Shown here: positions 1-32,000 of the stretch, piece after piece | How the letters are laid out: the number at the start of each line of letters is the position of its first letter | Numbering within the stretch: position 1 is the stretch's first letter | NCBI GenBank assembly: GCA_963706795.1 | Contig: OY970170.1 | Coordinates: forward strand, 30,001 to 62,000 | From: Candidatus Saccharimonadota bacterium | Lineage (GTDB): Bacteria > Patescibacteriota > Gracilibacteria > BD1-5 > UBA2023 | Direction of reading: 5' to 3' | Length of the DNA stretch: 32,000 nt | Notes under the pieces: generated by a model | The model's database searches: none | Told to the model about the DNA's origin: nothing | The model's input: the letters and a program-made list of their open reading frames with translations, nothing else | Program-made: the position numbers and the translations under genes

Positions 1-1
1 A

Positions 2-586
2 TTTAATAATGCGGGCTACGGTCTCGCTGGTCCATTTGAAGGCACGGAAGATGCTGAGATTGTGCGTGAACTTGATACCAATCTCCTTGGTACGATGCGT
101 GTTACTCAGGCATTTATTCCGTATTTTAGAGCGAAGAAACATGGACTCTTTATCAATACAACATCCATTGGTGGGCATGTGACATTCCCATTTAATTCGG
201 TCTATCATGCAACCAAGTGGGGTCTCGAAGGATGGAGTGAGAGTCTTTGGTTTGAGCTCAGCAAATTTGGTATCGGTATAAAAACCGTGGCACCAGGAGG
301 GATTCTCACGGATTTTGCAGGACGATCCTTAGTGCTTGCTACACATGACGCATATACTGAGCTTTGAGAACAGGCGAGCAAGGTTTTCTTTAATCCAGAA
401 CGCGCAAAAAAGTACTCAACTCCCCAGCAAATCGCAGAAGTTGTCTACGAAGCAGCAACCGATGGTAAGTCAAAACTTCGCTATATCGCCGGAAAAGATG
501 CAAAGCAAGCGTATCGCTTCCGTAGAATATTCGGAGATCGATTTTTTATGAACATGATCAACAAACTCTTCTTTGGTAAGAAATAA
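2..586 (+). CDS. short-chain dehydrogenase/reductase (SDR), 5'-truncated by window edge; contains one in-frame TGA (365-367) read as Gly
   Basis: The frame of track ORF 62..367 is open from nt 2. It shows FNNAGYG (NNAG motif) and catalytic YHATK (YxxxK). Reading continues through the TGA into EQASKVFFNPERAKKYSTPQQIAEVVYEAATDGKSKLRYIAGKDAK, a typical SDR C-terminus, and ends at TAA 584-586. Confidence 0.88.
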
Positions 587-626
587 TTTGATCATCAAAA
601 AAAGATATACCATGAATAAAAAAATC

Positions 627-666
627 AAATTCGAGACCAAATGTACGGGTCTCGAATTTTTCTTTG
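627..666 (+). terminator. rho-independent terminator after the SDR gene
   Basis: 12-bp perfect stem: aaattcgagacc (627-638) pairs with ggtctcgaattt (648-659). The loop is 9 nt and a T-run follows (ttttttcttt), 40 nt after the SDR stop. Confidence 0.6.
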
Positions 667-834
667 TGATGCCCACACAGGAGTACTGCAACAACACAAA
701 AACGACAATAGTGAATAGCTCCTTTACGGCGTATACTTAAGTGGACTTGCACAACAGTTTGCGGAATTTCTGACACATGGAAGGATGAAAGAAGATGGCC
801 GACTACGGACATTTATTCGTTAAAACTTCATCCT

Positions 835-2346
835 ATGAAATATACTCGGAAATGAATCGTTGCAATTTCGATACTCTCGATTGCATCCATTTTTACACTT
901 TGAGCGAGCGCGGCGACAACCTCGACCGTGAATCTCGGTGAAACATCAGGCTTTGCCATTTTGGCCGGCACTTCCGTCACCAATATCGGAGCGAGCACAA
1001 TTACCGGAAATATTGGAGTCAATCCTGGAACTACGATCTCAGGATTTGCCCAATGAACGGTCTTCGGAACGCAACAAATCGGAAGTACTTCTGCTATGCA
1101 GGCACAGACTGATTTAAATAACGCCTATAGCGATATTAATGGACGTGCTAATCCAACAATACTTTCGAGTGACATTGGTGGCACAACGTTGACACCAGGT
1201 CTCTATCATGCAAATGCAGCATTGAGCGTTAATGGCATCGTCACACTCGACGCACAGGGTGATCCAAATGCCATATTTGTAATCCAGGCAATGGACAGTA
1301 TGAATATAGCCTCTGGAAGTCAGATCCGACTTATTGGATCAGCTCAAGCATGTAATGTGTTTTGGCAGAGTAACAATAGCGTATTCCTTGGATCGAATTC
1401 GATCAATCTTGGTAACTTTATTGCTGCCAACTCTATTTCACTTGCCAATGGTGCCCTACTCAATGGACGTGCATTATCTCGTAATGGAAGCGTGTCACTC
1501 GACACAAATACAATCAGCGTTCCTGTATGTACTCCCCAGTCTCCTTTAGGGACTCTGCGAGTTATTACCAATGTTATCAATAACAATGGTGGAAACATGA
1601 GTGCAGCCAGTTTTACAGTACGAGTTCGTTTGAACGGAAATTTTGAAGTACCAGGAAGTCCTGCTAATGGCATGATCTCTCCAGGTCTCAGTTATAGTCT
1701 CACTGGAAGTAGTACATATGTAGTCACTGTAGATAGCAATGTCTATCCTTATGCAACTGCACAATTCGGAACGGATTGTAGCGCACAGGGATCTGTATAT
1801 CTACCTGTTGGCGCAATACGTACTTGTACGATTACACTCGATGACATTGCCCCAATTGACGTATGTCCATACGGAGATTTTTCTCCAAATAAATATGACG
1901 GGCATTGTGTAGTACCCGTGATTGCTGTGGTCTCAAAGGCTATTCCAGCCGAGGTACCATTTGCAGGAAGCACGGTAACCTACACATATACGATCTCTAA
2001 TCCAGGACGTGTCGCTCTCTCAAATGTTGATATCTGAGATAACGGATGTTCGGATATCCACCCACGTTCTGGTGACATCAATCAAAACGGACTCCTCGAT
2101 ACGAATGAAGAATGGAATTATACATGTAGTACTTTTGTCAGCTATTCAAGCATGAGCACGGTTCGTGTAAGTGGTGATGCTGATGGACTCACTGCAGTAA
2201 ACACAAATTATTCATCAGTAACGGTTGCACCATATACATCAACTCCAGTTGTTGTTACACCAAGCTTCCCAAATACCGGTTTTGGTCCACGTACTACGAC
2301 TTTTATGGATCGAGCTTTCGGCATTTATAATGCACATATACATTAG
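835..2346 (+). CDS. secreted surface protein: signal peptide + DUF3494/ice-binding-like beta-helix domain + Ig-like/DUF11-like C-terminal domains, FPNTG sortase-type motif near C-terminus (4 in-frame TGA)
   Basis: ATG at 835 gives MKYTRK[TGA]IVAISILSIASIFTL[TGA]ASAATT (signal peptide). Then LGETSGFAILAGTSVTNIGASTITGNIGVNPGTTISGF...AQTDLNNAY...GGTTLTPGLY...DAQGDPNAIFVIQ...ACNVFWQ, the signature of the DUF3494 family. Track ORFs 1096..2037 and 2152..2346 are in the same frame and joined by TGA 2035-2037. FPNTG lies at 2266-2280 and the stop is TAG 2344-2346. Confidence 0.8.
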
Positions 2347-2382
2347 ATCTAAGGTATTTCCATTCTTTGATTTTGAGACTCG

Positions 2383-2997
2383 ATGATTCCACTTATTTGA
2401 ATACAAAGTCTCACGGTCTTATGGATGGTCGCTTCCACTTTTTTGCCCTGAGAGGCAATCGCCTCGGTAGGAATACAAAAAGTACGTATCATCAATATCT
2501 CACCGCAAGCTATCCCCAAATGACAGGTGATATCAAAGCCTGAGATTCCGGTGGGAATACCAATTCTTCTACGCATCCCTGCCATTAAGCTCAGCGCACG
2601 AATCGAGTCGGTATGAATCAAGCTCAATGGTGCAATGGGCACTCCGGTACTTCCGAGTAACGTAGGTTGGTATTCTCCCTGAATACGACCTGGTGAAACT
2701 GGCAGCGCGGTAATAGCAGGACACCTCGACGATCAAAAAGGCAGACCGGCAGCTTTTGCACATCTCCAAAAACTCATCATTTGAGACACAGTATTTGTAC
2801 AAGATAATCTTGGAGCCGAACACGCCTTTGTCGTTCGTCAGGTCAAACAATATGCGAGCGACGAGAATGCTGATGAAGTGTTTGCTACGAGCAAATGACA
2901 ACATCTCAATCTCATCACTTGTGCAGGTTCATGGGACGTATCTCGCAAAATCTACACCAAAAGACTGGTCATCTTCGCCGAGAGAGTCCTAGAGTAA
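2383..2997 (+). CDS. sortase family transpeptidase (peptidase C60; class E/F-like), 5-6 in-frame TGA
   Basis: Hand translation in frame 1: MIPLI[TGA]IQSLTVLWMVASTFL (membrane anchor) ...IPAIKLSARIESV[TGA]IKLNGAMGTP...NVGWYSP[TGA]IRPGETGSAVIAGHLDD (catalytic His) ...FAHLQKLII[TGA]DTVFV (conserved GD) ...LNLITCAG (TLxTC-type Cys) ...RLVIFAERVLE (Arg). Stop is TAA 2995-2997. The standard-code track shows only spurious fragments on both strands here. Confidence 0.8.
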
Positions 2998-3011
2998 AGC
3001 CGGAAGTATTT

Positions 3012-3044
3012 AAAAATAGCGTCAGATTCTGACGCTATTTTTTT
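3012..3044. terminator. bidirectional rho-independent terminator between convergent genes
   Basis: aaaaatagcgtcag-att-ctgacgctattttttt. The stem is a perfect 10 bp plus flanking A/T pairs, with an A-run upstream and a T-run downstream. It lies between the sortase stop (2997) and the stop of the minus-strand gene (3056). Confidence 0.7.
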
Positions 3045-3055
3045 GAAGCAACTCT

Positions 3056-3793
3056 CTATTCTTCGATCTTTTCTACAAGCTTTCCCGTTCTAAACGAATA
3101 TTCATACAGCCCAGCTTTCTCCATCTGTCCGGTTGCATTCTCAATGCTGTATTTTGTAATGGTACAGCTCCTCGGTCAATCGATCTGAAAATTGACTCCA
3201 TTTGATGTAGAGGCCTTTGGATCATAGAGACCAAAGAGCGATGGATTGGTGATCGAACGATTTGAGATCGCGTCGTAGAGAAGTCGCTCACCGCTTCCCT
3301 CTTGAGCCACCGAAAAATCAATATCAAATATGGTTCCAGAAACATTGGTAATCATCCCAAGATTTACATCTCTCCTAAAATACGGATTGTAGCCAGTGGT
3401 TCCATTGGACGCGCCAGCAAGACGATCCTTAAAGTTGACTGGATATTTAGAGATAGCCTTCGTTGTACAGTCGTAGCTATAGAGCGAAATATAGCGTGCA
3501 GTAAGTCCTTTACGACTACCATAGTCTGTTACTTCATTAAAATAACGCCATCCGGAGAAAACGATATAAAAAAGATGATCGCCTCTTTTATAAAAGTATT
3601 CCGTCTGGCTACGAGTGTACTCTGCGTTGCCACGATCTGGACTCACAATCTGGAGTCGATCCATGCTTCGACCATCAGGATATGCACAGGCCTGATCTTT
3701 AGTGACTTCTTGCCCTGCAATATCCGCATAGGCAAATGAGGAGGAAGCTACAAAGCCAAGTACGAGGCTCATGAGCGTAAAAATGTATTTCAT
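3056..3793 (-). CDS. secreted hypothetical protein (signal peptide; no family recognised)
   Basis: Track ORF 3176..3826 extends through TGA 3176-3178 to TAG 3056-3058. The likely start is ATG 3791-3793, giving MKYIFTLMSLVLGFVASSSFAYA|D, a classic Sec signal. The body is rich in Y/G/S/N. Confidence 0.6.
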
Positions 3794-3856
3794 ACAAAAG
3801 TAATAATATCTACAACAAGGATACACTTCATTTAAGGTTTTGCGAGAAGATCCCTC

Positions 3857-4288
3857 CTATATGGACTTAGATCGTGAAAGTTCTGCAAAAAATCCGAGGA
3901 TTTCCTCTATTTTTTGAGTCTTGTCAGGCGAAATCATTTCTTCGCAGACCATTTCTGCTCGCTCCATCGCTTCTTCGAGTTTCATTTTGCCACCTGGTGC
4001 AAGTACGACGTAGCTCACGCGAGCATCGTGCTCATTGATTTCACGGCTTACGAGACCAATTTTTTCCATTGGAAGAAGGAGTCGCGTAACACCCGAGGCA
4101 GTAAGCCCAATCTTATCAGCAAGATCAATGCGACGCATTTTTTGCTCTGGATTCTGACTGAGATTCAAAAGAATCATAAAGTCATTTGCACCGATACCAC
4201 CAAGTCGGGCATCAAATTGGCGATTCATCACCGAGGTAATCTTTGCCATCTGCAAAAAGAACTGGAGCGTAGGAGTTATTGTCTTCAT
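3857..4288 (-). CDS. MarR-family transcriptional regulator
   Basis: MKTITPTLQFFLQMAKITSVMNRQFDARL...NDFMILLNLSQNPEQKMRRIDLADKIGLTASGVTRLLLPMEKIGLVSREINEHDARVSYVVLAPGG is a winged-HTH MarR pattern. The stop is a genuine TAG at 3857-3859. I chose the start at ATG 4286-4288, the second Met of track ORF 3857..4321. Confidence 0.85.
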   Translation of the reverse strand: MKTITPTLQFFLQMAKITSVMNRQFDARLGGIGANDFMILLNLSQNPEQKMRRIDLADKIGLTASGVTRLLLPMEKIGLVSREINEHDARVSYVVLAPGGKMKLEEAMERAEMVCEEMISPDKTQKIEEILGFFAELSRSKSI

Positions 4289-4342
4289 AAAAAGATGTTT
4301 GATATATAGTTGACTAATCAACTATATATCAAACATCTTTTT
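4289..4342. promoter_or_regulatory. perfect 25-bp inverted repeat (4-nt spacer) abutting the marR start codon: candidate MarR operator and/or intrinsic terminator of the upstream gene
   Basis: aaaaagatgtttgatatatagttga (4289-4313), ctaa, tcaactatatatcaaacatcttttt (4318-4342). The arms are exact reverse complements and contain TATATA. Confidence 0.55.
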
Positions 4343-4354
4343 GAACAAGAGATT

Positions 4355-4861
4355 TTAAATAAATGTGCGAACTGATAACCCCAGCGCACGTCCATACACG
4401 TTGCTGTGTGCATGATTACAACTCCTTTGTAAACACATCGAATCAACGATTGTCTCGCCATCGCACGACGATGTCCAAAGCGAAACTCGCTTTCCTTGAC
4501 TCACAAATCCACCGTCGTTCATATTGCGATACCCCACAATTGGCAAATCCAAAATGACTGCTTTTTCTACAGCATTTCAGCGAATAGCTGCAAATATTTT
4601 GTGCCATTCTTCGAGCGTTGGAATACTTACGCCACGATATTTCGCTTCTGTTTCTGCACCAGTAAAATTATAGAACCAATAGACTATACCATCAATTTCT
4701 TGCGACCATGCCTGCGGTGTCTTGAGCTCGGCAACTTCTGGATTTATCACGATGTCTGCTGCGGTAGGCGTATCAAAATTCTTGAGTGCGAGCTTCATTC
4801 CTGCCACTGCAAAGTGATCATCTTGCTTAATAGCCCCCTTAAATACGGATTCTATACGCAT
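4355..4861 (-). CDS. FISUMP-like (Fibrobacter succinogenes major paralogous domain-like) protein
   Basis: Track ORFs 4577..4867 and 4355..4552 are in the same frame and joined by TGA 4577-4579. Motifs: GVSIPTLEEWHKIFAAI, GYRNMNDGGFVSQGKRVSLWTSS and a C-terminal GRALGLSVRTF, which resembles the family's G.SVRC ending. Start is ATG 4859-4861 and stop is TAA 4355-4357. Confidence 0.5.
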
Positions 4862-4882
4862 ATGCAATCAAGGTAAAAGATA

Positions 4883-5185
4883 CTACTTCCCAACTTTTGT
4901 ATGAACTCCGTTGATCGTTACGTATTGGCGATTTTTATTTTTTTCGTGCTTTCGGAGGGTTTCGGACTCGAGATCGATACCGAGGATTTCAGCGATACTG
5001 AGCAGGAAAATAAAAGTATCCGCAAGTTCCTCTCAGACATTTGACTCCTTGCGGTAGTAGGCACGGTTAGCTTCTGCAAGCTCTTCGTAGGCGTAGCAGA
5101 ATTCTTTGTGGATATCGGTGGTATTAAATCCCTTAGCGATTTTGTTTGCATAGATTTCCTTTTGCAGGGCTGCAAGATCGATCAT
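4883..5185 (-). CDS. MazG-like nucleoside triphosphate pyrophosphohydrolase (small, single domain)
   Basis: Hand translation from ATG 5183-5185: MIDLAALQKEIYANKIAKGFNTTDIHKEFCYAYEELAEANRAYYRKESNV[TGA]EELADTFIFLLSIAEILGIDLESETLRKHEKNKNRQY, ending at TAG 4883-4885. The EExxE/EELAD helices are typical of MazG/YpjD-like proteins. Track ORF 4918..5175 is a low-complexity shadow in another frame. Confidence 0.7.
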
Positions 5186-5302
5186 ATTCAGAGAAAAAGA
5201 ATAATGCGAACCATGATACGAATGGACAAAGAATTTGCGAGACTTTTACAAAGTGGTAGATATACTCATAATATTACGAAGTAGATCTTCTCACTGCTCA
5301 CT

Positions 5303-5719
5303 ATGAAATTGGATACCAACATGGAAGTCGTTCCTGCCCGAACAAAACAAAGATGAAGGCCTCGCGTAGCAAAAGCTCTAGAAACAGCCAAAGATGCCAC
5401 GTACAAAACACTTACCCCTCCATCCAATCAGCCATACCAAAAGCAGATTGCATATGACAAAGTAAGCGCATTCATCGACACAGGAATCCTCCTCGATGGA
5501 AAGATCCGTGGCAAGGAATTTTTTAAGGGCTACGGCTTTGTAGAATTTAGTGAATCTGCCTACGAATTTCAGGCATCAAATGTCCTTATTAACCCAAGAA
5601 GACACGACGGGTTCGAACAAATCAGGATTGGTATGAATGTCCGATTTTTAGTAACTGCGAGCAAGATAAACTCAGATGGACTCAGTGTCGAGATTGTCAT
5701 CAAAGAAATCTCCAAATAG
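5303..5719 (+). CDS. small hypothetical protein with N-terminal AT-hook (R-G-R-P, Gly encoded by TGA) and possible OB/cold-shock-like C-terminal half
   Basis: ATG at 5303 gives MKLDTNMEVVPARTKQR[TGA 5354-5356]RPRVAKALE...GKEFFKGYGFVEFSESAYEFQASNVLIN...RIGMNVRFLV..., ending at TAG 5717-5719. It is absent from the standard-code track because the TGA splits it. Confidence 0.5.
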
Positions 5720-5725
5720 GAGACC

Positions 5726-6373
5726 TTATGGCTGTGTTTTTTCTCAGAGAAGCATTCGCAAATCGCGGACGTGGACATAGATAATGAGACTCAGGACCGC
5801 AGAAAAGAAGCACCAAACCGAAAACAGTGTCTCAGGATAAAAGCCGTGTGCCACAAAAAATCCCACGAGCATCGCCGTACCAAAAACACGGATCTTAAAT
5901 GAACTCGATACCATACTGCCCATGCAGGTAGTAAGAAAGTATAAAAAGAAGCTTACGAGTGGAAATGGCACAGGAACATCGTACATAATACTATTCTTCG
6001 CTATATTACAGGTCACCGGTCCAACGACACTGAGCGTAAAAAGATAGACACTCACCAAGACTCATAATCATGCAATAACTCCAATAATCTTTTTACGAAT
6101 TGGATCTTTTTCGATGAGCCAAATCGTAAATGGCACGAAAGTGGGCCAAAATATATAGGCAAAAAATACAAAGATATATGCAGCGATAGCATGTATGAGA
6201 GGCTTATCAAAAGATATCCACACGATCCCTTCAACTATTTGCTGGATTCAAAAAAACAAAGGAATAGACGCAAATGGAAGTACTGATCTTGATCGTACAT
6301 GACGAAGTGTTAGGACGCCAGCAACAATAAGCACTGTACCTGCTGTAAAGCTCGCAGTTGCAGAAAAACACAT
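5726..6373 (-). CDS. polytopic integral membrane protein (about 6 hydrophobic segments), unknown function
   Basis: One frame is open from TAG 6407-6409 down to TAA 5726-5728, containing 4 TGA. From ATG 6371-6373: MCFSATASFTAGTVLIVAGVLTL...FASIPLFF[TGA]IQQIVEGIVWISF...AAYIFVFFAYIFWPTFVPFTIWLIE... and then track ORF 5744..6058. Confidence 0.6.
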
Positions 6374-6487
6374 AAAAAAAGAGTAAGTAATTACTACATT
6401 CTCACTCTATTCATCGCTTATAAATGGGAATAGCCCTATTGTAGGCGAATACTTAAGGTCGCGAAAACATAAATGTACTGGATTGCC

Positions 6488-8980
6488 CTATTTTGTGGCG
6501 CTCACAAAAGATGCTGCGAGAAATCCGGTAAACAATTCTTTGATCTTTGCGAGGATTTCTTTGCGGGATTTTACTGAGATCTCCTTGAGTTGGACGGTTC
6601 CATTTGGTAAAAATATAGGATCCCAATTACCAATATCTCCTTTCATTTTACGTGCCTCGTATTCTTCGCGAGTAAGGGTATTGAGGGAGACATTTCCGAG
6701 TACGATACGCTTGATCGATACATTTTTTGTAGCAACTTCTTGGCCTAAACGCTTATTGAGCATATCTTGTAAGATATCCACGCCATTCTCTGTGACATCA
6801 TTATCAGCAATCTGTAAAATGACTGGACAGCGTGCACCATCTTTAATCTCTTTTGCATATGCTACATCAGTTGTCAGTTTTTGATCATACTGTTGAGCAA
6901 TATTTGCCCAAGCAGTAACGTCATTCGTTCCGCCTTTGAGCGTATGAATTCCTTCATTAAGCTCCGCCATTCGTATCGAATCAATATCACCAGCAAAAGC
7001 ACTCGAAAATGAGCTGTATGGTGTACCATCTCAATAGAGCAAGAAGTTTACAGGGATCTCATAATCAGGATCTTCAAGCCAATCTCTTAGATGAGCCTCA
7101 AGATGCTTCATCGCAATAAAAAGAACGGTTGGAATAATATGCACCATTCCGTTGGCTTTGTACATATCCATGCTACCAGAGATATCTATTGCGAAGCAAA
7201 TATCCATCTTGCGATACGTATCAGCCAATGCTTCAGTGACATTACTTTTATCGTAGAGCGATTTGGTATGAATATCGGTCGCCTCTGGATTTTGCGCTAT
7301 ATAGTCACGAACACGTCCGGTGTTCAGCCTTCATTTTTTGCGCGCGTCGAGCGTTACAAGCTCTCGCTTGTCGAGTGTTTGGATTTGTTCCAAAAAGAAC
7401 TGAACGAGCGACTCAATCATTGCTCATTCTTTGGTCAAAATATTATTCGTGATTTCCTTTCCGTTTTTTCATACGCCAGAAGACTCTAAAATCGAAGATA
7501 CATCATAGTTCTTTTTTTCAGCAAGTTTTCGCACAAGTTCTTTGGACTGCTGTGCATCTTCGGCTTCATCGACATCATCGAGAAAATCTATTTTATCCTG
7601 GATATCAGGTGATTTATGAACGGATTCTCCACTAGTTTTTGGATTTTTATCTCTAGATGGATCTGACGCATCTTTTTCTGCGTCGTCGGATGTCTTTGTA
7701 TCAGATTTTCCATTATCAGGCTCCCCATTGCCCTCTCCGGATTTTCATCCACCATTCCCTACGGTTGGATCAGGGAGATCTTGTTTAAAGAGATCCATGA
7801 TAATGCAGGCCTTTTGGATCGGCAAAAAGAGCGTACTATAAATTTTGTAACGAAGTGCTGGAGTGATATCCAAAATATGTTCACTTCACTCTCGTCCATG
7901 TGAAGCACAAAAGAGTGCAATGCAATCAATGAGCGAAATATTCGCACTAATATATGATTTTTTAGTACCCGTTTGATCGATTGCGAGACTCAAAAGCCCA
8001 AGAATAGTGGTATCTGTGGACATGTTTTGAAGTTGCCCACGCATCAGAATATACTCTCACTTTAGCGCGGTAGCACGTGCTTGGATTTTTGTATCTGAAC
8101 TTGCCTGTGTTGCCTCAAAGGCATCATCAAGCAATTTTGCAGTACGTGCCACAGAAGTTTTCCACGGATTCTTGCGTGCCCTTGTATCGTCCGCGAATAA
8201 AATATCCGAGACTACTTTGGGTAAAAAAATATCTTGGTCCTTTACCATAGCAGCACGCAGAAGGTAATACGGAAGTGCCGTCGAAAATGGCTTCGTGCTA
8301 TAATCAACCTCGTTCGTGTCGTTGATTCTAAAAGAACCATTTCCCTTGCCGACAAAGATGAGATTTTCATCATAGTCACCATTTATTGGATCAGGAATTC
8401 GATCCGCAAAGAGATTATATTTGTAAAACCCTTGGAGATGTTCGGCGCTGATATCACTTCCCGAAAACATCTCTACTTCTTTATTAACGATGATATCGTC
8501 AATGCAATTAAAGAGCGTATGGAGATGGCTTCAGATTGGGACTTTTTTATCAGTACCATAATTTAATGCAGTAGTGTGAAGCGACTCCAAAAACGCCTTC
8601 ATAGAGGCTCTGCCGGTTTTTTTGGATTCCATAAGGAGGTCGCGAAAGTGCGAGAGCTCATGGAAGAGACCAAAAAAGAGATCATTCCATGTATAGGCAA
8701 ATCCGTGTACTGCCTGTCCATTATTTTTGAGCAGATTTGCATGAAAATCCATGAGCCACTGCTGTGGAATATGGATCATCCGATCTGCTGGACTAAAAGC
8801 AAAACTCTGCCCATCTGACACCTGATACTTTACGGGCGATGGCACAGAGAGAAACATACGAAACTGCCCATCCATAGAGGCAACCTTCGCATGAAATACC
8901 CCAAGAAAATCGTCAAAATTCTCGGGAATTTTCGCCGAGTGATTGACTGACTGTGGAGCGTTTGAAACAAGAGGAGACAT
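6488..8980 (-). CDS. 830-aa HExxH metallopeptidase-like N-domain + acidic low-complexity linker + C-terminal von Willebrand factor A (MIDAS DxSGS) domain
   Basis: Track ORFs 8531..8980, 8057..8470, 7031..7228 and 6488..6970 are all in one frame. I translated every gap (7229-8056 included) and found only TGA, with no TAA or TAG. Motifs: FGLFHELSHF (HExxH); linker GEGNGEPDNGKSDTKTSDDAEKDASDPSRDKNPK...DFLDDVDEAED; VWA CFAIDISGSM and LKGGTN. The stop is a genuine TAG at 6488-6490. Confidence 0.8.
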
Positions 8981-9033
8981 AGTGTTTACTACAGACTATC
9001 CGAATGCGGTTTTATTTACAAATTTGCGCTCAT

Positions 9034-10314
9034 TTATGAGCTGTTATTTAAAAGAAACTGTTCATGAAATTTGTAATCATCGAATTTGTTGGTGACATGT
9101 ATTCAATATGTATGAGCCATATCGAGTTGCTCAAGCTCAGTCAGTGTGAGGTTGAGACTATTTGCAAGATGCAGACTTTTGATTCAGGCGGCACTTGCCC
9201 TTACAAGGACCTTGTGCAAAGAGTCCTTATGAAAATTCTTAATCGATCGAAAAACATTCTGTCCCAAGTCCAGGCTCCGAATACCTGCTCGCCCCGCTAC
9301 TTCTAAGAAATGACTAATATCATCGACATTTTTAAGGATATCTTCCAGATCATTGTTTTGAAGACTCAAATATCGTATTCCTGCATATCCTGCAGTCTCT
9401 ACAAAACTTTCAAGTTCTTTAAGACTAAAGATTCGTTCGAGATGATTCTGCCCGAAGTACAGACTTTTTATGCCTGATCGTCCTGCTACTATGGCCATTT
9501 CTATGAGCCCTTTTGCATCAATAGCACAAGCAGTGGGCCTGTCGTATGCAAACGCTGTTCCACTGAGATCGAGACTTCGAATTCAAGCAAGGCCAGCTGT
9601 CTTTACAAACTGGATGAGCTCTTGTATGGTGAATAGACCTATTCATTGTACTTTTTCACCTATCGATGCATCAAGGTGACGAATTCATTTTTCTCATAAT
9701 TCTTTTACAAGCGCGATAAATTCTGGGGTGGGTAGCCCGTTACAATATTCTGAGTTTGAGATTTTGAGCGCAGTGATTTCATCGGCGCACATATTCTCGA
9801 GTTGTGCATAAAACTGCTCTTTATGCTTGGTATCTATATGCATTCACCATGGCGTCGCACCAACACTCCCTTTGCGCTCGTAGATGAGATTATCCAATCA
9901 AAATTCCTGGATAAGTTTCTTCCAAAATTTATTAAAAAGCTCGGGTGCGACATTTTGGCCAATGATCGCGGCATATTCTGTGAATGCCTCACCGAGTGGA
10001 GTCAGCTCTCATTTTTGTCGAAATACTTGCTCTTCGAGGTTTTGAGATATTCGAGCATCAGAGAGGAGAATCTTTGTTTTATATTCACTGAAATTATATG
10101 GAAGTTCAGACGTCCTAAATAATTCTATATGCTGGCGAATTAGGGATTCGAGATGCGCAAGATGCTCTTGGTTTGCTTGTATATTTTCTTGTACATCTCA
10201 TCAAACCAGGTTTAAAATCTGTGCTATATGCTCCCGTATGTTTGGCTGCGCAATAAAATGAGCGATCGATGAGATCGATTTTTGAGAGACGGGATCGGTA
10301 TGATGAATAGACAT
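9034..10314 (-). CDS. array member 15: N-module/LRR family protein (426 aa)
   Basis: ATG 10312-10314 gives MSIHHTDPVSQ...IAQILNLV...YNFSEYKTKILLSDARISQNLEEQVF...LGEAFTEYA...KLIQEF[TGA]LDNLIYE. The LRR units include VKTAGLA[TGA]IRSLDLS, MAIVAGRSGIKSLYFGQN, VETAGYAGIRYLSLQNN and LEVAGRAGIRSLDLGQN. All 427 codons were translated without TAA or TAG, ending at TAA 9034-9036. Track fragment: 9184..9498. Confidence 0.85.
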
Positions 10315-10317
10315 GGA

Positions 10318-11286
10318 TTATCTCTTATAGATTACATGAATATTATATCTGCTTTGGATCTCTTCTAACTCGCAACGTTGCGCATATGAAGAATTCGGCT
10401 CGTATCACGAATTACGAATATTAAGAAAGCGAATACCTGATTTACCTGCAAGTTCAACGAGTGTTAAAAGCTGAGCAAAACTGTATGCACGAAATAGGAT
10501 ATCATTAAGAATCTTCAAAGTTCGCACGCCTGATGCACCCGCAACTTTCACAATATCGAGAAGGTCATCAAAACTCAGAACATGGCCGATATTACTGTCT
10601 CGAAATTCAATAGCACGAATCTCCATACCTCAGGCAATTTTCATAATCTCTATAAAATCCTCTTTACTCAGTATTCAAACTACAGATCATACTTCAAAAA
10701 TGAGAGTACGACTCCCCTGACTCTGACAGTGAGAAACAAAACCAAAAATACTGTCTCGAGAAGAAGGTCAAAAACCGTGAGACTTGTGAAATCTCTTCTC
10801 ATTTAACAGATCACTCGTGGCCGTATAAATAATCGCGTCTAATCCAAGCTCAGATATGAGTTTGATTTTAAATTTTGCTCATATTTCAGATCCGTGAGAC
10901 AAATTCATGCATTCGAAATAGTCATAGAATGCCCTTTTGAGCGGCTCAGAATATGGCTCATTGAACACATCATTTTCAAGTACTTGCAGCATTTCGCTGT
11001 CTGTAAGTAGGAGTCATGTAGGATACGTGTACCATTCGTACAATGGGGGCGCTCTACGGACTTCCAAGGCGTAATTTTGTATACAAAGATACAGATTTGA
11101 TTCGAGCTCTTTTGTCTTGTAATAGCTCCTATCAAGCTCTATTTGAGACTCGTCGGGGAGCATATCTAAAATCCGAGTCACAGCCTCATGAATTTCTGGC
11201 TGCGTGATAAAAGAACTATCTGGGATGATGGACGCATTTAAAATCGGGGCGAAATTTTGATTAATCATAGGAATATGATTGTTCAT
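10318..11286 (-). CDS. array member 14: short N-module/LRR family protein (322 aa, only about 3 repeat units)
   Basis: MNNHIPMINQNF...VTRILDMLPDE...AFYDYFE...KFKIKLISELGLDAIIY...IMKIA[TGA]GMEIRAIEF...VKVAGASGVRTLKI...VELAGKSGIRFLNI. Track fragments 11014..11286 and 10405..10626 are joined by TGA-only gaps that I translated. Stop is TAA 10318-10320. Confidence 0.85.
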
Positions 11287-12874
11287 ACTGCTCGAGTTCG
11301 ATCATGATATGATCTGTGGGGGCGAATATAATGCTTCAATTTTCATAGGTATCGTAGACAACGAGTTCGACTATGAGATTATTTGCCTGCGCAATTGCAC
11401 GCATTTCTTGCTTAGTGTCTTCAGAAAAAATGACCTCACCGTAGGTTCCTACATAGAGCTTTTTTATTCAGGTAGAGGCCATATGAGTCATAAGTGGCAC
11501 TCCGTACTCATCCGAGAAATCTAAGCCTGGTGTTTCATGATTAAAATATAAGTTTTTAATACCTGATTCTCAAGCAACTTTGATCATATCCACGACATCC
11601 GCGATTGAATAATCGCAGGATTTCCAATTGCTAAATGCAAAATCGCGGATTCCCGACTCCCCTGCAAGTTTTGTGATTTTTATAATCGATTTGAAATCCA
11701 AAGTCTGTTCAAGGTCACTGAGCTTAAGATATACTTTTTTTATACCGGATTGCCCCGCCGTTGAAATTAAATGCATAAAATCATCGATGGTTGCACCTTC
11801 GTACATATCCAAATCTGAAAAGTAGATAGCCCGTATACCTGATTTTCCTGCTATTTTTGCAATCTCAGTCCAATAGTGGATATCTGGCTTCACCAAGGTA
11901 TTAAAAGAAATATTCGAAAAACGAATGTCGCCAAACCCCGCTTGTCCAGCCGTACGAACGATCTCCATAAGCGACTTCGGATCTTGATTTTTCTGAGTTT
12001 CTCGAAAATCAGCCTGTATATCAAGAAACTCCATCGTGATATTTAGACGATCGAATTCCCGCAGAAATCTACAGGCGTCTTTGGGATCAAACTTCAATAA
12101 GAAATCCCAAGTTGGAAGCTTGAACACGGTGATGCCTTCTGCATTTGCTGCATGCAAAAGCTCCAGAGCTCCATCACAAGAATCTTGCCCTCTGTAATCG
12201 AGATCTAAATACTCGAGCTTAACTGATCCTTTGGCCGCAAGGTGGATATGTTTGTTAAAATCCTCGAGTGTCAATCCGCTGGCTGATGGCTCAGTGTAAT
12301 CAAGTCGTAAAGCAGTCGCCCCCGCTTGTCTCATTAACTGAATCTGAGAGATAAATTCTTTCTCATTCGAATATACAATATCCTTCGAATCCCAAAAAAG
12401 TCACTCATCTATTCTATAATTTGAGCCGATATCCCCAGTTTGTTCGTACACAAGATCACCAAGCCCGAGATCTTGCATAACTTTTCGCTTAAATTTTTCC
12501 CTAAATTGCGCATCAAGAGGCTCAATCGAGTCTATATGATTGTAGAAGACATTCTGTAGGTCTGCAAGATCAGCATCTCTGATAAATACTTCCTCGAGTA
12601 TTCTGAGCACTTCTTTCCTTGGCAGCTGAAGTCGTTTTGCGTAGTCCTCAAAATTATAGGTGGACTGAGTTGCAAGGTATGCGCTGGCAAGCTTTCGAAT
12701 ATTATCTGCCAATCGATGCTGCACATTAAGTTGAGTATCCAACTCTTTAATTCAGTCATCAGGAATGAGACTGAGGATTTGAGAGACATTTTCACCTATG
12801 CTTGACTGCTCGACAAAAGACCCATCTGGAAGAATGGGGGTGCCTGATGCGAAAGCGATATTCTGATTATTCAT
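11261..12874 (-). CDS. array member 13: N-module/LRR family protein (537 aa)
   Basis: ATG 12872-12874 gives MNNQNIAFASGTPILPDGSFVEQSSIGENVSQILSLIPDD[TGA]IKELD... Track fragments 12401..12742 and 11570..12334 are followed by a translated 100-codon tail (...VA[TGA]ESGIKNLYF...AST[TGA]IKKLYV...) ending at TAA 11261-11263. Confidence 0.85.
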
Positions 12875-14423
12875 AAACATGATACGATCAAGCTCTACCA
12901 TCGAGAATGAGTCTTATGTTATTTGTTTGAGCAAAGGCACACATTTTTTGCTCAACATGTGTAGCAAAGTTCACAAGACGGAGGTCGTTTACTTCTAGAT
13001 TTTTCATGCCGGTATCTGCCATAATAGCAAGTAGTAGCATCCCATCGTCATCAGAGAACCCAATACCGCACTTATGCATATGAAGCTCTAAACTTTTTAT
13101 ACCTGAAATTCAGGCAGTACGTATCATTTCTGTAATATCTGAAGCAATCCATTCACGAGCTCAGCTGTCATGATCATAATCTCCATGAAGGCTGAGACAA
13201 AAATCAAGAATTCCTGAATCTCCTGCACATTTGAGCAATATCTCAGCAGTTTTGGTATCCAAAATATCCTCAAGTCCGCTCAGTCTAAAATTAAATCTTT
13301 TAATGCCCGAGTGACCTGCGACTGAAATTAAGCACATGGCATCCCGTATATCTGTAGTTTCATATATCTCAGTTTTCCCCATGGTAATACTCTTGATACC
13401 GGAATCACCCGATACCTTGGTAATTTTTGCCCAATAATCGATATTCGATTGAATAGACCCTCAGAAGAAAATGCCAGAAAAATCAATATCACCCACCCCA
13501 GCATTCCCCGCCATTTTTACAATCTTCATAAGCAACTTTGGATCTCTATATATTTCAGAATCACTATCACTCAGATCAAGATTGCCACCCGTCCTATTGA
13601 GATTTTCAAGTTCCTTAAAGAAATTCTGAATATCTTTTTGCTCAGAATCAAGCAAGAAAGACTCAGTTGGGAGCATAAGTAGGGTAATATTTGCCTCTCT
13701 TGCGACATGAAGTAACTCTATTGCCTGGGCACAATGAAGCCCTGGATACGCGATATCCACATAATGAAGTGGCACTATTCATTGCGAAGCGATCTGAATA
13801 TGTTCTTGGAGTTCCTGGGTAGTTAGCTGACTTATACCAGTATAATTAAGGGTTAATGAGGTGATTCAGGTTGTTCTCGCAGACCGAATCTTTGAGCAAA
13901 ATTGCGCGACATCCTTGCAGCATATTTCCTGATGTTTATCCCAAATATCTACTAGATAGCTTGACGATATATCTCCAGTCCGTTGGTAGACAAGATTGTC
14001 CAGATTCAAATCCTGTACGACTTTTAGTTTAAATCGTTCTCTAAAATTTGGGTCAAGATTTTGAATCGAATCGACATACTCATAAAAAGCTTTTCACAGA
14101 TCCGTGAGAACGTTATTTTGTCGAAATATCTCTTCCTCAAGAATCCTGAGTACTTCTTTGCTCGGCAATTGAAGACGCAGAGCATAGTCTCGAAAATTAT
14201 ATGCAGATTGTGTACCTAGATATTCTTGTGCAGCTTCACAGAGATGATCTGCGGATTGATTCACGAGAGTGAGCTGCGTGCCAAGGTCTTCGATTCACTG
14301 CTCAGGAATAAGGCTTAAAATCTGAGAGACATTTGTTCCAATATCAATTTGCTCGCCAAAAGACCCATCAGGAAGGATGGGTGATTGATCAGTGGGAGCT
14401 AGATGATTAAGAGATAGTGACAT
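12867..14423 (-). CDS. array member 12: N-module/LRR family protein (518 aa)
   Basis: ATG 14421-14423 gives MSLSLNHLAPTDQSPILPDGSFGEQ...SQILSLIPEQ[TGA]IEDL...YNFRDYALRLQLPSKEVLRILEEEIF... This N-terminal part is invisible in the track because TGA chops it. Fragments 13461..13775, 13161..13382 and 12888..13079 are in the same frame. RTA[TGA]ISGIKSLEL is present. Stop is TAA 12867-12869. Confidence 0.85.
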
Positions 14424-15954
14424 AGTCATCGTATTCACGGGCTCTAAAGCCCAATTTAAAATTATGAAGTCTCGCCATATCTGTAAGTTGTTGCATGGAT
14501 TCTTCGGAAAGCTTCTCTCCTCGATATATACCTCCTAAATGCAAAATACGAATACCCGAAGCCACAGCCACAGTGATAATCCTCATAAATATCTCCTCAA
14601 CAGGATTTTTGGATTCTAGGATTTCCGTGGAGTTAAATAGACTATTATTATTAAGATTCAGGACGCGAATTCCAGCCTGACCCAAAGCTGTAATGAGACT
14701 TAAATAGCTATCTAAACCACCTTGCGGAACGCGATAGCTAAAATAAATATCTAGGATTCTCACTCCTAAATTGCCCGCAAGCTTGATTGCATGTATAAAT
14801 TCTTCAACTTCTGTGCTACTCTCCAAATTGATCCGTCAAGTATGCATCCCTTTAATTCCATGTGCACCTGCAGTGGAGATTACTTGTGTAATTCTTTGTA
14901 TTGCAAGATGAGACAGATCTCATGATAGATCTCATCAGAAATCTAAATTCTTTATTCCGGATATTCCTGCCGCTCTCATGAGCCTAGTACAGTCGTTAAC
15001 GCTCAACAAAGATGCATCTAGCATCAATTTAAGCTCTCTTATTCATATTGATCCAGCAATACGCACTACCTCTATAAGAAAATTAATATCTTTAAGTGAT
15101 GGATTTAGTTCATCCGAAAGTTCTAGGCGATCTACAATTATATCCAATTGAACTCATTTTTTTAAAATACGCTGCACATTCTCAAGGTCTCAATCCAAAA
15201 GAATTGCACTTTCGATCCTGAGCTGAACACCAAACTCCCGAGCAGTCTCGTATAACTCTTCAATTTCAAGAGAGGACAATCAATTAAAATCAATAAATAT
15301 CTGCTCAAGCTCACGCCTCTCTACAACAAGCCTGATATGATCTTTCAGGTCTCAAAGCGTCAAGTTCTTGGGTCTGCCATATACTTCATAACTGAATACT
15401 ACCTCCGTAACATCTCTGGGTAGCTCACGAATAAAACCTGCAAATAAGTCAGCTTTATCGTCATCATAAATCAATGAAGCCTGTTTTGCTTCTTTCTTTT
15501 CTATCTCAGGAAACTCATACACGAGATTCGTAAGTCAAAAGTCTTCAATTACCTTTAGCTTCAGCTTCGTGTCATATCACAAATTCGCATTCGAAATACT
15601 ATTTATATAGTCATAGAAGGCTTGTCCTAGAAGATTTATAACACCATTTTTTTGTAAGATTTCTTTTTCAAGAATACTCAGAACTTCTTCGGTTGGCATA
15701 AGTAGCCGCCTGGCATAGTCTCTAAAATTATATTTAGATTGGACTTGGAGATATGTTTCAACAGCTGTACGTAGATTGTTCGCTGACTGATTGAGACTAT
15801 GGAGTTGCAAATCCAGTTCTTGGCGTTGCTCATCAGGAATGAGATTTAAGATCTGAGCAACATGTTCACTGATGCCTGATTGCTCGCCAAAAGACCCATC
15901 AGGGAGGATGGGTGATTGATCAGTGGGGGCGAGATGATTAAGAGATGATGACAT
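14407..15954 (-). CDS. array member 11: N-module/LRR family protein (515 aa)
   Basis: ATG 15952-15954 gives MSSSLNHLAPTDQSPILPDGSFGEQSGISEHVAQILNLIPDEQ... I translated 14827-15576 in frame and found 11 TGA and no TAA or TAG. KVIEDF[TGA 15535-15537]LTNLVYE is present. Track fragments: 15577..15960 and 14407..14826. Stop is TAA 14407-14409. Confidence 0.87.
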
Positions 15955-17473
15955 AGCCACAGTAAGCGTTAGCCATAAAGCCTAATGTAAAATTATGCAG
16001 TCTCGCTGTGACTGTGAGTTTTTGCATGGATTCTTCGGAAAATATCTCACCTTTATATGAGCCGCCTAAATACAAAACATTGATTCCGGCACCAGCAGCT
16101 ACCGAAATTATCCTCATAAGTACTTCCTCGATTAGATTGCCAGACTCTAGGATTTCCTTTTCGTTAAAAAAGTCACCATCTCCAAAATGCAGGACGCGAA
16201 TTCCAGCTCGACCGAAATTCTCTATAAGGCTCAAAAGATTATTGAATCCGTATGGTAAGTCGAGATGGCTAAAATCAATTTGTAAAACTCTCACTCCCAA
16301 ATCACTCGACATATTCATACATTCTTGAAGCTCTTCAAACTTCGCTTGAGTTTTGAGATTAATGAGTCAAGTATGCATATGCTTAATTCCACATGCACCC
16401 GCGTGAGAGATAATTTGCATAATCTCTTTTACGTCGAGCATATCTAATGGTGTGACGGCAAAATTTATACTCTTTATCCCATACATTCCTGCCACTGTAA
16501 TGAGTTTGAGATACTGCTCGACCCTGAGTAGCTCATACGCCCTAAAACTCAGCTTGCTAATTCATATTAAACCAGCAATGTGAGTCATCTCAACGAGGCG
16601 ATCAAAATCCTTAAGAGCAGGATTCACCTGATCAGAAAGCTCTAAAGAATTTGCAGTTATGCCTGATTGAACACATTTTCTCAAAGCATTACTTATATCA
16701 TTAGGGCTTCAATCTAGTAGCATTGCGCTATCGATCGTCAATTTGAGCCCAAATTGACGCGCTGTTGCTGATAATTCTTCAGCATCGCTTGGGGTCAATC
16801 AGTCAATGGTAATCGATATTTCCTCTAGTATCCTTGTCTGTGCAGCGAGCTTAATGTGATCCTTGAGATCTTGGAGCTGTAGATGCTGAGTAATATCTCT
16901 ACTGTAATGAAATAGTATTTTTTTTATATCAGCTAGTGTCTCGAGTATGTCGCTCTGAATATGATAATCTTCGTCATATTTATACATTATTAATTGCGCC
17001 TTCACTGGCTCTTTCTTGTTGGTATCAAGACGCTCATAGACTAAATTAGCAAGGCCAAAGTCTTTGATTACTTTTAGTTTCAGTTTTTCAGTATCAGCAA
17101 AATCCGTATCTGAAAGATTATGTGTATAGCTGTAAAATGCTTCTCATAGGAAGTTTCTCACGCCGTTCTTTTGCAAAATTTCTTCCTCAAGAATTCTAAG
17201 AACTTCTTGACCTGGTAGCCGGAGACGTTTAGTATAATCCTCAAAATCATATCCTGATTGTACCTGGAGATATGTTTCAACAGCATCACGAAGTCGCTTC
17301 GCGGATTGATCCAAAATATTTAACTGCACATTCAGCGACTTACGATCCTCATCAGGAATAAGACTCAAAATCTGTGAAACATTATCCCTGATACCAGACT
17401 GCCCACTAAAAATACCCTCAAAATTGATGAGCGATTCGTCTGTATGGTGGATCGAGTTATTAGGAGCAGTCAT
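15938..17473 (-). CDS. array member 10: N-module/LRR family protein (511 aa)
   Basis: MTAPNNSIHHTDESLINFEGIFSGQSGIRDNVSQILSLIPDED... Track fragments 17144..17473, 16799..17005 and 15938..16318 are in one frame, and the gaps I translated contain TGA only. VIKDFGLANLVYE is present. Stop is TAA 15938-15940. Confidence 0.87.
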
Positions 17474-17481
17474 GTGAATAT

Positions 17482-19008
17482 TTATGTTCGAATGGTAGCT
17501 ATCATGTTGTAATCCTTCATGATTTCATTGAGCTTTTTCTTATATGCCTCCGAGAATTTAGCGCCATGGAAGCGACCAATTTCTAAATTTTTCATCCCGT
17601 GCGAAGCTGCTGTAACAAGAATTTCTATGTGTTCGTCTTCAGTATATACGTTGGAATACTTATGCTGAACATGGTCACCCGAATAAAAATGAGTATTGAT
17701 ATGCAGCGCTTTAATTCCACAATCTCCAGCTGTTTTGAGGATATCTATAATTTCTGCCATAAGCACCGCGCGATCTATCTTAAAAGAAATCTTTAGATCC
17801 AAAATTCACGAATCACCTGCAGCTTTTATAAGCTCTTCGATATCTCGGATATCTCATATGTAGCGCAAGCTGAGTCTCTTAATACCGACAGCACCTGTAA
17901 TCTGAATAAACCTTATAAGATCATCGAGGGTGTCTTCGTGCAAATCTGTCTCTCATAAATCTAAACTTTTAAACCCAGTAGAACCTGCACAATTTACAAT
18001 TTCAATCCAGTCACTCATATCAGCTCATTCAAATGACAATGACATTGCAGAGAGATTGAGATCACGAAATCAGGCCAATCCAGCAGTCCGAACTATCTGC
18101 ATAACCTCATCCTTATCTTGAAACCAATTAGCATTCGAATCATCAAGATTGAGATAACCATTACTCAGTCCAAGACGACCAAATTCTCTTAAAAAGTTTC
18201 ATGCTTCAGGAGGATCGACTTCTAATAAAAAGAGTTCGGTTGAAAATTCGAGTGCAAGTATATCGAGGCTATGTGCCATATACAAAATCTCCAAGGCATC
18301 AGCACAACTCAATCACTCATGAGATATTTTTAAATACAGGAGCTTACCTGGACCCTCTGCCGCAGCTCGCATATGCTCTTTGATATATTCGATACTCATT
18401 CAGGTATCTTGAGCGAGACGCTGAGAATAACTAAGTTCTACTGCGTTAATTCAAGTTTGCCGTATACGTCGTATATTCGATAAAAAAGTCTCCAAATTAC
18501 CTTGGCCCAACTCAGGAAAATGCACTGGTGTAAAAACTGGACTCACTTCCACGGTCGTGAGATATTCGTACACCAAACGATCAAGGCCAAAATCCTTGAT
18601 GACCTTAGCCTTAAATCTTTGCTCAAGAAGCTTATCAGTGCGATCTAACAAGCTCACATAGTCATAAAAAGCCTCTCCCAGAGTGGTCTTCTCGCCATTT
18701 TTTATAAAGTATTCCTCCTCAAGGATTTTGAGAATGCGCGCATCCGAAAATCGCAGTCGTTCGCCATAATCTTTAAAATTATAGTCAGATGGTTTCTGGA
18801 GATATTCATGAACTACTGCACTTAATTGATCCGCAGATCTTTGGAGTGCATTCATTTGAGCGCTAATTCTTGATCGTTGTTCATCAGAAATCAGCCCTAA
18901 AATCTGTGACACATTGCCTCCAATCTCCGACTTTCCACCAAAAGAATCACCCAAAATGGATGTATCCTCTCTCAGAATATCTTGTGGTCGCGGAGATAGT
19001 GCTGCCAT
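17482..19008 (-). CDS. array member 9: N-module/LRR family protein (508 aa)
   Basis: MAALSPRPQDILREDTSILGDSFGGKSEIGGNVSQILGLISDEQ...VIKDFGLDRLVYE. Track fragments 18451..19008 and 17482..17802 are joined by a translated 650-nt stretch with 9 TGA and no TAA or TAG. Stop is TAA 17482-17484. Confidence 0.87.
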
Positions 19009-19102
19009 GCAGGCTTTCGTGATGATATCTTTGCGATTTTACCCTTCTTTGTAATTGCTCACAAATTATGGAGCTATTTTGTCTTATTTAAGACATCTCT
19101 CG

Positions 19103-20692
19103 TTACCAAACATGATAAAATCCGCGATCGTATGATCCATATGTCAATTTCATCTGGTGCTTTGTATAAACCCGATCAATATAAATAGAATGATGAGGAT
19201 CATCTTTTGGTAAAAAGAGATTTTTAATGCCCGAGGCAGCAACATAAGAAAACAATCTTAGATAAGCATCTGCCGTAAATTTCTCGGGATTTTTGCTTAT
19301 AAACAAACCATTATTTCAAAAATGAAATACCTTGATCCCCGAGCTTCCAGCTGTTTGTAGAATTCCATTAAATTCTGTAAGATCACCTGAAACCGGAAGA
19401 GTTGCATATCCATTGGATGAGAGATCGAAATCGCGTATTCCTACATCCCCAGCAGCTTGTACAATAGTCTCCAAATCTTTAAAACTCGTCATAGCAGCAA
19501 GATCATTGTCACTCAAGCCGAGTTTTTTGATCCCTGCGAGACCTGCTGTCCGTACGAGCAATTGAATATCCTGCACACTTGAATCGAGGCTTAACCCTAT
19601 ATCAGAGAGATTAAGACTTTTTATTCCGGCAAGCCCTGCTACTTTGACGCATTCAATCCAAAAATCTATGCCAATATGAGGAAATTGCATTCACAAATCA
19701 ACGCTCGAAAAATTAATCTCTCGAATGCCTGCAGCCCCTGCCAGTGAGACAATCCTAAGAATAGACTCTGGAGTTACAGTATATGGGTCATTTCAGGTAT
19801 TTGATAAATCAAGATACGTGGTTTTGAGTGTGCTCGTCGCATTAAGACGACCTATTTCCTTTAAATATTCGAACATCTCTTCATAGCGCCATGCTCGCAG
19901 TAGGCCATGCTCTAAGATTCAAAGATTCGTCATTTTTAACTCAGTGGCAGTACGTAGAAGTTCAATAACCTCATAACTTTCGAGTTGCCCCTCATGAACT
20001 ATCTGAAGATATTTGAGCCCTGGAACATTCTGTGCAGCGGTTTTTATATGTGCTTTTATACTCCCTAACTGTCTCTCAAGCACAATATCAGATTGATCCC
20101 CATACTGGAAAATCAAAGTATTTCTCCTGTATTCACCTGCCTCCACTATCTGTGCATGGAAGTCCTGATATGGATGATAGTCTCTCGACTTATTATAATG
20201 GAGTTGCTCTTTTTTGGATGACTCATCATTGAGATATCCCTCGCTTGCTCGCTCATGCACCAAGTTATCTAGCCCAAACTCCTTGACGACCTTAATTTTA
20301 AACTTTGTCTCATCTACCTGACTCAGTCCTGTCATGGTTTTAATATACGCGGCAAATGCTGCTCACAAAGGAGTTTGTGTATCATTTTTTTGAAATACCT
20401 CCCGTTCAAGAGTCTCAAGGATCTGAGTATCTGCAAGCAAAAGACGCTCCGAGTAATCTTGGAAAGTATAATTGGATTGTTCACGATTAAACTCCTCAAT
20501 TGACCTTAAAAGTCCATTCGCCACTTGCTGAACATGACCTAGATCCTGATCGAGTGATTGACGTTGCTCGCTTGGAATGAGATCAATGATATGAGCAACG
20601 TTTTTACCAATATCAGGACGCACCGCAAAAGAACTATTTGATGGAAGAATAGGAAGTGGCAATGCTGGGGGCGTTTGATTATTAAGAGACAT
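19103..20692 (-). CDS. array member 8: N-module/LRR family protein (529 aa)
   Basis: I chose ATG 20690-20692 (MSLNNQTPPALPLPILPSNSSF...) by alignment with the sibling N-termini. Fragments 20363.., 19919..20335, 19316..19690 and 19103..19306 are in one frame and I translated the gaps. The LRR units include VKVAGLAGIKSLNLSD, VRTAGLAGIKKLGLSDN, VQAAGDVGIRDFDLSSN and LQTAGSSGIKVFHF. The stop is a genuine TAA at 19103-19105. Confidence 0.87.
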
Positions 20693-22256
20693 ATGTGGGA
20701 TTTTTGTACTGAGTACTTCAATACACAAGCTGCATGCCGTAAGACTGAATGATCTTGATGTGTGGTGCGTTATCAGACAAGATTTCATTTAGATGATCGA
20801 TCGTGAAATCCAAATTTTTCATTCCTGCAGTTCCAGCCGTAGCAAAGAAATTGAGATAGTTTCGTTCTCTTTCGGAAGCCCGTATTGCCGCTCATTGAAA
20901 GCCATTTGATCCAAAATGAAAGGTCTTGATTCCAGCCATTCCAGCAGCTTCTACGACATTTGTAAAATCACTGAGATCAGATGCTGCAGGGATATTCTCA
21001 TAATCATTATTTGAGAGATCAAGGTCTCGTATGCCTGCTTCCCCTGCTACAGTGACAATTTCTATGAGGTCATCAAAATCAATAATCTCAGCAAGCCAGT
21101 TAAATCCAACATCCAATTTTTTAATACCCGATCTCCCCGCGGTCGAAAAAAATGTAAGGATTTCAGCTAGGCTTGCCTCTCGAAATAGATATGTCATATT
21201 GAGATTTAAACTTTTGATCCCTGAGCGACCAGCAATCTCTACGAGCTTGGTAAAAAATCAGATATCAGCCTGGAATTGCCTTACAAACTCGCCTCGACTC
21301 AGATCAAGATCAACGATTCATGCGAGGCCCACGGCACGTATAATTTTGAGCATGTCTTCTGAGTCCATCGTATAAGACTGTGCGGCAGTCCATGATGATA
21401 GATCTAAATATGATGTCGGGAGAATACTTTCTGCATTAAGCCTCTTAATCTCCTTTAAAAATCTGATGACATCATCAGCTGGCCATGTTTTTAAAAAATG
21501 ACTTCCTACAAAGCTTAAATTAGGCAAACCGAGATCTCGTGCCATACGCAGACGTTCTATCGCCTCATCGCAATTTATGTGTCATCCGTAGAATCTGACT
21601 TTAAAGGTTTTGAGTTTTTTGTTGAGTGTCACAGCCTCAAAATGCTGTTTCACTGTTGCTGCATCTACACGTCTGTTGTAATAGATCTGACAGTGATTTA
21701 CTTCACTCTTCCAAGCATTACGGATACTTGATAAAAACCTCTCTTCGGAAATATCATCATCATGCTGAAACTCATAATCATTCACTTCATCCACAGGTCC
21801 CAAAAAATCCTGATCAGATTCGTATACGAGGCGCGCCAGTCCAAACTCTTGGACAATCTTGAGTGTAAACGTATCTACGTCTTGAGTATCAGATCCAGTA
21901 ACAAGGCTCAGATAAGAATAAAAAGCACTTCACACCAGAGTAAGAACGCCATTATTCCTAAATATCTCACGCTCGAGAATATCGCGTATCGTTCTCTGTG
22001 ATATCAAAAGTCGTTTCCCGTAATTTCGGAAATTATATGTAGTTTGCAGACTCAAATACTCATCAGCAGAGGTTCGAAGTAAGCTAGCTGCTTCCTTTAA
22101 AAACACGAGCTGAGTACCCAACTCTTGGATTTGCTCATCAGGAATCAGACTCAATATCTGTGACACACTCTTCCCTACTCATTTTTGATCAGCAAAAGAA
22201 CCATCGGGTACGATGGGTGATCATGGAACAGGAACGATGTGATTAGTTAGAGGCAT
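20682..22256 (-). CDS. array member 7: N-module/LRR family protein (524 aa)
   Basis: ATG 22254-22256 gives MPLTNHIVPVP[TGA]SPIVPDGSFADQK[TGA]VGKSVSQILSLIPDEQ... Fragments 21930..22166, 21582..21803, 21318..21545 and 20892..21197 are in one frame. I translated the gaps and the tail down to TAA 20682-20684. Confidence 0.87.
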
Positions 22257-23805
22257 ATGTTCAACGTCAGTAACTAAATTGCATATCAGATAACTGCATA
22301 GTCTCGAGCATTTTTTGGTACATTTCTGGAGAAAATGCAGCCTTTAGTTCATCGCGTGTTAAATGAAAACTCTTGATGTCAGAGGCTTTCAACGTAGTAA
22401 AAAAGTTCAGGTAGCCTTGTTCAGTAAAATTGCGAGTGCTTGCATCGATCACAAAACCATTCCATCAAAAATCAAATATCTTAATGCCAGCTTCGCTAAC
22501 AGTTTGTATTAGCTCAATCCACTCCTCAAGATCATCTGCAACCTGAATCTGTGTATAACCATTATATGAGAGGTCTAACTCACGTATACCTGAAGCTCAT
22601 GCAACCCGTGTAAACTCAGTCAGTTGTTTAAAATCCATGATTCCAGCGAGATATGTTTCAGCGAGATTGAGACTTTTAATACCACTAAATCCAGCAACTC
22701 TAACGAAGTTGAGTGCATCATCAAAACTAGCACCGCGGAATATGTCTGCATTCGCTAAATCGAGCACTCTTACTCCGGAGAGACCAGCAACTCTTGCGAG
22801 TTCGATATAAAATCAAACATCGACACGCAACTTTTTTTGAAAAAGATTATGCCCAAAATCTATACGACGAATTCACATCCGACCAGCAATTGCGACAATC
22901 TTTAGAATGGATTCTGGCCTCATTGCGTATGCTTTTGCACCCCAAGATGATAGGTCTAAAGCTGAATTATGCATCTGATTTGATATGCCGAGGGAATCCA
23001 ACTCAAGCAACAGTTTTAGTAAGTCTTCCTCTTGATATTCTTGTAGAAAATCATTATATAAAAATTCTATGTGTGGCATACCAAGATCAGCGGCTGTATG
23101 CAGGAGTCTAATAAGTGAATCACAATCTAATGTCGGATTCGTAGAGATATAGAGCCGTTTGAGTCATGCAAGTTTTGCTGCAGCTGTGATCTGCCTCTCT
23201 ATGTCTTCTACACTCACCGGAATACGGTATGTAAAAGATAGGCCATCGATATTGTCTCTATTAGCTTTACGGATTTCTGAAAGAAAAATCTCATGATCCT
23301 CTGGAATCTGAAGAATGAGTCGCTCTATTTTTAGTGGCTGATTCTTAGCATCCGAATCACGCATACTTTCGTATACCAAACGATCCAGTCCAAAATCCCT
23401 CATAATCTTGATTTTAAACTTTGACGTATTTGCTATGTCTGAATCTGTCGCAATATTCCAATAGCTATAAAAGGCTTCTCCTACAGAGGTAAGACCATCG
23501 GCATTTACAAGGATTTCTCGCTCGAGAATATCGATCATTGCAGAATCAGAGAGCTCGAGACGATCTCTATAATTTTGGAAGTTGTAATCACCTTGAGCAA
23601 GCATAAATTCTTCTACAGATTTACGTAGTTGAACTGTGGCGGTCTGCAAGAGACTGAGTTTAGAGTTCAGCTCTTGGTGCACTTCTTGGGGAATGAGGCT
23701 CAATATTTGAGCTACGCTCTTCCCTACTCATTTTTGATCAGCAAAAGAACCATCGGGTATGATGGGTGACTGTGGACTCTGGGCGAGATGATTATTTAGT
23801 GACAT
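22243..23805 (-). CDS. array member 6: N-module/LRR family protein (520 aa)
   Basis: ATG 23803-23805 gives MSLNNHLAQSPQSPIIPDGSFADQK[TGA]VGKSVAQILSLIPQE...IMRDFGLDRLVYE. Fragments 23164..23703, 22873..23079 and 22267..22452 are in one frame. I translated 22453-22872 (ARVAGLSGVRVLDLAN, VRVAGFSGIKSLNLAE, TRVA[TGA]ASGIRELDLSYN). Stop is TAA 22243-22245. Confidence 0.87.
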
Positions 23806-23808
23806 ATT

Positions 23809-25431
23809 CTAGTATGTAAGCTCTATATTATAGCGCTCTTGTGCGGTATGAATTTCTGGTGCAAGATGGAGGAATCTCTTCTCAGTAAAGCCTTCATATA
23901 TATTTAAGTAGCGAATTCCAGCATTTCATGCAACCTCAATAAGGCGCAGTATTGAAATATCATCTAATTTCGCCAGGATTCAGGTATTATACGACAAATT
24001 AAGATGCACAATCCCTGAAGCTCCTGCAGCCTTTAAAAAGGCGAGGAGGGCTTCTCAAAAGAGGATATTTCAGAGTTTATTTTCCTCAAGACTTAGGCTT
24101 TTAAGATTGGCTTTTGGTTTTAAGGTTACGAGTTCAATGAGTCAGACAAGATCAAAATTCTGCCCAGCAGAGGTGGATATTTTAAGGTATTGCAGACCAT
24201 TTTGCACTGCTCTATGTGTAAAAAGTATCAAGTCGTCGTACGATACACGACGTGCTGGCATACATATCGCAATCCCTTTGAGTCGAGACGATCCTACTAA
24301 ATCTGCTATCTCATTAAATGCCTGAGAAGTAAGCTGATATGCAAAATCCCTATCATTAATATCTAAGTTCGGTACGTCAGATGCGGTTACCGCAGTAACT
24401 AACTCCACGAGTTCCTCAGACTCTAGATGAAACTTCGGATTTCCCACAAAAGTAAGTCATTCTACTTTTGATGCAGTTATAGCATTCACAACTGTAATAA
24501 TTTGATCCACAGAAGAGCCACCTTCTATAAAGAGAGGCACGTTGAGATTTCGTAAACCAGCCTCACGAGCAGTGCTAAACAGTTCTTGATATGTCCTCTT
24601 AAATTTAGCCCCATCAATTCAACGAAATCAAAAATGCTGATTTACCTGTCTAGGCAGGGCAATATTCTCCACGCCGGACTCACCAATGGCCTTCACAAGC
24701 TCCAAGATCATGGTGCTATCGAGATATTGTATGAGTTTAAATGCCGAAAGATCGAGATGTTTCACTCATGCTTTACCTAGGAGCGCAAGAGATTGCATAC
24801 ACGCAACAAATACTGCCTGTACATGTTCGGAGTCTTTCGCACCACCTGAAAGAACGAGTATTTTTCTGACATTTTCTTTCAGACCTACTCTTAGAGATGC
24901 AACGCCATTTAATGCCTGTAATGCTTCATTGAATTGCTCAGCATTACTAAAATCGATGTTTCCCCATCAGAGAAATAACGATTCGACTCACCGCTCACAC
25001 ATGAGCTCAAAAAATCAAAACTCTCGCAAGAGTTTGATACGCATCTCTGTATGAAACTTGGCGTCATTTTGGTCTACTAGGTAGTCAAGATATGCATCAA
25101 GATTTTTAGCAGCTTCAGTCGGTATTCAATTTTTGTGGAGGATTTCATTATCAATCAGCTCCAAAATTCGCTCATCTGACATAACAAGTCTTCTCTGATA
25201 TTCAGCAAAAGGACATCGCACTTCTGATTTTCTAAATCATTCGACCGATTCCTTGAGTTTATTCGCAAGCATTTCGCCCTTTTCGAGTGCTGTTAAAAAT
25301 CACGCCTTGCCCTCACTAGGCAAAAGCTCGAGAATCCCATTTACATTTCGACTGATTTTTTGGTCAGCAAAACTATATCCTGAAAGTGCAGGAGTATTTT
25401 GGTCGGGTGCGGTGTGGTTGAGGCCTGGCAT
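23809..25431 (-). CDS. array member 5: divergent N-module/LRR family protein (540 aa, about 15 in-frame TGA)
   Basis: ATG 25429-25431 gives MPGLNHTAPDQNTPALSGYSFADQKISRNVNGILELLPSE... All 541 codons were translated by hand without TAA or TAG. The standard-code track shows only one fragment over 60 aa (24142..24447). Motifs: LGKA[TGA]VKHLDLS, AREAGLRNLNV, LKAAGASGIVHLNLSYN, IEVA[TGA]NAGIRYLNI. Stop is TAG 23809-23811. Confidence 0.85.
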
Positions 25432-25435
25432 TGCT

Positions 25436-27004
25436 TTAAATAAGAAGACGGAGATTGAATTTTTCGGCGATTACCCTTATCTCAGGCAAAAGGTGATTGA
25501 ATCGGCCAGCGAGATTACCGCCAGAGAAGTCCAAAAATCATATTCCAGCAATTCCAGCAGTATTTAAAAACTCAAGTAATGAGTGATCGTGTAACAAATC
25601 TCCAATATATCCGTGATTAAATTTAAGACTTCTCACTCCTGACTTCCCTGCTAATTGAATAAAACCCATTAAGCCAGCCATATCTTCTGTGAGATAAATA
25701 AAACTGAGGTCTATATTTTTTAGTCACACAGATCCTCCATCCTTAAAGAGATCCATCCAATCCGCTATTTCAAAACCGGTAGATATTAGACTCTCAGGTA
25801 ATTTGATATCTCGCACTCAATTTTTACTAGCAATATTGGCAAATTCGATGAGATCTGGATATGTAATGTGTGAATACGTATTCAGAAATATATTGAGATT
25901 GAGCGAGGTGTGACCCGAAGCACCTACTGCTCTCACAAACTCAGCAAAATCCTGCGTCGAAGTGGTAGCTGCAAAATGATAATCACTCATCTTTATTTTG
26001 TTTCTGAGACCAGATGTAGCAGCAGTGTTTAGGAGAGTTATTGCCTCTGTAATAGTATATTCTCGGTGTGTCCCGTCAGCCATATTATCTCCGAAGGTTA
26101 TACTCTGTAATCATGATGCACCCGCAGTACGAAGGAGTTGTTGGATATGCACAATGGGCGTATCTCGTTTAACGAGTGAGTTCTCAGTGAGAATGAGCTC
26201 ACGAATACCAGCTTTCCCAGCTGCTTCTACAAACTCTAAAAGCTCTTCAAATTCTCAAAAACTATCCTGTAAGTCATTCGATGACAAATCAAGCACTGTA
26301 ATCCCAGATGCCCCAATTACTTTTACGATCTGTATCCATTCTTTGGGAGTATATGAAAAGCATTTTAAGAGGGCAAGAGCCTCAACATTTGAATGCTTTA
26401 AAACACCAATAATCTTCATAAGATATGGAGCATCCATGCCATCTTCAACAGCAATGGTTGGCATCATTGCATCAGTAAGTTGCCCGATTACAGACATGAA
26501 TTGCTCCATGTATTCAAACTGTACTTCAATGCTCTTTTTTGGAGCAAAAGAGGGATAATACTCACTCTCAAAAACCAGATCCTCGAGCCTAAACTCAGTC
26601 ATGATCTTTTGCTTCATATTTTCATAAAAGCCTGTATCATCCTTGCTCACAATGCTTGATATGTAAGCCTCGAGAGCTTCTCAAAGGTCTGTTTGAATAC
26701 CATTCTTATGGAGGATATTCTCATGAAGTATCTTTTGGACTGCAGACACATTCAAGACAGTCAGTCTTTCGCTGTAGCCAGAGAAATTATAACTTCTTTG
26801 AGTTTCTTTGACCTTGAGAATCTCTTCAGTGAGCCTAGAGGCAAGCCCTTTGATATGCTCGAGGGATGAAGCAATTTCTGCATGGTGATTCTCTGGAATG
26901 AGCTCGAGAATCCTATGAACGCTTTCGTTCATTTTGTGATCAGCAAAATATCCCTGATCTTTAGGATTCAATGAGTCGAGAGCGGAATTATTAATCGAGG
27001 ACAT
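25436..27004 (-). CDS. array member 4: N-module/LRR family protein (522 aa), close paralog of member 3
   Basis: MSSINNSALDSLNPKDQGYFADHKMNESVHRILELIPEN... Fragments 26681..27004, 26255..26650 and 25817..26083 are in one frame. I translated the gaps and the 127-codon tail (...IQLAGKSGVRSLKF...NTAGIAGI[TGA]FLDFS...RFNHLLPEIRVIAEKFNLRLLI). Stop is TAA 25436-25438. Confidence 0.87.
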
Positions 27005-27027
27005 TAGTCGGTCATAAGAATTTGGAG

Positions 27028-28572
27028 ATTATATTTCTCCGTAATTGCTTGTATTTCTCACAAAAGATGATTGAATCGATCCGAAAGATGACTATCAGAA
27101 AGATCTAAAAATCATATTCCGGAAGCTCCCGATGCAGTTAAAAATTCCAGGAATGAATCATCATCTAGCAAATCTCCAATACTTCTATTGCCAAATGTAA
27201 GACTTCTCACTCCTGACTTACCGGCTAATTGCACAAATCGTATTAAATCATTGCTATTTCCGAAGAGATGAATCGAGCCCAGGTATATGTTTCTTAAGGA
27301 TGTAGAGCCGTGTTCAAATGGTTTTATTAACTCTGCTATTTCAAAGCCAATAGATGCTAACATCACTGGTAATGTAATATCTCGCACTCCATTCTTACCA
27401 GCAATGTACATGAATTGGATAATGTCTTTGTATGATATTTCTTGGTATTTGCCGAGAAATATATTGAAATTAAGTGAAGTGAGACCCGAACTACCGACCA
27501 CCCTGACAAACTCGGCAAAATCCTGATGCGAAGTTGTGGCGGCAAAATGATAATCATCTAATCTGATTTCATTTCTGAGACCAGATTCAGCTACTACCTT
27601 TATCGTGTCTATAGCATCCAGATGAGTAAATACTGGCCTAAGATGATGATCAATAAAGTGCAAAAAATCTATCTTTTGAAGTCCTGCTTCACCTGCAGTA
27701 CGAAAGAGTTGTTGAATATTTTCGAGAGGAGTATCATTTGTGATCAATCAGTTCTCATTAAGGATGAGCTCGCGAATACCGGCTTTTCCAGCCTCTCTTA
27801 CAAATTCTAAAAGCTCTTCGAATTCTCAAAAGCTCTTCTGCAAAGCATTTGATGATACATCAAAAATTTTGATCCCTGCTGCACCGACTGCTTTTACGAT
27901 TTGGATCCATTCTTGAGGAGTATACGAAAAACATTTTATGAGGGCGAGCGCCTCAACATTCGAATACCTTAGAACACCAATAATCTCCGCGAGGTATTCA
28001 GCATCCATGCCATCTTCAACAGCAATGGTTGGCATCATTTCATCAGTAAGTGATCCAATTTTAGTAGTGAATTGCTCCATATATTGAAATGGTACCTCAA
28101 TCCGCTTTTTTCGAGCAAAAGATGGATAATACTCGCCCTCAAAAACTAGGTCCTCAAGTGCAAATTCAGTCATAATCTTCTGGCGCATATTTTCGTAGAA
28201 TCCTGCATCATCTTTGCTCGCAATGCTTGATACATAGTTTTCAAAAGCTTCTCAGAGTGGGGTTTGAATACCATCCTGGCAAAGGATTTTTGTATCGAGC
28301 GTCTTTCGAATTTCATCTACGCTTAAAAGAGTCAGTTTCTCACTATAGTCCAAAAAGTTATAGTACTTTTTGGTCATTTTGACTTTGAGGATTTCCTCTT
28401 TGAGTCGAGCACCAAGTACTTGATTGTGCTCAACAGATGTTACAACATCAGCAATACCAGACTGCGGAATGAGCTCGAGAATTCTATGAACACTTTCATT
28501 CATTTTTGGATCAGCAAAATACCCCTGATCTTTAGGATCTGATGAGTCAAGAGCGAGATGATTGAGCGACAT
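27028..28572 (-). CDS. array member 3: N-module/LRR family protein (514 aa)
   Basis: MSLNHLALDSSDPKDQGYFADPKMNESVHRILELIPQS... Fragments 28252..28572, 27826..28188 and 27112..27747 are in one frame and I translated the gaps (FVREAGKAGIRELILNEN[TGA]LITND). The tail ...TASGASGI[TGA]FLDLSDSHLSDRFNHLLVRNTSNYGEI ends at TAA 27028-27030. Confidence 0.88.
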
Positions 28573-28596
28573 AATTTATTGAGAACAAATAATTAT

Positions 28597-30150
28597 TTAT
28601 GAGTTATTGCTCACACTTGCAGCAATCGTCACATTGCTAGACCGAAGGATTTCACGGAAACTGTCTATGTCTCATTGAGAGTAGCACGCAGCGAGTCACG
28701 GTAGCAGGACTCACTCTCCTGACATATCTAAGTACTTCAGCCCATTTTCACCCGCGACAATGACGAGTGAGGAAAAAGCCGGCAAGGAAAAAATATCGTG
28801 CATACCATTCCATGCAAAACTTAATCTCTTGATGCCTGCACAACCAACAGACCTCACAATATCAATAAAATGCTCCATTTCTTGGGTATAATCATTATCA
28901 TATCCACTCGAATTCACACTCAAATCCCTGATCCCAGATTCTCAGGCAATTTCTATAAATCGCTTAAATCCATCAAATCCAAGCACAGACGAGAGTGATT
29001 CGCTATTAAAAACAAAACGCTTAATGCCAGATGTGCCTGCTGTTTTGACCATCAAAAAGAGATCGTCTGGAGTCAGATGAGCATTCACCATCTCAGTGGA
29101 TGAGAGATTAAAATCGGTAATACCGGAGTTACCTGCAACACGAACGAGCTCTATGAATTGATTAAAATTCATAATGTCCTCAAAAGAGTTAGAAGACATA
29201 TCCAGACGCTTCATGCCCGCATGTCAGTATGCGCGGACTATATCAAATATTTGTTCCGCATTAAATCGGCAACTCAATCAAACTCAGAAGTTCGATGCAA
29301 AACTCAATTGTTGCATGCCGAGCTCGTCTGCTATACGTATATAGTCATAAACCTCCTCCAAAGTCCATTCCGCGAGCGGATACATCGATCAATCTATTGA
29401 TGGTATACCATATTCTTTTGCTGCGTGCATAAGCATTACAGCTTGTTGGTAAGTGAATCTATCTCTTCATACGACCCGAACACGTTTCGGCAGATACGGA
29501 CCTTTGCTCAGTAATTCTAAATGTGCCTTTATTTGCTCAAAATGTACCGTGGGCCTTGAAGAGTAGGAAAGACTCACAAAATCATGCGGGGAAGTTGTCT
29601 GCTCTCGTATCTTTGACGCCATCGCGTCATCGCTGTCTTTTGCGGTCATCCTGATACTCACATCCGAAGGCAATACGTAGATATCTTCAGAATTTGCCAG
29701 AGTCGCGTTACTCGGTCTCTCATATACCGCGTCCAAGAGCTTAAATTCTCGGATCACTTTGCGTATCATGCCTAGCGCAATCTCGCCTCAGTCTATTTGT
29801 AAACATTGTATATATTCACGGAATGCATTTCATACAGGAGTTTCAACACCTCGAGTATTGAGAATTTCCTGATTAAGCAGATCCATAATCTCTTCCTCTG
29901 AGAGTAAAAGTCGCTCTGGATAATCACGGAAGTCATACGAAGACTGCTCGAGCTTGAGCGCATCTACGGCACTCTGTAATCGAGCGGTTATCTCATGCAG
30001 TTGCTCAAATTGAGCACTGAGCACACTACTCTCCTCGACTGGAATAAGCTCAAGAATCTGGTGAACATTCGCACTAATTTTTGGATCAGTAAAATACCCC
30101 TGATCTTTAGGATTTGATGAGCCGAGTACGGAGTGGTTGAGACCTGGCAT
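28597..30150 (-). CDS. array member 2: N-module/LRR family protein (517 aa)
   Basis: ATG 30148-30150 gives MPGLNHSVLGSSNPKDQGYFTDPKISANVHQILELIPVE... Fragments 29830..30150, 29467..29769, 28942..29214 and 28711..28923 are in one frame. I translated all gaps and found TGA only; RAY[TGA]HAGMKRLDMSSN is present. Stop is TAA 28597-28599. Confidence 0.88.
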
Positions 30151-31721
30151 TAGTCTATACTAAGATACATATTGAATTTTTGCGAAATTTCGGCGATTTT
30201 GTCAGAGAGACCTTCAAAGAGTTGACCGAAACCGTTATCTTCAAGATTCAAATGTCTTATTCATGCACTTCCGGCCGCGATTAGAAATTCGAGGAATGAG
30301 TAGTGATCGAATAGACCATCAAGTGCATTATCCGAGAGGTTCAGACTTCGAATCCCTGATGTACCTGCGAGTTGTACAAATTTTATCAAATGGACTGCAT
30401 CAAAATGAGTACTAAGACCATTTCATGAAAGATTTAGGCTTTTGAGCGAACAGGAAGACTCGAACTCTATAAGGTTCATAAAATCTTCGCGATCAAAAAG
30501 GTATTCTAATTCACCAGACGAAAAATTGAGATCTCGGACACCATTGTTTGCCGCAGTATGTGCGAATGCGATAAATTTTTTGCTGGATAGTAATTCGTAA
30601 ACACTGCTTTCTCTCCCCATATACAACGAGGTTATACCCGAGATGCCACTGAGTCGTGCAAGCTCGATAAATTCTTGATCTGACAGCACAGATGTTAGAT
30701 CATAACTCATAATATACGGCCACCTGAGACCTGATTCGCCCGCAGTTCTGACAATCGAAAGAACCTCCGAAGCACTATATTCTCGAGCATCATCACCCAC
30801 TCCATCACTGATATTTAAACAGAGAAGTCCGGAATTACCTGCAACACGCAATAGTTCATGGATTTTTTCGATGGGTAGCCTTATTTTAATGAGCCGATTA
30901 TAATCCAGATTTAATTGGCGAATACCTGAAGTCCCCGCTACTCGAACCAGCTCGATCAGATCATCAAAGTCTCAAAAACTCTTATCTAGATCATTATTCG
31001 AGATCTCGAGAGTATGCATTCCTGACTCACCAACGACCTGTACAATCGTAATCCATTCCTGAGCACGAAAAGAGAGATTACCTGGCATAGTGATCGACAA
31101 AGCAGAGCAATTTACATCTTTTAAAAGCGAAATAGTCTCCACGAGACGGTTCAATCCGAATGTGTTTTCAAATGTAAAACTGAGTGCGACTTCATGTGCT
31201 ATCTCTTGCAAGAAGGTTTCAGAATCAGCAATATTCTCAAGCTGTATATTCACTGGCTCATCCGAAGGCATATTCAGATAATCTTCACCCTCAAAAACCA
31301 AATCCTCGAGAGCAAACTCAGTCATAATCTTTTGTCTCATGCTCTGTCGAAGCCCTCAATTATCATGAGCAAGAATAGTATTTACGTAGGCCTCTAAAGC
31401 CTCTCAGAGCGGAGTTTGCATGCCGTCTTTTCGCAAAATACGCGTCTCGAGCATATTTTGTACCTCACTAGAACTCAGAAGTGCGAGACGTTCACTATAG
31501 TCAGAGAAATTATAGTGAGCCTGGGATTTTTTAAGTTCAATCACTTCTTGCCTGACTTTGTCTGCAAAAGACTCCAAAGTTTGAAGTGACGAAGAAATGC
31601 CAGCAACATTGGATGATGGAATCAGGTTAAGGATACGACTGATATTTTCTTGGACCCTTGAGTCAGCAAAGTTCCCGACTGCGGGCTCTATGGATTCGGG
31701 GGTAAGATTATTAAGCGCCAT
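30150..31721 (-). CDS. array member 1: N-module/LRR family protein (523 aa)
   Basis: ATG 31719-31721 gives MALNNLTPESIEPAVGNFADSRVQENISRILNLIPSS... Fragments 31404..31721, 30972..31340 and 30423..30851 are in one frame. I translated the gaps and the 91-codon tail (VQLAGTSGIRSLNLSDN, IAAGSA[TGA]IRHLNLEDN) down to TAA 30150-30152, which shares one nucleotide with the ATG of member 2. Confidence 0.88.
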
Positions 31722-31724
31722 ATG

Positions 31725-31838
31725 CTAAAAGATGAATTGCATGCCGTAAGATTGTGCGATTGTTTTTATATCGGAGAAATACCCTGTGGATTGGGTGTTA
31801 TTTTGGGGAGAAGGTGCGAAAGAAGAGAGACGAGACAT
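31725..31838 (-). pseudogene. collapsed 37-codon mini-member of the array (family N-terminus fused to family C-terminal tail)
   Basis: ATG 31836-31838 gives MSRLSSFAPSPQNNTQSTGYFSDIKTIAQSYGMQFIF, ending at TAG 31725-31727. The stretch QSTGYFSDIK resembles DQGYFADPK of members 2-4. IAQSYGMQFIF resembles the tail IIQSYGMQLVY of member 7. Confidence 0.4.
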
Positions 31839-31845
31839 CTAGTCT

Positions 31846-32000
31846 TTAATCAAAAGTAAGCTGCATGCGGTACTTAGCAGCGATTGCATACATGCGAGAT
31901 ACATGTTCTGCTGACATTGCGGCGGGCCCATACCTGGCTCAGAGCTTAAGAACACCGATTCACGCGCATCAAGCGGCTTCTATAATTGCAATAGAGGCAT
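31846..32000 (-). CDS. C-terminal end of a further array member (5' part beyond window edge)
   Basis: The frame is open from the window edge: ...ASIAIIEAA[TGA]CA[TGA]IGVLKL[TGA]ARYGPAAMSAEHVSRMYAIAAKYRMQLTFD, ending at TAA 31846-31848. It carries the AGxAGI..L.L unit and a family-type tail (compare KHQMKLTYG in member 8). Confidence 0.7.

What the first reader, a model, noticed from the sequence alone, without database searches (positions are those of the whole stretch)
1..32000. TGA is a sense codon for glycine: a genetic-code-25 (Gracilibacteria/Absconditabacteria-type) genome
Directly visible in the sequence:
- With TAA and TAG as the only stops, the fragmented six-frame track collapses into about 27 intact genes with sensible start/stop spacing.
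- Every join between fragments that I translated contains TGA and never TAA or TAG.

In-frame TGA sits on columns that are glycine in recognisable motifs:
- sortase LII[TGA]DTVFV (conserved GD), at 2782-2784
- AT-hook R[TGA]RP, at 5354-5356
- family motif F-G-L-D: KVIEDF[TGA]LTN at 15535-15537 and LIQEF[TGA]LDN at 9898-9900, where eight siblings use a normal Gly codon
- LRR motif A-G-x-S-G-I: RTA[TGA]ISGIK at 13110-13112 and KIA[TGA]GMEIR at 10630-10632

TGG is still used for Trp. This argues for Gly (code 25) rather than Trp (code 4). Any standard-code annotation of this contig would call it a pseudogene graveyard and miss everything below.
Basis: partly seen in the sequence, partly recalled or inferred. 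Interest (0 to 1): 0.75.

Follow-up and report, generated by a model that had tools for sequence, protein, structure and literature searches.

The report
UGA-as-glycine genome of a Gracilibacteria relative

Summary
With only TAA and TAG as stops, the window resolves into 25 genes plus one cut gene. Coding density is 96%. There are 147 in-frame TGA codons, and stops are TAA 18 and TAG 7.

Three independent tests assign TGA to glycine and not tryptophan:
- Among 15 tandem paralogs, siblings carry Gly at TGA columns 5.5 times above background. The same test recovers the standard meaning for 59 of 61 sense codons.
- In alignments with outside homologs of the sortase and DUF6629, all 4 TGA codons in conserved columns fall on Gly. 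TGG falls on Trp in 5 of 5.
- In RsgA, just outside the window on the same contig, TGA sits on Gly of the GTPase DTPG motif and two further Gly positions of solved RsgA structures.

The nearest genome found is a "Candidatus Gracilibacteria" MAG (RsgA 52% identical), which is also TGA-sense. The source contig is 1.27 Mb.

tRNA-Gly(UCA) and loss of RF2 could not be tested. CGA and CGG still mean Arg, so the extra Absconditabacteria changes are absent.

This is a new member of a known kind (code 25). Most of the window is a tandem array of at least 16 leucine-rich-repeat paralogs with no known function. That family matched only 24 of 1.84 billion protein-cluster representatives.

The parts
2..586 (+). 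3' part of a short-chain dehydrogenase gene (cut by the window start); 1 in-frame TGA; stop TAA
   Evidence: Pfam adh_short E 7e-24. The full 269-aa gene is visible on the overlapping contig L001.
835..2346 (+). Ice-binding-like (DUF3494) surface protein, 503 aa; 4 in-frame TGA; C-terminal 'FPNTG'; stop TAG
   Evidence: Pfam Ice_binding E 7e-50. The TGA in 'GFAQxTVFGT' aligns with Gly in PDB 6eio and 8x0z, and with Asn in 5uyt domain 2.
2383..2997 (+). Sortase, 204 aa; 7 in-frame TGA, including 2782-2784 (LIIxDTVFV)
   Evidence: Pfam Sortase E 7.5e-22. Across 29 homologs, TGA columns 78, 100 and 134 are Gly in 28, 28 and 25. PDB 4g1j and 3rbi have Gly at 2782-2784.
3056..3793 (-). Protein of 245 aa with no family match and a hydrophobic N-terminus (likely a signal peptide, judged by eye); 1 TGA
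   Evidence: Translation; no Pfam hit.
3857..4288 (-). MarR-family regulator, 143 aa; no TGA. This gene was used to trace the source contig.
   Evidence: Pfam MarR E 1.8e-9. The exact protein is on Logan contig ERR12037365_1461874 and on an NCBI/ENA contig of 1,267,896 bp.
4355..4861 (-). Protein of 168 aa with only a weak, below-cut-off match to Fib_succ_major; 1 TGA
4883..5185 (-). MazG-like protein, 100 aa (weak match); 1 TGA in 'NVxEELAD'
5303..5719 (+). Protein of 138 aa with no family match; TGA at 5354-5356 in 'KQRxRPRVAK' (an AT-hook-like RGRP if TGA is Gly)
   Evidence: Coordinates verified. No Pfam match even at E <= 1, so this site is consistent with Gly but is not evidence for it.
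5726..6373 (-). DUF6629 membrane protein, 215 aa; 4 in-frame TGA
   Evidence: Pfam DUF6629 E 3e-23. Across 91 homologs, TGA column 104 is Gly in 90 and column 42 is Gly 58 / Ala 32.
6488..8980 (-). 830-aa protein with an HELSH (HExxH-like) motif and a C-terminal vWA-like 'DICFAIDISGSM'; 8 TGA
   Evidence: Translation; no Pfam hit. The motif reading is by eye only.
9034..31721 (-). Tightly packed tandem array of 15 complete paralogs of 316-540 aa, with gaps of -17 to +94 bp. Each has a helical N-terminal domain of about 150 aa, leucine-rich repeats with the motif A-G-x-S-G-I-[KR]-x-L, and a conserved C-terminal tail. They carry 119 of the 147 in-frame TGA codons.
   Evidence: Alignments; gene coordinates; junctions. 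Sibling test: TGA gives Gly at 5.55x background. Only weak LRR hits in Pfam.
31846..31998 (-). C-terminal end of a 16th paralog that runs off the window; 3 TGA in 'EAAxCAxIGVLKLx', which matches A-G-x-x-G-I if TGA is Gly
   Evidence: Translation.

Best explanation
The window is chromosomal DNA of an uncultivated, small-genome bacterium of the Gracilibacteria/Absconditabacteria radiation (NCBI 'Candidatus Gracilibacteria'; GTDB class JAEDAM01 in the sense of the gTranslate preprint). It uses translation table 25: UGA is read as glycine, UGG remains tryptophan, and only UAA and UAG terminate.

Shown here:
- TGA is an abundant in-frame codon.
- It sits on glycine columns.
- No gene needs it as a stop.

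Inferred from what is established for this clade, not shown here:
- Decoding is by a dedicated tRNA-Gly with anticodon UCA.
- It is made possible by loss of release factor 2.
For: (1) ORF collapse is specific to TGA. ORFs of at least 100 aa total 22,110 aa with TGA as sense, 8,037 aa with standard stops, and 11,188 / 13,556 aa with TAG / TAA as sense. This is far above shuffles. The result is 96.3% coding density, 147 in-frame TGA in 10,268 codons, and stops TAA 18 / TAG 7.

(2) Sibling test on 15 paralogs. At TGA positions the other paralogs carry Gly 29% of the time, 5.55x background. That is comparable with GGC (34%) and GGA (46%). The same test returns the standard amino acid for 59 of 61 sense codons and gives TGG as Trp at 18.6x. 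In the first version of the test, Trp is 0.7% at TGA columns against a background of 0.4%.

(3) Outside homologs. Sortase TGA columns are Gly in 28/29, 28/29 and 25/29. DUF6629 columns are Gly in 90/91 and 58/91. In columns at least 70% conserved, TGA falls on Gly 4 of 4 and TGG on Trp 5 of 5.

(4) Solved structures. In RsgA, on the same contig 100% identical to window 1-14288, TGA aligns to Gly of DTPG and to two other Gly positions in the Thermotoga and E. coli proteins. The sortase GD motif is matched. The ice-binding protein matches Gly in 2 of 3 structures.

(5) Relatives. The best RsgA match in 185,579 species genomes is a 'Candidatus Gracilibacteria bacterium' MAG at 52% identity; the next best are 30-36%. 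That locus is also TGA-sense, with 13,285 aa against 4,382 aa under standard stops and a 2,882-aa ORF holding 68 TGA. TGA and Gly codons interchange between the two RsgA orthologs.

(6) Family homologs stored under a code-4 translation read 'AWDSWIR' or 'AWESWIR' where the motif is A-G-x-S-G-I-R. A homolog in NCBI nr from a Candidatus Gracilibacteria MAG reads Gly there.

(7) Amino-acid composition. Gly rises from 5.6% to 7.1% if TGA is Gly. Trp would rise from 0.5% to 2.0% if TGA were Trp.

(8) Literature. UGA = Gly is established for these lineages, with GC content of 0.21-0.53 (PMC8629427, PMC4032931). Genome sizes are about 1.3 Mb and prfB is absent (PMC6851277).
Against: - No tRNA gene is present in the window or in L001, so tRNA-Gly(UCA) was not seen.
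- prfB absence could not be checked.
- Placement rests on one protein (RsgA, 52% identity) and on record titles. It is not a phylogeny.
- The source genome itself was not among the species representatives searched.
- About half of the TGA codons lie in variable columns where no amino acid can be inferred. A minority of sites with another or an ambiguous decoding cannot be excluded from sequence alone.
Confidence: 0.93

Rival explanations
1. TGA encodes tryptophan (translation table 4), as in Mycoplasmatales and several insect endosymbionts.
For: One public gene-calling pipeline stores this contig's proteins with Trp at every TGA. Coding-density heuristics cannot tell table 4 from table 25 (preprint 10.64898/2026.05.24.727570). 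TGG is rare here, at 0.53% of codons.
Against: No conserved TGA column is Trp-dominated. Gly dominates at 28/29, 28/29, 25/29 and 90/91. The sibling test gives Gly at 5.55x background, while TGG gives Trp at 18.6x. TGA falls on the GTPase DTPG glycine. Reading TGA as Trp turns the repeat motif A-G-x-S-G-I into 'AWxSWI'.
Confidence: 0.02
2. The standard code applies. The TGA codons would then be real stops in a region of pseudogenes, or sites of selenocysteine insertion or programmed read-through.
For: Gene calls on the NCBI/ENA copy of the contig are fragments of 80-185 aa that end at TGA. That is how the region looks under table 11.
Against: There are 147 in-frame TGA and no in-frame TAA or TAG across 25 reading frames of up to 830 codons, and coding density is 96%. 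Protein similarity continues in frame across the TGA codons to outside homologs. TGA positions are conserved as Gly. The same pattern occurs in two other genomes. At 14 per 1000 codons, the density is far beyond any selenoprotein usage (my own knowledge).
Confidence: 0.01
3. Mixed decoding: TGA is mostly glycine but also terminates some genes or is read ambiguously, for example by wobble overlap between tRNA-Gly(UCA) and UGG/Trp decoding.
For: The Codetta paper notes the potential for ambiguous translation from U34 wobble in UGA = Gly / UGG = Trp systems (PMC8629427). Roughly half of the TGA sites are in variable columns and are uninformative.
Against: Every gene has a TAA or TAG close to the conserved C-terminal end of its family. 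The TGA codons just after the conserved tail of paralogs 9 and 10 align with a Gly codon in paralog 8 (translations, by eye). TGG columns are cleanly Trp, 5 of 5.
Confidence: 0.04

Closest known systems
Translation table 25 in Gracilibacteria (BD1-5) and Absconditabacteria (SR1): UGA = Gly (Campbell 2013 and Rinke 2013, as cited in PMC8629427; Hanke 2014, PMC4032931)
   Same: TGA is an abundant in-frame codon on Gly columns. TGG is Trp. Only TAA and TAG are stops. The genome is small (1.27-Mb contig). GC content of 40.7% lies within the reported range of 0.21-0.53. The nearest relative found is a Candidatus Gracilibacteria MAG.
   Different: Nothing in the code itself differs. The Trp reassignment of CGA/CGG predicted for Absconditabacteria and some Gracilibacteria (PMC8629427) is not seen: CGA (71 tested positions) and CGG (25) behave as Arg in the sibling test. 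tRNA-Gly(UCA) and RF2 loss were not verified for this genome.
Translation table 4: UGA = Trp in Mycoplasmatales, Entomoplasmatales, Hodgkinia, Zinderia, Nasuia, Stammera and some Eggerthellaceae
   Same: UGA is a sense codon, ORFs collapse in the same way, the genome is small, and heuristic pipelines give it the same label.
   Different: The amino acid is glycine and not tryptophan.
Closed Gracilibacteria (BD1-5) genome from an oil-degrading community (Sieber 2019, PMC6851277)
   Same: Genome of about 1.3 Mb, alternative code, a sortase is present, many proteins of unknown function, and one locus under pressure to diversify.
   Different: That genome has 28.9% GC, and its variable locus is a single gene with PTD nonamer repeats. 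Here the GC content is 40.7% and the striking locus is a tandem array of at least 16 whole-gene LRR paralogs.

Membership tests
Genetic code 25 (UGA = Gly) bacterium | TGA occurs in frame inside conserved protein-coding genes, and only TAA/TAG terminate | tested here: met
   147 in-frame TGA in 25 genes; stops TAA 18 / TAG 7; 96.3% coding density. The ORF gain is specific to TGA.
Genetic code 25 (UGA = Gly) bacterium | TGA codons align with glycine columns of homologs | tested here: met
   Sibling test gives Gly at 5.55x background, with 59 of 61 control codons correct. Outside homologs give Gly at 28/29, 28/29, 25/29 and 90/91. In conserved columns, 4 of 4 are Gly. RsgA DTPG and two more Gly positions match.
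Genetic code 25 (UGA = Gly) bacterium | TGG remains the tryptophan codon | tested here: met
   TGG gives Trp at 18.6x background in siblings and in 5 of 5 conserved outside columns.
Genetic code 25 (UGA = Gly) bacterium | tRNA with anticodon UCA carrying glycine identity elements (G1:C72, C2:G71, G3:C70, U73; criteria in PMC8629427) | not testable with these tools
   There are no tRNA genes in the window or L001. The rest of the 1.27-Mb contig could not be fetched.
Genetic code 25 (UGA = Gly) bacterium | No release factor 2 gene (prfB) | not testable with these tools
   This needs the whole genome. Only about 38 kb (the window plus L001) was available.
Gracilibacteria/Absconditabacteria clade (GTDB class JAEDAM01: orders BD1-5 and Absconditabacterales) | Phylogenetic placement inside the clade | tested here: inconclusive
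   The best RsgA relative is a 'Candidatus Gracilibacteria bacterium' MAG at 52% identity, against 30-36% for the next hits. That locus is also TGA-sense. A family homolog, MDD2916741.1, is from a Candidatus Gracilibacteria MAG. No marker-gene tree was made.
Absconditabacteria-type extended code (also CGA/CGG = Trp, predicted in PMC8629427) | CGA and CGG align with Trp columns and are rare | tested here: not met
   CGA has 100 codons and CGG has 28. The sibling test gives Arg for both, at 4.5x and 4.15x.
Genetic code 4 (UGA = Trp) | TGA codons align with tryptophan columns | tested here: not met
   Trp is 0.7% at TGA columns against a background of 0.4%. No conserved TGA column is Trp-dominated.

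The most novel reading that the evidence does not exclude
The genetic code itself is ordinary for this clade. The array that fills 23 kb of the window may be something new. It holds at least 16 tandem paralogs, each with an unassigned helical N-terminal domain, leucine-rich repeats of the A-G-x-S-G-I-[KR] type and a conserved tail.

On this reading it is a lineage-restricted, fast-diversifying repertoire. It would be used by UGA = Gly episymbionts to bind or manipulate their host cells, and it has stayed hidden from family databases because public pipelines either truncate these genes at TGA or write Trp into the motif glycines.

What supports it:
- Only 24 of 1.84 billion cluster representatives match the N-terminal domain.
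- A second tandem array, with at least 7 members, exists in another TGA-rich MAG.
- The predicted N-domain fold has no PDB relative.
Probability: 0.3. Interest if true: 0.5.

Novelty: new member of a known kind. Interest (0 to 1): 0.25.

Why it matters
There is no new biology in the code, but there is a practical consequence. The same genome is held in public collections in two wrong forms.
- One copy is a set of fragments truncated at TGA.
- The other is full-length proteins with tryptophan at all 147 glycine sites in this window.

Either form corrupts homology searches, family building and structure prediction for this lineage. For example, the repeat motif AGxSGIR is stored as AWxSWIR. Re-translating with table 25 recovers a dense, ordinary gene set. 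It also exposes a large lineage-specific LRR gene family that could bear on how these host-dependent bacteria interact with their partners.

Tried and rejected
- A word-indexed homolog search with one G-substituted LRR paralog found nothing. This was probably a prefilter limit, since the exhaustive profile search later found 24 representatives.
I used TGA-free N-terminal segments instead.
- Looking up an 80-aa TGA-truncated fragment, to reach the NCBI record of the source genome, failed. The accession and full genome stayed out of reach, so tRNA-Gly(UCA) and prfB remain untested.
- AlphaFold model of the family's N-terminal domain: mean pLDDT 73, all-helical core. It has no PDB fold relative; the best Foldseek E-value is 0.2 and TM-scores are below 0.3. 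No function could be assigned.
- Pfam gives only sub-threshold LRR hits for the paralogs, and nothing for the 138-aa, 245-aa and 830-aa proteins.
- Code 4, pseudogenes or selenocysteine, and the Absconditabacteria CGA/CGG changes were considered and rejected on the column tests.
- A phage or plasmid origin was considered and set aside. The contig is 1.27 Mb and carries the housekeeping gene RsgA next to the window.
Full report
**What the window contains**

The window is 32,000 bases with 40.7% GC and no tRNA gene.

ORFs of at least 100 aa total the following amounts under different stop sets:

| Stop set | Total aa in ORFs of at least 100 aa |
|---|---|
| Standard three stops | 8,037 |
| TGA as sense | 22,110 |
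| TAG as sense | 11,188 |
| TAA as sense | 13,556 |

Fifty base shuffles read with TGA as sense give a mean of 3,863 aa and a longest ORF of at most 249 aa. The window gives 22,001 aa and a longest ORF of 835 aa. The effect is therefore real and specific to TGA.

With TAA and TAG as the only stops I obtain 25 genes plus the C-terminal end of one more at the right edge:
- 10,268 codons and 96.3% coding density.
- 147 in-frame TGA codons, which is 14.3 per 1000 and 20% of all glycine codons if TGA is Gly.
- Stop codons TAA 18 and TAG 7.

One correction: between 3056 and 5185 the true genes are on the minus strand. They are a 245-aa protein with no family match, a MarR regulator, a 168-aa protein with only a weak family match, and a MazG-like protein. 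The long plus-strand ORFs there read like antisense translation.

Gene content by Pfam:
- A short-chain dehydrogenase (partial).
- An ice-binding-like DUF3494 protein.
- A sortase.
- MarR.
- DUF6629.
- Weak matches to MazG and Fib_succ_major.

An 830-aa protein and two small proteins have no family match. The rest of the window, 9034-31721 on the minus strand, is a tandem array of 15 complete paralogs.

**Which amino acid TGA encodes**

Test 1, internal.
- I aligned the 15 paralogs and asked, for every codon, which amino acid the other paralogs carry in the same column.
- The method returns the standard meaning for 59 of 61 sense codons, so it works.
- For TGA (101 positions) it returns Gly at 5.55 times background. 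Siblings carry Gly 29% of the time, against 34% for GGC and 46% for GGA.
- TGG returns Trp at 18.6 times background. CGA and CGG return Arg.
- In the first version of the test, Trp is 0.7% at TGA columns against a background of 0.4%.

Test 2, outside homologs.
- I queried with the sortase and DUF6629 joined together and X at each TGA. This found 29 sortases and 91 DUF6629 proteins.
- Sortase TGA columns 78, 100 and 134 are Gly in 28, 28 and 25 of the 29 homologs.
- DUF6629 column 104 is Gly in 90 of 91. Column 42 is Gly 58 / Ala 32.
- The remaining TGA sites lie in variable columns.
- Restricted to columns at least 70% conserved, TGA falls on Gly 4 of 4 and TGG on Trp 5 of 5. Other codons agree with the standard code at 102 of 117 positions.

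Test 3, solved structures.
- The sortase site at 2782-2784 aligns with the Gly of 'vGD' in PDB 4g1j and 3rbi.
- The ice-binding site aligns with Gly in 2 of 3 structures.
- RsgA lies on the same contig just outside the window. All three TGA codons in its aligned region fall on Gly of the Thermotoga and E. coli proteins, including the DTPG motif of the GTPase.

Composition agrees. Gly rises from 5.6% to 7.1% if TGA is Gly. Trp would rise from 0.5% to 2.0% if TGA were Trp.

The column evidence decides the question.

**Where the window comes from**

The MarR protein has no TGA, so any gene caller predicts it identically.
- It is found on a 26,672-bp Logan contig from run ERR12037365. That contig (L001) is 100% identical to window 1-14288 and extends about 6 kb further.
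- It is also found on an NCBI/ENA contig of 1,267,896 bp.

The scan of one genome per species did not contain this genome.
- The best RsgA relative is 52% identical: JAXLZO010000001.1, 'MAG: Candidatus Gracilibacteria bacterium isolate STL-PAT4', on a 1.28-Mb contig.
- Every other hit is 30-36% identical.
- That locus shows the same TGA-sense signature: 13,285 aa against 4,382 aa under standard stops, and one ORF of 2,882 aa with 68 TGA.
- Between the two RsgA orthologs, TGA and Gly codons interchange. Five L002 TGA codons lie opposite window Gly, two window TGA codons lie opposite L002 Gly, and one site is TGA in both.

Comparison with the literature:
- UGA = Gly is established for Gracilibacteria (BD1-5) and Absconditabacteria, with GC content of 0.21-0.53 (PMC8629427; PMC4032931).
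- A closed BD1-5 genome is 1.34 Mb and lacks prfB (PMC6851277).
- GTDB groups the table-25 orders in class JAEDAM01, which holds a few hundred genomes (preprint 10.64898/2026.05.24.727570).
- Codetta also predicted CGA/CGG = Trp in Absconditabacteria and CGG = Trp in some Gracilibacteria (PMC8629427). Here both codons are common (100 and 28) and behave as Arg.

**What could not be tested**

The two molecular hallmarks need the whole genome, which I could not fetch:
- A tRNA-Gly with anticodon UCA.
- Absence of RF2.

No tRNA gene lies in the window or L001. Placement rests on one protein and on record titles. It is not a tree.

**State of the public records**

- Proteins from the Logan contig are stored with Trp at every TGA. 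The W versions of the sortase and DUF6629 are exact hits and the G versions are absent.
- Gene calls on the NCBI/ENA contig are fragments of 80-185 aa that end at TGA.
- This fits the coding-density heuristic described in the gTranslate preprint, which separates table 11 from 'UGA recoded' but labels the latter as table 4.
- I cannot tell whether the depositor's own annotation used table 11 or whether the collection re-called the genes.

**The paralog array (noticed in passing, partly followed up)**

- There are 15 complete genes of 316-540 aa plus a 16th cut by the window end. All are on the minus strand, with junctions of -17 to +94 bp.
- Each has three parts:
  - a conserved N-terminal domain of about 150 aa;
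  - a variable number of leucine-rich repeats, roughly 30 residues each by eye, with the motif A-G-x-S-G-I-[KR]-x-L;
  - a conserved C-terminal tail.
- Pfam gives only sub-threshold LRR hits.
- A profile of the N-terminal domain, searched against 1.84 billion cluster representatives, matches 24 proteins. Five are TGA-truncated fragments from this genome. The rest are proteins of 110-530 aa from a few other assemblies.
- One of these is MDD2916741.1 from a Candidatus Gracilibacteria MAG. Several others were translated with code 4, so their repeats read 'AWDSWIR' or 'AWESWIR'. This is a further, independent sign that TGA is Gly in the relatives.
- A second tandem array is on GCA_020049755.1 contig JAHZTO010006590.1, directly downstream of an 856-aa protein with weak nSTAND3/AAA hits. 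Seven genes there match the N-domain profile.
- The AlphaFold model of the N-domain has mean pLDDT 73 and an all-helical core. It has no PDB fold relative; the best E-value is 0.2.
- No function can be assigned. A host-interaction repertoire is a guess, based on the LRR architecture and on the host-dependent lifestyle described for this clade (PMC11452946 abstract).

**Verdict**

- This is a further genome of a known kind (code 25), not a new code and not an artefact.
- Interest is low for the code itself. The mistranslated public records and the rare LRR family are worth a note.

Noticed in passing
window 9034-31721 (-) plus 31846-31998 (-); L009 3334-12553: There is a tandem array of at least 16 paralogs, each with an unassigned helical N-terminal domain, A-G-x-S-G-I-[KR] leucine-rich repeats and a conserved tail. 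Only 24 of 1.84 billion cluster representatives match the N-domain. A second array with at least 7 members lies in another TGA-rich MAG, next to a STAND-like NTPase. The predicted N-domain fold has no PDB relative.
   Followed up: partly
whole window; proteins P0002-P0004, P0125-P0130: The same genome is stored in public protein collections in two wrong translations. The Logan copy has full-length proteins with Trp at every TGA. The NCBI/ENA 1.27-Mb contig has fragments of 80-185 aa that end at TGA. Relatives' repeats therefore read 'AWESWIR' instead of 'AGESGIR'.
   Followed up: yes
window 835-2346 (+) and 2383-2997 (+): The ice-binding-like (DUF3494) protein ends with 'SFPNTGFGPRTTT...' and is followed after about 36 bp by a sortase gene. 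FPNTG may be an LPXTG-like sorting signal, but the tail after it is short and not clearly hydrophobic.
   Followed up: no
window 6488-8980 (-): An 830-aa protein without any Pfam match has an HELSH (HExxH-like) motif near the N-terminus, an acidic low-complexity linker, and a C-terminal 'DICFAIDISGSM' that resembles a vWA MIDAS motif. It sits directly downstream of the LRR array on the same strand.
   Followed up: no
window, all genes (CGA 100 codons, CGG 28 codons): CGA and CGG behave as arginine in the sibling test. The CGA/CGG-to-Trp reassignment predicted for Absconditabacteria and some Gracilibacteria does not apply to this genome.
   Followed up: yes
window 3020-5284 (+): Long plus-strand ORFs appear once TGA is treated as sense, but they are antisense shadows of four real minus-strand genes (245 aa, MarR, 168 aa, MazG-like). 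Treating TGA as sense inflates spurious ORFs as well as real ones.
   Followed up: yes
L002 12232-20877 (+): The related Candidatus Gracilibacteria MAG carries an open reading frame of more than 2,882 codons with 68 in-frame TGA, next to a tRNA-Lys(UUU). I did not examine what it encodes.
   Followed up: no

Follow-up and report, generated by a model that had tools for sequence, protein, structure and literature searches.

A 23-kb tandem array of LRR-like paralogs probably forms the amplified middle of a three-part cassette with an AAA_5-type ATPase and a putative HExxH/MIDAS protein

The window, that is, the whole 32,000-nt stretch of DNA that was analysed, holds between positions 9034 and 32000 a run of 15 intact genes, one collapsed mini-gene of 37 aa and one member cut by the window's edge, all on the minus strand when read with code 25. 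No interspersed non-family gene was found in this interval. A preliminary description had proposed such a one-strand tandem array, and translation together with an HMM of the family's N-terminal module (N-module) bears it out: the HMM matches all 15 members at 4e-46 to 1e-61 and finds no further match in the window. Each intact gene starts with ATG and ends in TAA or TAG (15/15), and the gene calls uphold the earlier observation that 13 of the 15 encode proteins of 508–540 aa, the other two being g14 and g15. The size of 23 kb also stands, and amounts to ~1.8% of a 1,267,896-bp contig with identical fragments.

Read along the minus strand, the array enters the window with the C-terminal end of the edge-cut member (31846–32000; translation ...AGCAGIGVLKLG...YRMQLTFD-stop), which shows an AGxxGI repeat and the family C-tail. 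In the adjoining mini-gene (31725–31838) the family N-terminal peptide is joined in frame to the family C-tail (MSRLSSFAPSPQNNTQSTGYFSDIKTIAQSYGMQFIF); the C-tail reaches a score of 41, where shuffles average 19.2 ± 2.9 and 0 of 500 are as high, and the N-peptide one of 33, where they average 24.2 ± 4.2 and 19 of 500 are as high. There follow g1 (30150–31721, 523 aa), with an N-module and 31-aa LRR-like repeats, g2 (28597–30150, 517 aa), g3 (27004–28572, 522 aa), which is closest to g4 (25436–27004, 522 aa), g5 (23809–25431, 540 aa), which has the most TGA codons (15), g6 (22243–23805, 520 aa), g7 (20682–22256, 524 aa) and g8 (19103–20692, 529 aa), whose start was set at MSLNNQ as in its paralogs; a second in-frame ATG of g8 lies at 20788. 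The remaining members are g9 (17482–19008, 508 aa), g10 (15938–17473, 511 aa), g11 (14407–15954, 515 aa), g12 (12867–14429, 520 aa), g13 (11261–12880, 539 aa; alternative ATG at 12901), the short g14 (10318–11286, 322 aa), with ~3–4 repeats, and g15 (9034–10314, 426 aa). A public Logan assembly starts g14 at 11268 and translates TGA as Trp (P0003). The array stops at 9034 because the next gene, g16 (6488–8980, minus strand, 830 aa), belongs to a different, syntenically conserved family.

The genes are packed in an apparently operon-like manner, with spacings of −26 to +24 nt and the sole exception of a 94-nt gap between g8 and g9. Within this gap, a sigma-70-like hexamer pair (TTGTGA-17-TAAAAT, 19036–19064, minus strand), identified by consensus match only, may be a candidate internal promoter. 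Promoter-like sites are fewer in the array region than in shuffled sequence (39 observed vs 53). As to the genetic code, table 11 fragments the region into ORFs of 100–254 aa, while with TGA read as sense the ORFs of at least 150 aa add up to 47 kb instead of 8.3 kb. When TGA codons are set against aligned conserved columns, Gly receives a weighted count of 30, no other residue more than 9, and Trp none; this overwhelming preference for conserved Gly columns supports code 25 (TGA = glycine), under which the members are intact. Intactness of all 15 genes and conservation of the N-module also agree with the earlier view of a maintained family rather than one in decay.

Every paralog consists of a disordered N-peptide, an all-helical N-module of ~120 aa, a flexible linker, about 3–8 detectable 31-residue RI-like repeats and a conserved C-terminal strand. 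The AlphaFold model of the homolog P0009 (pLDDT 83.6) has its helical domain at residues 25–144 and a disordered linker at 147–156, and DSSP assigns nine regular helix–strand units to it; residues 1–150 of g9 were modelled at pLDDT 78.8. No relatives of the N-module appeared in Pfam, NCBIfam, PADLOC, PDB-sequence or Foldseek searches, so that it has no recognisable family or fold, in keeping with the preliminary description, which knew of no described bacterial system with this module. The paralogs carry no NTPase domain. Mean identity among them is 33% in the N-module and 22% in the remainder, in keeping with the constant-plus-diverged layout described earlier, and the closest pair, g3 and g4, share 66% and 63% in the two parts.

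The repeats have a modal period of 31 aa (range 27–37), and their consensus reads xxlielxxxAGxsGIkxLxlxxNxL. The 93 repeat units of the window give I58%-x-x-L58%-x-L32%/F26%-x-x-N24%-x-L30%, a pattern that contains the LRR segment LxxLxLxxN/CxL, and external homologs show a clearer core, SGIRxLDLSxNxL. Pfam LRR_1 matches g1 at 26.2 bits against a cut-off of 20.6, falls under the cut-off in g15 and does not match g7; for P0009, no precomputed Pfam domain is recorded. By Foldseek, the P0009 model superposes best on the LRR protein Rna1p/RanGAP (1yrg_A; TM 0.38 by query, 0.45 by target), but TIM-barrel folds outrank Rna1p by E-value, at a TM of about 0.24. These results agree with the LRR-like nature first proposed, and the repeat domain may form an open solenoid of 31-residue RI-like LRRs with a C-terminal cap strand. 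The IxxLxLxxNxL core followed by a helix, and the strand/helix alternation of the model, are like those of RI-like LRRs (ribonuclease inhibitor, RanGAP), but the period of 31 exceeds the canonical 28–29 and the 20–30 residues by which LRRs are defined, the helix ends in an A-G-x-S-G turn absent from described LRR classes, most members lack any Pfam LRR match, and the repeats are fused to a helical module with no known fold.

The suggestion that this is a diversified binding domain is borne out in part. The repeats are indeed diverged, but divergence is spread over all exposed positions, and identity between close paralogs falls from 46% on the concave strand face to 33% at exposed positions of the helix and 28% in the loop after the strand, so that the concave face is more conserved than the helix face and not hypervariable. 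The sheet face also bears a conserved K/R ladder, which could point to a common ligand rather than to diversified ones. The proteins are acidic and soluble-looking, and a simple hydropathy test found no signal peptide, lipobox, convincing TM segment, sorting motif or cell-wall anchor in any of the 15; the highest KD19 value, 1.78, falls in the LRR core, and there is no hydrophobic N-terminal h-region. The earlier comparison with antigenic-variation families, like a surface reading in general, is thus not supported. The N-terminal peptide, MS.L..P..P.(I/L)P.GSF, is conserved and disordered, and g16-like proteins start with a similar one.

The family is very rare: 1.84 billion representatives include ~30 of its clusters, whose sources are without exception Gracilibacteria-type MAGs or metagenome contigs that bear no label, and each, where named, is called "hypothetical"; no relatives were found in IMG/VR. 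In the related loci whose array borders lie on the contig, the order is an AAA_5-type ATPase, then n family members, then a g16-type protein of ~820 aa, with 8 (L001/L006), 7 (L004), 5 (L005) or 1 (L009–11) members between the two, and both partners flank the paralogs in each of these loci; L007 and L008 carry the two ends of the cassette. The AAA_5 gene is seen in the related loci, and the window shows the g16 side, a position 3' of the array that g16 orthologs also take in L004, L005, L008 and L009. Genes outside the cassette differ from locus to locus, which marks the cassette as the conserved unit. Rather than standing alone, the family forms the middle of a three-part cassette, and the array in the window is the expanded form of that middle component; with n of 1–8 in related loci and at least 16 here, it is the largest known expansion. 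Conserved order shows linkage of the genes, not physical contact between their products.

The upstream ATPase of the related loci is ~850 aa long; a large insert separates its Walker A from its Walker B motif, and it carries long additional domains. It matches Pfam AAA_5 (E = 3e-11, 43.9 bits vs a cut-off of 22), and in hhalign it aligns best with two MoxR ATPases, YehL (150 columns, P = 1.3e-3) and RavA, at the level of a RavA–YehL positive control. It also shows a match to nSTAND3 (E = 3.6e-5) that at 23.9 bits lies under the cut-off of 27.2, AAA_5 being the better fit, and, in its P-loop region, a weak match to PADLOC mad8 (E = 2e-6, 25 bits). The N-terminal part of g16 contains an HExxH motif (FHELSHFRD) and NCIDDIIVNKEVE, followed by an acidic low-complexity linker, and its C-terminal domain has a MIDAS-like pattern (DISGSM...GGTND...QIADNDVTE). 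From end to end, g16 shares 65% identity with the gene that comes after the array in L001, far more than the paralogs share among themselves, and its family keeps HExxH and DxSxS..T..D invariant down to 30% identity. No Pfam, NCBIfam or PDB-sequence match was obtained for g16, and profiles detected neither a vWA nor a peptidase domain. Among 12 hhalign templates, ViaA (P = 7.6e-4) and YehP take the first two places, the match covering 18–29 columns; the scores equal those of a ViaA–YehP control, and ten negative controls all gave P ≥ 0.16. From these motifs and alignments, g16 is a putative zincin-like HExxH protein with a C-terminal vWA/MIDAS-like domain, and both it and the ATPase are predicted to be cytoplasmic.

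MoxR AAA+ ATPases work with vWA partners in the systems RavA–ViaA, YehL–YehP, CbbQ–CbbO and NorQ–NorD. The related loci resemble these in the clustering of an AAA_5-class ATPase with a large protein that ends in DxSxS..T..D, and the hhalign scores of the MoxR and vWA templates are those that bona fide pairs give mutually; g16 further resembles CbbO in size (about 800 aa) and in having a C-terminal MIDAS-type domain. They differ in the length, Walker A–B insert and extra domains of the ATPase, and in that g16 escapes every vWA HMM. The Pfam families DUF2201_N/DUF2201 comprise putative metallopeptidase and VWA-like proteins that adjoin MoxR ATPases, and likewise have HExxH followed by a MIDAS-type domain on one polypeptide encoded beside an AAA_5 ATPase, but g16 is about twice as long, and no match to them was found at E up to 10 for five family members and up to 1 for two more. 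In the vWA-MoxR "ternary" conflict systems (Kaur, Burroughs, Iyer, Aravind, eLife 2020; PMC7159879), the third component is VMAP, whole systems show paralogy, the systems are enriched in multicellular bacteria, and an LRR third component is not described. The cassette shares with them three components co-encoded around an AAA+/vWA couple, a possible effector domain (here HExxH) fused to the vWA protein and diversification by paralogy; here, however, the middle gene alone is amplified, its product is an LRR protein, and the cassette occurs in ultra-small CPR bacteria. In the literature on MoxR–vWA systems we found no description of 1 to at least 16 LRR genes between a MoxR-type ATPase and a vWA-type partner, and the cassette of AAA_5 ATPase, N-module–LRR proteins and HExxH/MIDAS protein appears to be undescribed.

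That the family lies, in related genomes, between the genes for an AAA+ ATPase and a large metal-motif protein suggests interchangeable recognition subunits of one machine. We tentatively favor, at somewhat less than even confidence, a reading in which the paralogs serve a MoxR/vWA-like machine in the cytoplasm as adaptor or sensor subunits that can replace one another. The cassette would be confined to TGA-recoded, Gracilibacteria-type CPR bacteria, and the window would represent a lineage-specific tandem expansion of its middle gene into 15 intact copies, a collapsed remnant and one or more additional genes. The constant N-module would dock every paralog onto one ATPase/MIDAS partner pair, the diverged LRR solenoid of each would bind its own target, and the paralogs would hand these targets over to a machine that uses ATP for remodelling or proteolysis, the repertoire being tuned by tandem duplication, divergence and occasional collapse.

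That the array is a mis-assembled repeat or a set of pseudogenes, as one member collapsed to 37 aa and the metagenome-type origin of the window might suggest, is highly improbable: an artefact of a collapsed or expanded repeat would not be expected from paralogs so diverged at the DNA level, where the best identity is about 76–77% over 140–300 nt with no near-identical stretches, and no pair exceeds 66% at the amino acid level. All 15 genes are moreover intact under code 25, g14 was assembled independently with identical sequence in a 26.7-kb Logan contig, and arrays of the same family are present in other genomes. It is also rather unlikely that the paralogs are exported effectors or adhesins for interaction with a host or prey, with the ATPase and g16 as export or assembly chaperones or as unrelated neighbors. 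Host-associated bacteria typically have expanded LRR families, and Gracilibacteria are predicted to live as symbionts or predators; genes for a sortase and a surface protein are found close by, and the conserved disordered N-peptide, shared in kind with g16-like proteins, could be a non-classical export signal; yet no export feature was seen in any of the 15 proteins, no secretion-system gene was found in or beside the cassettes, and the genes to which the family is tightly linked, in a conserved manner, encode two large proteins with a predicted cytoplasmic location.

The paralogs might instead be clients, which the ATPase/MIDAS pair folds, assembles or recycles, for example into a hetero-oligomeric scaffold. 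The pairs CbbQ–CbbO, NorQ–NorD and RavA–ViaA act on defined client complexes, each such chaperone maturing one specific complex, and the conserved K/R ladder and C-terminal capping strand suggest a shared structural role, to which a concave face that is not hypervariable would be suited. Copy numbers as far apart as 1 and at least 16 in different genomes and a repeat number of about 3–8 detectable units are, however, hard to square with a structure of fixed stoichiometry, and we consider this account doubtful. Similarly doubtful is a sub-case of the adaptor/sensor reading, an NLR-like defence against phages or other invaders that is split over several proteins, with the LRR paralogs as sensors, the ATPase as switch and the HExxH of g16 as effector. 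As in NLR/STAND receptors (NACHT or NB-ARC plus LRR), an NTPase goes with LRR sensors whose genes duplicate in tandem and undergo birth and death of copies, a source of repertoire; the weak nSTAND3 and mad8 matches of the ATPase point the same way, and one cassette adjoins a restriction-modification system. Unlike in those receptors, NTPase and LRR are here on separate polypeptides, the NTPase fits AAA_5 better than STAND, and the presumed sensor face is not hypervariable; in addition, PADLOC-DB 2.0 gave no match to the paralogs or g16, other cassettes lie among housekeeping genes, and the family is without relatives in IMG/VR.

If the paralogs are adaptor or sensor subunits, the cassette may, in a stronger form of the proposal that we hold to be rather improbable, encode a modular recognition machine in which one AAA+ motor and one MIDAS/zincin partner are served by up to 16 or more alternative LRR sensors through a novel helical docking domain, in effect a "split NLR" of an ultra-small predatory or episymbiotic bacterium. 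Such a machine would serve either innate immunity or the recognition and dismantling of proteins of the prey or host.

The tandem array of LRR genes in this Gracilibacteria-type contig is best read as an expansion of LRR paralogs linked to a probable AAA+/MIDAS pair. The conserved cassette to which it belongs, an AAA_5-type ATPase gene followed by LRR paralogs and then by a gene for a protein of about 820 aa, is the main addition of this analysis and gives the array a concrete, testable context.

The window has a G+C content of about 40% and under table 11 yields only short, fragmented ORFs. When TGA is read as sense, ORFs of 150 aa or longer add up to 47 kb instead of 8.3 kb, and no comparable rise in the window follows from reading TAG or TAA as sense. 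In the family alignment, TGA codons fall mainly in columns otherwise occupied by Gly, among them the glycines of the A-G-x-S-G repeat motif, and none falls in a Trp column; TGA = Trp was therefore rejected in favor of code 25 (TGA = Gly), the code used by Gracilibacteria and Absconditabacteria. In the public protein collections searched, the array's proteins (9034-32000; P0001, P0002, P0003, P0004-P0006, P0011, and P0016) occur as table-11 fragments of 84-185 aa or as TGA=Trp translations that show 'AWxSWIR' where 'AGxSGIR' belongs, and because the genes are present there only in these forms, the family is largely hidden from routine homology searches. With TGA as sense, plus-strand ORFs of up to 391 aa also open antisense within the array (23912-25084, 15966-16907, and others); these are most likely shadow ORFs.

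Read in code 25, the array contains 15 intact minus-strand genes (g1-g15) with ATG starts and TAA or TAG stops. All but g14 (322 aa) and g15 (426 aa) encode 508-540 aa, so that 13 of the 15 fall in this range, and an HMM of the family's N-module, a helical domain of about 120 aa, matches exactly these 15 ORFs in the window (4e-46 to 1e-61). Beyond them lie a collapsed mini-gene (31725-31838, minus strand; 37 aa), which fuses the family's N-terminal peptide in frame to its C-terminal tail and whose tail match beats 500 of 500 shuffles, and the C-terminal end of a further member (31846-32000) that runs off the window edge. The array set out in the preliminary description, with its 15 complete genes, mini-gene, and edge-cut member, is thus confirmed; the mini-gene is real, and with every complete gene intact the claim of a maintained family also stands. 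Spacing between genes is -26 to +24 nt, with a single exception of 94 nt. On average, paralogs share 33% identity within the N-module and 22% outside it, and adjacent paralogs are the most alike (N-module identity 66% for g3/g4, 59% for g10/g11, 57% for g12/g13, and 55% for g6/g7). The paralogs are old. The two closest share only about 65% identity, a distance at which synonymous sites would be saturated.

The architecture of the proteins was modeled on P0009, a correctly translated homolog (AlphaFold, pLDDT 83.6). In the model, residues 1-24 are a disordered N-peptide, residues 25-144 an all-helical domain, and residues 147-156 a disordered linker; nine regular helix-strand units follow, the conserved C-terminal tail contributing the strand of the last one. 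Two acidic residues, E95 and E147 in P0009 numbering, are nearly invariant, and an LVYE motif at the linker is conserved. The N-module had no match in Pfam, NCBIfam, PADLOC, or PDB-sequence profile searches, and the N-module of g9 from the window itself, modeled at pLDDT 78.8, had no PDB structural neighbor in Foldseek (best E = 0.27, TM < 0.3). For this domain, then, the original statement that no family could be assigned holds, and judged by profile and predicted structure the N-module is new in sequence and fold. Three DUF4046-type repeat proteins (P0027, P0028, and P0031), built of units of about 60 aa (WLIEEKLKLSDEEIK..LS.KLF.DNGL.GML), match N-module residues 76-113 at E = 5e-7 to 1e-3; the match is weak, covers only a short helical motif, and was set aside as a relationship; it may reflect a common motif of this kind or chance.

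The repeat unit comprises 31 residues, with the consensus xxlielxxxAGxsGI(K/R)xLxLxxNxL, in which an LRR core is followed by a helix closed by the A-G-x-S-G turn. Compared with RI-like LRRs, this is a long-period variant, and Pfam LRR_1 exceeds its cut-off in g1 only. The whole P0009 model superposes best on the LRR protein Rna1p/RanGAP (TM 0.38/0.45); the hits also include TIM-barrel proteins, with a TM of only about 0.24. Among PDB sequences, the repeats match a designed toroid, dTor_12x31L (2.6e-7); this match was not counted as homology and probably reflects the common 31-residue periodicity.

With the N-module profile, a word-seeded search of 5.8 billion proteins found just two table-11 fragments, both on one 1,267,896-bp contig that is evidently the source genome, and HMMER, run exhaustively on 1.84 billion representatives, found 30 proteins. 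Beyond the window's own fragments, the latter are 110-530 aa long and have the N-module, the 31-aa repeats, and the tail ...KQYNMKLDY in common with the paralogs; many carry W where G belongs and so also come from TGA-recoded organisms. All named matches are labeled 'hypothetical protein [Candidatus Gracilibacteria bacterium]'. Among GTDB species representatives the family occurs in two MAGs only, one labeled Gracilibacteria and the other, near-identical to the related locus L004, labeled Peribacteria. Pattern scans of GTDB genomes with window-type N-modules gave no match, and scans of JGI metagenome contigs and IMG/VR with the external subfamily found no relatives. The searchable literature yielded no description of the family, and it is absent from the text of a metaproteogenomics paper. 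The published 'hypervariable' locus of Gracilibacteria is unrelated, being a PTD tripeptide repeat within one gene (PMC6851277).

In related loci, the paralogs are consistently bracketed by the same two genes. L005 encodes an 850-aa protein, five members, and an 820-aa protein; L004 an 856-aa protein, seven members, and an 820-aa-type protein as in L005; and L001/L006 the end of an 850-aa-type protein, eight members, and an 822-aa protein, while L007 and L008 hold the two ends of such a cluster. At 25% G+C, L009-L011 carry a 782-aa homolog, a single member with two or three repeats only, and an 809-aa homolog. In the window, the gene g16 (6488-8980; 830 aa) directly follows the array and matches the 822-aa protein of L001 from end to end with 65% identity. 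The array thus forms the middle of a conserved cassette with three components, and its upstream ATPase partner should lie beyond position 32000. Related cassettes have one to eight copies and the window at least 16, and this variation, together with the collapsed remnant, points to gene birth and death. In L009 (2565-3333) the lone middle gene is split by a stop or frameshift near 3180 into ORFs of 205 and 56 aa, and may be a pseudogene or a sequencing error.

The genes flanking the cassette vary by locus (RF-1 and pilin; NDK; Fic, NUDIX, and MurG; a restriction-modification system). The last of these, a Methylase_S and N6_Mtase/Eco57I pair, adjoins the most divergent cassette (L009 5916-9091, minus strand, and likewise L010/L011) and may represent a defense-island context. 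In the window's left flank, a MarR-family regulator (3857-4288, minus), a weak, sub-threshold MazG-like match (4883-5185, minus), a DUF6629 membrane protein (5726-6373, minus), and the 3' part of a short-chain dehydrogenase (2-586, plus) do not recur beside the cassette in other genomes. A 503-aa Ice_binding-like protein with a signal-like N-terminus (835-2346, plus; Ice_binding-like E = 7e-50, plus DUF7507) and the sortase gene directly after it (2383-2997, plus; E = 7.5e-22) probably form a sortase/substrate pair, and are unrelated to the array.

The upstream protein of the related loci has a Walker A (GDTGSGKT) and a Walker B (IIDEVN) with an insert between them; it matches Pfam AAA_5 above threshold (E = 3e-11), and nSTAND3, GvpN, and PADLOC mad8 below threshold only. 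Among 5.8 billion proteins, g16 and its relatives account for six clusters. They have no Pfam, NCBIfam, or PDB profile match, but down to 30% identity they retain HE(L/F)SHF, NCIDDIIVNxEVE, DxSxS, G-x-T-x-D, and Q-x-A-D-x-D-V-x-E without variation, a sequence pattern in which a zincin-like site precedes a MIDAS site. In a small controlled hhalign test of cassette-partner profiles against 12 E. coli proteins, the g16 C-domain scored best with the vWA proteins ViaA (P = 7.6e-4) and YehP (P = 9.5e-3), all ten negative controls having P >= 0.16, and the ATPase with the MoxR ATPases YehL (150 columns, P = 1.3e-3) and RavA, with negative controls at P >= 0.28. Because the true pairs ViaA-YehP and RavA-YehL score at the same level in this test, the flanking pair most likely consists of a highly divergent MoxR-type AAA+ and a vWA-type partner, an assignment supported but not proven. 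MoxR-vWA operons with extra uncharacterized middle components already exist: in E. coli K-12 yehL-yehM-yehP-yehQ, the 759-aa YehM, of unknown function, lies between YehL and YehP. The disordered N-peptide of g1-g15, MS(P)L..P....P(I/L)(I/L)P.GSF, resembles the N-terminus of g16-like proteins, MSPLTPNHT...IPENFDDF (window 8900-8980; L001, L004, L005), and the likeness may be a shared recognition, docking, or export signal.

The paralogs thus combine a constant N-module, a flexible linker, and a diverged, predicted open-ended repeat domain with tight operon-like packing and conserved linkage to one ATPase and one metal-motif protein. In MoxR-vWA machines, the MIDAS domain grips a partner and the AAA+ ring does work. 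By analogy, the N-module would dock each paralog to the common partners and the LRR solenoid would bring a target, making the paralogs interchangeable adaptor or sensor subunits in the cytoplasm, a reading that we favor only tentatively. That the array is an artefact or in decay is extremely improbable: a collapsed or expanded assembly repeat is not credible because the top DNA identity between paralogs is only about 76% over 300 nt, and g14 was independently assembled in a Logan contig. Surface variation, as suggested in the preliminary description, is disfavored, since the 15 paralogs, all of them acidic, lack any signal-peptide-like or TM segment; that they are exported effectors is doubtful.

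A hypervariable concave face was tested and failed, with identity among close paralogs of 46% at exposed strand positions, 33% at exposed helix positions, and 28% in the post-strand loop. The K/R at unit position 16, right after the G-I of the repeat (AGxSGI[K/R]xLxL), is 57% conserved over 93 units and 73% identical among close paralogs, and would line the sheet face with a basic ladder, although the proteins as a whole are acidic. The conserved strand face and this ladder weaken the case for a classical hypervariable binding face and leave room for a shared ligand or a client/scaffold role. That the paralogs are clients of a chaperone pair seems improbable. Quite unlikely, too, is a split-NLR-type defense system, a sub-case of the adaptor or sensor reading; the cassette falls outside the NLRs, as its NTPase is a non-STAND protein separate from the LRR protein. 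The flanking pair is similar to MoxR-vWA couples, and its layout also recalls HExxH-plus-vWA proteins. A three-component logic like that of the cassette is found in the vWA-MoxR ternary conflict systems (Kaur et al., PMC7159879), which differ in their third component and in being duplicated as whole systems, whereas the cassette duplicates one gene. It is unlikely that the cassette is a categorically new modular recognition machine.

Gracilibacteria, of which we know of no cultured representatives, have genomes of about 1.3 Mb, and an array maintained intact over about 2% of such a genome is probably important to their way of life. What had been anonymous 'hypothetical proteins' become a defined three-component cassette, in which a motor and a metal-motif partner go with LRR subunits that form a variable set and carry a new, putative docking domain. 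Should the adaptor-repertoire reading fail, the N-module would still be a new fold-level family confined to one candidate lineage; should it be true, the array would represent a new bacterial way of building recognition diversity and a new partner class for MoxR/vWA-type machines.

Follow-up and report, generated by a model that had tools for sequence, protein, structure and literature searches.

Classical MoxR-VWA pairs, such as RavA-ViaA, CbbQ-CbbO, NorQ-NorD and the midasin MIDAS with the UBL domains of Ytm1 and Rsa4, combine an AAA_5-type ATPase with a VWA adaptor. The MIDAS of the adaptor holds the client by an acidic residue in one of its domains or peptides; Rsa4 and Ytm1, for instance, offer a small conserved domain at their N-terminus as the handle. 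The F-box/LRR (FBXL) substrate receptors of SCF ubiquitin ligases join an N-terminal helical docking module to an RNI-like LRR region, and many such paralogues serve one core. Gracilibacteria and Absconditabacteria depend on a host, have hardly been brought into culture, if at all, and have genomes of about 1.2-1.3 Mb; to our knowledge, the means by which they recognise and exploit their hosts are largely unknown. We found no description in the literature of LRR arrays or MoxR systems in either group. The PTD-repeat locus of the published closed 1.34-Mb Gracilibacteria genome is a different feature in a different organism.

The closest described systems are the MoxR-vWA-centred ternary conflict systems (Kaur, Burroughs, Iyer & Aravind 2020, eLife 9:e52696, PMC7159879), where the MIDAS holds its target by an extended peptide for remodelling by the ATPase. 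Loci related to the one analysed here resemble them in their core pair, a vWA protein whose MIDAS is intact and an ATPase of the AAA_5 (MoxR/dynein) clade, and in encoding extra variable, diversifying components alongside it; in those systems, too, variable proteins are commonly tied to the core by N-terminal adaptor modules. The third component here differs in consisting of 2 to 16 or more tandem LRR proteins and is none of the VMAP, iSTAND, FtsH or beta-propeller components described there; Pfam domains for VMAP, inactive STAND, FtsH and beta-propellers were found in neither the array members nor the VWA protein. The vWA protein here also carries an N-terminal HExxH domain, unlike its counterparts, and the hosts are unicellular, genome-reduced Gracilibacteria-type MAGs, whereas the ternary systems belong to multicellular bacteria. 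The conserved N-terminal head of the LRR proteins (the N-module) is best read as a new domain, and the system to which it belongs as a new variant of the MoxR-vWA multi-component kind.

The window, that is, the whole 32,000-nt stretch of DNA analysed, contains 15 complete tandem genes on the minus strand (9034-31721), each encoding an N-terminal module of about 148 aa followed by RNI-like LRRs. The C-terminal 50 codons and stop of a 16th LRR member lie at 31846-31998, also on the minus strand (...EAAGCAGIGVLKLG...KYRMQLTFD before the stop), so the array extends past the end of the window. The genes are tightly packed or overlapping, with TAATG junctions and overlaps of 8-17 nt. Code 25 (TGA = Gly) is in use across the window: the 15 array genes contain 120 in-frame TGA codons, and all 15 genes stop at TAA or TAG. 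Of the paralogue positions aligned with these TGA codons, 27% are Gly, against a background of 6.8%, and 11% are TGA as well. The interval 18451-19008 (minus strand), to which the first-pass annotation assigned the module of member 9, is indeed a table-11 ORF of that gene (185 aa), but its end is a Gly-coding TGA, and under table 25 the gene runs from 19008 to 17482 and encodes 508 aa. Table-11 gene calls shatter the array genes in this manner, and because the head has no domain model either, the system is missed by annotation pipelines.

Along the minus strand, the N-modules occupy 31284-31721 in member 1 (gene 30150-31721), 29713-30150 in member 2 (28597-30150), 28132-28572 in member 3 (27004-28572), 26561-27004 in member 4 (25436-27004), 24988-25431 in member 5 (23809-25431), 23362-23805 in member 6 (22243-23805) and 21813-22256 in member 7 (20682-22256). 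That of member 8 lies at 20246-20692 within ORF 19103-20788, whose true start is likely the internal ATG at 20692 (MSLNNQ...), and that of member 9 (aa 1-150) at 18559-19008. They are followed by 17027-17473 in member 10 (gene 15938-17473), 15508-15954 in member 11 (14407-15954), 13977-14423 in member 12 (ORF 12867-14429, likely start 14423) and 12437-12880 in member 13 (ORF 11261-12901, likely start 12880). Member 14, which is short, has its module at 10816-11286 (ORF 10318-11346, with an uncertain start at 11286 or 11268), and member 15 at 9871-10314 (gene 9034-10314, 426 aa).

The C-terminal part of the array proteins is an RNI-like LRR region, an alpha/beta horseshoe. A repeated AG-x-SGI-x-x-L-x-L motif is visible in the members; in the AF2 model of the homologue P0012, strand and helix alternate nine times at a pLDDT of about 85-95, and Foldseek matched the LRR to CARMIL (E 2.5e-4) and to RanGAP Rna1p (TM 0.36/0.43). 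Among the four window members scanned, Pfam LRR_1 exceeded its cut-off in one (26.2 vs 20.6 bits), the other LRR matches (LRR_4, LRR_6, LRR_8) being weak.

All 15 members (m1 to m15) carry the N-module motifs listed by the first-pass annotation, in the order given there. The PILPDGSF(G/A)(E/D)Q string, described as frequent, occurs literally in only about 5 members, and the others have variants such as DQGYFADPK. The conserved core spans about 146-153 aa of the proposed 150-190 aa; residues 151-185 of the member 9 interval belong to a variable linker. Across the 15 N-modules, I36, Y81 and K135 are invariant, and M1, L37, L39, Y76, F78, L85, L96, Y117 and L142 are at least 90% conserved. The 15-member profile recovers foreign members in loci L001 and L009 at E 1e-32 to 1e-37 (hmmsearch); the values for its own members, E 1e-46 to 1e-62 in a local hmmsearch, are circular, the profile having been built from them.

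Pairwise identity among the 15 paralogous N-modules ranges from 20 to 65%, with a mean of 35% compared with 26% for the LRR part, and the N-module is the more conserved in 90 of the 105 pairs. The dN/dS estimates are 0.12-0.26 for the N-module and 0.27-0.45 for the LRRs, at synonymous sites that are saturated (pS 0.54-0.82 even for the closest paralogue pairs). Judging from these substitution patterns, the N-module is under purifying selection and is not the product of recent gene conversion, since its dN/dS is low and its synonymous sites are saturated. Recent conversion or cassette recombination, which had been put forward as a condition that would undo the earlier claim, was rejected on the same pS values and because even the longest nucleotide repeats shared by paralogues reach an identity of only 60-81%. 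The claim also stands with respect to orthologous arrays, in which the N-module is retained in other genomes.

AF2 modelling of the member 9 N-module (aa 1-150; pLDDT 84.3, pTM 0.69) predicted a compact bundle of about seven helices and one small beta-hairpin, with a long amphipathic helix at aa 42-70; the first ~25 aa, which are S/T/P/N/Q-rich and neutral to acidic, are predicted to be disordered, and the remainder is confidently folded. The proposal of a candidate new domain was borne out, with no profile or structure match in any library searched. Pfam (full proteins and all 15 heads), NCBIfam, PADLOC and PHROGs yielded only scattered single-member noise. The best match of a PDB profile search was CheA (E 0.05), ubiquitin appearing only at E about 0.9, and the head lacks the UBL fold of Rsa4 and Ytm1. 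Foldseek of the model against PDB and BFVD returned nothing at E <0.1 or TM >0.3 over the whole module; the best E against PDB was 0.16, and the sole Death-fold match was Fas-FADD (9ncq; E 2.9, probability 0.06). The N-module is a previously undescribed, lineage-restricted helical domain, and its definition as a family provides a search handle for the whole system.

A short stretch of the N-module resembles DUF4046 (PF13255), at an hhalign probability of only 55% over 35 columns. The likeness consists of a (K/R)L-x-L-S-D-E-E-I-x-x-x-L-x-x-x-x-F-x-x-N-G-L motif matching N-module aa 82-116, and DUF4046 repeat proteins are picked up by the N-module profile (E 5e-5 to 3e-4), the matches being confined to three or four short segments. 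DUF4046 differs in forming tandem repeats within one protein, of unknown function; the rest of the head does not align with it, and a Pfam scan of the 15 heads gave no direct PF13255 match. WXG100 and LXG are absent among the Pfam matches of any member, and the locus ATPase is of the AAA_5 type, not the FtsK/SpoIIIE (EssC) type of T7SS. A Y-x-x-x-D string (YNFKD) occurs in the N-module, which alone is not diagnostic of a T7SS signal.

These data bear on two alternative roles of the head. That it is an enzymatic or toxin domain, as had been suggested, or a nucleic-acid-binding, winged-helix-like domain appears highly improbable. The stretch Y-N-F-x-D-Y-x-x-R-L-x-L-S-D-x-x-I-L-x-I-L-E-x-E-I-x-x-K-N-G superficially resembles a helix-turn-helix plus wing, and the model has a helix, a helix and a beta-hairpin at aa 78-107; against this, neither Pfam nor NCBIfam gave a recurrent HTH, winged-helix or enzyme match (HHH_6 in one member, E 0.028), and no winged-helix structure appeared among the Foldseek matches, the best of which (E 0.16) had a TM below 0.3. 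An enzymatic role is disfavoured because the nine positions conserved at 90% or more are all hydrophobic or aromatic; the invariant I36 and Y81 are hydrophobic and aromatic, K135 is a lysine, and conserved polar catalytic residues are absent from the heads. Alternatively, the head may be a self-association domain that builds mixed LRR oligomers or a larger scaffold, with the ATPase and VWA protein as assembly chaperones. The long amphipathic helix within a helical bundle, the position of the head as the sole feature common to all paralogues and the implication of MoxR-vWA pairs in complex assembly (PMC7159879) are consistent with this, but we regard it as unlikely: the AF2 monomer is compact and confident alone, no coiled-coil or oligomerisation family was matched beyond single-member noise (e.g. 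VASP_tetra, E 0.87), and promiscuous homotypic pairing is hard to square with heads that diverge by as much as 80% from one paralogue to another.

The next gene downstream of the array in the window (6488-8980, minus strand) encodes an 830-aa protein with a HExxH motif (HELSH), an acidic linker and a VWA/MIDAS-like region (DISGS...GGTND...ADND). Across loci this protein is about 800-830 aa long, and HExxH, DxSGS, GGTND and ADxD are invariant in four genomes. The window protein itself gave no direct match in Pfam or PDB, so its putative VWA/MIDAS assignment is indirect, through family homology: the family aligns with a Pfam-VWA protein (hhalign 98.1%, E 9.5e-14) that has a precomputed Pfam match and adjoins a distant ATPase homologue. 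The ATPases of related loci score 38.9 and 46.1 bits with Pfam AAA_5 (gathering cut-off 22) and are about 730-900 aa long, with large additional regions at both termini. No ATPase gene lies in the window; the source genome encodes a 75%-identical ATPase homologue (P0040) on a contig of 1,267,896 bp. Between the window and the two closest database homologues (P0062, P0063), the VWA protein is about 62-64% identical, whereas window and foreign N-modules share only about 30-39% identity.

The constant presence of the HExxH protein beside the arrays raises another explanation, namely that the head is a cleavable pro-domain or an auto-inhibitory LRR cap removed on activation by the adjacent metallopeptidase-like domain. 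A variable linker directly follows the head, and the HExxH domain has a weak match to the DUF4344 'putative metallopeptidase' (E 0.004, below the family cut-off). We consider this explanation quite improbable, since the linker has no cleavage motif visibly conserved among members, the HExxH domain has no significant family match in Pfam or PDB, and the full-length AF2 model of a foreign member, good over the LRR, does not confidently place its head on the LRR concave face.

Outside the window, at least six loci of code-25 Gracilibacteria-type MAGs carry tandem LRR genes that begin with the N-module. The module is always N-terminal, and LRR repeats follow it in every match long enough to show them. 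These relatives surfaced only by exhaustive HMM search; a word-seeded search, run over 5.8 billion proteins, gave nothing beyond table-11 fragments of the window itself. Pattern scans of the window type found nothing in genome or metagenome contigs, and an alignment scan of the foreign type found three loci in two MAGs among genome contigs and nothing in metagenome contigs. The gene orders across loci are ATPase, N-module-LRR array, HExxH/VWA or ATPase, VWA, members, and the window's order of members followed by VWA is one seen in related loci. Synteny with the ATPase and VWA genes is present at L001/L004 (8 members), L009 (5 members) and L005 plus L006 (one MAG); L007 has 2 members, a VWA gene and 4 further members, and L012 a VWA gene with 2 members. 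Locus L010, which is GC-rich, has the same ATPase/VWA pair on the flanks of seven LRR genes; the N-region of these genes has no detectable homology to the N-module (hhalign 2.5-3.5%).

The N-module is fused only to LRRs, and in related genomes it always stands beside the ATPase and the VWA protein. The explanation that we favour, tentatively, is that the N-module is a common docking or hand-off head coupling diverged LRR binders to the ATPase-VWA core. This is supported because the gene order is conserved across related loci and because the N-module is more conserved than the LRRs. The variable LRR horseshoes would bind different ligands, for example host-cell or invader proteins, and the constant head would be captured by the VWA MIDAS site or the ATPase, possibly through the acidic/aromatic N-terminal peptide (..P-D-G-S-F-x-E/D..) or a conserved aromatic surface (Y76, F78, Y81). 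ATP hydrolysis would then remodel, release or hand over the LRR protein or its cargo, either of which the HExxH domain may process. We infer all three of the physical docking, the partner contacted and the biological target; head against VWA/MIDAS or ATPase is a concrete, testable interaction hypothesis. The earlier idea of an adaptor coupling many LRR sensors to one partner therefore survives as the best fit to arrays flanked elsewhere by ATPase and HExxH/VWA genes, but its homotypic, EAD-like form finds no support: EADs sit on the partner protein too, whereas hhalign against the 15-member profile found no copy of the head in the VWA protein or ATPase (probability 0.2%), nor in the companion proteins of the distant locus L014, and no Death-like fold was matched. 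Several points may weigh against docking. The window lacks the ATPase gene, and its partner protein is assigned to VWA only indirectly; the N-modules evolve faster, relative to the VWA protein, than expected for a simple fixed interface; the L010 pair flanks LRR genes that apparently lack a homologous N-region; and in the full-length model the predicted head has low confidence and no set position relative to the LRR.

Under the docking reading, the locus follows the same logic as the FBXL receptors, a conserved N-terminal head and a variable RNI-like LRR; this is an analogy that does not imply homology, as the head has no F-box signature, Pfam F-box or Skp2-like Foldseek match, and the presumed core is an AAA_5/VWA/HExxH set and not a cullin ligase. 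From the classical MoxR-VWA pairs it differs in that the clients would be a whole multigene family and in the large size of the ATPase. The array takes about 23 kb of a 1.27-Mb genome (about 2%) for at least 16 diverged LRR genes, all sharing a strongly constrained head, and such head-LRR genes beside one ATPase and one VWA/HExxH protein in several related genomes point to a dedicated machine, probably host-facing or defence-related. A broader and more doubtful proposal is that the array is the diversified receptor repertoire of a genome-reduced episymbiotic or predatory bacterium, in which dozens of fast-evolving LRR binders would share a private head and a lineage-specific N-terminal tag. 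These would give them access to one AAA_5 ATPase-VWA-metallopeptidase machine that loads or activates them or assists their export. If so, the system would mirror in a prokaryote the arrangement of 'one engine, many F-box/LRR or NLR-type receptors', for host recognition or immunity, the head a new class of adaptor domain and the locus a fifth type of MoxR-vWA multi-component system.

The N-terminal sequences bear on a different role, also raised by the first-pass annotation, in which the head is a non-Sec export or translocation domain. It would direct a diversified set of LRR effectors to the outside or into a host bacterium, the HExxH/VWA protein perhaps taking the same route, with the AAA_5 ATPase as dedicated chaperone or energiser. 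Hydropathy agrees with the reported lack of a signal peptide and of a TM segment. Over the first 45 aa of the members no 12-aa Kyte-Doolittle window exceeds 1.45, compared with 2.64 for the secreted ice-binding-like protein encoded nearby; 19-aa windows peak at no more than 1.78, inside the LRRs, and the first 25 aa contain 0-2 K+R. The members thus have no Sec-type signal, yet the size and rapid evolution of the family resemble a host-interaction repertoire, and the disordered, neutral to acidic first 25 aa would suit an export role. We nevertheless judge export rather unlikely, as the loci have no membrane-channel or secretion-system gene in common and differ in their flanking genes (DUF6629, RF-1, DprA, Dus and others), and MoxR-vWA pairs are known as cytoplasmic chaperone pairs (PMC7159879). 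A further point in its favour is that, within a lineage, the HExxH/VWA protein and the array members begin with matching residues (MSPLTP in L001 and L009, MNSP in L010; permutation test, 2/720), a tag absent from the ATPase. These common N-terminal codons may instead be an mRNA-level or duplication-junction feature; in L001, the likeness extends to the 5' side of the ATG, and in the first 60 nt C is abundant and G scarce.

In the table-11 reading, the window becomes a field of short ORFs, one of which (18451-19008 (-)) encodes 185 aa. When the apparent stop of this ORF was read through, the frame was interrupted by TGA only, and the TGA sits where paralogous repeats carry Gly (AGLA[TGA]FRDLNLS versus AGDSGI..L.L). 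In-frame TGA codons, such as 18451-18453, number 120 across the 15 array genes (9034-31721 (-)) and for the most part fall on Gly positions of the AG-x-S-G-I repeat; in paralogues, TGA faces Gly in 27% of cases and a further TGA in 11%, against backgrounds of 6.8% for Gly and 0.4% for Trp. The Gly conserved in the 'LGEAF' motif of the N-terminal module (hereafter, the head) is likewise encoded by TGA in 8 of the 15 members, and all 15 genes stop at TAA or TAG. Because TGA occupies Gly positions and only TAA and TAG serve as stops, the organism uses genetic code 25, of the Gracilibacteria/Absconditabacteria type. In public protein collections, the array genes are present only as table-11 fragments.

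Under table 25, 15 complete genes encoding 342-561 aa lie in tandem on the minus strand, from m1 (30150-31721) to m15 (9034-10314); they abut or overlap (TAATG junctions; overlaps of 8-17 nt). A 16th LRR member reaches into the window edge with its C-terminal 50 codons (31846-31998 (-)), and the array is therefore longer than the 15 genes seen. Downstream lies the gene for an 830-aa protein (6488-8980 (-), table 25), here called the VWA protein. The last two members before it are shorter and have fewer repeats (10318-11346 (-), 342 aa; 9034-10314 (-), 426 aa), and one member of the related locus L007 (13051-14144) is apparently split into 165-aa and 224-aa pieces; these features suggest that the arrays are undergoing decay and turnover. 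A short C-terminal tail, (K/Q)-(Y/F)-N-(M/I/L)-x-(L/I)-x-(Y), is common to m1-m15 and foreign members (m1, ..ISQKFNMYLSID; L001, ..IAKQYNMKLDYSD) and probably forms the strand that caps the LRR at its C-terminus.

The first-pass annotation described motifs shared in order by all members, and indeed 15 of 15 proteins start with the motif-bearing head, which is ~146-153 aa long. I36, Y81 and K135 are invariant, and M1, L37, L39, Y76, F78, L85, L96, Y117 and L142 are at least 90% conserved. The module had been drawn at 18451-19008 in m9; conservation holds to residue 148, where '..LVYE' ends the conserved part (window position 18565), but residues 151-185 are a variable linker. The members have no hydrophobic signal peptide or TM segment, as had been noted, and the first 25 head residues are S/T/P/N/Q-rich and neutral to acidic. 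Pairwise head identity is 20-65% (mean 35%), compared with a mean of 26% for the rest of the protein, and 90 of the 105 pairs are more conserved in the head than in the remainder. Nucleotide identity of paralogue repeats reaches at most 60-81%, and the closest pairs are saturated at synonymous sites (pS 0.54-0.82), with a head pN of 0.19-0.33, so that dN/dS is 0.12-0.26 for the head versus 0.27-0.45 for the LRR part. Recent gene conversion, raised in the first-pass annotation as an explanation that would undo the proposal of a new domain, is ruled out by these repeat identities and the saturated pS; the conservation of the head thus reflects selection.

Searches of the heads against Pfam, NCBIfam, PADLOC and PHROGs returned single-member noise only, and a sequence profile search of the PDB had no match below E 0.05. 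An AlphaFold2 model of m9 residues 1-150, built with an alignment of window-exact fragments, was confident (pLDDT 84.3, pTM 0.69): residues 1-25 are disordered, helices are predicted at 27-38, 42-70, 78-85, 89-101, 109-119, 126-139 and 144-148, and a small hairpin (102-107) separates the fourth and fifth. Foldseek found no significant match for this model in the PDB (best E 0.16, TM <0.3) or in BFVD. The sole recurring faint signal was a 35-column motif in common with DUF4046 repeats (hhalign 55%), in a stretch at residues 82-116 (m9 18661-18765; RL-x-L-S-D-x-x-I-L-x-x-L-E-x-x-x-F-x-x-N-G), which may be a shared small helical element; the function of DUF4046 is itself not established. The claim that the head is a new domain stands, and an enzyme or DNA-binding domain is the least likely of the roles that we considered for it.

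A word-seeded protein search with the head returned only the window's own table-11 fragments, and an exhaustive HMM search of 1.84 billion representatives yielded 31 proteins, of which ~20 are foreign and most consist of head plus LRR. Many foreign proteins have W in place of the expected G and were therefore called with code 4 in code-25 organisms. Tandem arrays of head-LRR genes recur in 'Ca. Gracilibacteria bacterium STC_112' (L001/L004, 8 members), GCA_020049755.1 (L009, 5 members), GCA_002747975.1 (L007, 6 members), a MAG labelled Peribacteria (L005/L006) and three ENA assemblies (L002/L003, L008, L012); homology to the window's heads extends to the diverged ones of L007 and L012 (hhalign 97%, E 1e-10). 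The family is rare, with no match in two scans of JGI metagenomes.

In every locus long enough to show neighbours, two conserved genes bracket or interleave the arrays. One encodes an ATPase of 730-900 aa that scores above the Pfam AAA_5 cut-off (Walker A GDTGSGKTE, Walker B IIDE(V/T)N); that of the window array would lie upstream, beyond the window, and the source genome has a homologue (P0040) on the same 1,267,896-bp contig, 75% identical to that of L005. The other encodes a ~800-830-aa orthologue of the VWA protein, with HELSHF (an HExxH motif), NCIDDIIVN, an acidic low-complexity linker and a C-terminal DxSGS...GGTND...ADxD set invariant in four genomes. The window's VWA protein had no direct match in Pfam or the PDB, and for its family hhalign gave a 575-column alignment (98.1%, E 9.5e-14) with a 721-aa protein that has a precomputed Pfam VWA match and adjoins a distant homologue of the array-linked ATPase.

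These neighbours point to an AAA_5 (MoxR-clade)-vWA pair with a variable, expanded third component. In MoxR-vWA ternary systems, an extended peptide is bound at the MIDAS site, and the protein held there is remodelled by the ATPase (Kaur et al. 2020, PMC7159879); the array system shares the logic of an ATPase-vWA pair with a variable third component but fits none of the four types described there. Neither partner carries a copy of the head (hhalign 0.2%), and the head is therefore not an EAD in the sense of Kaur et al. Of the three roles first proposed, an adaptor fares best, but not in its homotypic form, for the same reason. We tentatively infer that the head is a constant handle, by which a shared ATPase-VWA(-HExxH) core would recognise the many diverged LRR binders; this is the best-supported reading. 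That the head instead mediates homo- or hetero-oligomerisation we consider unlikely, and that it is a cleavable pro-domain, more improbable still. Such a system would be of interest for the biology of Patescibacteria (candidate phyla radiation) and for research into conflict and host-interaction systems.

A non-Sec targeting domain, a somewhat doubtful alternative, draws on the resemblance of the VWA protein's N-terminus to those of same-lineage members, which the ATPase does not share. The similarity covers the first ~6-10 residues (MSPLTP in L001 and L009; MNSP in L010; MSPL.SNAP versus MS.LNHLAP in the window) when VWA gene starts (window 8906-8980 (-); L001 10981; L009 15248; L010 21864) are compared with those of members, m1-m15 in the window; in a permutation test, 2 of 720 pairings matched as well as that observed. 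In L009, it is limited to 17 coding nucleotides; in L001, it continues into the sequence before the ATG, as at a duplication junction. Across 16 genes (the VWA gene and m1-m15), the initial 60 nt are C-rich (0.28-0.32 versus 0.19) and G-poor (0.12-0.17 versus 0.21), which could reflect an initiation-region constraint shaping an S/T/P-rich N-terminal peptide; no Shine-Dalgarno sequence was obvious upstream when the start regions were inspected by eye. Because of the L001 upstream similarity and this composition, an mRNA-level cause is not separable from a peptide signal.

Elsewhere in the window, the gene of an ice-binding-like (PF11999) surface protein that carries a DUF7507 domain and a clear signal peptide (835-2346 (+)) is followed by a sortase gene (2383-2997 (+)); these are two cell-surface genes with no relation to the array. 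The stretch 3857-6373 (-), downstream of the VWA gene, encodes a DUF6629 membrane protein, a MazG-like protein, a MarR regulator and a 168-aa protein with a weak Fib_succ_major match, none kept beside the system in other loci. In L010 (12728-21836; ERZ27280282, 62% GC), a more distant version of the ATPase-VWA pair flanks seven LRR genes with a shared conserved tail (..DPAVWAPLSARPKGPDFQY), and the ATPase gene has no in-frame TGA; the ~150-aa N-regions of these LRR proteins are conserved among themselves and not detectably homologous to the window's head. Distant AAA_5 and HExxH/VWA pairs also occur without an LRR array, in L014 (6242-13177), flanked by two paralogous non-LRR proteins of 316 and 319 aa, and in L016 (95-11392), ~4 kb upstream of a VirD4/TrwB-like coupling protein.

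Follow-up and report, generated by a model that had tools for sequence, protein, structure and literature searches.

A tandem array of leucine-rich repeat proteins, probably interchangeable protein-binding adaptors, next to a zincin/vWA-like gene in a Gracilibacteria-type genome that reads TGA as glycine

Gracilibacteria are ultra-small unicellular bacteria. The window studied here, a whole stretch of 32,000 nucleotides, belongs to a genome of about 1.27 Mb that is of the Gracilibacteria type, has a GC content of 40% and reads TGA as glycine. It carries at least 16 tandem and co-directional paralogous genes, the frames of which are open only when TGA is taken as a sense codon. This count is made up of 15 complete members and of m0, which is truncated by the window edge. 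The array represents about 2% of the genome. Within it, neighbouring genes abut or overlap, which suggests a single operon that also includes the downstream gene coding for a zincin/vWA-like protein. The features are listed below, one per line, in the direction of transcription, with the stretch of member 8 singled out in the preliminary description placed beneath that gene.

31846..32000, minus strand: m0, a further member represented by its C-terminal end, the rest lying beyond the window edge (...EAAGCAGIGVLKLG...KYRMQLTFD and stop)
30150..31721, minus strand: member 1, 523 aa; Pfam LRR_1 match of 26.2 bits, which exceeds the gathering threshold
28597..30150, minus strand: member 2, 517 aa
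27004..28572, minus strand: member 3, 522 aa; 64% identity to member 4
25436..27004, minus strand: member 4, 522 aa
23809..25431, minus strand: member 5, 540 aa; most degenerate repeats, 15 TGA codons
22243..23805, minus strand: member 6, 520 aa
20682..22256, minus strand: member 7, 524 aa
19103..20692, minus strand: member 8, 529 aa (code 25); N-module, degenerate middle repeats, six AG-type LRR units, C-terminal cap
19316..19690, minus strand: singled-out stretch, member 8 residues 335-459; four LRR units, TGA only as last codon
17482..19008, minus strand: member 9, 508 aa; residues 1-175 are the source of the N-module model
15938..17473, minus strand: member 10, 511 aa
14407..15954, minus strand: member 11, 515 aa
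12867..14429, minus strand: member 12, 520 aa
11261..12880, minus strand: member 13, 539 aa; alpha/beta solenoid in the model of residues 161-436
10318..11286, minus strand: member 14, 322 aa; short form with three LRR units
9034..10314, minus strand: member 15, 426 aa; last of the array
6488..8995, minus strand, open frame: conserved downstream partner, 830 aa; HELSH zincin-like motif, acidic linker, vWA-like C-terminal part

Translation of 19316-19690 on the minus strand gives 124 residues and a terminal TGA, and the four peptides quoted in the preliminary description are all found there verbatim. The LRR units of this stretch are placed at residues 352, 383, 414, and 448 of member 8 and are 31-34 residues long.

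At the N-terminus, the proteins have a disordered tail with a short conserved motif, ..PI(L/I)P.GSF... In two related loci (L002 and L009), a conserved N-terminal motif is common to the paralogs and to the vWA-like protein. The tail is followed by an N-module of about 120 aa, all-alpha in the model built from member 9, for which a fold search returned no structural match and no known relatives. Next comes the LRR run, degenerate in its middle and with clear AGxSGI(K/R)xLxLSxNxL units towards the C-terminus, and finally a conserved C-terminal cap (..IAxKYNMxLxY). The net charge of the members ranges from -11 to -36. A Sec signal peptide, a lipobox, a membrane segment, or a sortase motif was found in none of the 15 complete members. 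Since these acidic proteins have neither signal peptide nor membrane segment, a cytoplasmic location appears most likely from their sequences.

TGA is a glycine codon in this array (code 25). At the 119 in-frame TGA codons, the aligned cells of the paralogs hold glycine in 511 of 1372 cases (37%, vs. a background of 6.8%) and tryptophan in only 7 (0.5%). Moreover, relatives that were translated with code 4 show W exactly at the motif positions that require G. It had been proposed that the glycine of the AG dipeptide is often encoded by the reassigned TGA. The reassignment stands, but the preference does not: of the 64 motifs in the window, 5 have TGA for the AG glycine and 8 for the second glycine, so that TGA makes up 10% of motif glycine codons vs. 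27% of the remaining glycine codons, a depletion (Fisher p = 3e-5). The corresponding TGA share in relatives is 33% in L002 and 22% in L009.

Protein homology searches using member 8 and the 15-member alignment as queries gave no match. In the protein collection, the NCBI/ENA entries of this genome are code-11 fragments of 100-185 aa and the Logan-derived entries have Trp in place of Gly; the Logan contigs covering the array are only 2.5-4 kb long. Word-based matches are likely lacking because the stored relatives are fragmentary or Trp-substituted and because the search covers at most 8000 candidates. Recoding alone can thus hide the families of recoded lineages from searches.

The repeat motif is found throughout the family. 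Together, the 15 complete members contain 45 copies of the pattern AG..G[IVLMF][KR].[LIVMF].[LIVMF], where shuffled sequences lead one to expect 0.015, and the looser core [AS]G..G[ILVMFH] occurs 64 times vs. 2.0 expected, with at least two occurrences per member. These counts bear out the recurrence of an AGxSGI(K/R)xLxL scaffold in every member. The unit consensus, xDfxDLIxFVxVAGxSGI(K/R)xL(N/D)L(S/G)xNxL, contains the LRR core LxxLxLxxNxL (I5 corresponding to L1, L8 to L4, L10 to L6, N13 to N9, and L15 to L11). Among 26 units, the N13 column holds N in 12, S in 5, and T in 4. The units of the window members are most often spaced by 31-32 aa, within the period of 28-34 aa given in the preliminary description, but the range of 28-37 is wider than that period; relatives have a strict 31-residue period. 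As for the number of units, three are recognizable in member 14 and three to seven in the remaining members, and eight strand/helix units are seen in residues 161-436 of member 13 as modelled with AlphaFold2. The variation initially noted, from about 3 in member 14 to about 8-10 in the long members, therefore agrees with the three units counted, and about 10 is reasonable in view of the member 13 model. Overall, the LRR run comprises 3 to about 11 units per protein.

The AlphaFold2 model of member 13 was obtained with a TGA-free fragment and has a pLDDT of 81.9 and a pTM of 0.81. Helices of about 13 residues alternate with strands of 5 residues, with one strand and one helix per unit (DSSP). 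The best global superpositions of the model are with LRR and F-box-LRR proteins (TM 0.45-0.55, rmsd 6-8 Å), the curvature of the solenoid being deduced from TM-scores rather than from coordinates, with models that cover fragments. At the sequence level, the repeats of a relative, L002_1124, match the solved LRR protein 3goz_A in register with an E-value of 4.9e-6, and hhalign places the window repeats on 3goz in register as well (E 2.8e-4, 41% probability), AGxSG-I-K-S-L-N-L-S facing A-I-P-A-N-V-T-S-L-N-L-S of 3goz. The latter entry, deposited as “Leucine-rich repeat-containing protein,” is presumably Legionella LegL7, an effector-type LRR protein. PDB sequence searches with the C-terminal regions of the window members themselves gave no match. 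With Pfam, LRR_1 is over its threshold in two of nine proteins tested, member 1 (26.2 vs. 20.6 bits) and one L002 paralog (28.9 bits), LRR_4, LRR_8, and LRR_NXF1-5 are sub-threshold, and LRR_6 (PF13516) is not reached (12.4 and 14.5 bits vs. a threshold of 23.4).

Modelling and sequence comparison therefore support an alpha/beta, ribonuclease-inhibitor-like LRR solenoid of a distinct 31-residue subtype. Like 3goz and the F-box/LRR proteins, the family has the LxxLxLxxNxL core and, as modelled, an open solenoid in which each unit provides one beta strand and, on the convex side, one alpha helix. However, its unit is longer (31-32 residues vs. 28-29), the turn has an AGxSG motif peculiar to the family, x2 is a conserved K/R, and the repeats are fused to a specific alpha-helical N-module and to a conserved C-terminal cap. 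The assignment to RNI-like repeats made at the outset thus holds for the alpha/beta RI-like class, through the core motif, the AlphaFold2 model, the TM-scores, and 3goz, and fails for the strict RNI type, because of the period and of the sub-threshold LRR_6 scores. That the repeats instead build an enzyme domain resembling a (beta/alpha)8 TIM barrel, or an all-helical toroid of 31-residue period, is highly improbable and already largely refuted: TIM barrels are the top PDB matches by E-value (Foldseek), Pfam HMGL-like and ComA match weakly, and the designed 31-residue toroids dTor_12x31L are the best PDB sequence-profile matches of the whole-family alignment (E 2.6e-7), but TIM barrels superpose only locally and poorly despite their good local E-values (TM 0.25-0.37, rmsd 10-16 Å, vs. 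up to 0.55 at 6 Å for LRR proteins), a variable number of units is incompatible with a closed eight-fold barrel, the dTor match has low per-residue confidence and was set aside as an effect of periodicity and composition because the model has one strand in every unit, and the motif is the canonical LRR core.

The paralogs are highly divergent, as first described. On average, two paralogs are 33% identical in the N-module and 24.7% identical in the C-terminal repeats, the lowest value, 18.5%, being that of the middle region; the full family alignment is too divergent to yield a search pattern. The preliminary description saw in this divergence a diversified ligand-binding surface on the concave face of a fixed solenoid. 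The behaviour of the positions does not support this reading. In close paralog pairs, identity is 60% for the scaffold, 27% for the concave positions x3, x5, x7, and x8, and 30% for the other exposed positions, and x2 (K/R), also on the concave face, shows 72% conservation. Divergence is therefore uniform over all non-core positions, with none extra on the concave face. Regional dN/dS values are 0.12-0.38 where they can be estimated, with one outlier at 0.75. Even the closest paralogs are at or near saturation at synonymous sites, with dS no lower than about 0.7-1 and, overall, no lower than about 1. These values give no sign of positive selection. Cassette shuffling, the other process considered at that time, was not seen in the window either: 69 of 76 units have their best match in another paralog, and in the closest pair, members 3 and 4, the best match of a unit is the positionally equivalent one. 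The paralogs evolve faster than their neighbour, since vWA-like proteins are 67% identical between genomes whereas paralog N-modules of different genomes are at most 35% identical and show no one-to-one pairing.

The family has no Pfam, NCBIfam, or PADLOC model, and a comparison with NCBIfam gave nothing meaningful. It is rare: an exhaustive HMMER search of 1.84 billion representative proteins yielded only 26 clusters, with the same architecture wherever the length suffices. Relatives with a named source all come from Candidatus Gracilibacteria MAGs, except one labelled Peribacteria. A scan of genome contigs with an N-module pattern gave no match.

The downstream partner is 67% identical to its counterpart in the Gracilibacteria MAG STC_112. 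Its vWA-like part was recognized by eye from a MIDAS-like series, DISGSM...GGT...ADNDV, and has no Pfam vWA match; the protein has no PDB sequence match. Its zincin-like assignment comes from the HExxH motif and from a sub-threshold DUF4344 match (E 0.02). Genes for a sortase, a sortase-substrate-like surface protein, and pilins are located nearby. Because the window ends within the array, it shows only the vWA-like neighbour, and the ATPase synteny is read from related genomes. In three related loci, the array is placed between the gene of an AAA_5 (MoxR/McrB-like) ATPase of about 850 aa and the vWA-like gene, with seven paralogs in L009, five in L011, and eight together with an ATPase fragment in L002. 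In L005, one paralog lies directly upstream of the vWA-like gene, and in L006 the ATPase gene is immediately upstream of it (Pfam AAA_5, E 5.5e-12). L012 and L013, which belong to a distant low-GC lineage, have a single short gene in the slot between the ATPase and vWA-like genes; in L012, this gene codes for short LRR-like units and, probably, for an N-module (weak match, 15.6 bits). Other contexts are also found, L007 and L008 adjoining ClpP and L010 adjoining NUDIX and TrmB. The tight co-directional packing of the array with the ATPase and vWA-like genes argues for a shared function rather than chance adjacency.

We propose that the N-module-LRR proteins form a repertoire of protein-binding adaptors acting as third component of a MoxR-type ATPase/vWA machine, and give this reading a probability of roughly 0.55. 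The N-module-LRR protein would join the MoxR-type ATPase and the vWA protein, the conserved N-module or the N-terminal tail docking to the pair, while the LRR solenoid would bind a protein target. Lineage-specific tandem expansion would have led to adaptors with differing binding surfaces, and the array would probably be a set of interchangeable protein-binding adaptors. We infer a biological role in defence or in host manipulation. Both LRR solenoids and MoxR/vWA pairs are familiar, but the literature searched contains no description of such a pair with an amplified LRR protein for third component, and literature on Gracilibacteria together with LRR, vWA, or paralogs gave nothing specific.

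A comparable organization has been described under the name of MoxR-vWA-centric ternary conflict systems (Kaur, Burroughs, Iyer and Aravind, 2020, eLife, PMC7159879). These systems occur preferentially in bacteria of multicellular habit, and one of their subtypes has a third component with repeat domains, TPR and beta-propeller (PMC7159879). In those systems, as in the related loci described here, a MoxR/AAA_5 AAA+ ATPase, a vWA-like protein with a candidate effector (here the zincin-like HExxH), and a conserved repeat-domain third component are brought together in one cluster, a likeness limited by the fact that the vWA and zincin assignments here are based on motifs and lack profile matches. 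On the other hand, the third component is here an LRR protein, a type not listed in PMC7159879, tandem amplification has brought it to 5-16 or more copies, and the host is reduced and unicellular with TGA read as Gly, in contrast to the multicellular habit of theirs.

The paralogs could instead be exported effectors or adhesins that bind or manipulate the host cell of an episymbiotic or predatory Gracilibacteria, as has been proposed for LRR families of Saccharibacteria and Legionella, a possibility that we keep in mind but find doubtful. In that case, the N-terminal tail together with the N-module would serve as a translocation domain or as a non-classical signal for export, and the ATPase/vWA pair would be either unrelated or part of an export/assembly machinery. 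Such a role would fit the presence, in a reduced genome, of a large LRR family that is lineage-specific and evolves rapidly, the position of 3goz as closest solved sequence relative of the repeats, the N-terminal motif common to the paralogs and the vWA-like protein, and the presence of sortase, surface protein, and pilin genes in the vicinity. It also has a precedent in clade T1 of Saccharibacteria (TM7), where each genome has 12-24 LRR proteins of COG4886, which are interpreted as adhesins of the cell surface (PMC7739484), a case alike in its large lineage-specific LRR families in ultra-small bacteria. However, the TM7 proteins are of another LRR class, whereas the family described here is linked to an ATPase/vWA pair and lacks an export signal, with 0 of 15 members carrying any of the signals searched for and all of them strongly acidic and soluble. 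Another argument against this explanation is that three independent related loci have their arrays embedded between an ATPase gene and a vWA-like gene.

It is unlikely, in our opinion, that the locus goes as far as a split, germline-encoded system resembling innate immunity, made up of the ATPase, a zincin-vWA effector, and 5-16 or more LRR sensors. In such a system, the solenoid of each sensor would recognize a different invader or host protein and the shared N-module would plug into the same machine, so that an NLR-like function would be performed with sensor and NTPase on separate polypeptides. As in NLR/STAND immune receptors, a P-loop ATPase is combined with variable LRR domains, and the ATPase has a weak Pfam nSTAND3 match (28.2 bits vs. 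a threshold of 27.2, in the P-loop region only). In contrast to these receptors, ATPase and LRRs are carried here by separate polypeptides, the ATPase is of the AAA_5 type and not clearly a STAND, and the role of sensor is only proposed. Neither the LRR paralogs nor the vWA-like protein match any defence family of PADLOC, and the ATPase has only weak P-loop matches, to mad8 and PDC-S73.

Finally, the LRR proteins might serve a housekeeping MoxR-type chaperone as substrates or as scaffolds for assembly, rather than form a recognition repertoire, their divergence being due to old duplication and relaxed constraint. Classical MoxR/vWA pairs are indeed maturation chaperones (background summarized in PMC7159879), dN/dS is below 1 in every region where it can be estimated, and the uniform divergence of non-core positions, with a conserved x2 K/R ladder and without recent duplication or gene conversion, agrees with such a history. 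We nonetheless consider this explanation improbable, since the maintenance of at least 16 intact paralogs in so small a genome, together with independent expansions to 5-9 copies elsewhere, would be hard to explain, and since hardly any other bacteria have the family.

If the adaptor reading, which ties the LRR proteins to the ATPase/vWA pair, is true, the array would be a candidate way for reduced and probably host-dependent Gracilibacteria to recognize many protein targets with one ATP-driven machine, and the concept of ternary conflict system would extend beyond multicellular bacteria.

Long open reading frames appear in the window only when TGA is read as a sense codon. With TAA and TAG as the sole stops, the minus strand carries 15 complete co-directional genes of 322-540 codons (9034-31721), numbered members 1 to 15, along with the following features.

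31846-32000, minus strand: C-terminal end of a sixteenth gene (m0), cut by the window edge
19103-20692, minus strand: member 8
19316-19690, minus strand: residues 335-459 of member 8, in translation
6488-8995, minus strand: 830-aa protein with a HELSH zincin-like motif, an acidic low-complexity linker and a MIDAS-like DISGSM...GGT...ADNDV motif (vWA-like protein)

The four repeat peptides quoted in the preliminary description are all present in the minus-strand translation of 19316-19690 (124 residues and a terminal TGA). Across the 15 genes, there are 119 in-frame TGA codons, and the cells aligned with them in the paralogs are glycine in 37% of cases (background 6.8%) and tryptophan in 0.5%. 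This excess of glycine indicates that TGA encodes glycine (code 25). Code-4 translations of relatives in public collections have Trp exactly at the motif glycine positions (for example, AWESWIRSLNLW). Genes touch or overlap their neighbors, and among complete members no gap exceeds 94 nt, which suggests that the array and the downstream gene form one operon. Only two sizeable non-coding gaps interrupt the array, one of 94 nt separating members 8 and 9 (19009-19102) and one of 124 nt separating m0 from member 1 (31722-31845); internal promoters could lie there. The same DNA is found in Logan assembly ERR12037365 (100% identical over window positions 1-14288) and in a 1,267,896-bp NCBI/ENA contig.

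The repeat itself is real. The strict motif AG..G[IVLMF][KR].[LIVMF].[LIVMF] occurs 45 times, vs. 0.015 in shuffled sequences, and a looser core occurs 64 times vs. 2.0, with at least two occurrences per member, so that the scaffold core does recur in every paralog. The unit consensus is xDfxDLIxFVxVAGxSGI(K/R)xL(N/D)L(S/G)xNxL and, from the Ile on, it corresponds to the canonical LRR core LxxLxLxxNxL. Unit spacing is mostly 31-32 residues and ranges from 28 to 37 (about 28-34 in the preliminary description). Repeat number varies as described: member 14 has 3 units, and in the long members 3-7 units are clear and further ones degenerate. The statement that the glycine of the AG dipeptide is often encoded by TGA was overstated: TGA accounts for 10% of the two invariant motif glycines (13/128) vs. 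27% of other glycine codons (106/386; 15 members, Fisher p = 3e-5). One possibility is that, where a glycine is structurally critical, the recoded codon is selected against in the window lineage; in related loci of two other genomes, L002 and L009, the motif-glycine TGA share is 33 and 22%, respectively, without depletion.

Structure prediction used residues 161-436 of member 13, a stretch devoid of TGA, together with an alignment of 18 other TGA-free fragments. The resulting confident model (pLDDT 81.9, pTM 0.81; 85-98 over the last 140 residues) contains 8 units in which helices of about 13 residues alternate with 5-residue strands. In Foldseek searches of the PDB, TIM barrels come first by E-value, yet with TM 0.25-0.37 and rmsd 10-16 Å, a similarity that is only local and beta/alpha in nature; this fold was rejected. 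In BFVD, the best global superposition is with a Homavirus “Leucine-rich repeat protein” (TM 0.55/0.51, rmsd 6.1 Å), followed by Sylvanvirus F-box proteins (TM 0.45-0.48), TIM-barrel glycosidases being near 0.3. At the sequence level, the repeat region of a relative has a single match among PDB sequences, 3goz_A (“Leucine-rich repeat-containing protein”; E 4.9e-6), in register across about 7 repeats, with 31 residues per unit in the relative vs. 29 in 3goz_A. The window repeats align in register with the same segment, weakly (hhalign E 2.8e-4, probability 41%). Pfam LRR_1 passes in 2 of the 9 proteins tested, and LRR_6 in none. The helix/strand units, the superpositions and the LRR core agree with the RI-like solenoid proposed initially, and we conclude from model and sequence that the repeats probably form an alpha/beta, RI-like LRR solenoid; its 31-residue units and particular AGxSG turn set it apart as a distinct subtype.

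As expected from the preliminary description, the C-terminal repeats are highly divergent between paralogs, with a mean pairwise identity of 24.7%, vs. 33% in the N-module (the conserved first ~150 residues) and 18.5% in the middle region. The most similar paralogs are array neighbors (m3-m4, 64%; m10-m11, 49%; m12-m13, 46%; m6-m7, 40%). The idea of a diversified ligand-binding surface on a fixed scaffold is not borne out. In close pairs, identity is 60% at scaffold positions, 27% at concave positions x3, x5, x7, and x8 of the unit and 30% at other exposed positions; at concave x2, a K/R is conserved with 72% identity in pairs, and among 26 units the residue is R 12 times and K 11 times. For the closest pair, Nei-Gojobori dN/dS is 0.12 in the N-module, 0.21 in the middle and 0.28 in the C-terminal region, at dS 0.7-1.8 by region (1.1 overall); the remaining pairs are at or beyond saturation. 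Nor does unit comparison within the window reveal the suggested cassette shuffling or any intragenic homogenization: 69 of 76 units match best in another paralog and, in the closest pair, the best match of each unit is the positionally equivalent one. None of the 15 reading frames is broken. We conclude that the array is old and kept by purifying selection, with repeats that are relaxed rather than demonstrably positively selected, dS being mostly saturated. Elsewhere, in L009 (4780-6279) and L002 (1124-2542), several 31-residue units are nearly identical within a single gene (for example, LDAPDFITLVQEAGRSGLRSLDLGDNKLSEK), which points to recent intragenic repeat expansion; the window units are old and divergent, with nothing comparable.

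The N-module is modeled as all-alpha (pLDDT 70-84 over residues 27-150, the first 25 residues being disordered); it has no match in Pfam or NCBIfam, nor in a structural search (best E 0.08, TM ≤0.27). The paralogs are all acidic and share the conserved C-terminal cap ..IAxKYNMxLxY; in no member was a signal peptide or membrane segment found. Word-indexed protein searches for relatives gave no match. An exhaustive HMMER search with the N-module profile retrieved 26 representatives among 1.84 billion, about one quarter of them code-11 fragments of the window's own genome; the others, where long enough, are built like the window paralogs, and their 31-residue units are strikingly regular. Two relatives sit in gene contexts other than those listed below. 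NCBI/ENA protein entries for the window genome are code-11 fragments of 100-185 aa and those from Logan were translated with code 4, which puts Trp at TGA, so that the family is effectively hidden from standard searches. Between genomes, N-modules are at most 35% identical without one-to-one pairing, which indicates lineage-specific expansions.

The 830-aa vWA-like protein has no Pfam, PDB-sequence or PADLOC match and just 6 relatives among 5.8 billion proteins. Its counterparts belong to Candidatus Gracilibacteria MAGs, plus one MAG labeled Peribacteria. In the window, L002, L009, L011, and L005, its gene immediately follows the LRR array or paralog.

Gene content of related loci
L009 (GCA_020049755.1): 856-aa AAA_5 ATPase, 7 paralogs, vWA-like protein
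L011 (GCA_020049755.1, another contig): 850-aa AAA_5 ATPase, 5 paralogs, vWA-like protein
L002 (MAG STC_112): ATPase C-terminal fragment, 8 paralogs, vWA-like protein (67% identical to that of the window), prfA
L005 (MAG labeled Peribacteria): paralog immediately 5' of the vWA-like gene
L006 (Gracilibacteria MAG): ATPase (Pfam AAA_5, E 5.5e-12) immediately 5' of the vWA-like gene
L012/L013 (distant 25%-GC lineage): ATPase, single short gene, vWA-like protein

The product of the short gene in L012/L013 has a segment resembling the N-module, plus short LRR-like units; its score against the N-module profile, 15.6 bits, is meaningful only as that of a single pre-chosen candidate. This gene may represent the unexpanded state of the system. 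In L012 (2565-3333), a frame change apparently divides it into pieces of 205 and 56 aa, and the adjacent vWA-like gene contains 46 TGA codons. The paralogs and the vWA-like protein have similar N-terminal peptides, in a tail predicted to be disordered: MSPLTP...(I/L)IP.GSF and MSPLT...IPE(N/E)F, respectively, in L002/L009, MS(L)NHLAP..PILPDGSF and MSPLVSNAP..IPENF (8977-8995) in the window. This peptide could be a shared recognition tag or result from gene conversion at the 5' end. Just past the L002 cassette (13580-14656) is a class-I release factor gene (Pfam PCRF, RF-1) with 3 TGA in its own frame. The window also encodes a secreted protein of the Ice_binding/DUF3494 family with a PNTG-like sorting motif at its C-terminus (712-2346, plus strand), followed by a sortase with 9 in-frame TGA codons (2353-2997, plus strand), and a MarR-family regulator (3857-4321, minus strand).

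The full ATPase/array/vWA-like layout is read from the related loci, the window covering the array part and its vWA-like neighbor. It resembles the MoxR-vWA “ternary” systems in that it combines a MoxR/AAA_5-type AAA+ ATPase with a third component bearing a repeat domain and with a vWA-like protein to which a candidate effector is fused. In those systems, the third components are VMAP, inactive STAND, FtsH, and TPR/beta-propeller proteins (Kaur et al., 2020; PMC7159879); the LRR array found here is absent from their types. The main rival reading, in which the paralogs are exported host-interaction effectors, fits the biology of reduced episymbionts (PMC7739484), but the paralogs have no export signal and the array is embedded between the ATPase and vWA-like genes. 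Synteny suggests that the proteins of the putative ATPase/vWA machine may interact physically, and the LRR fold that the paralogs may recognize targets. In the best reading, the N-module-LRR proteins would be interchangeable adaptors or sensors of a MoxR-vWA-type machine, and the N-module-LRR genes would have been amplified in tandem in Gracilibacteria.
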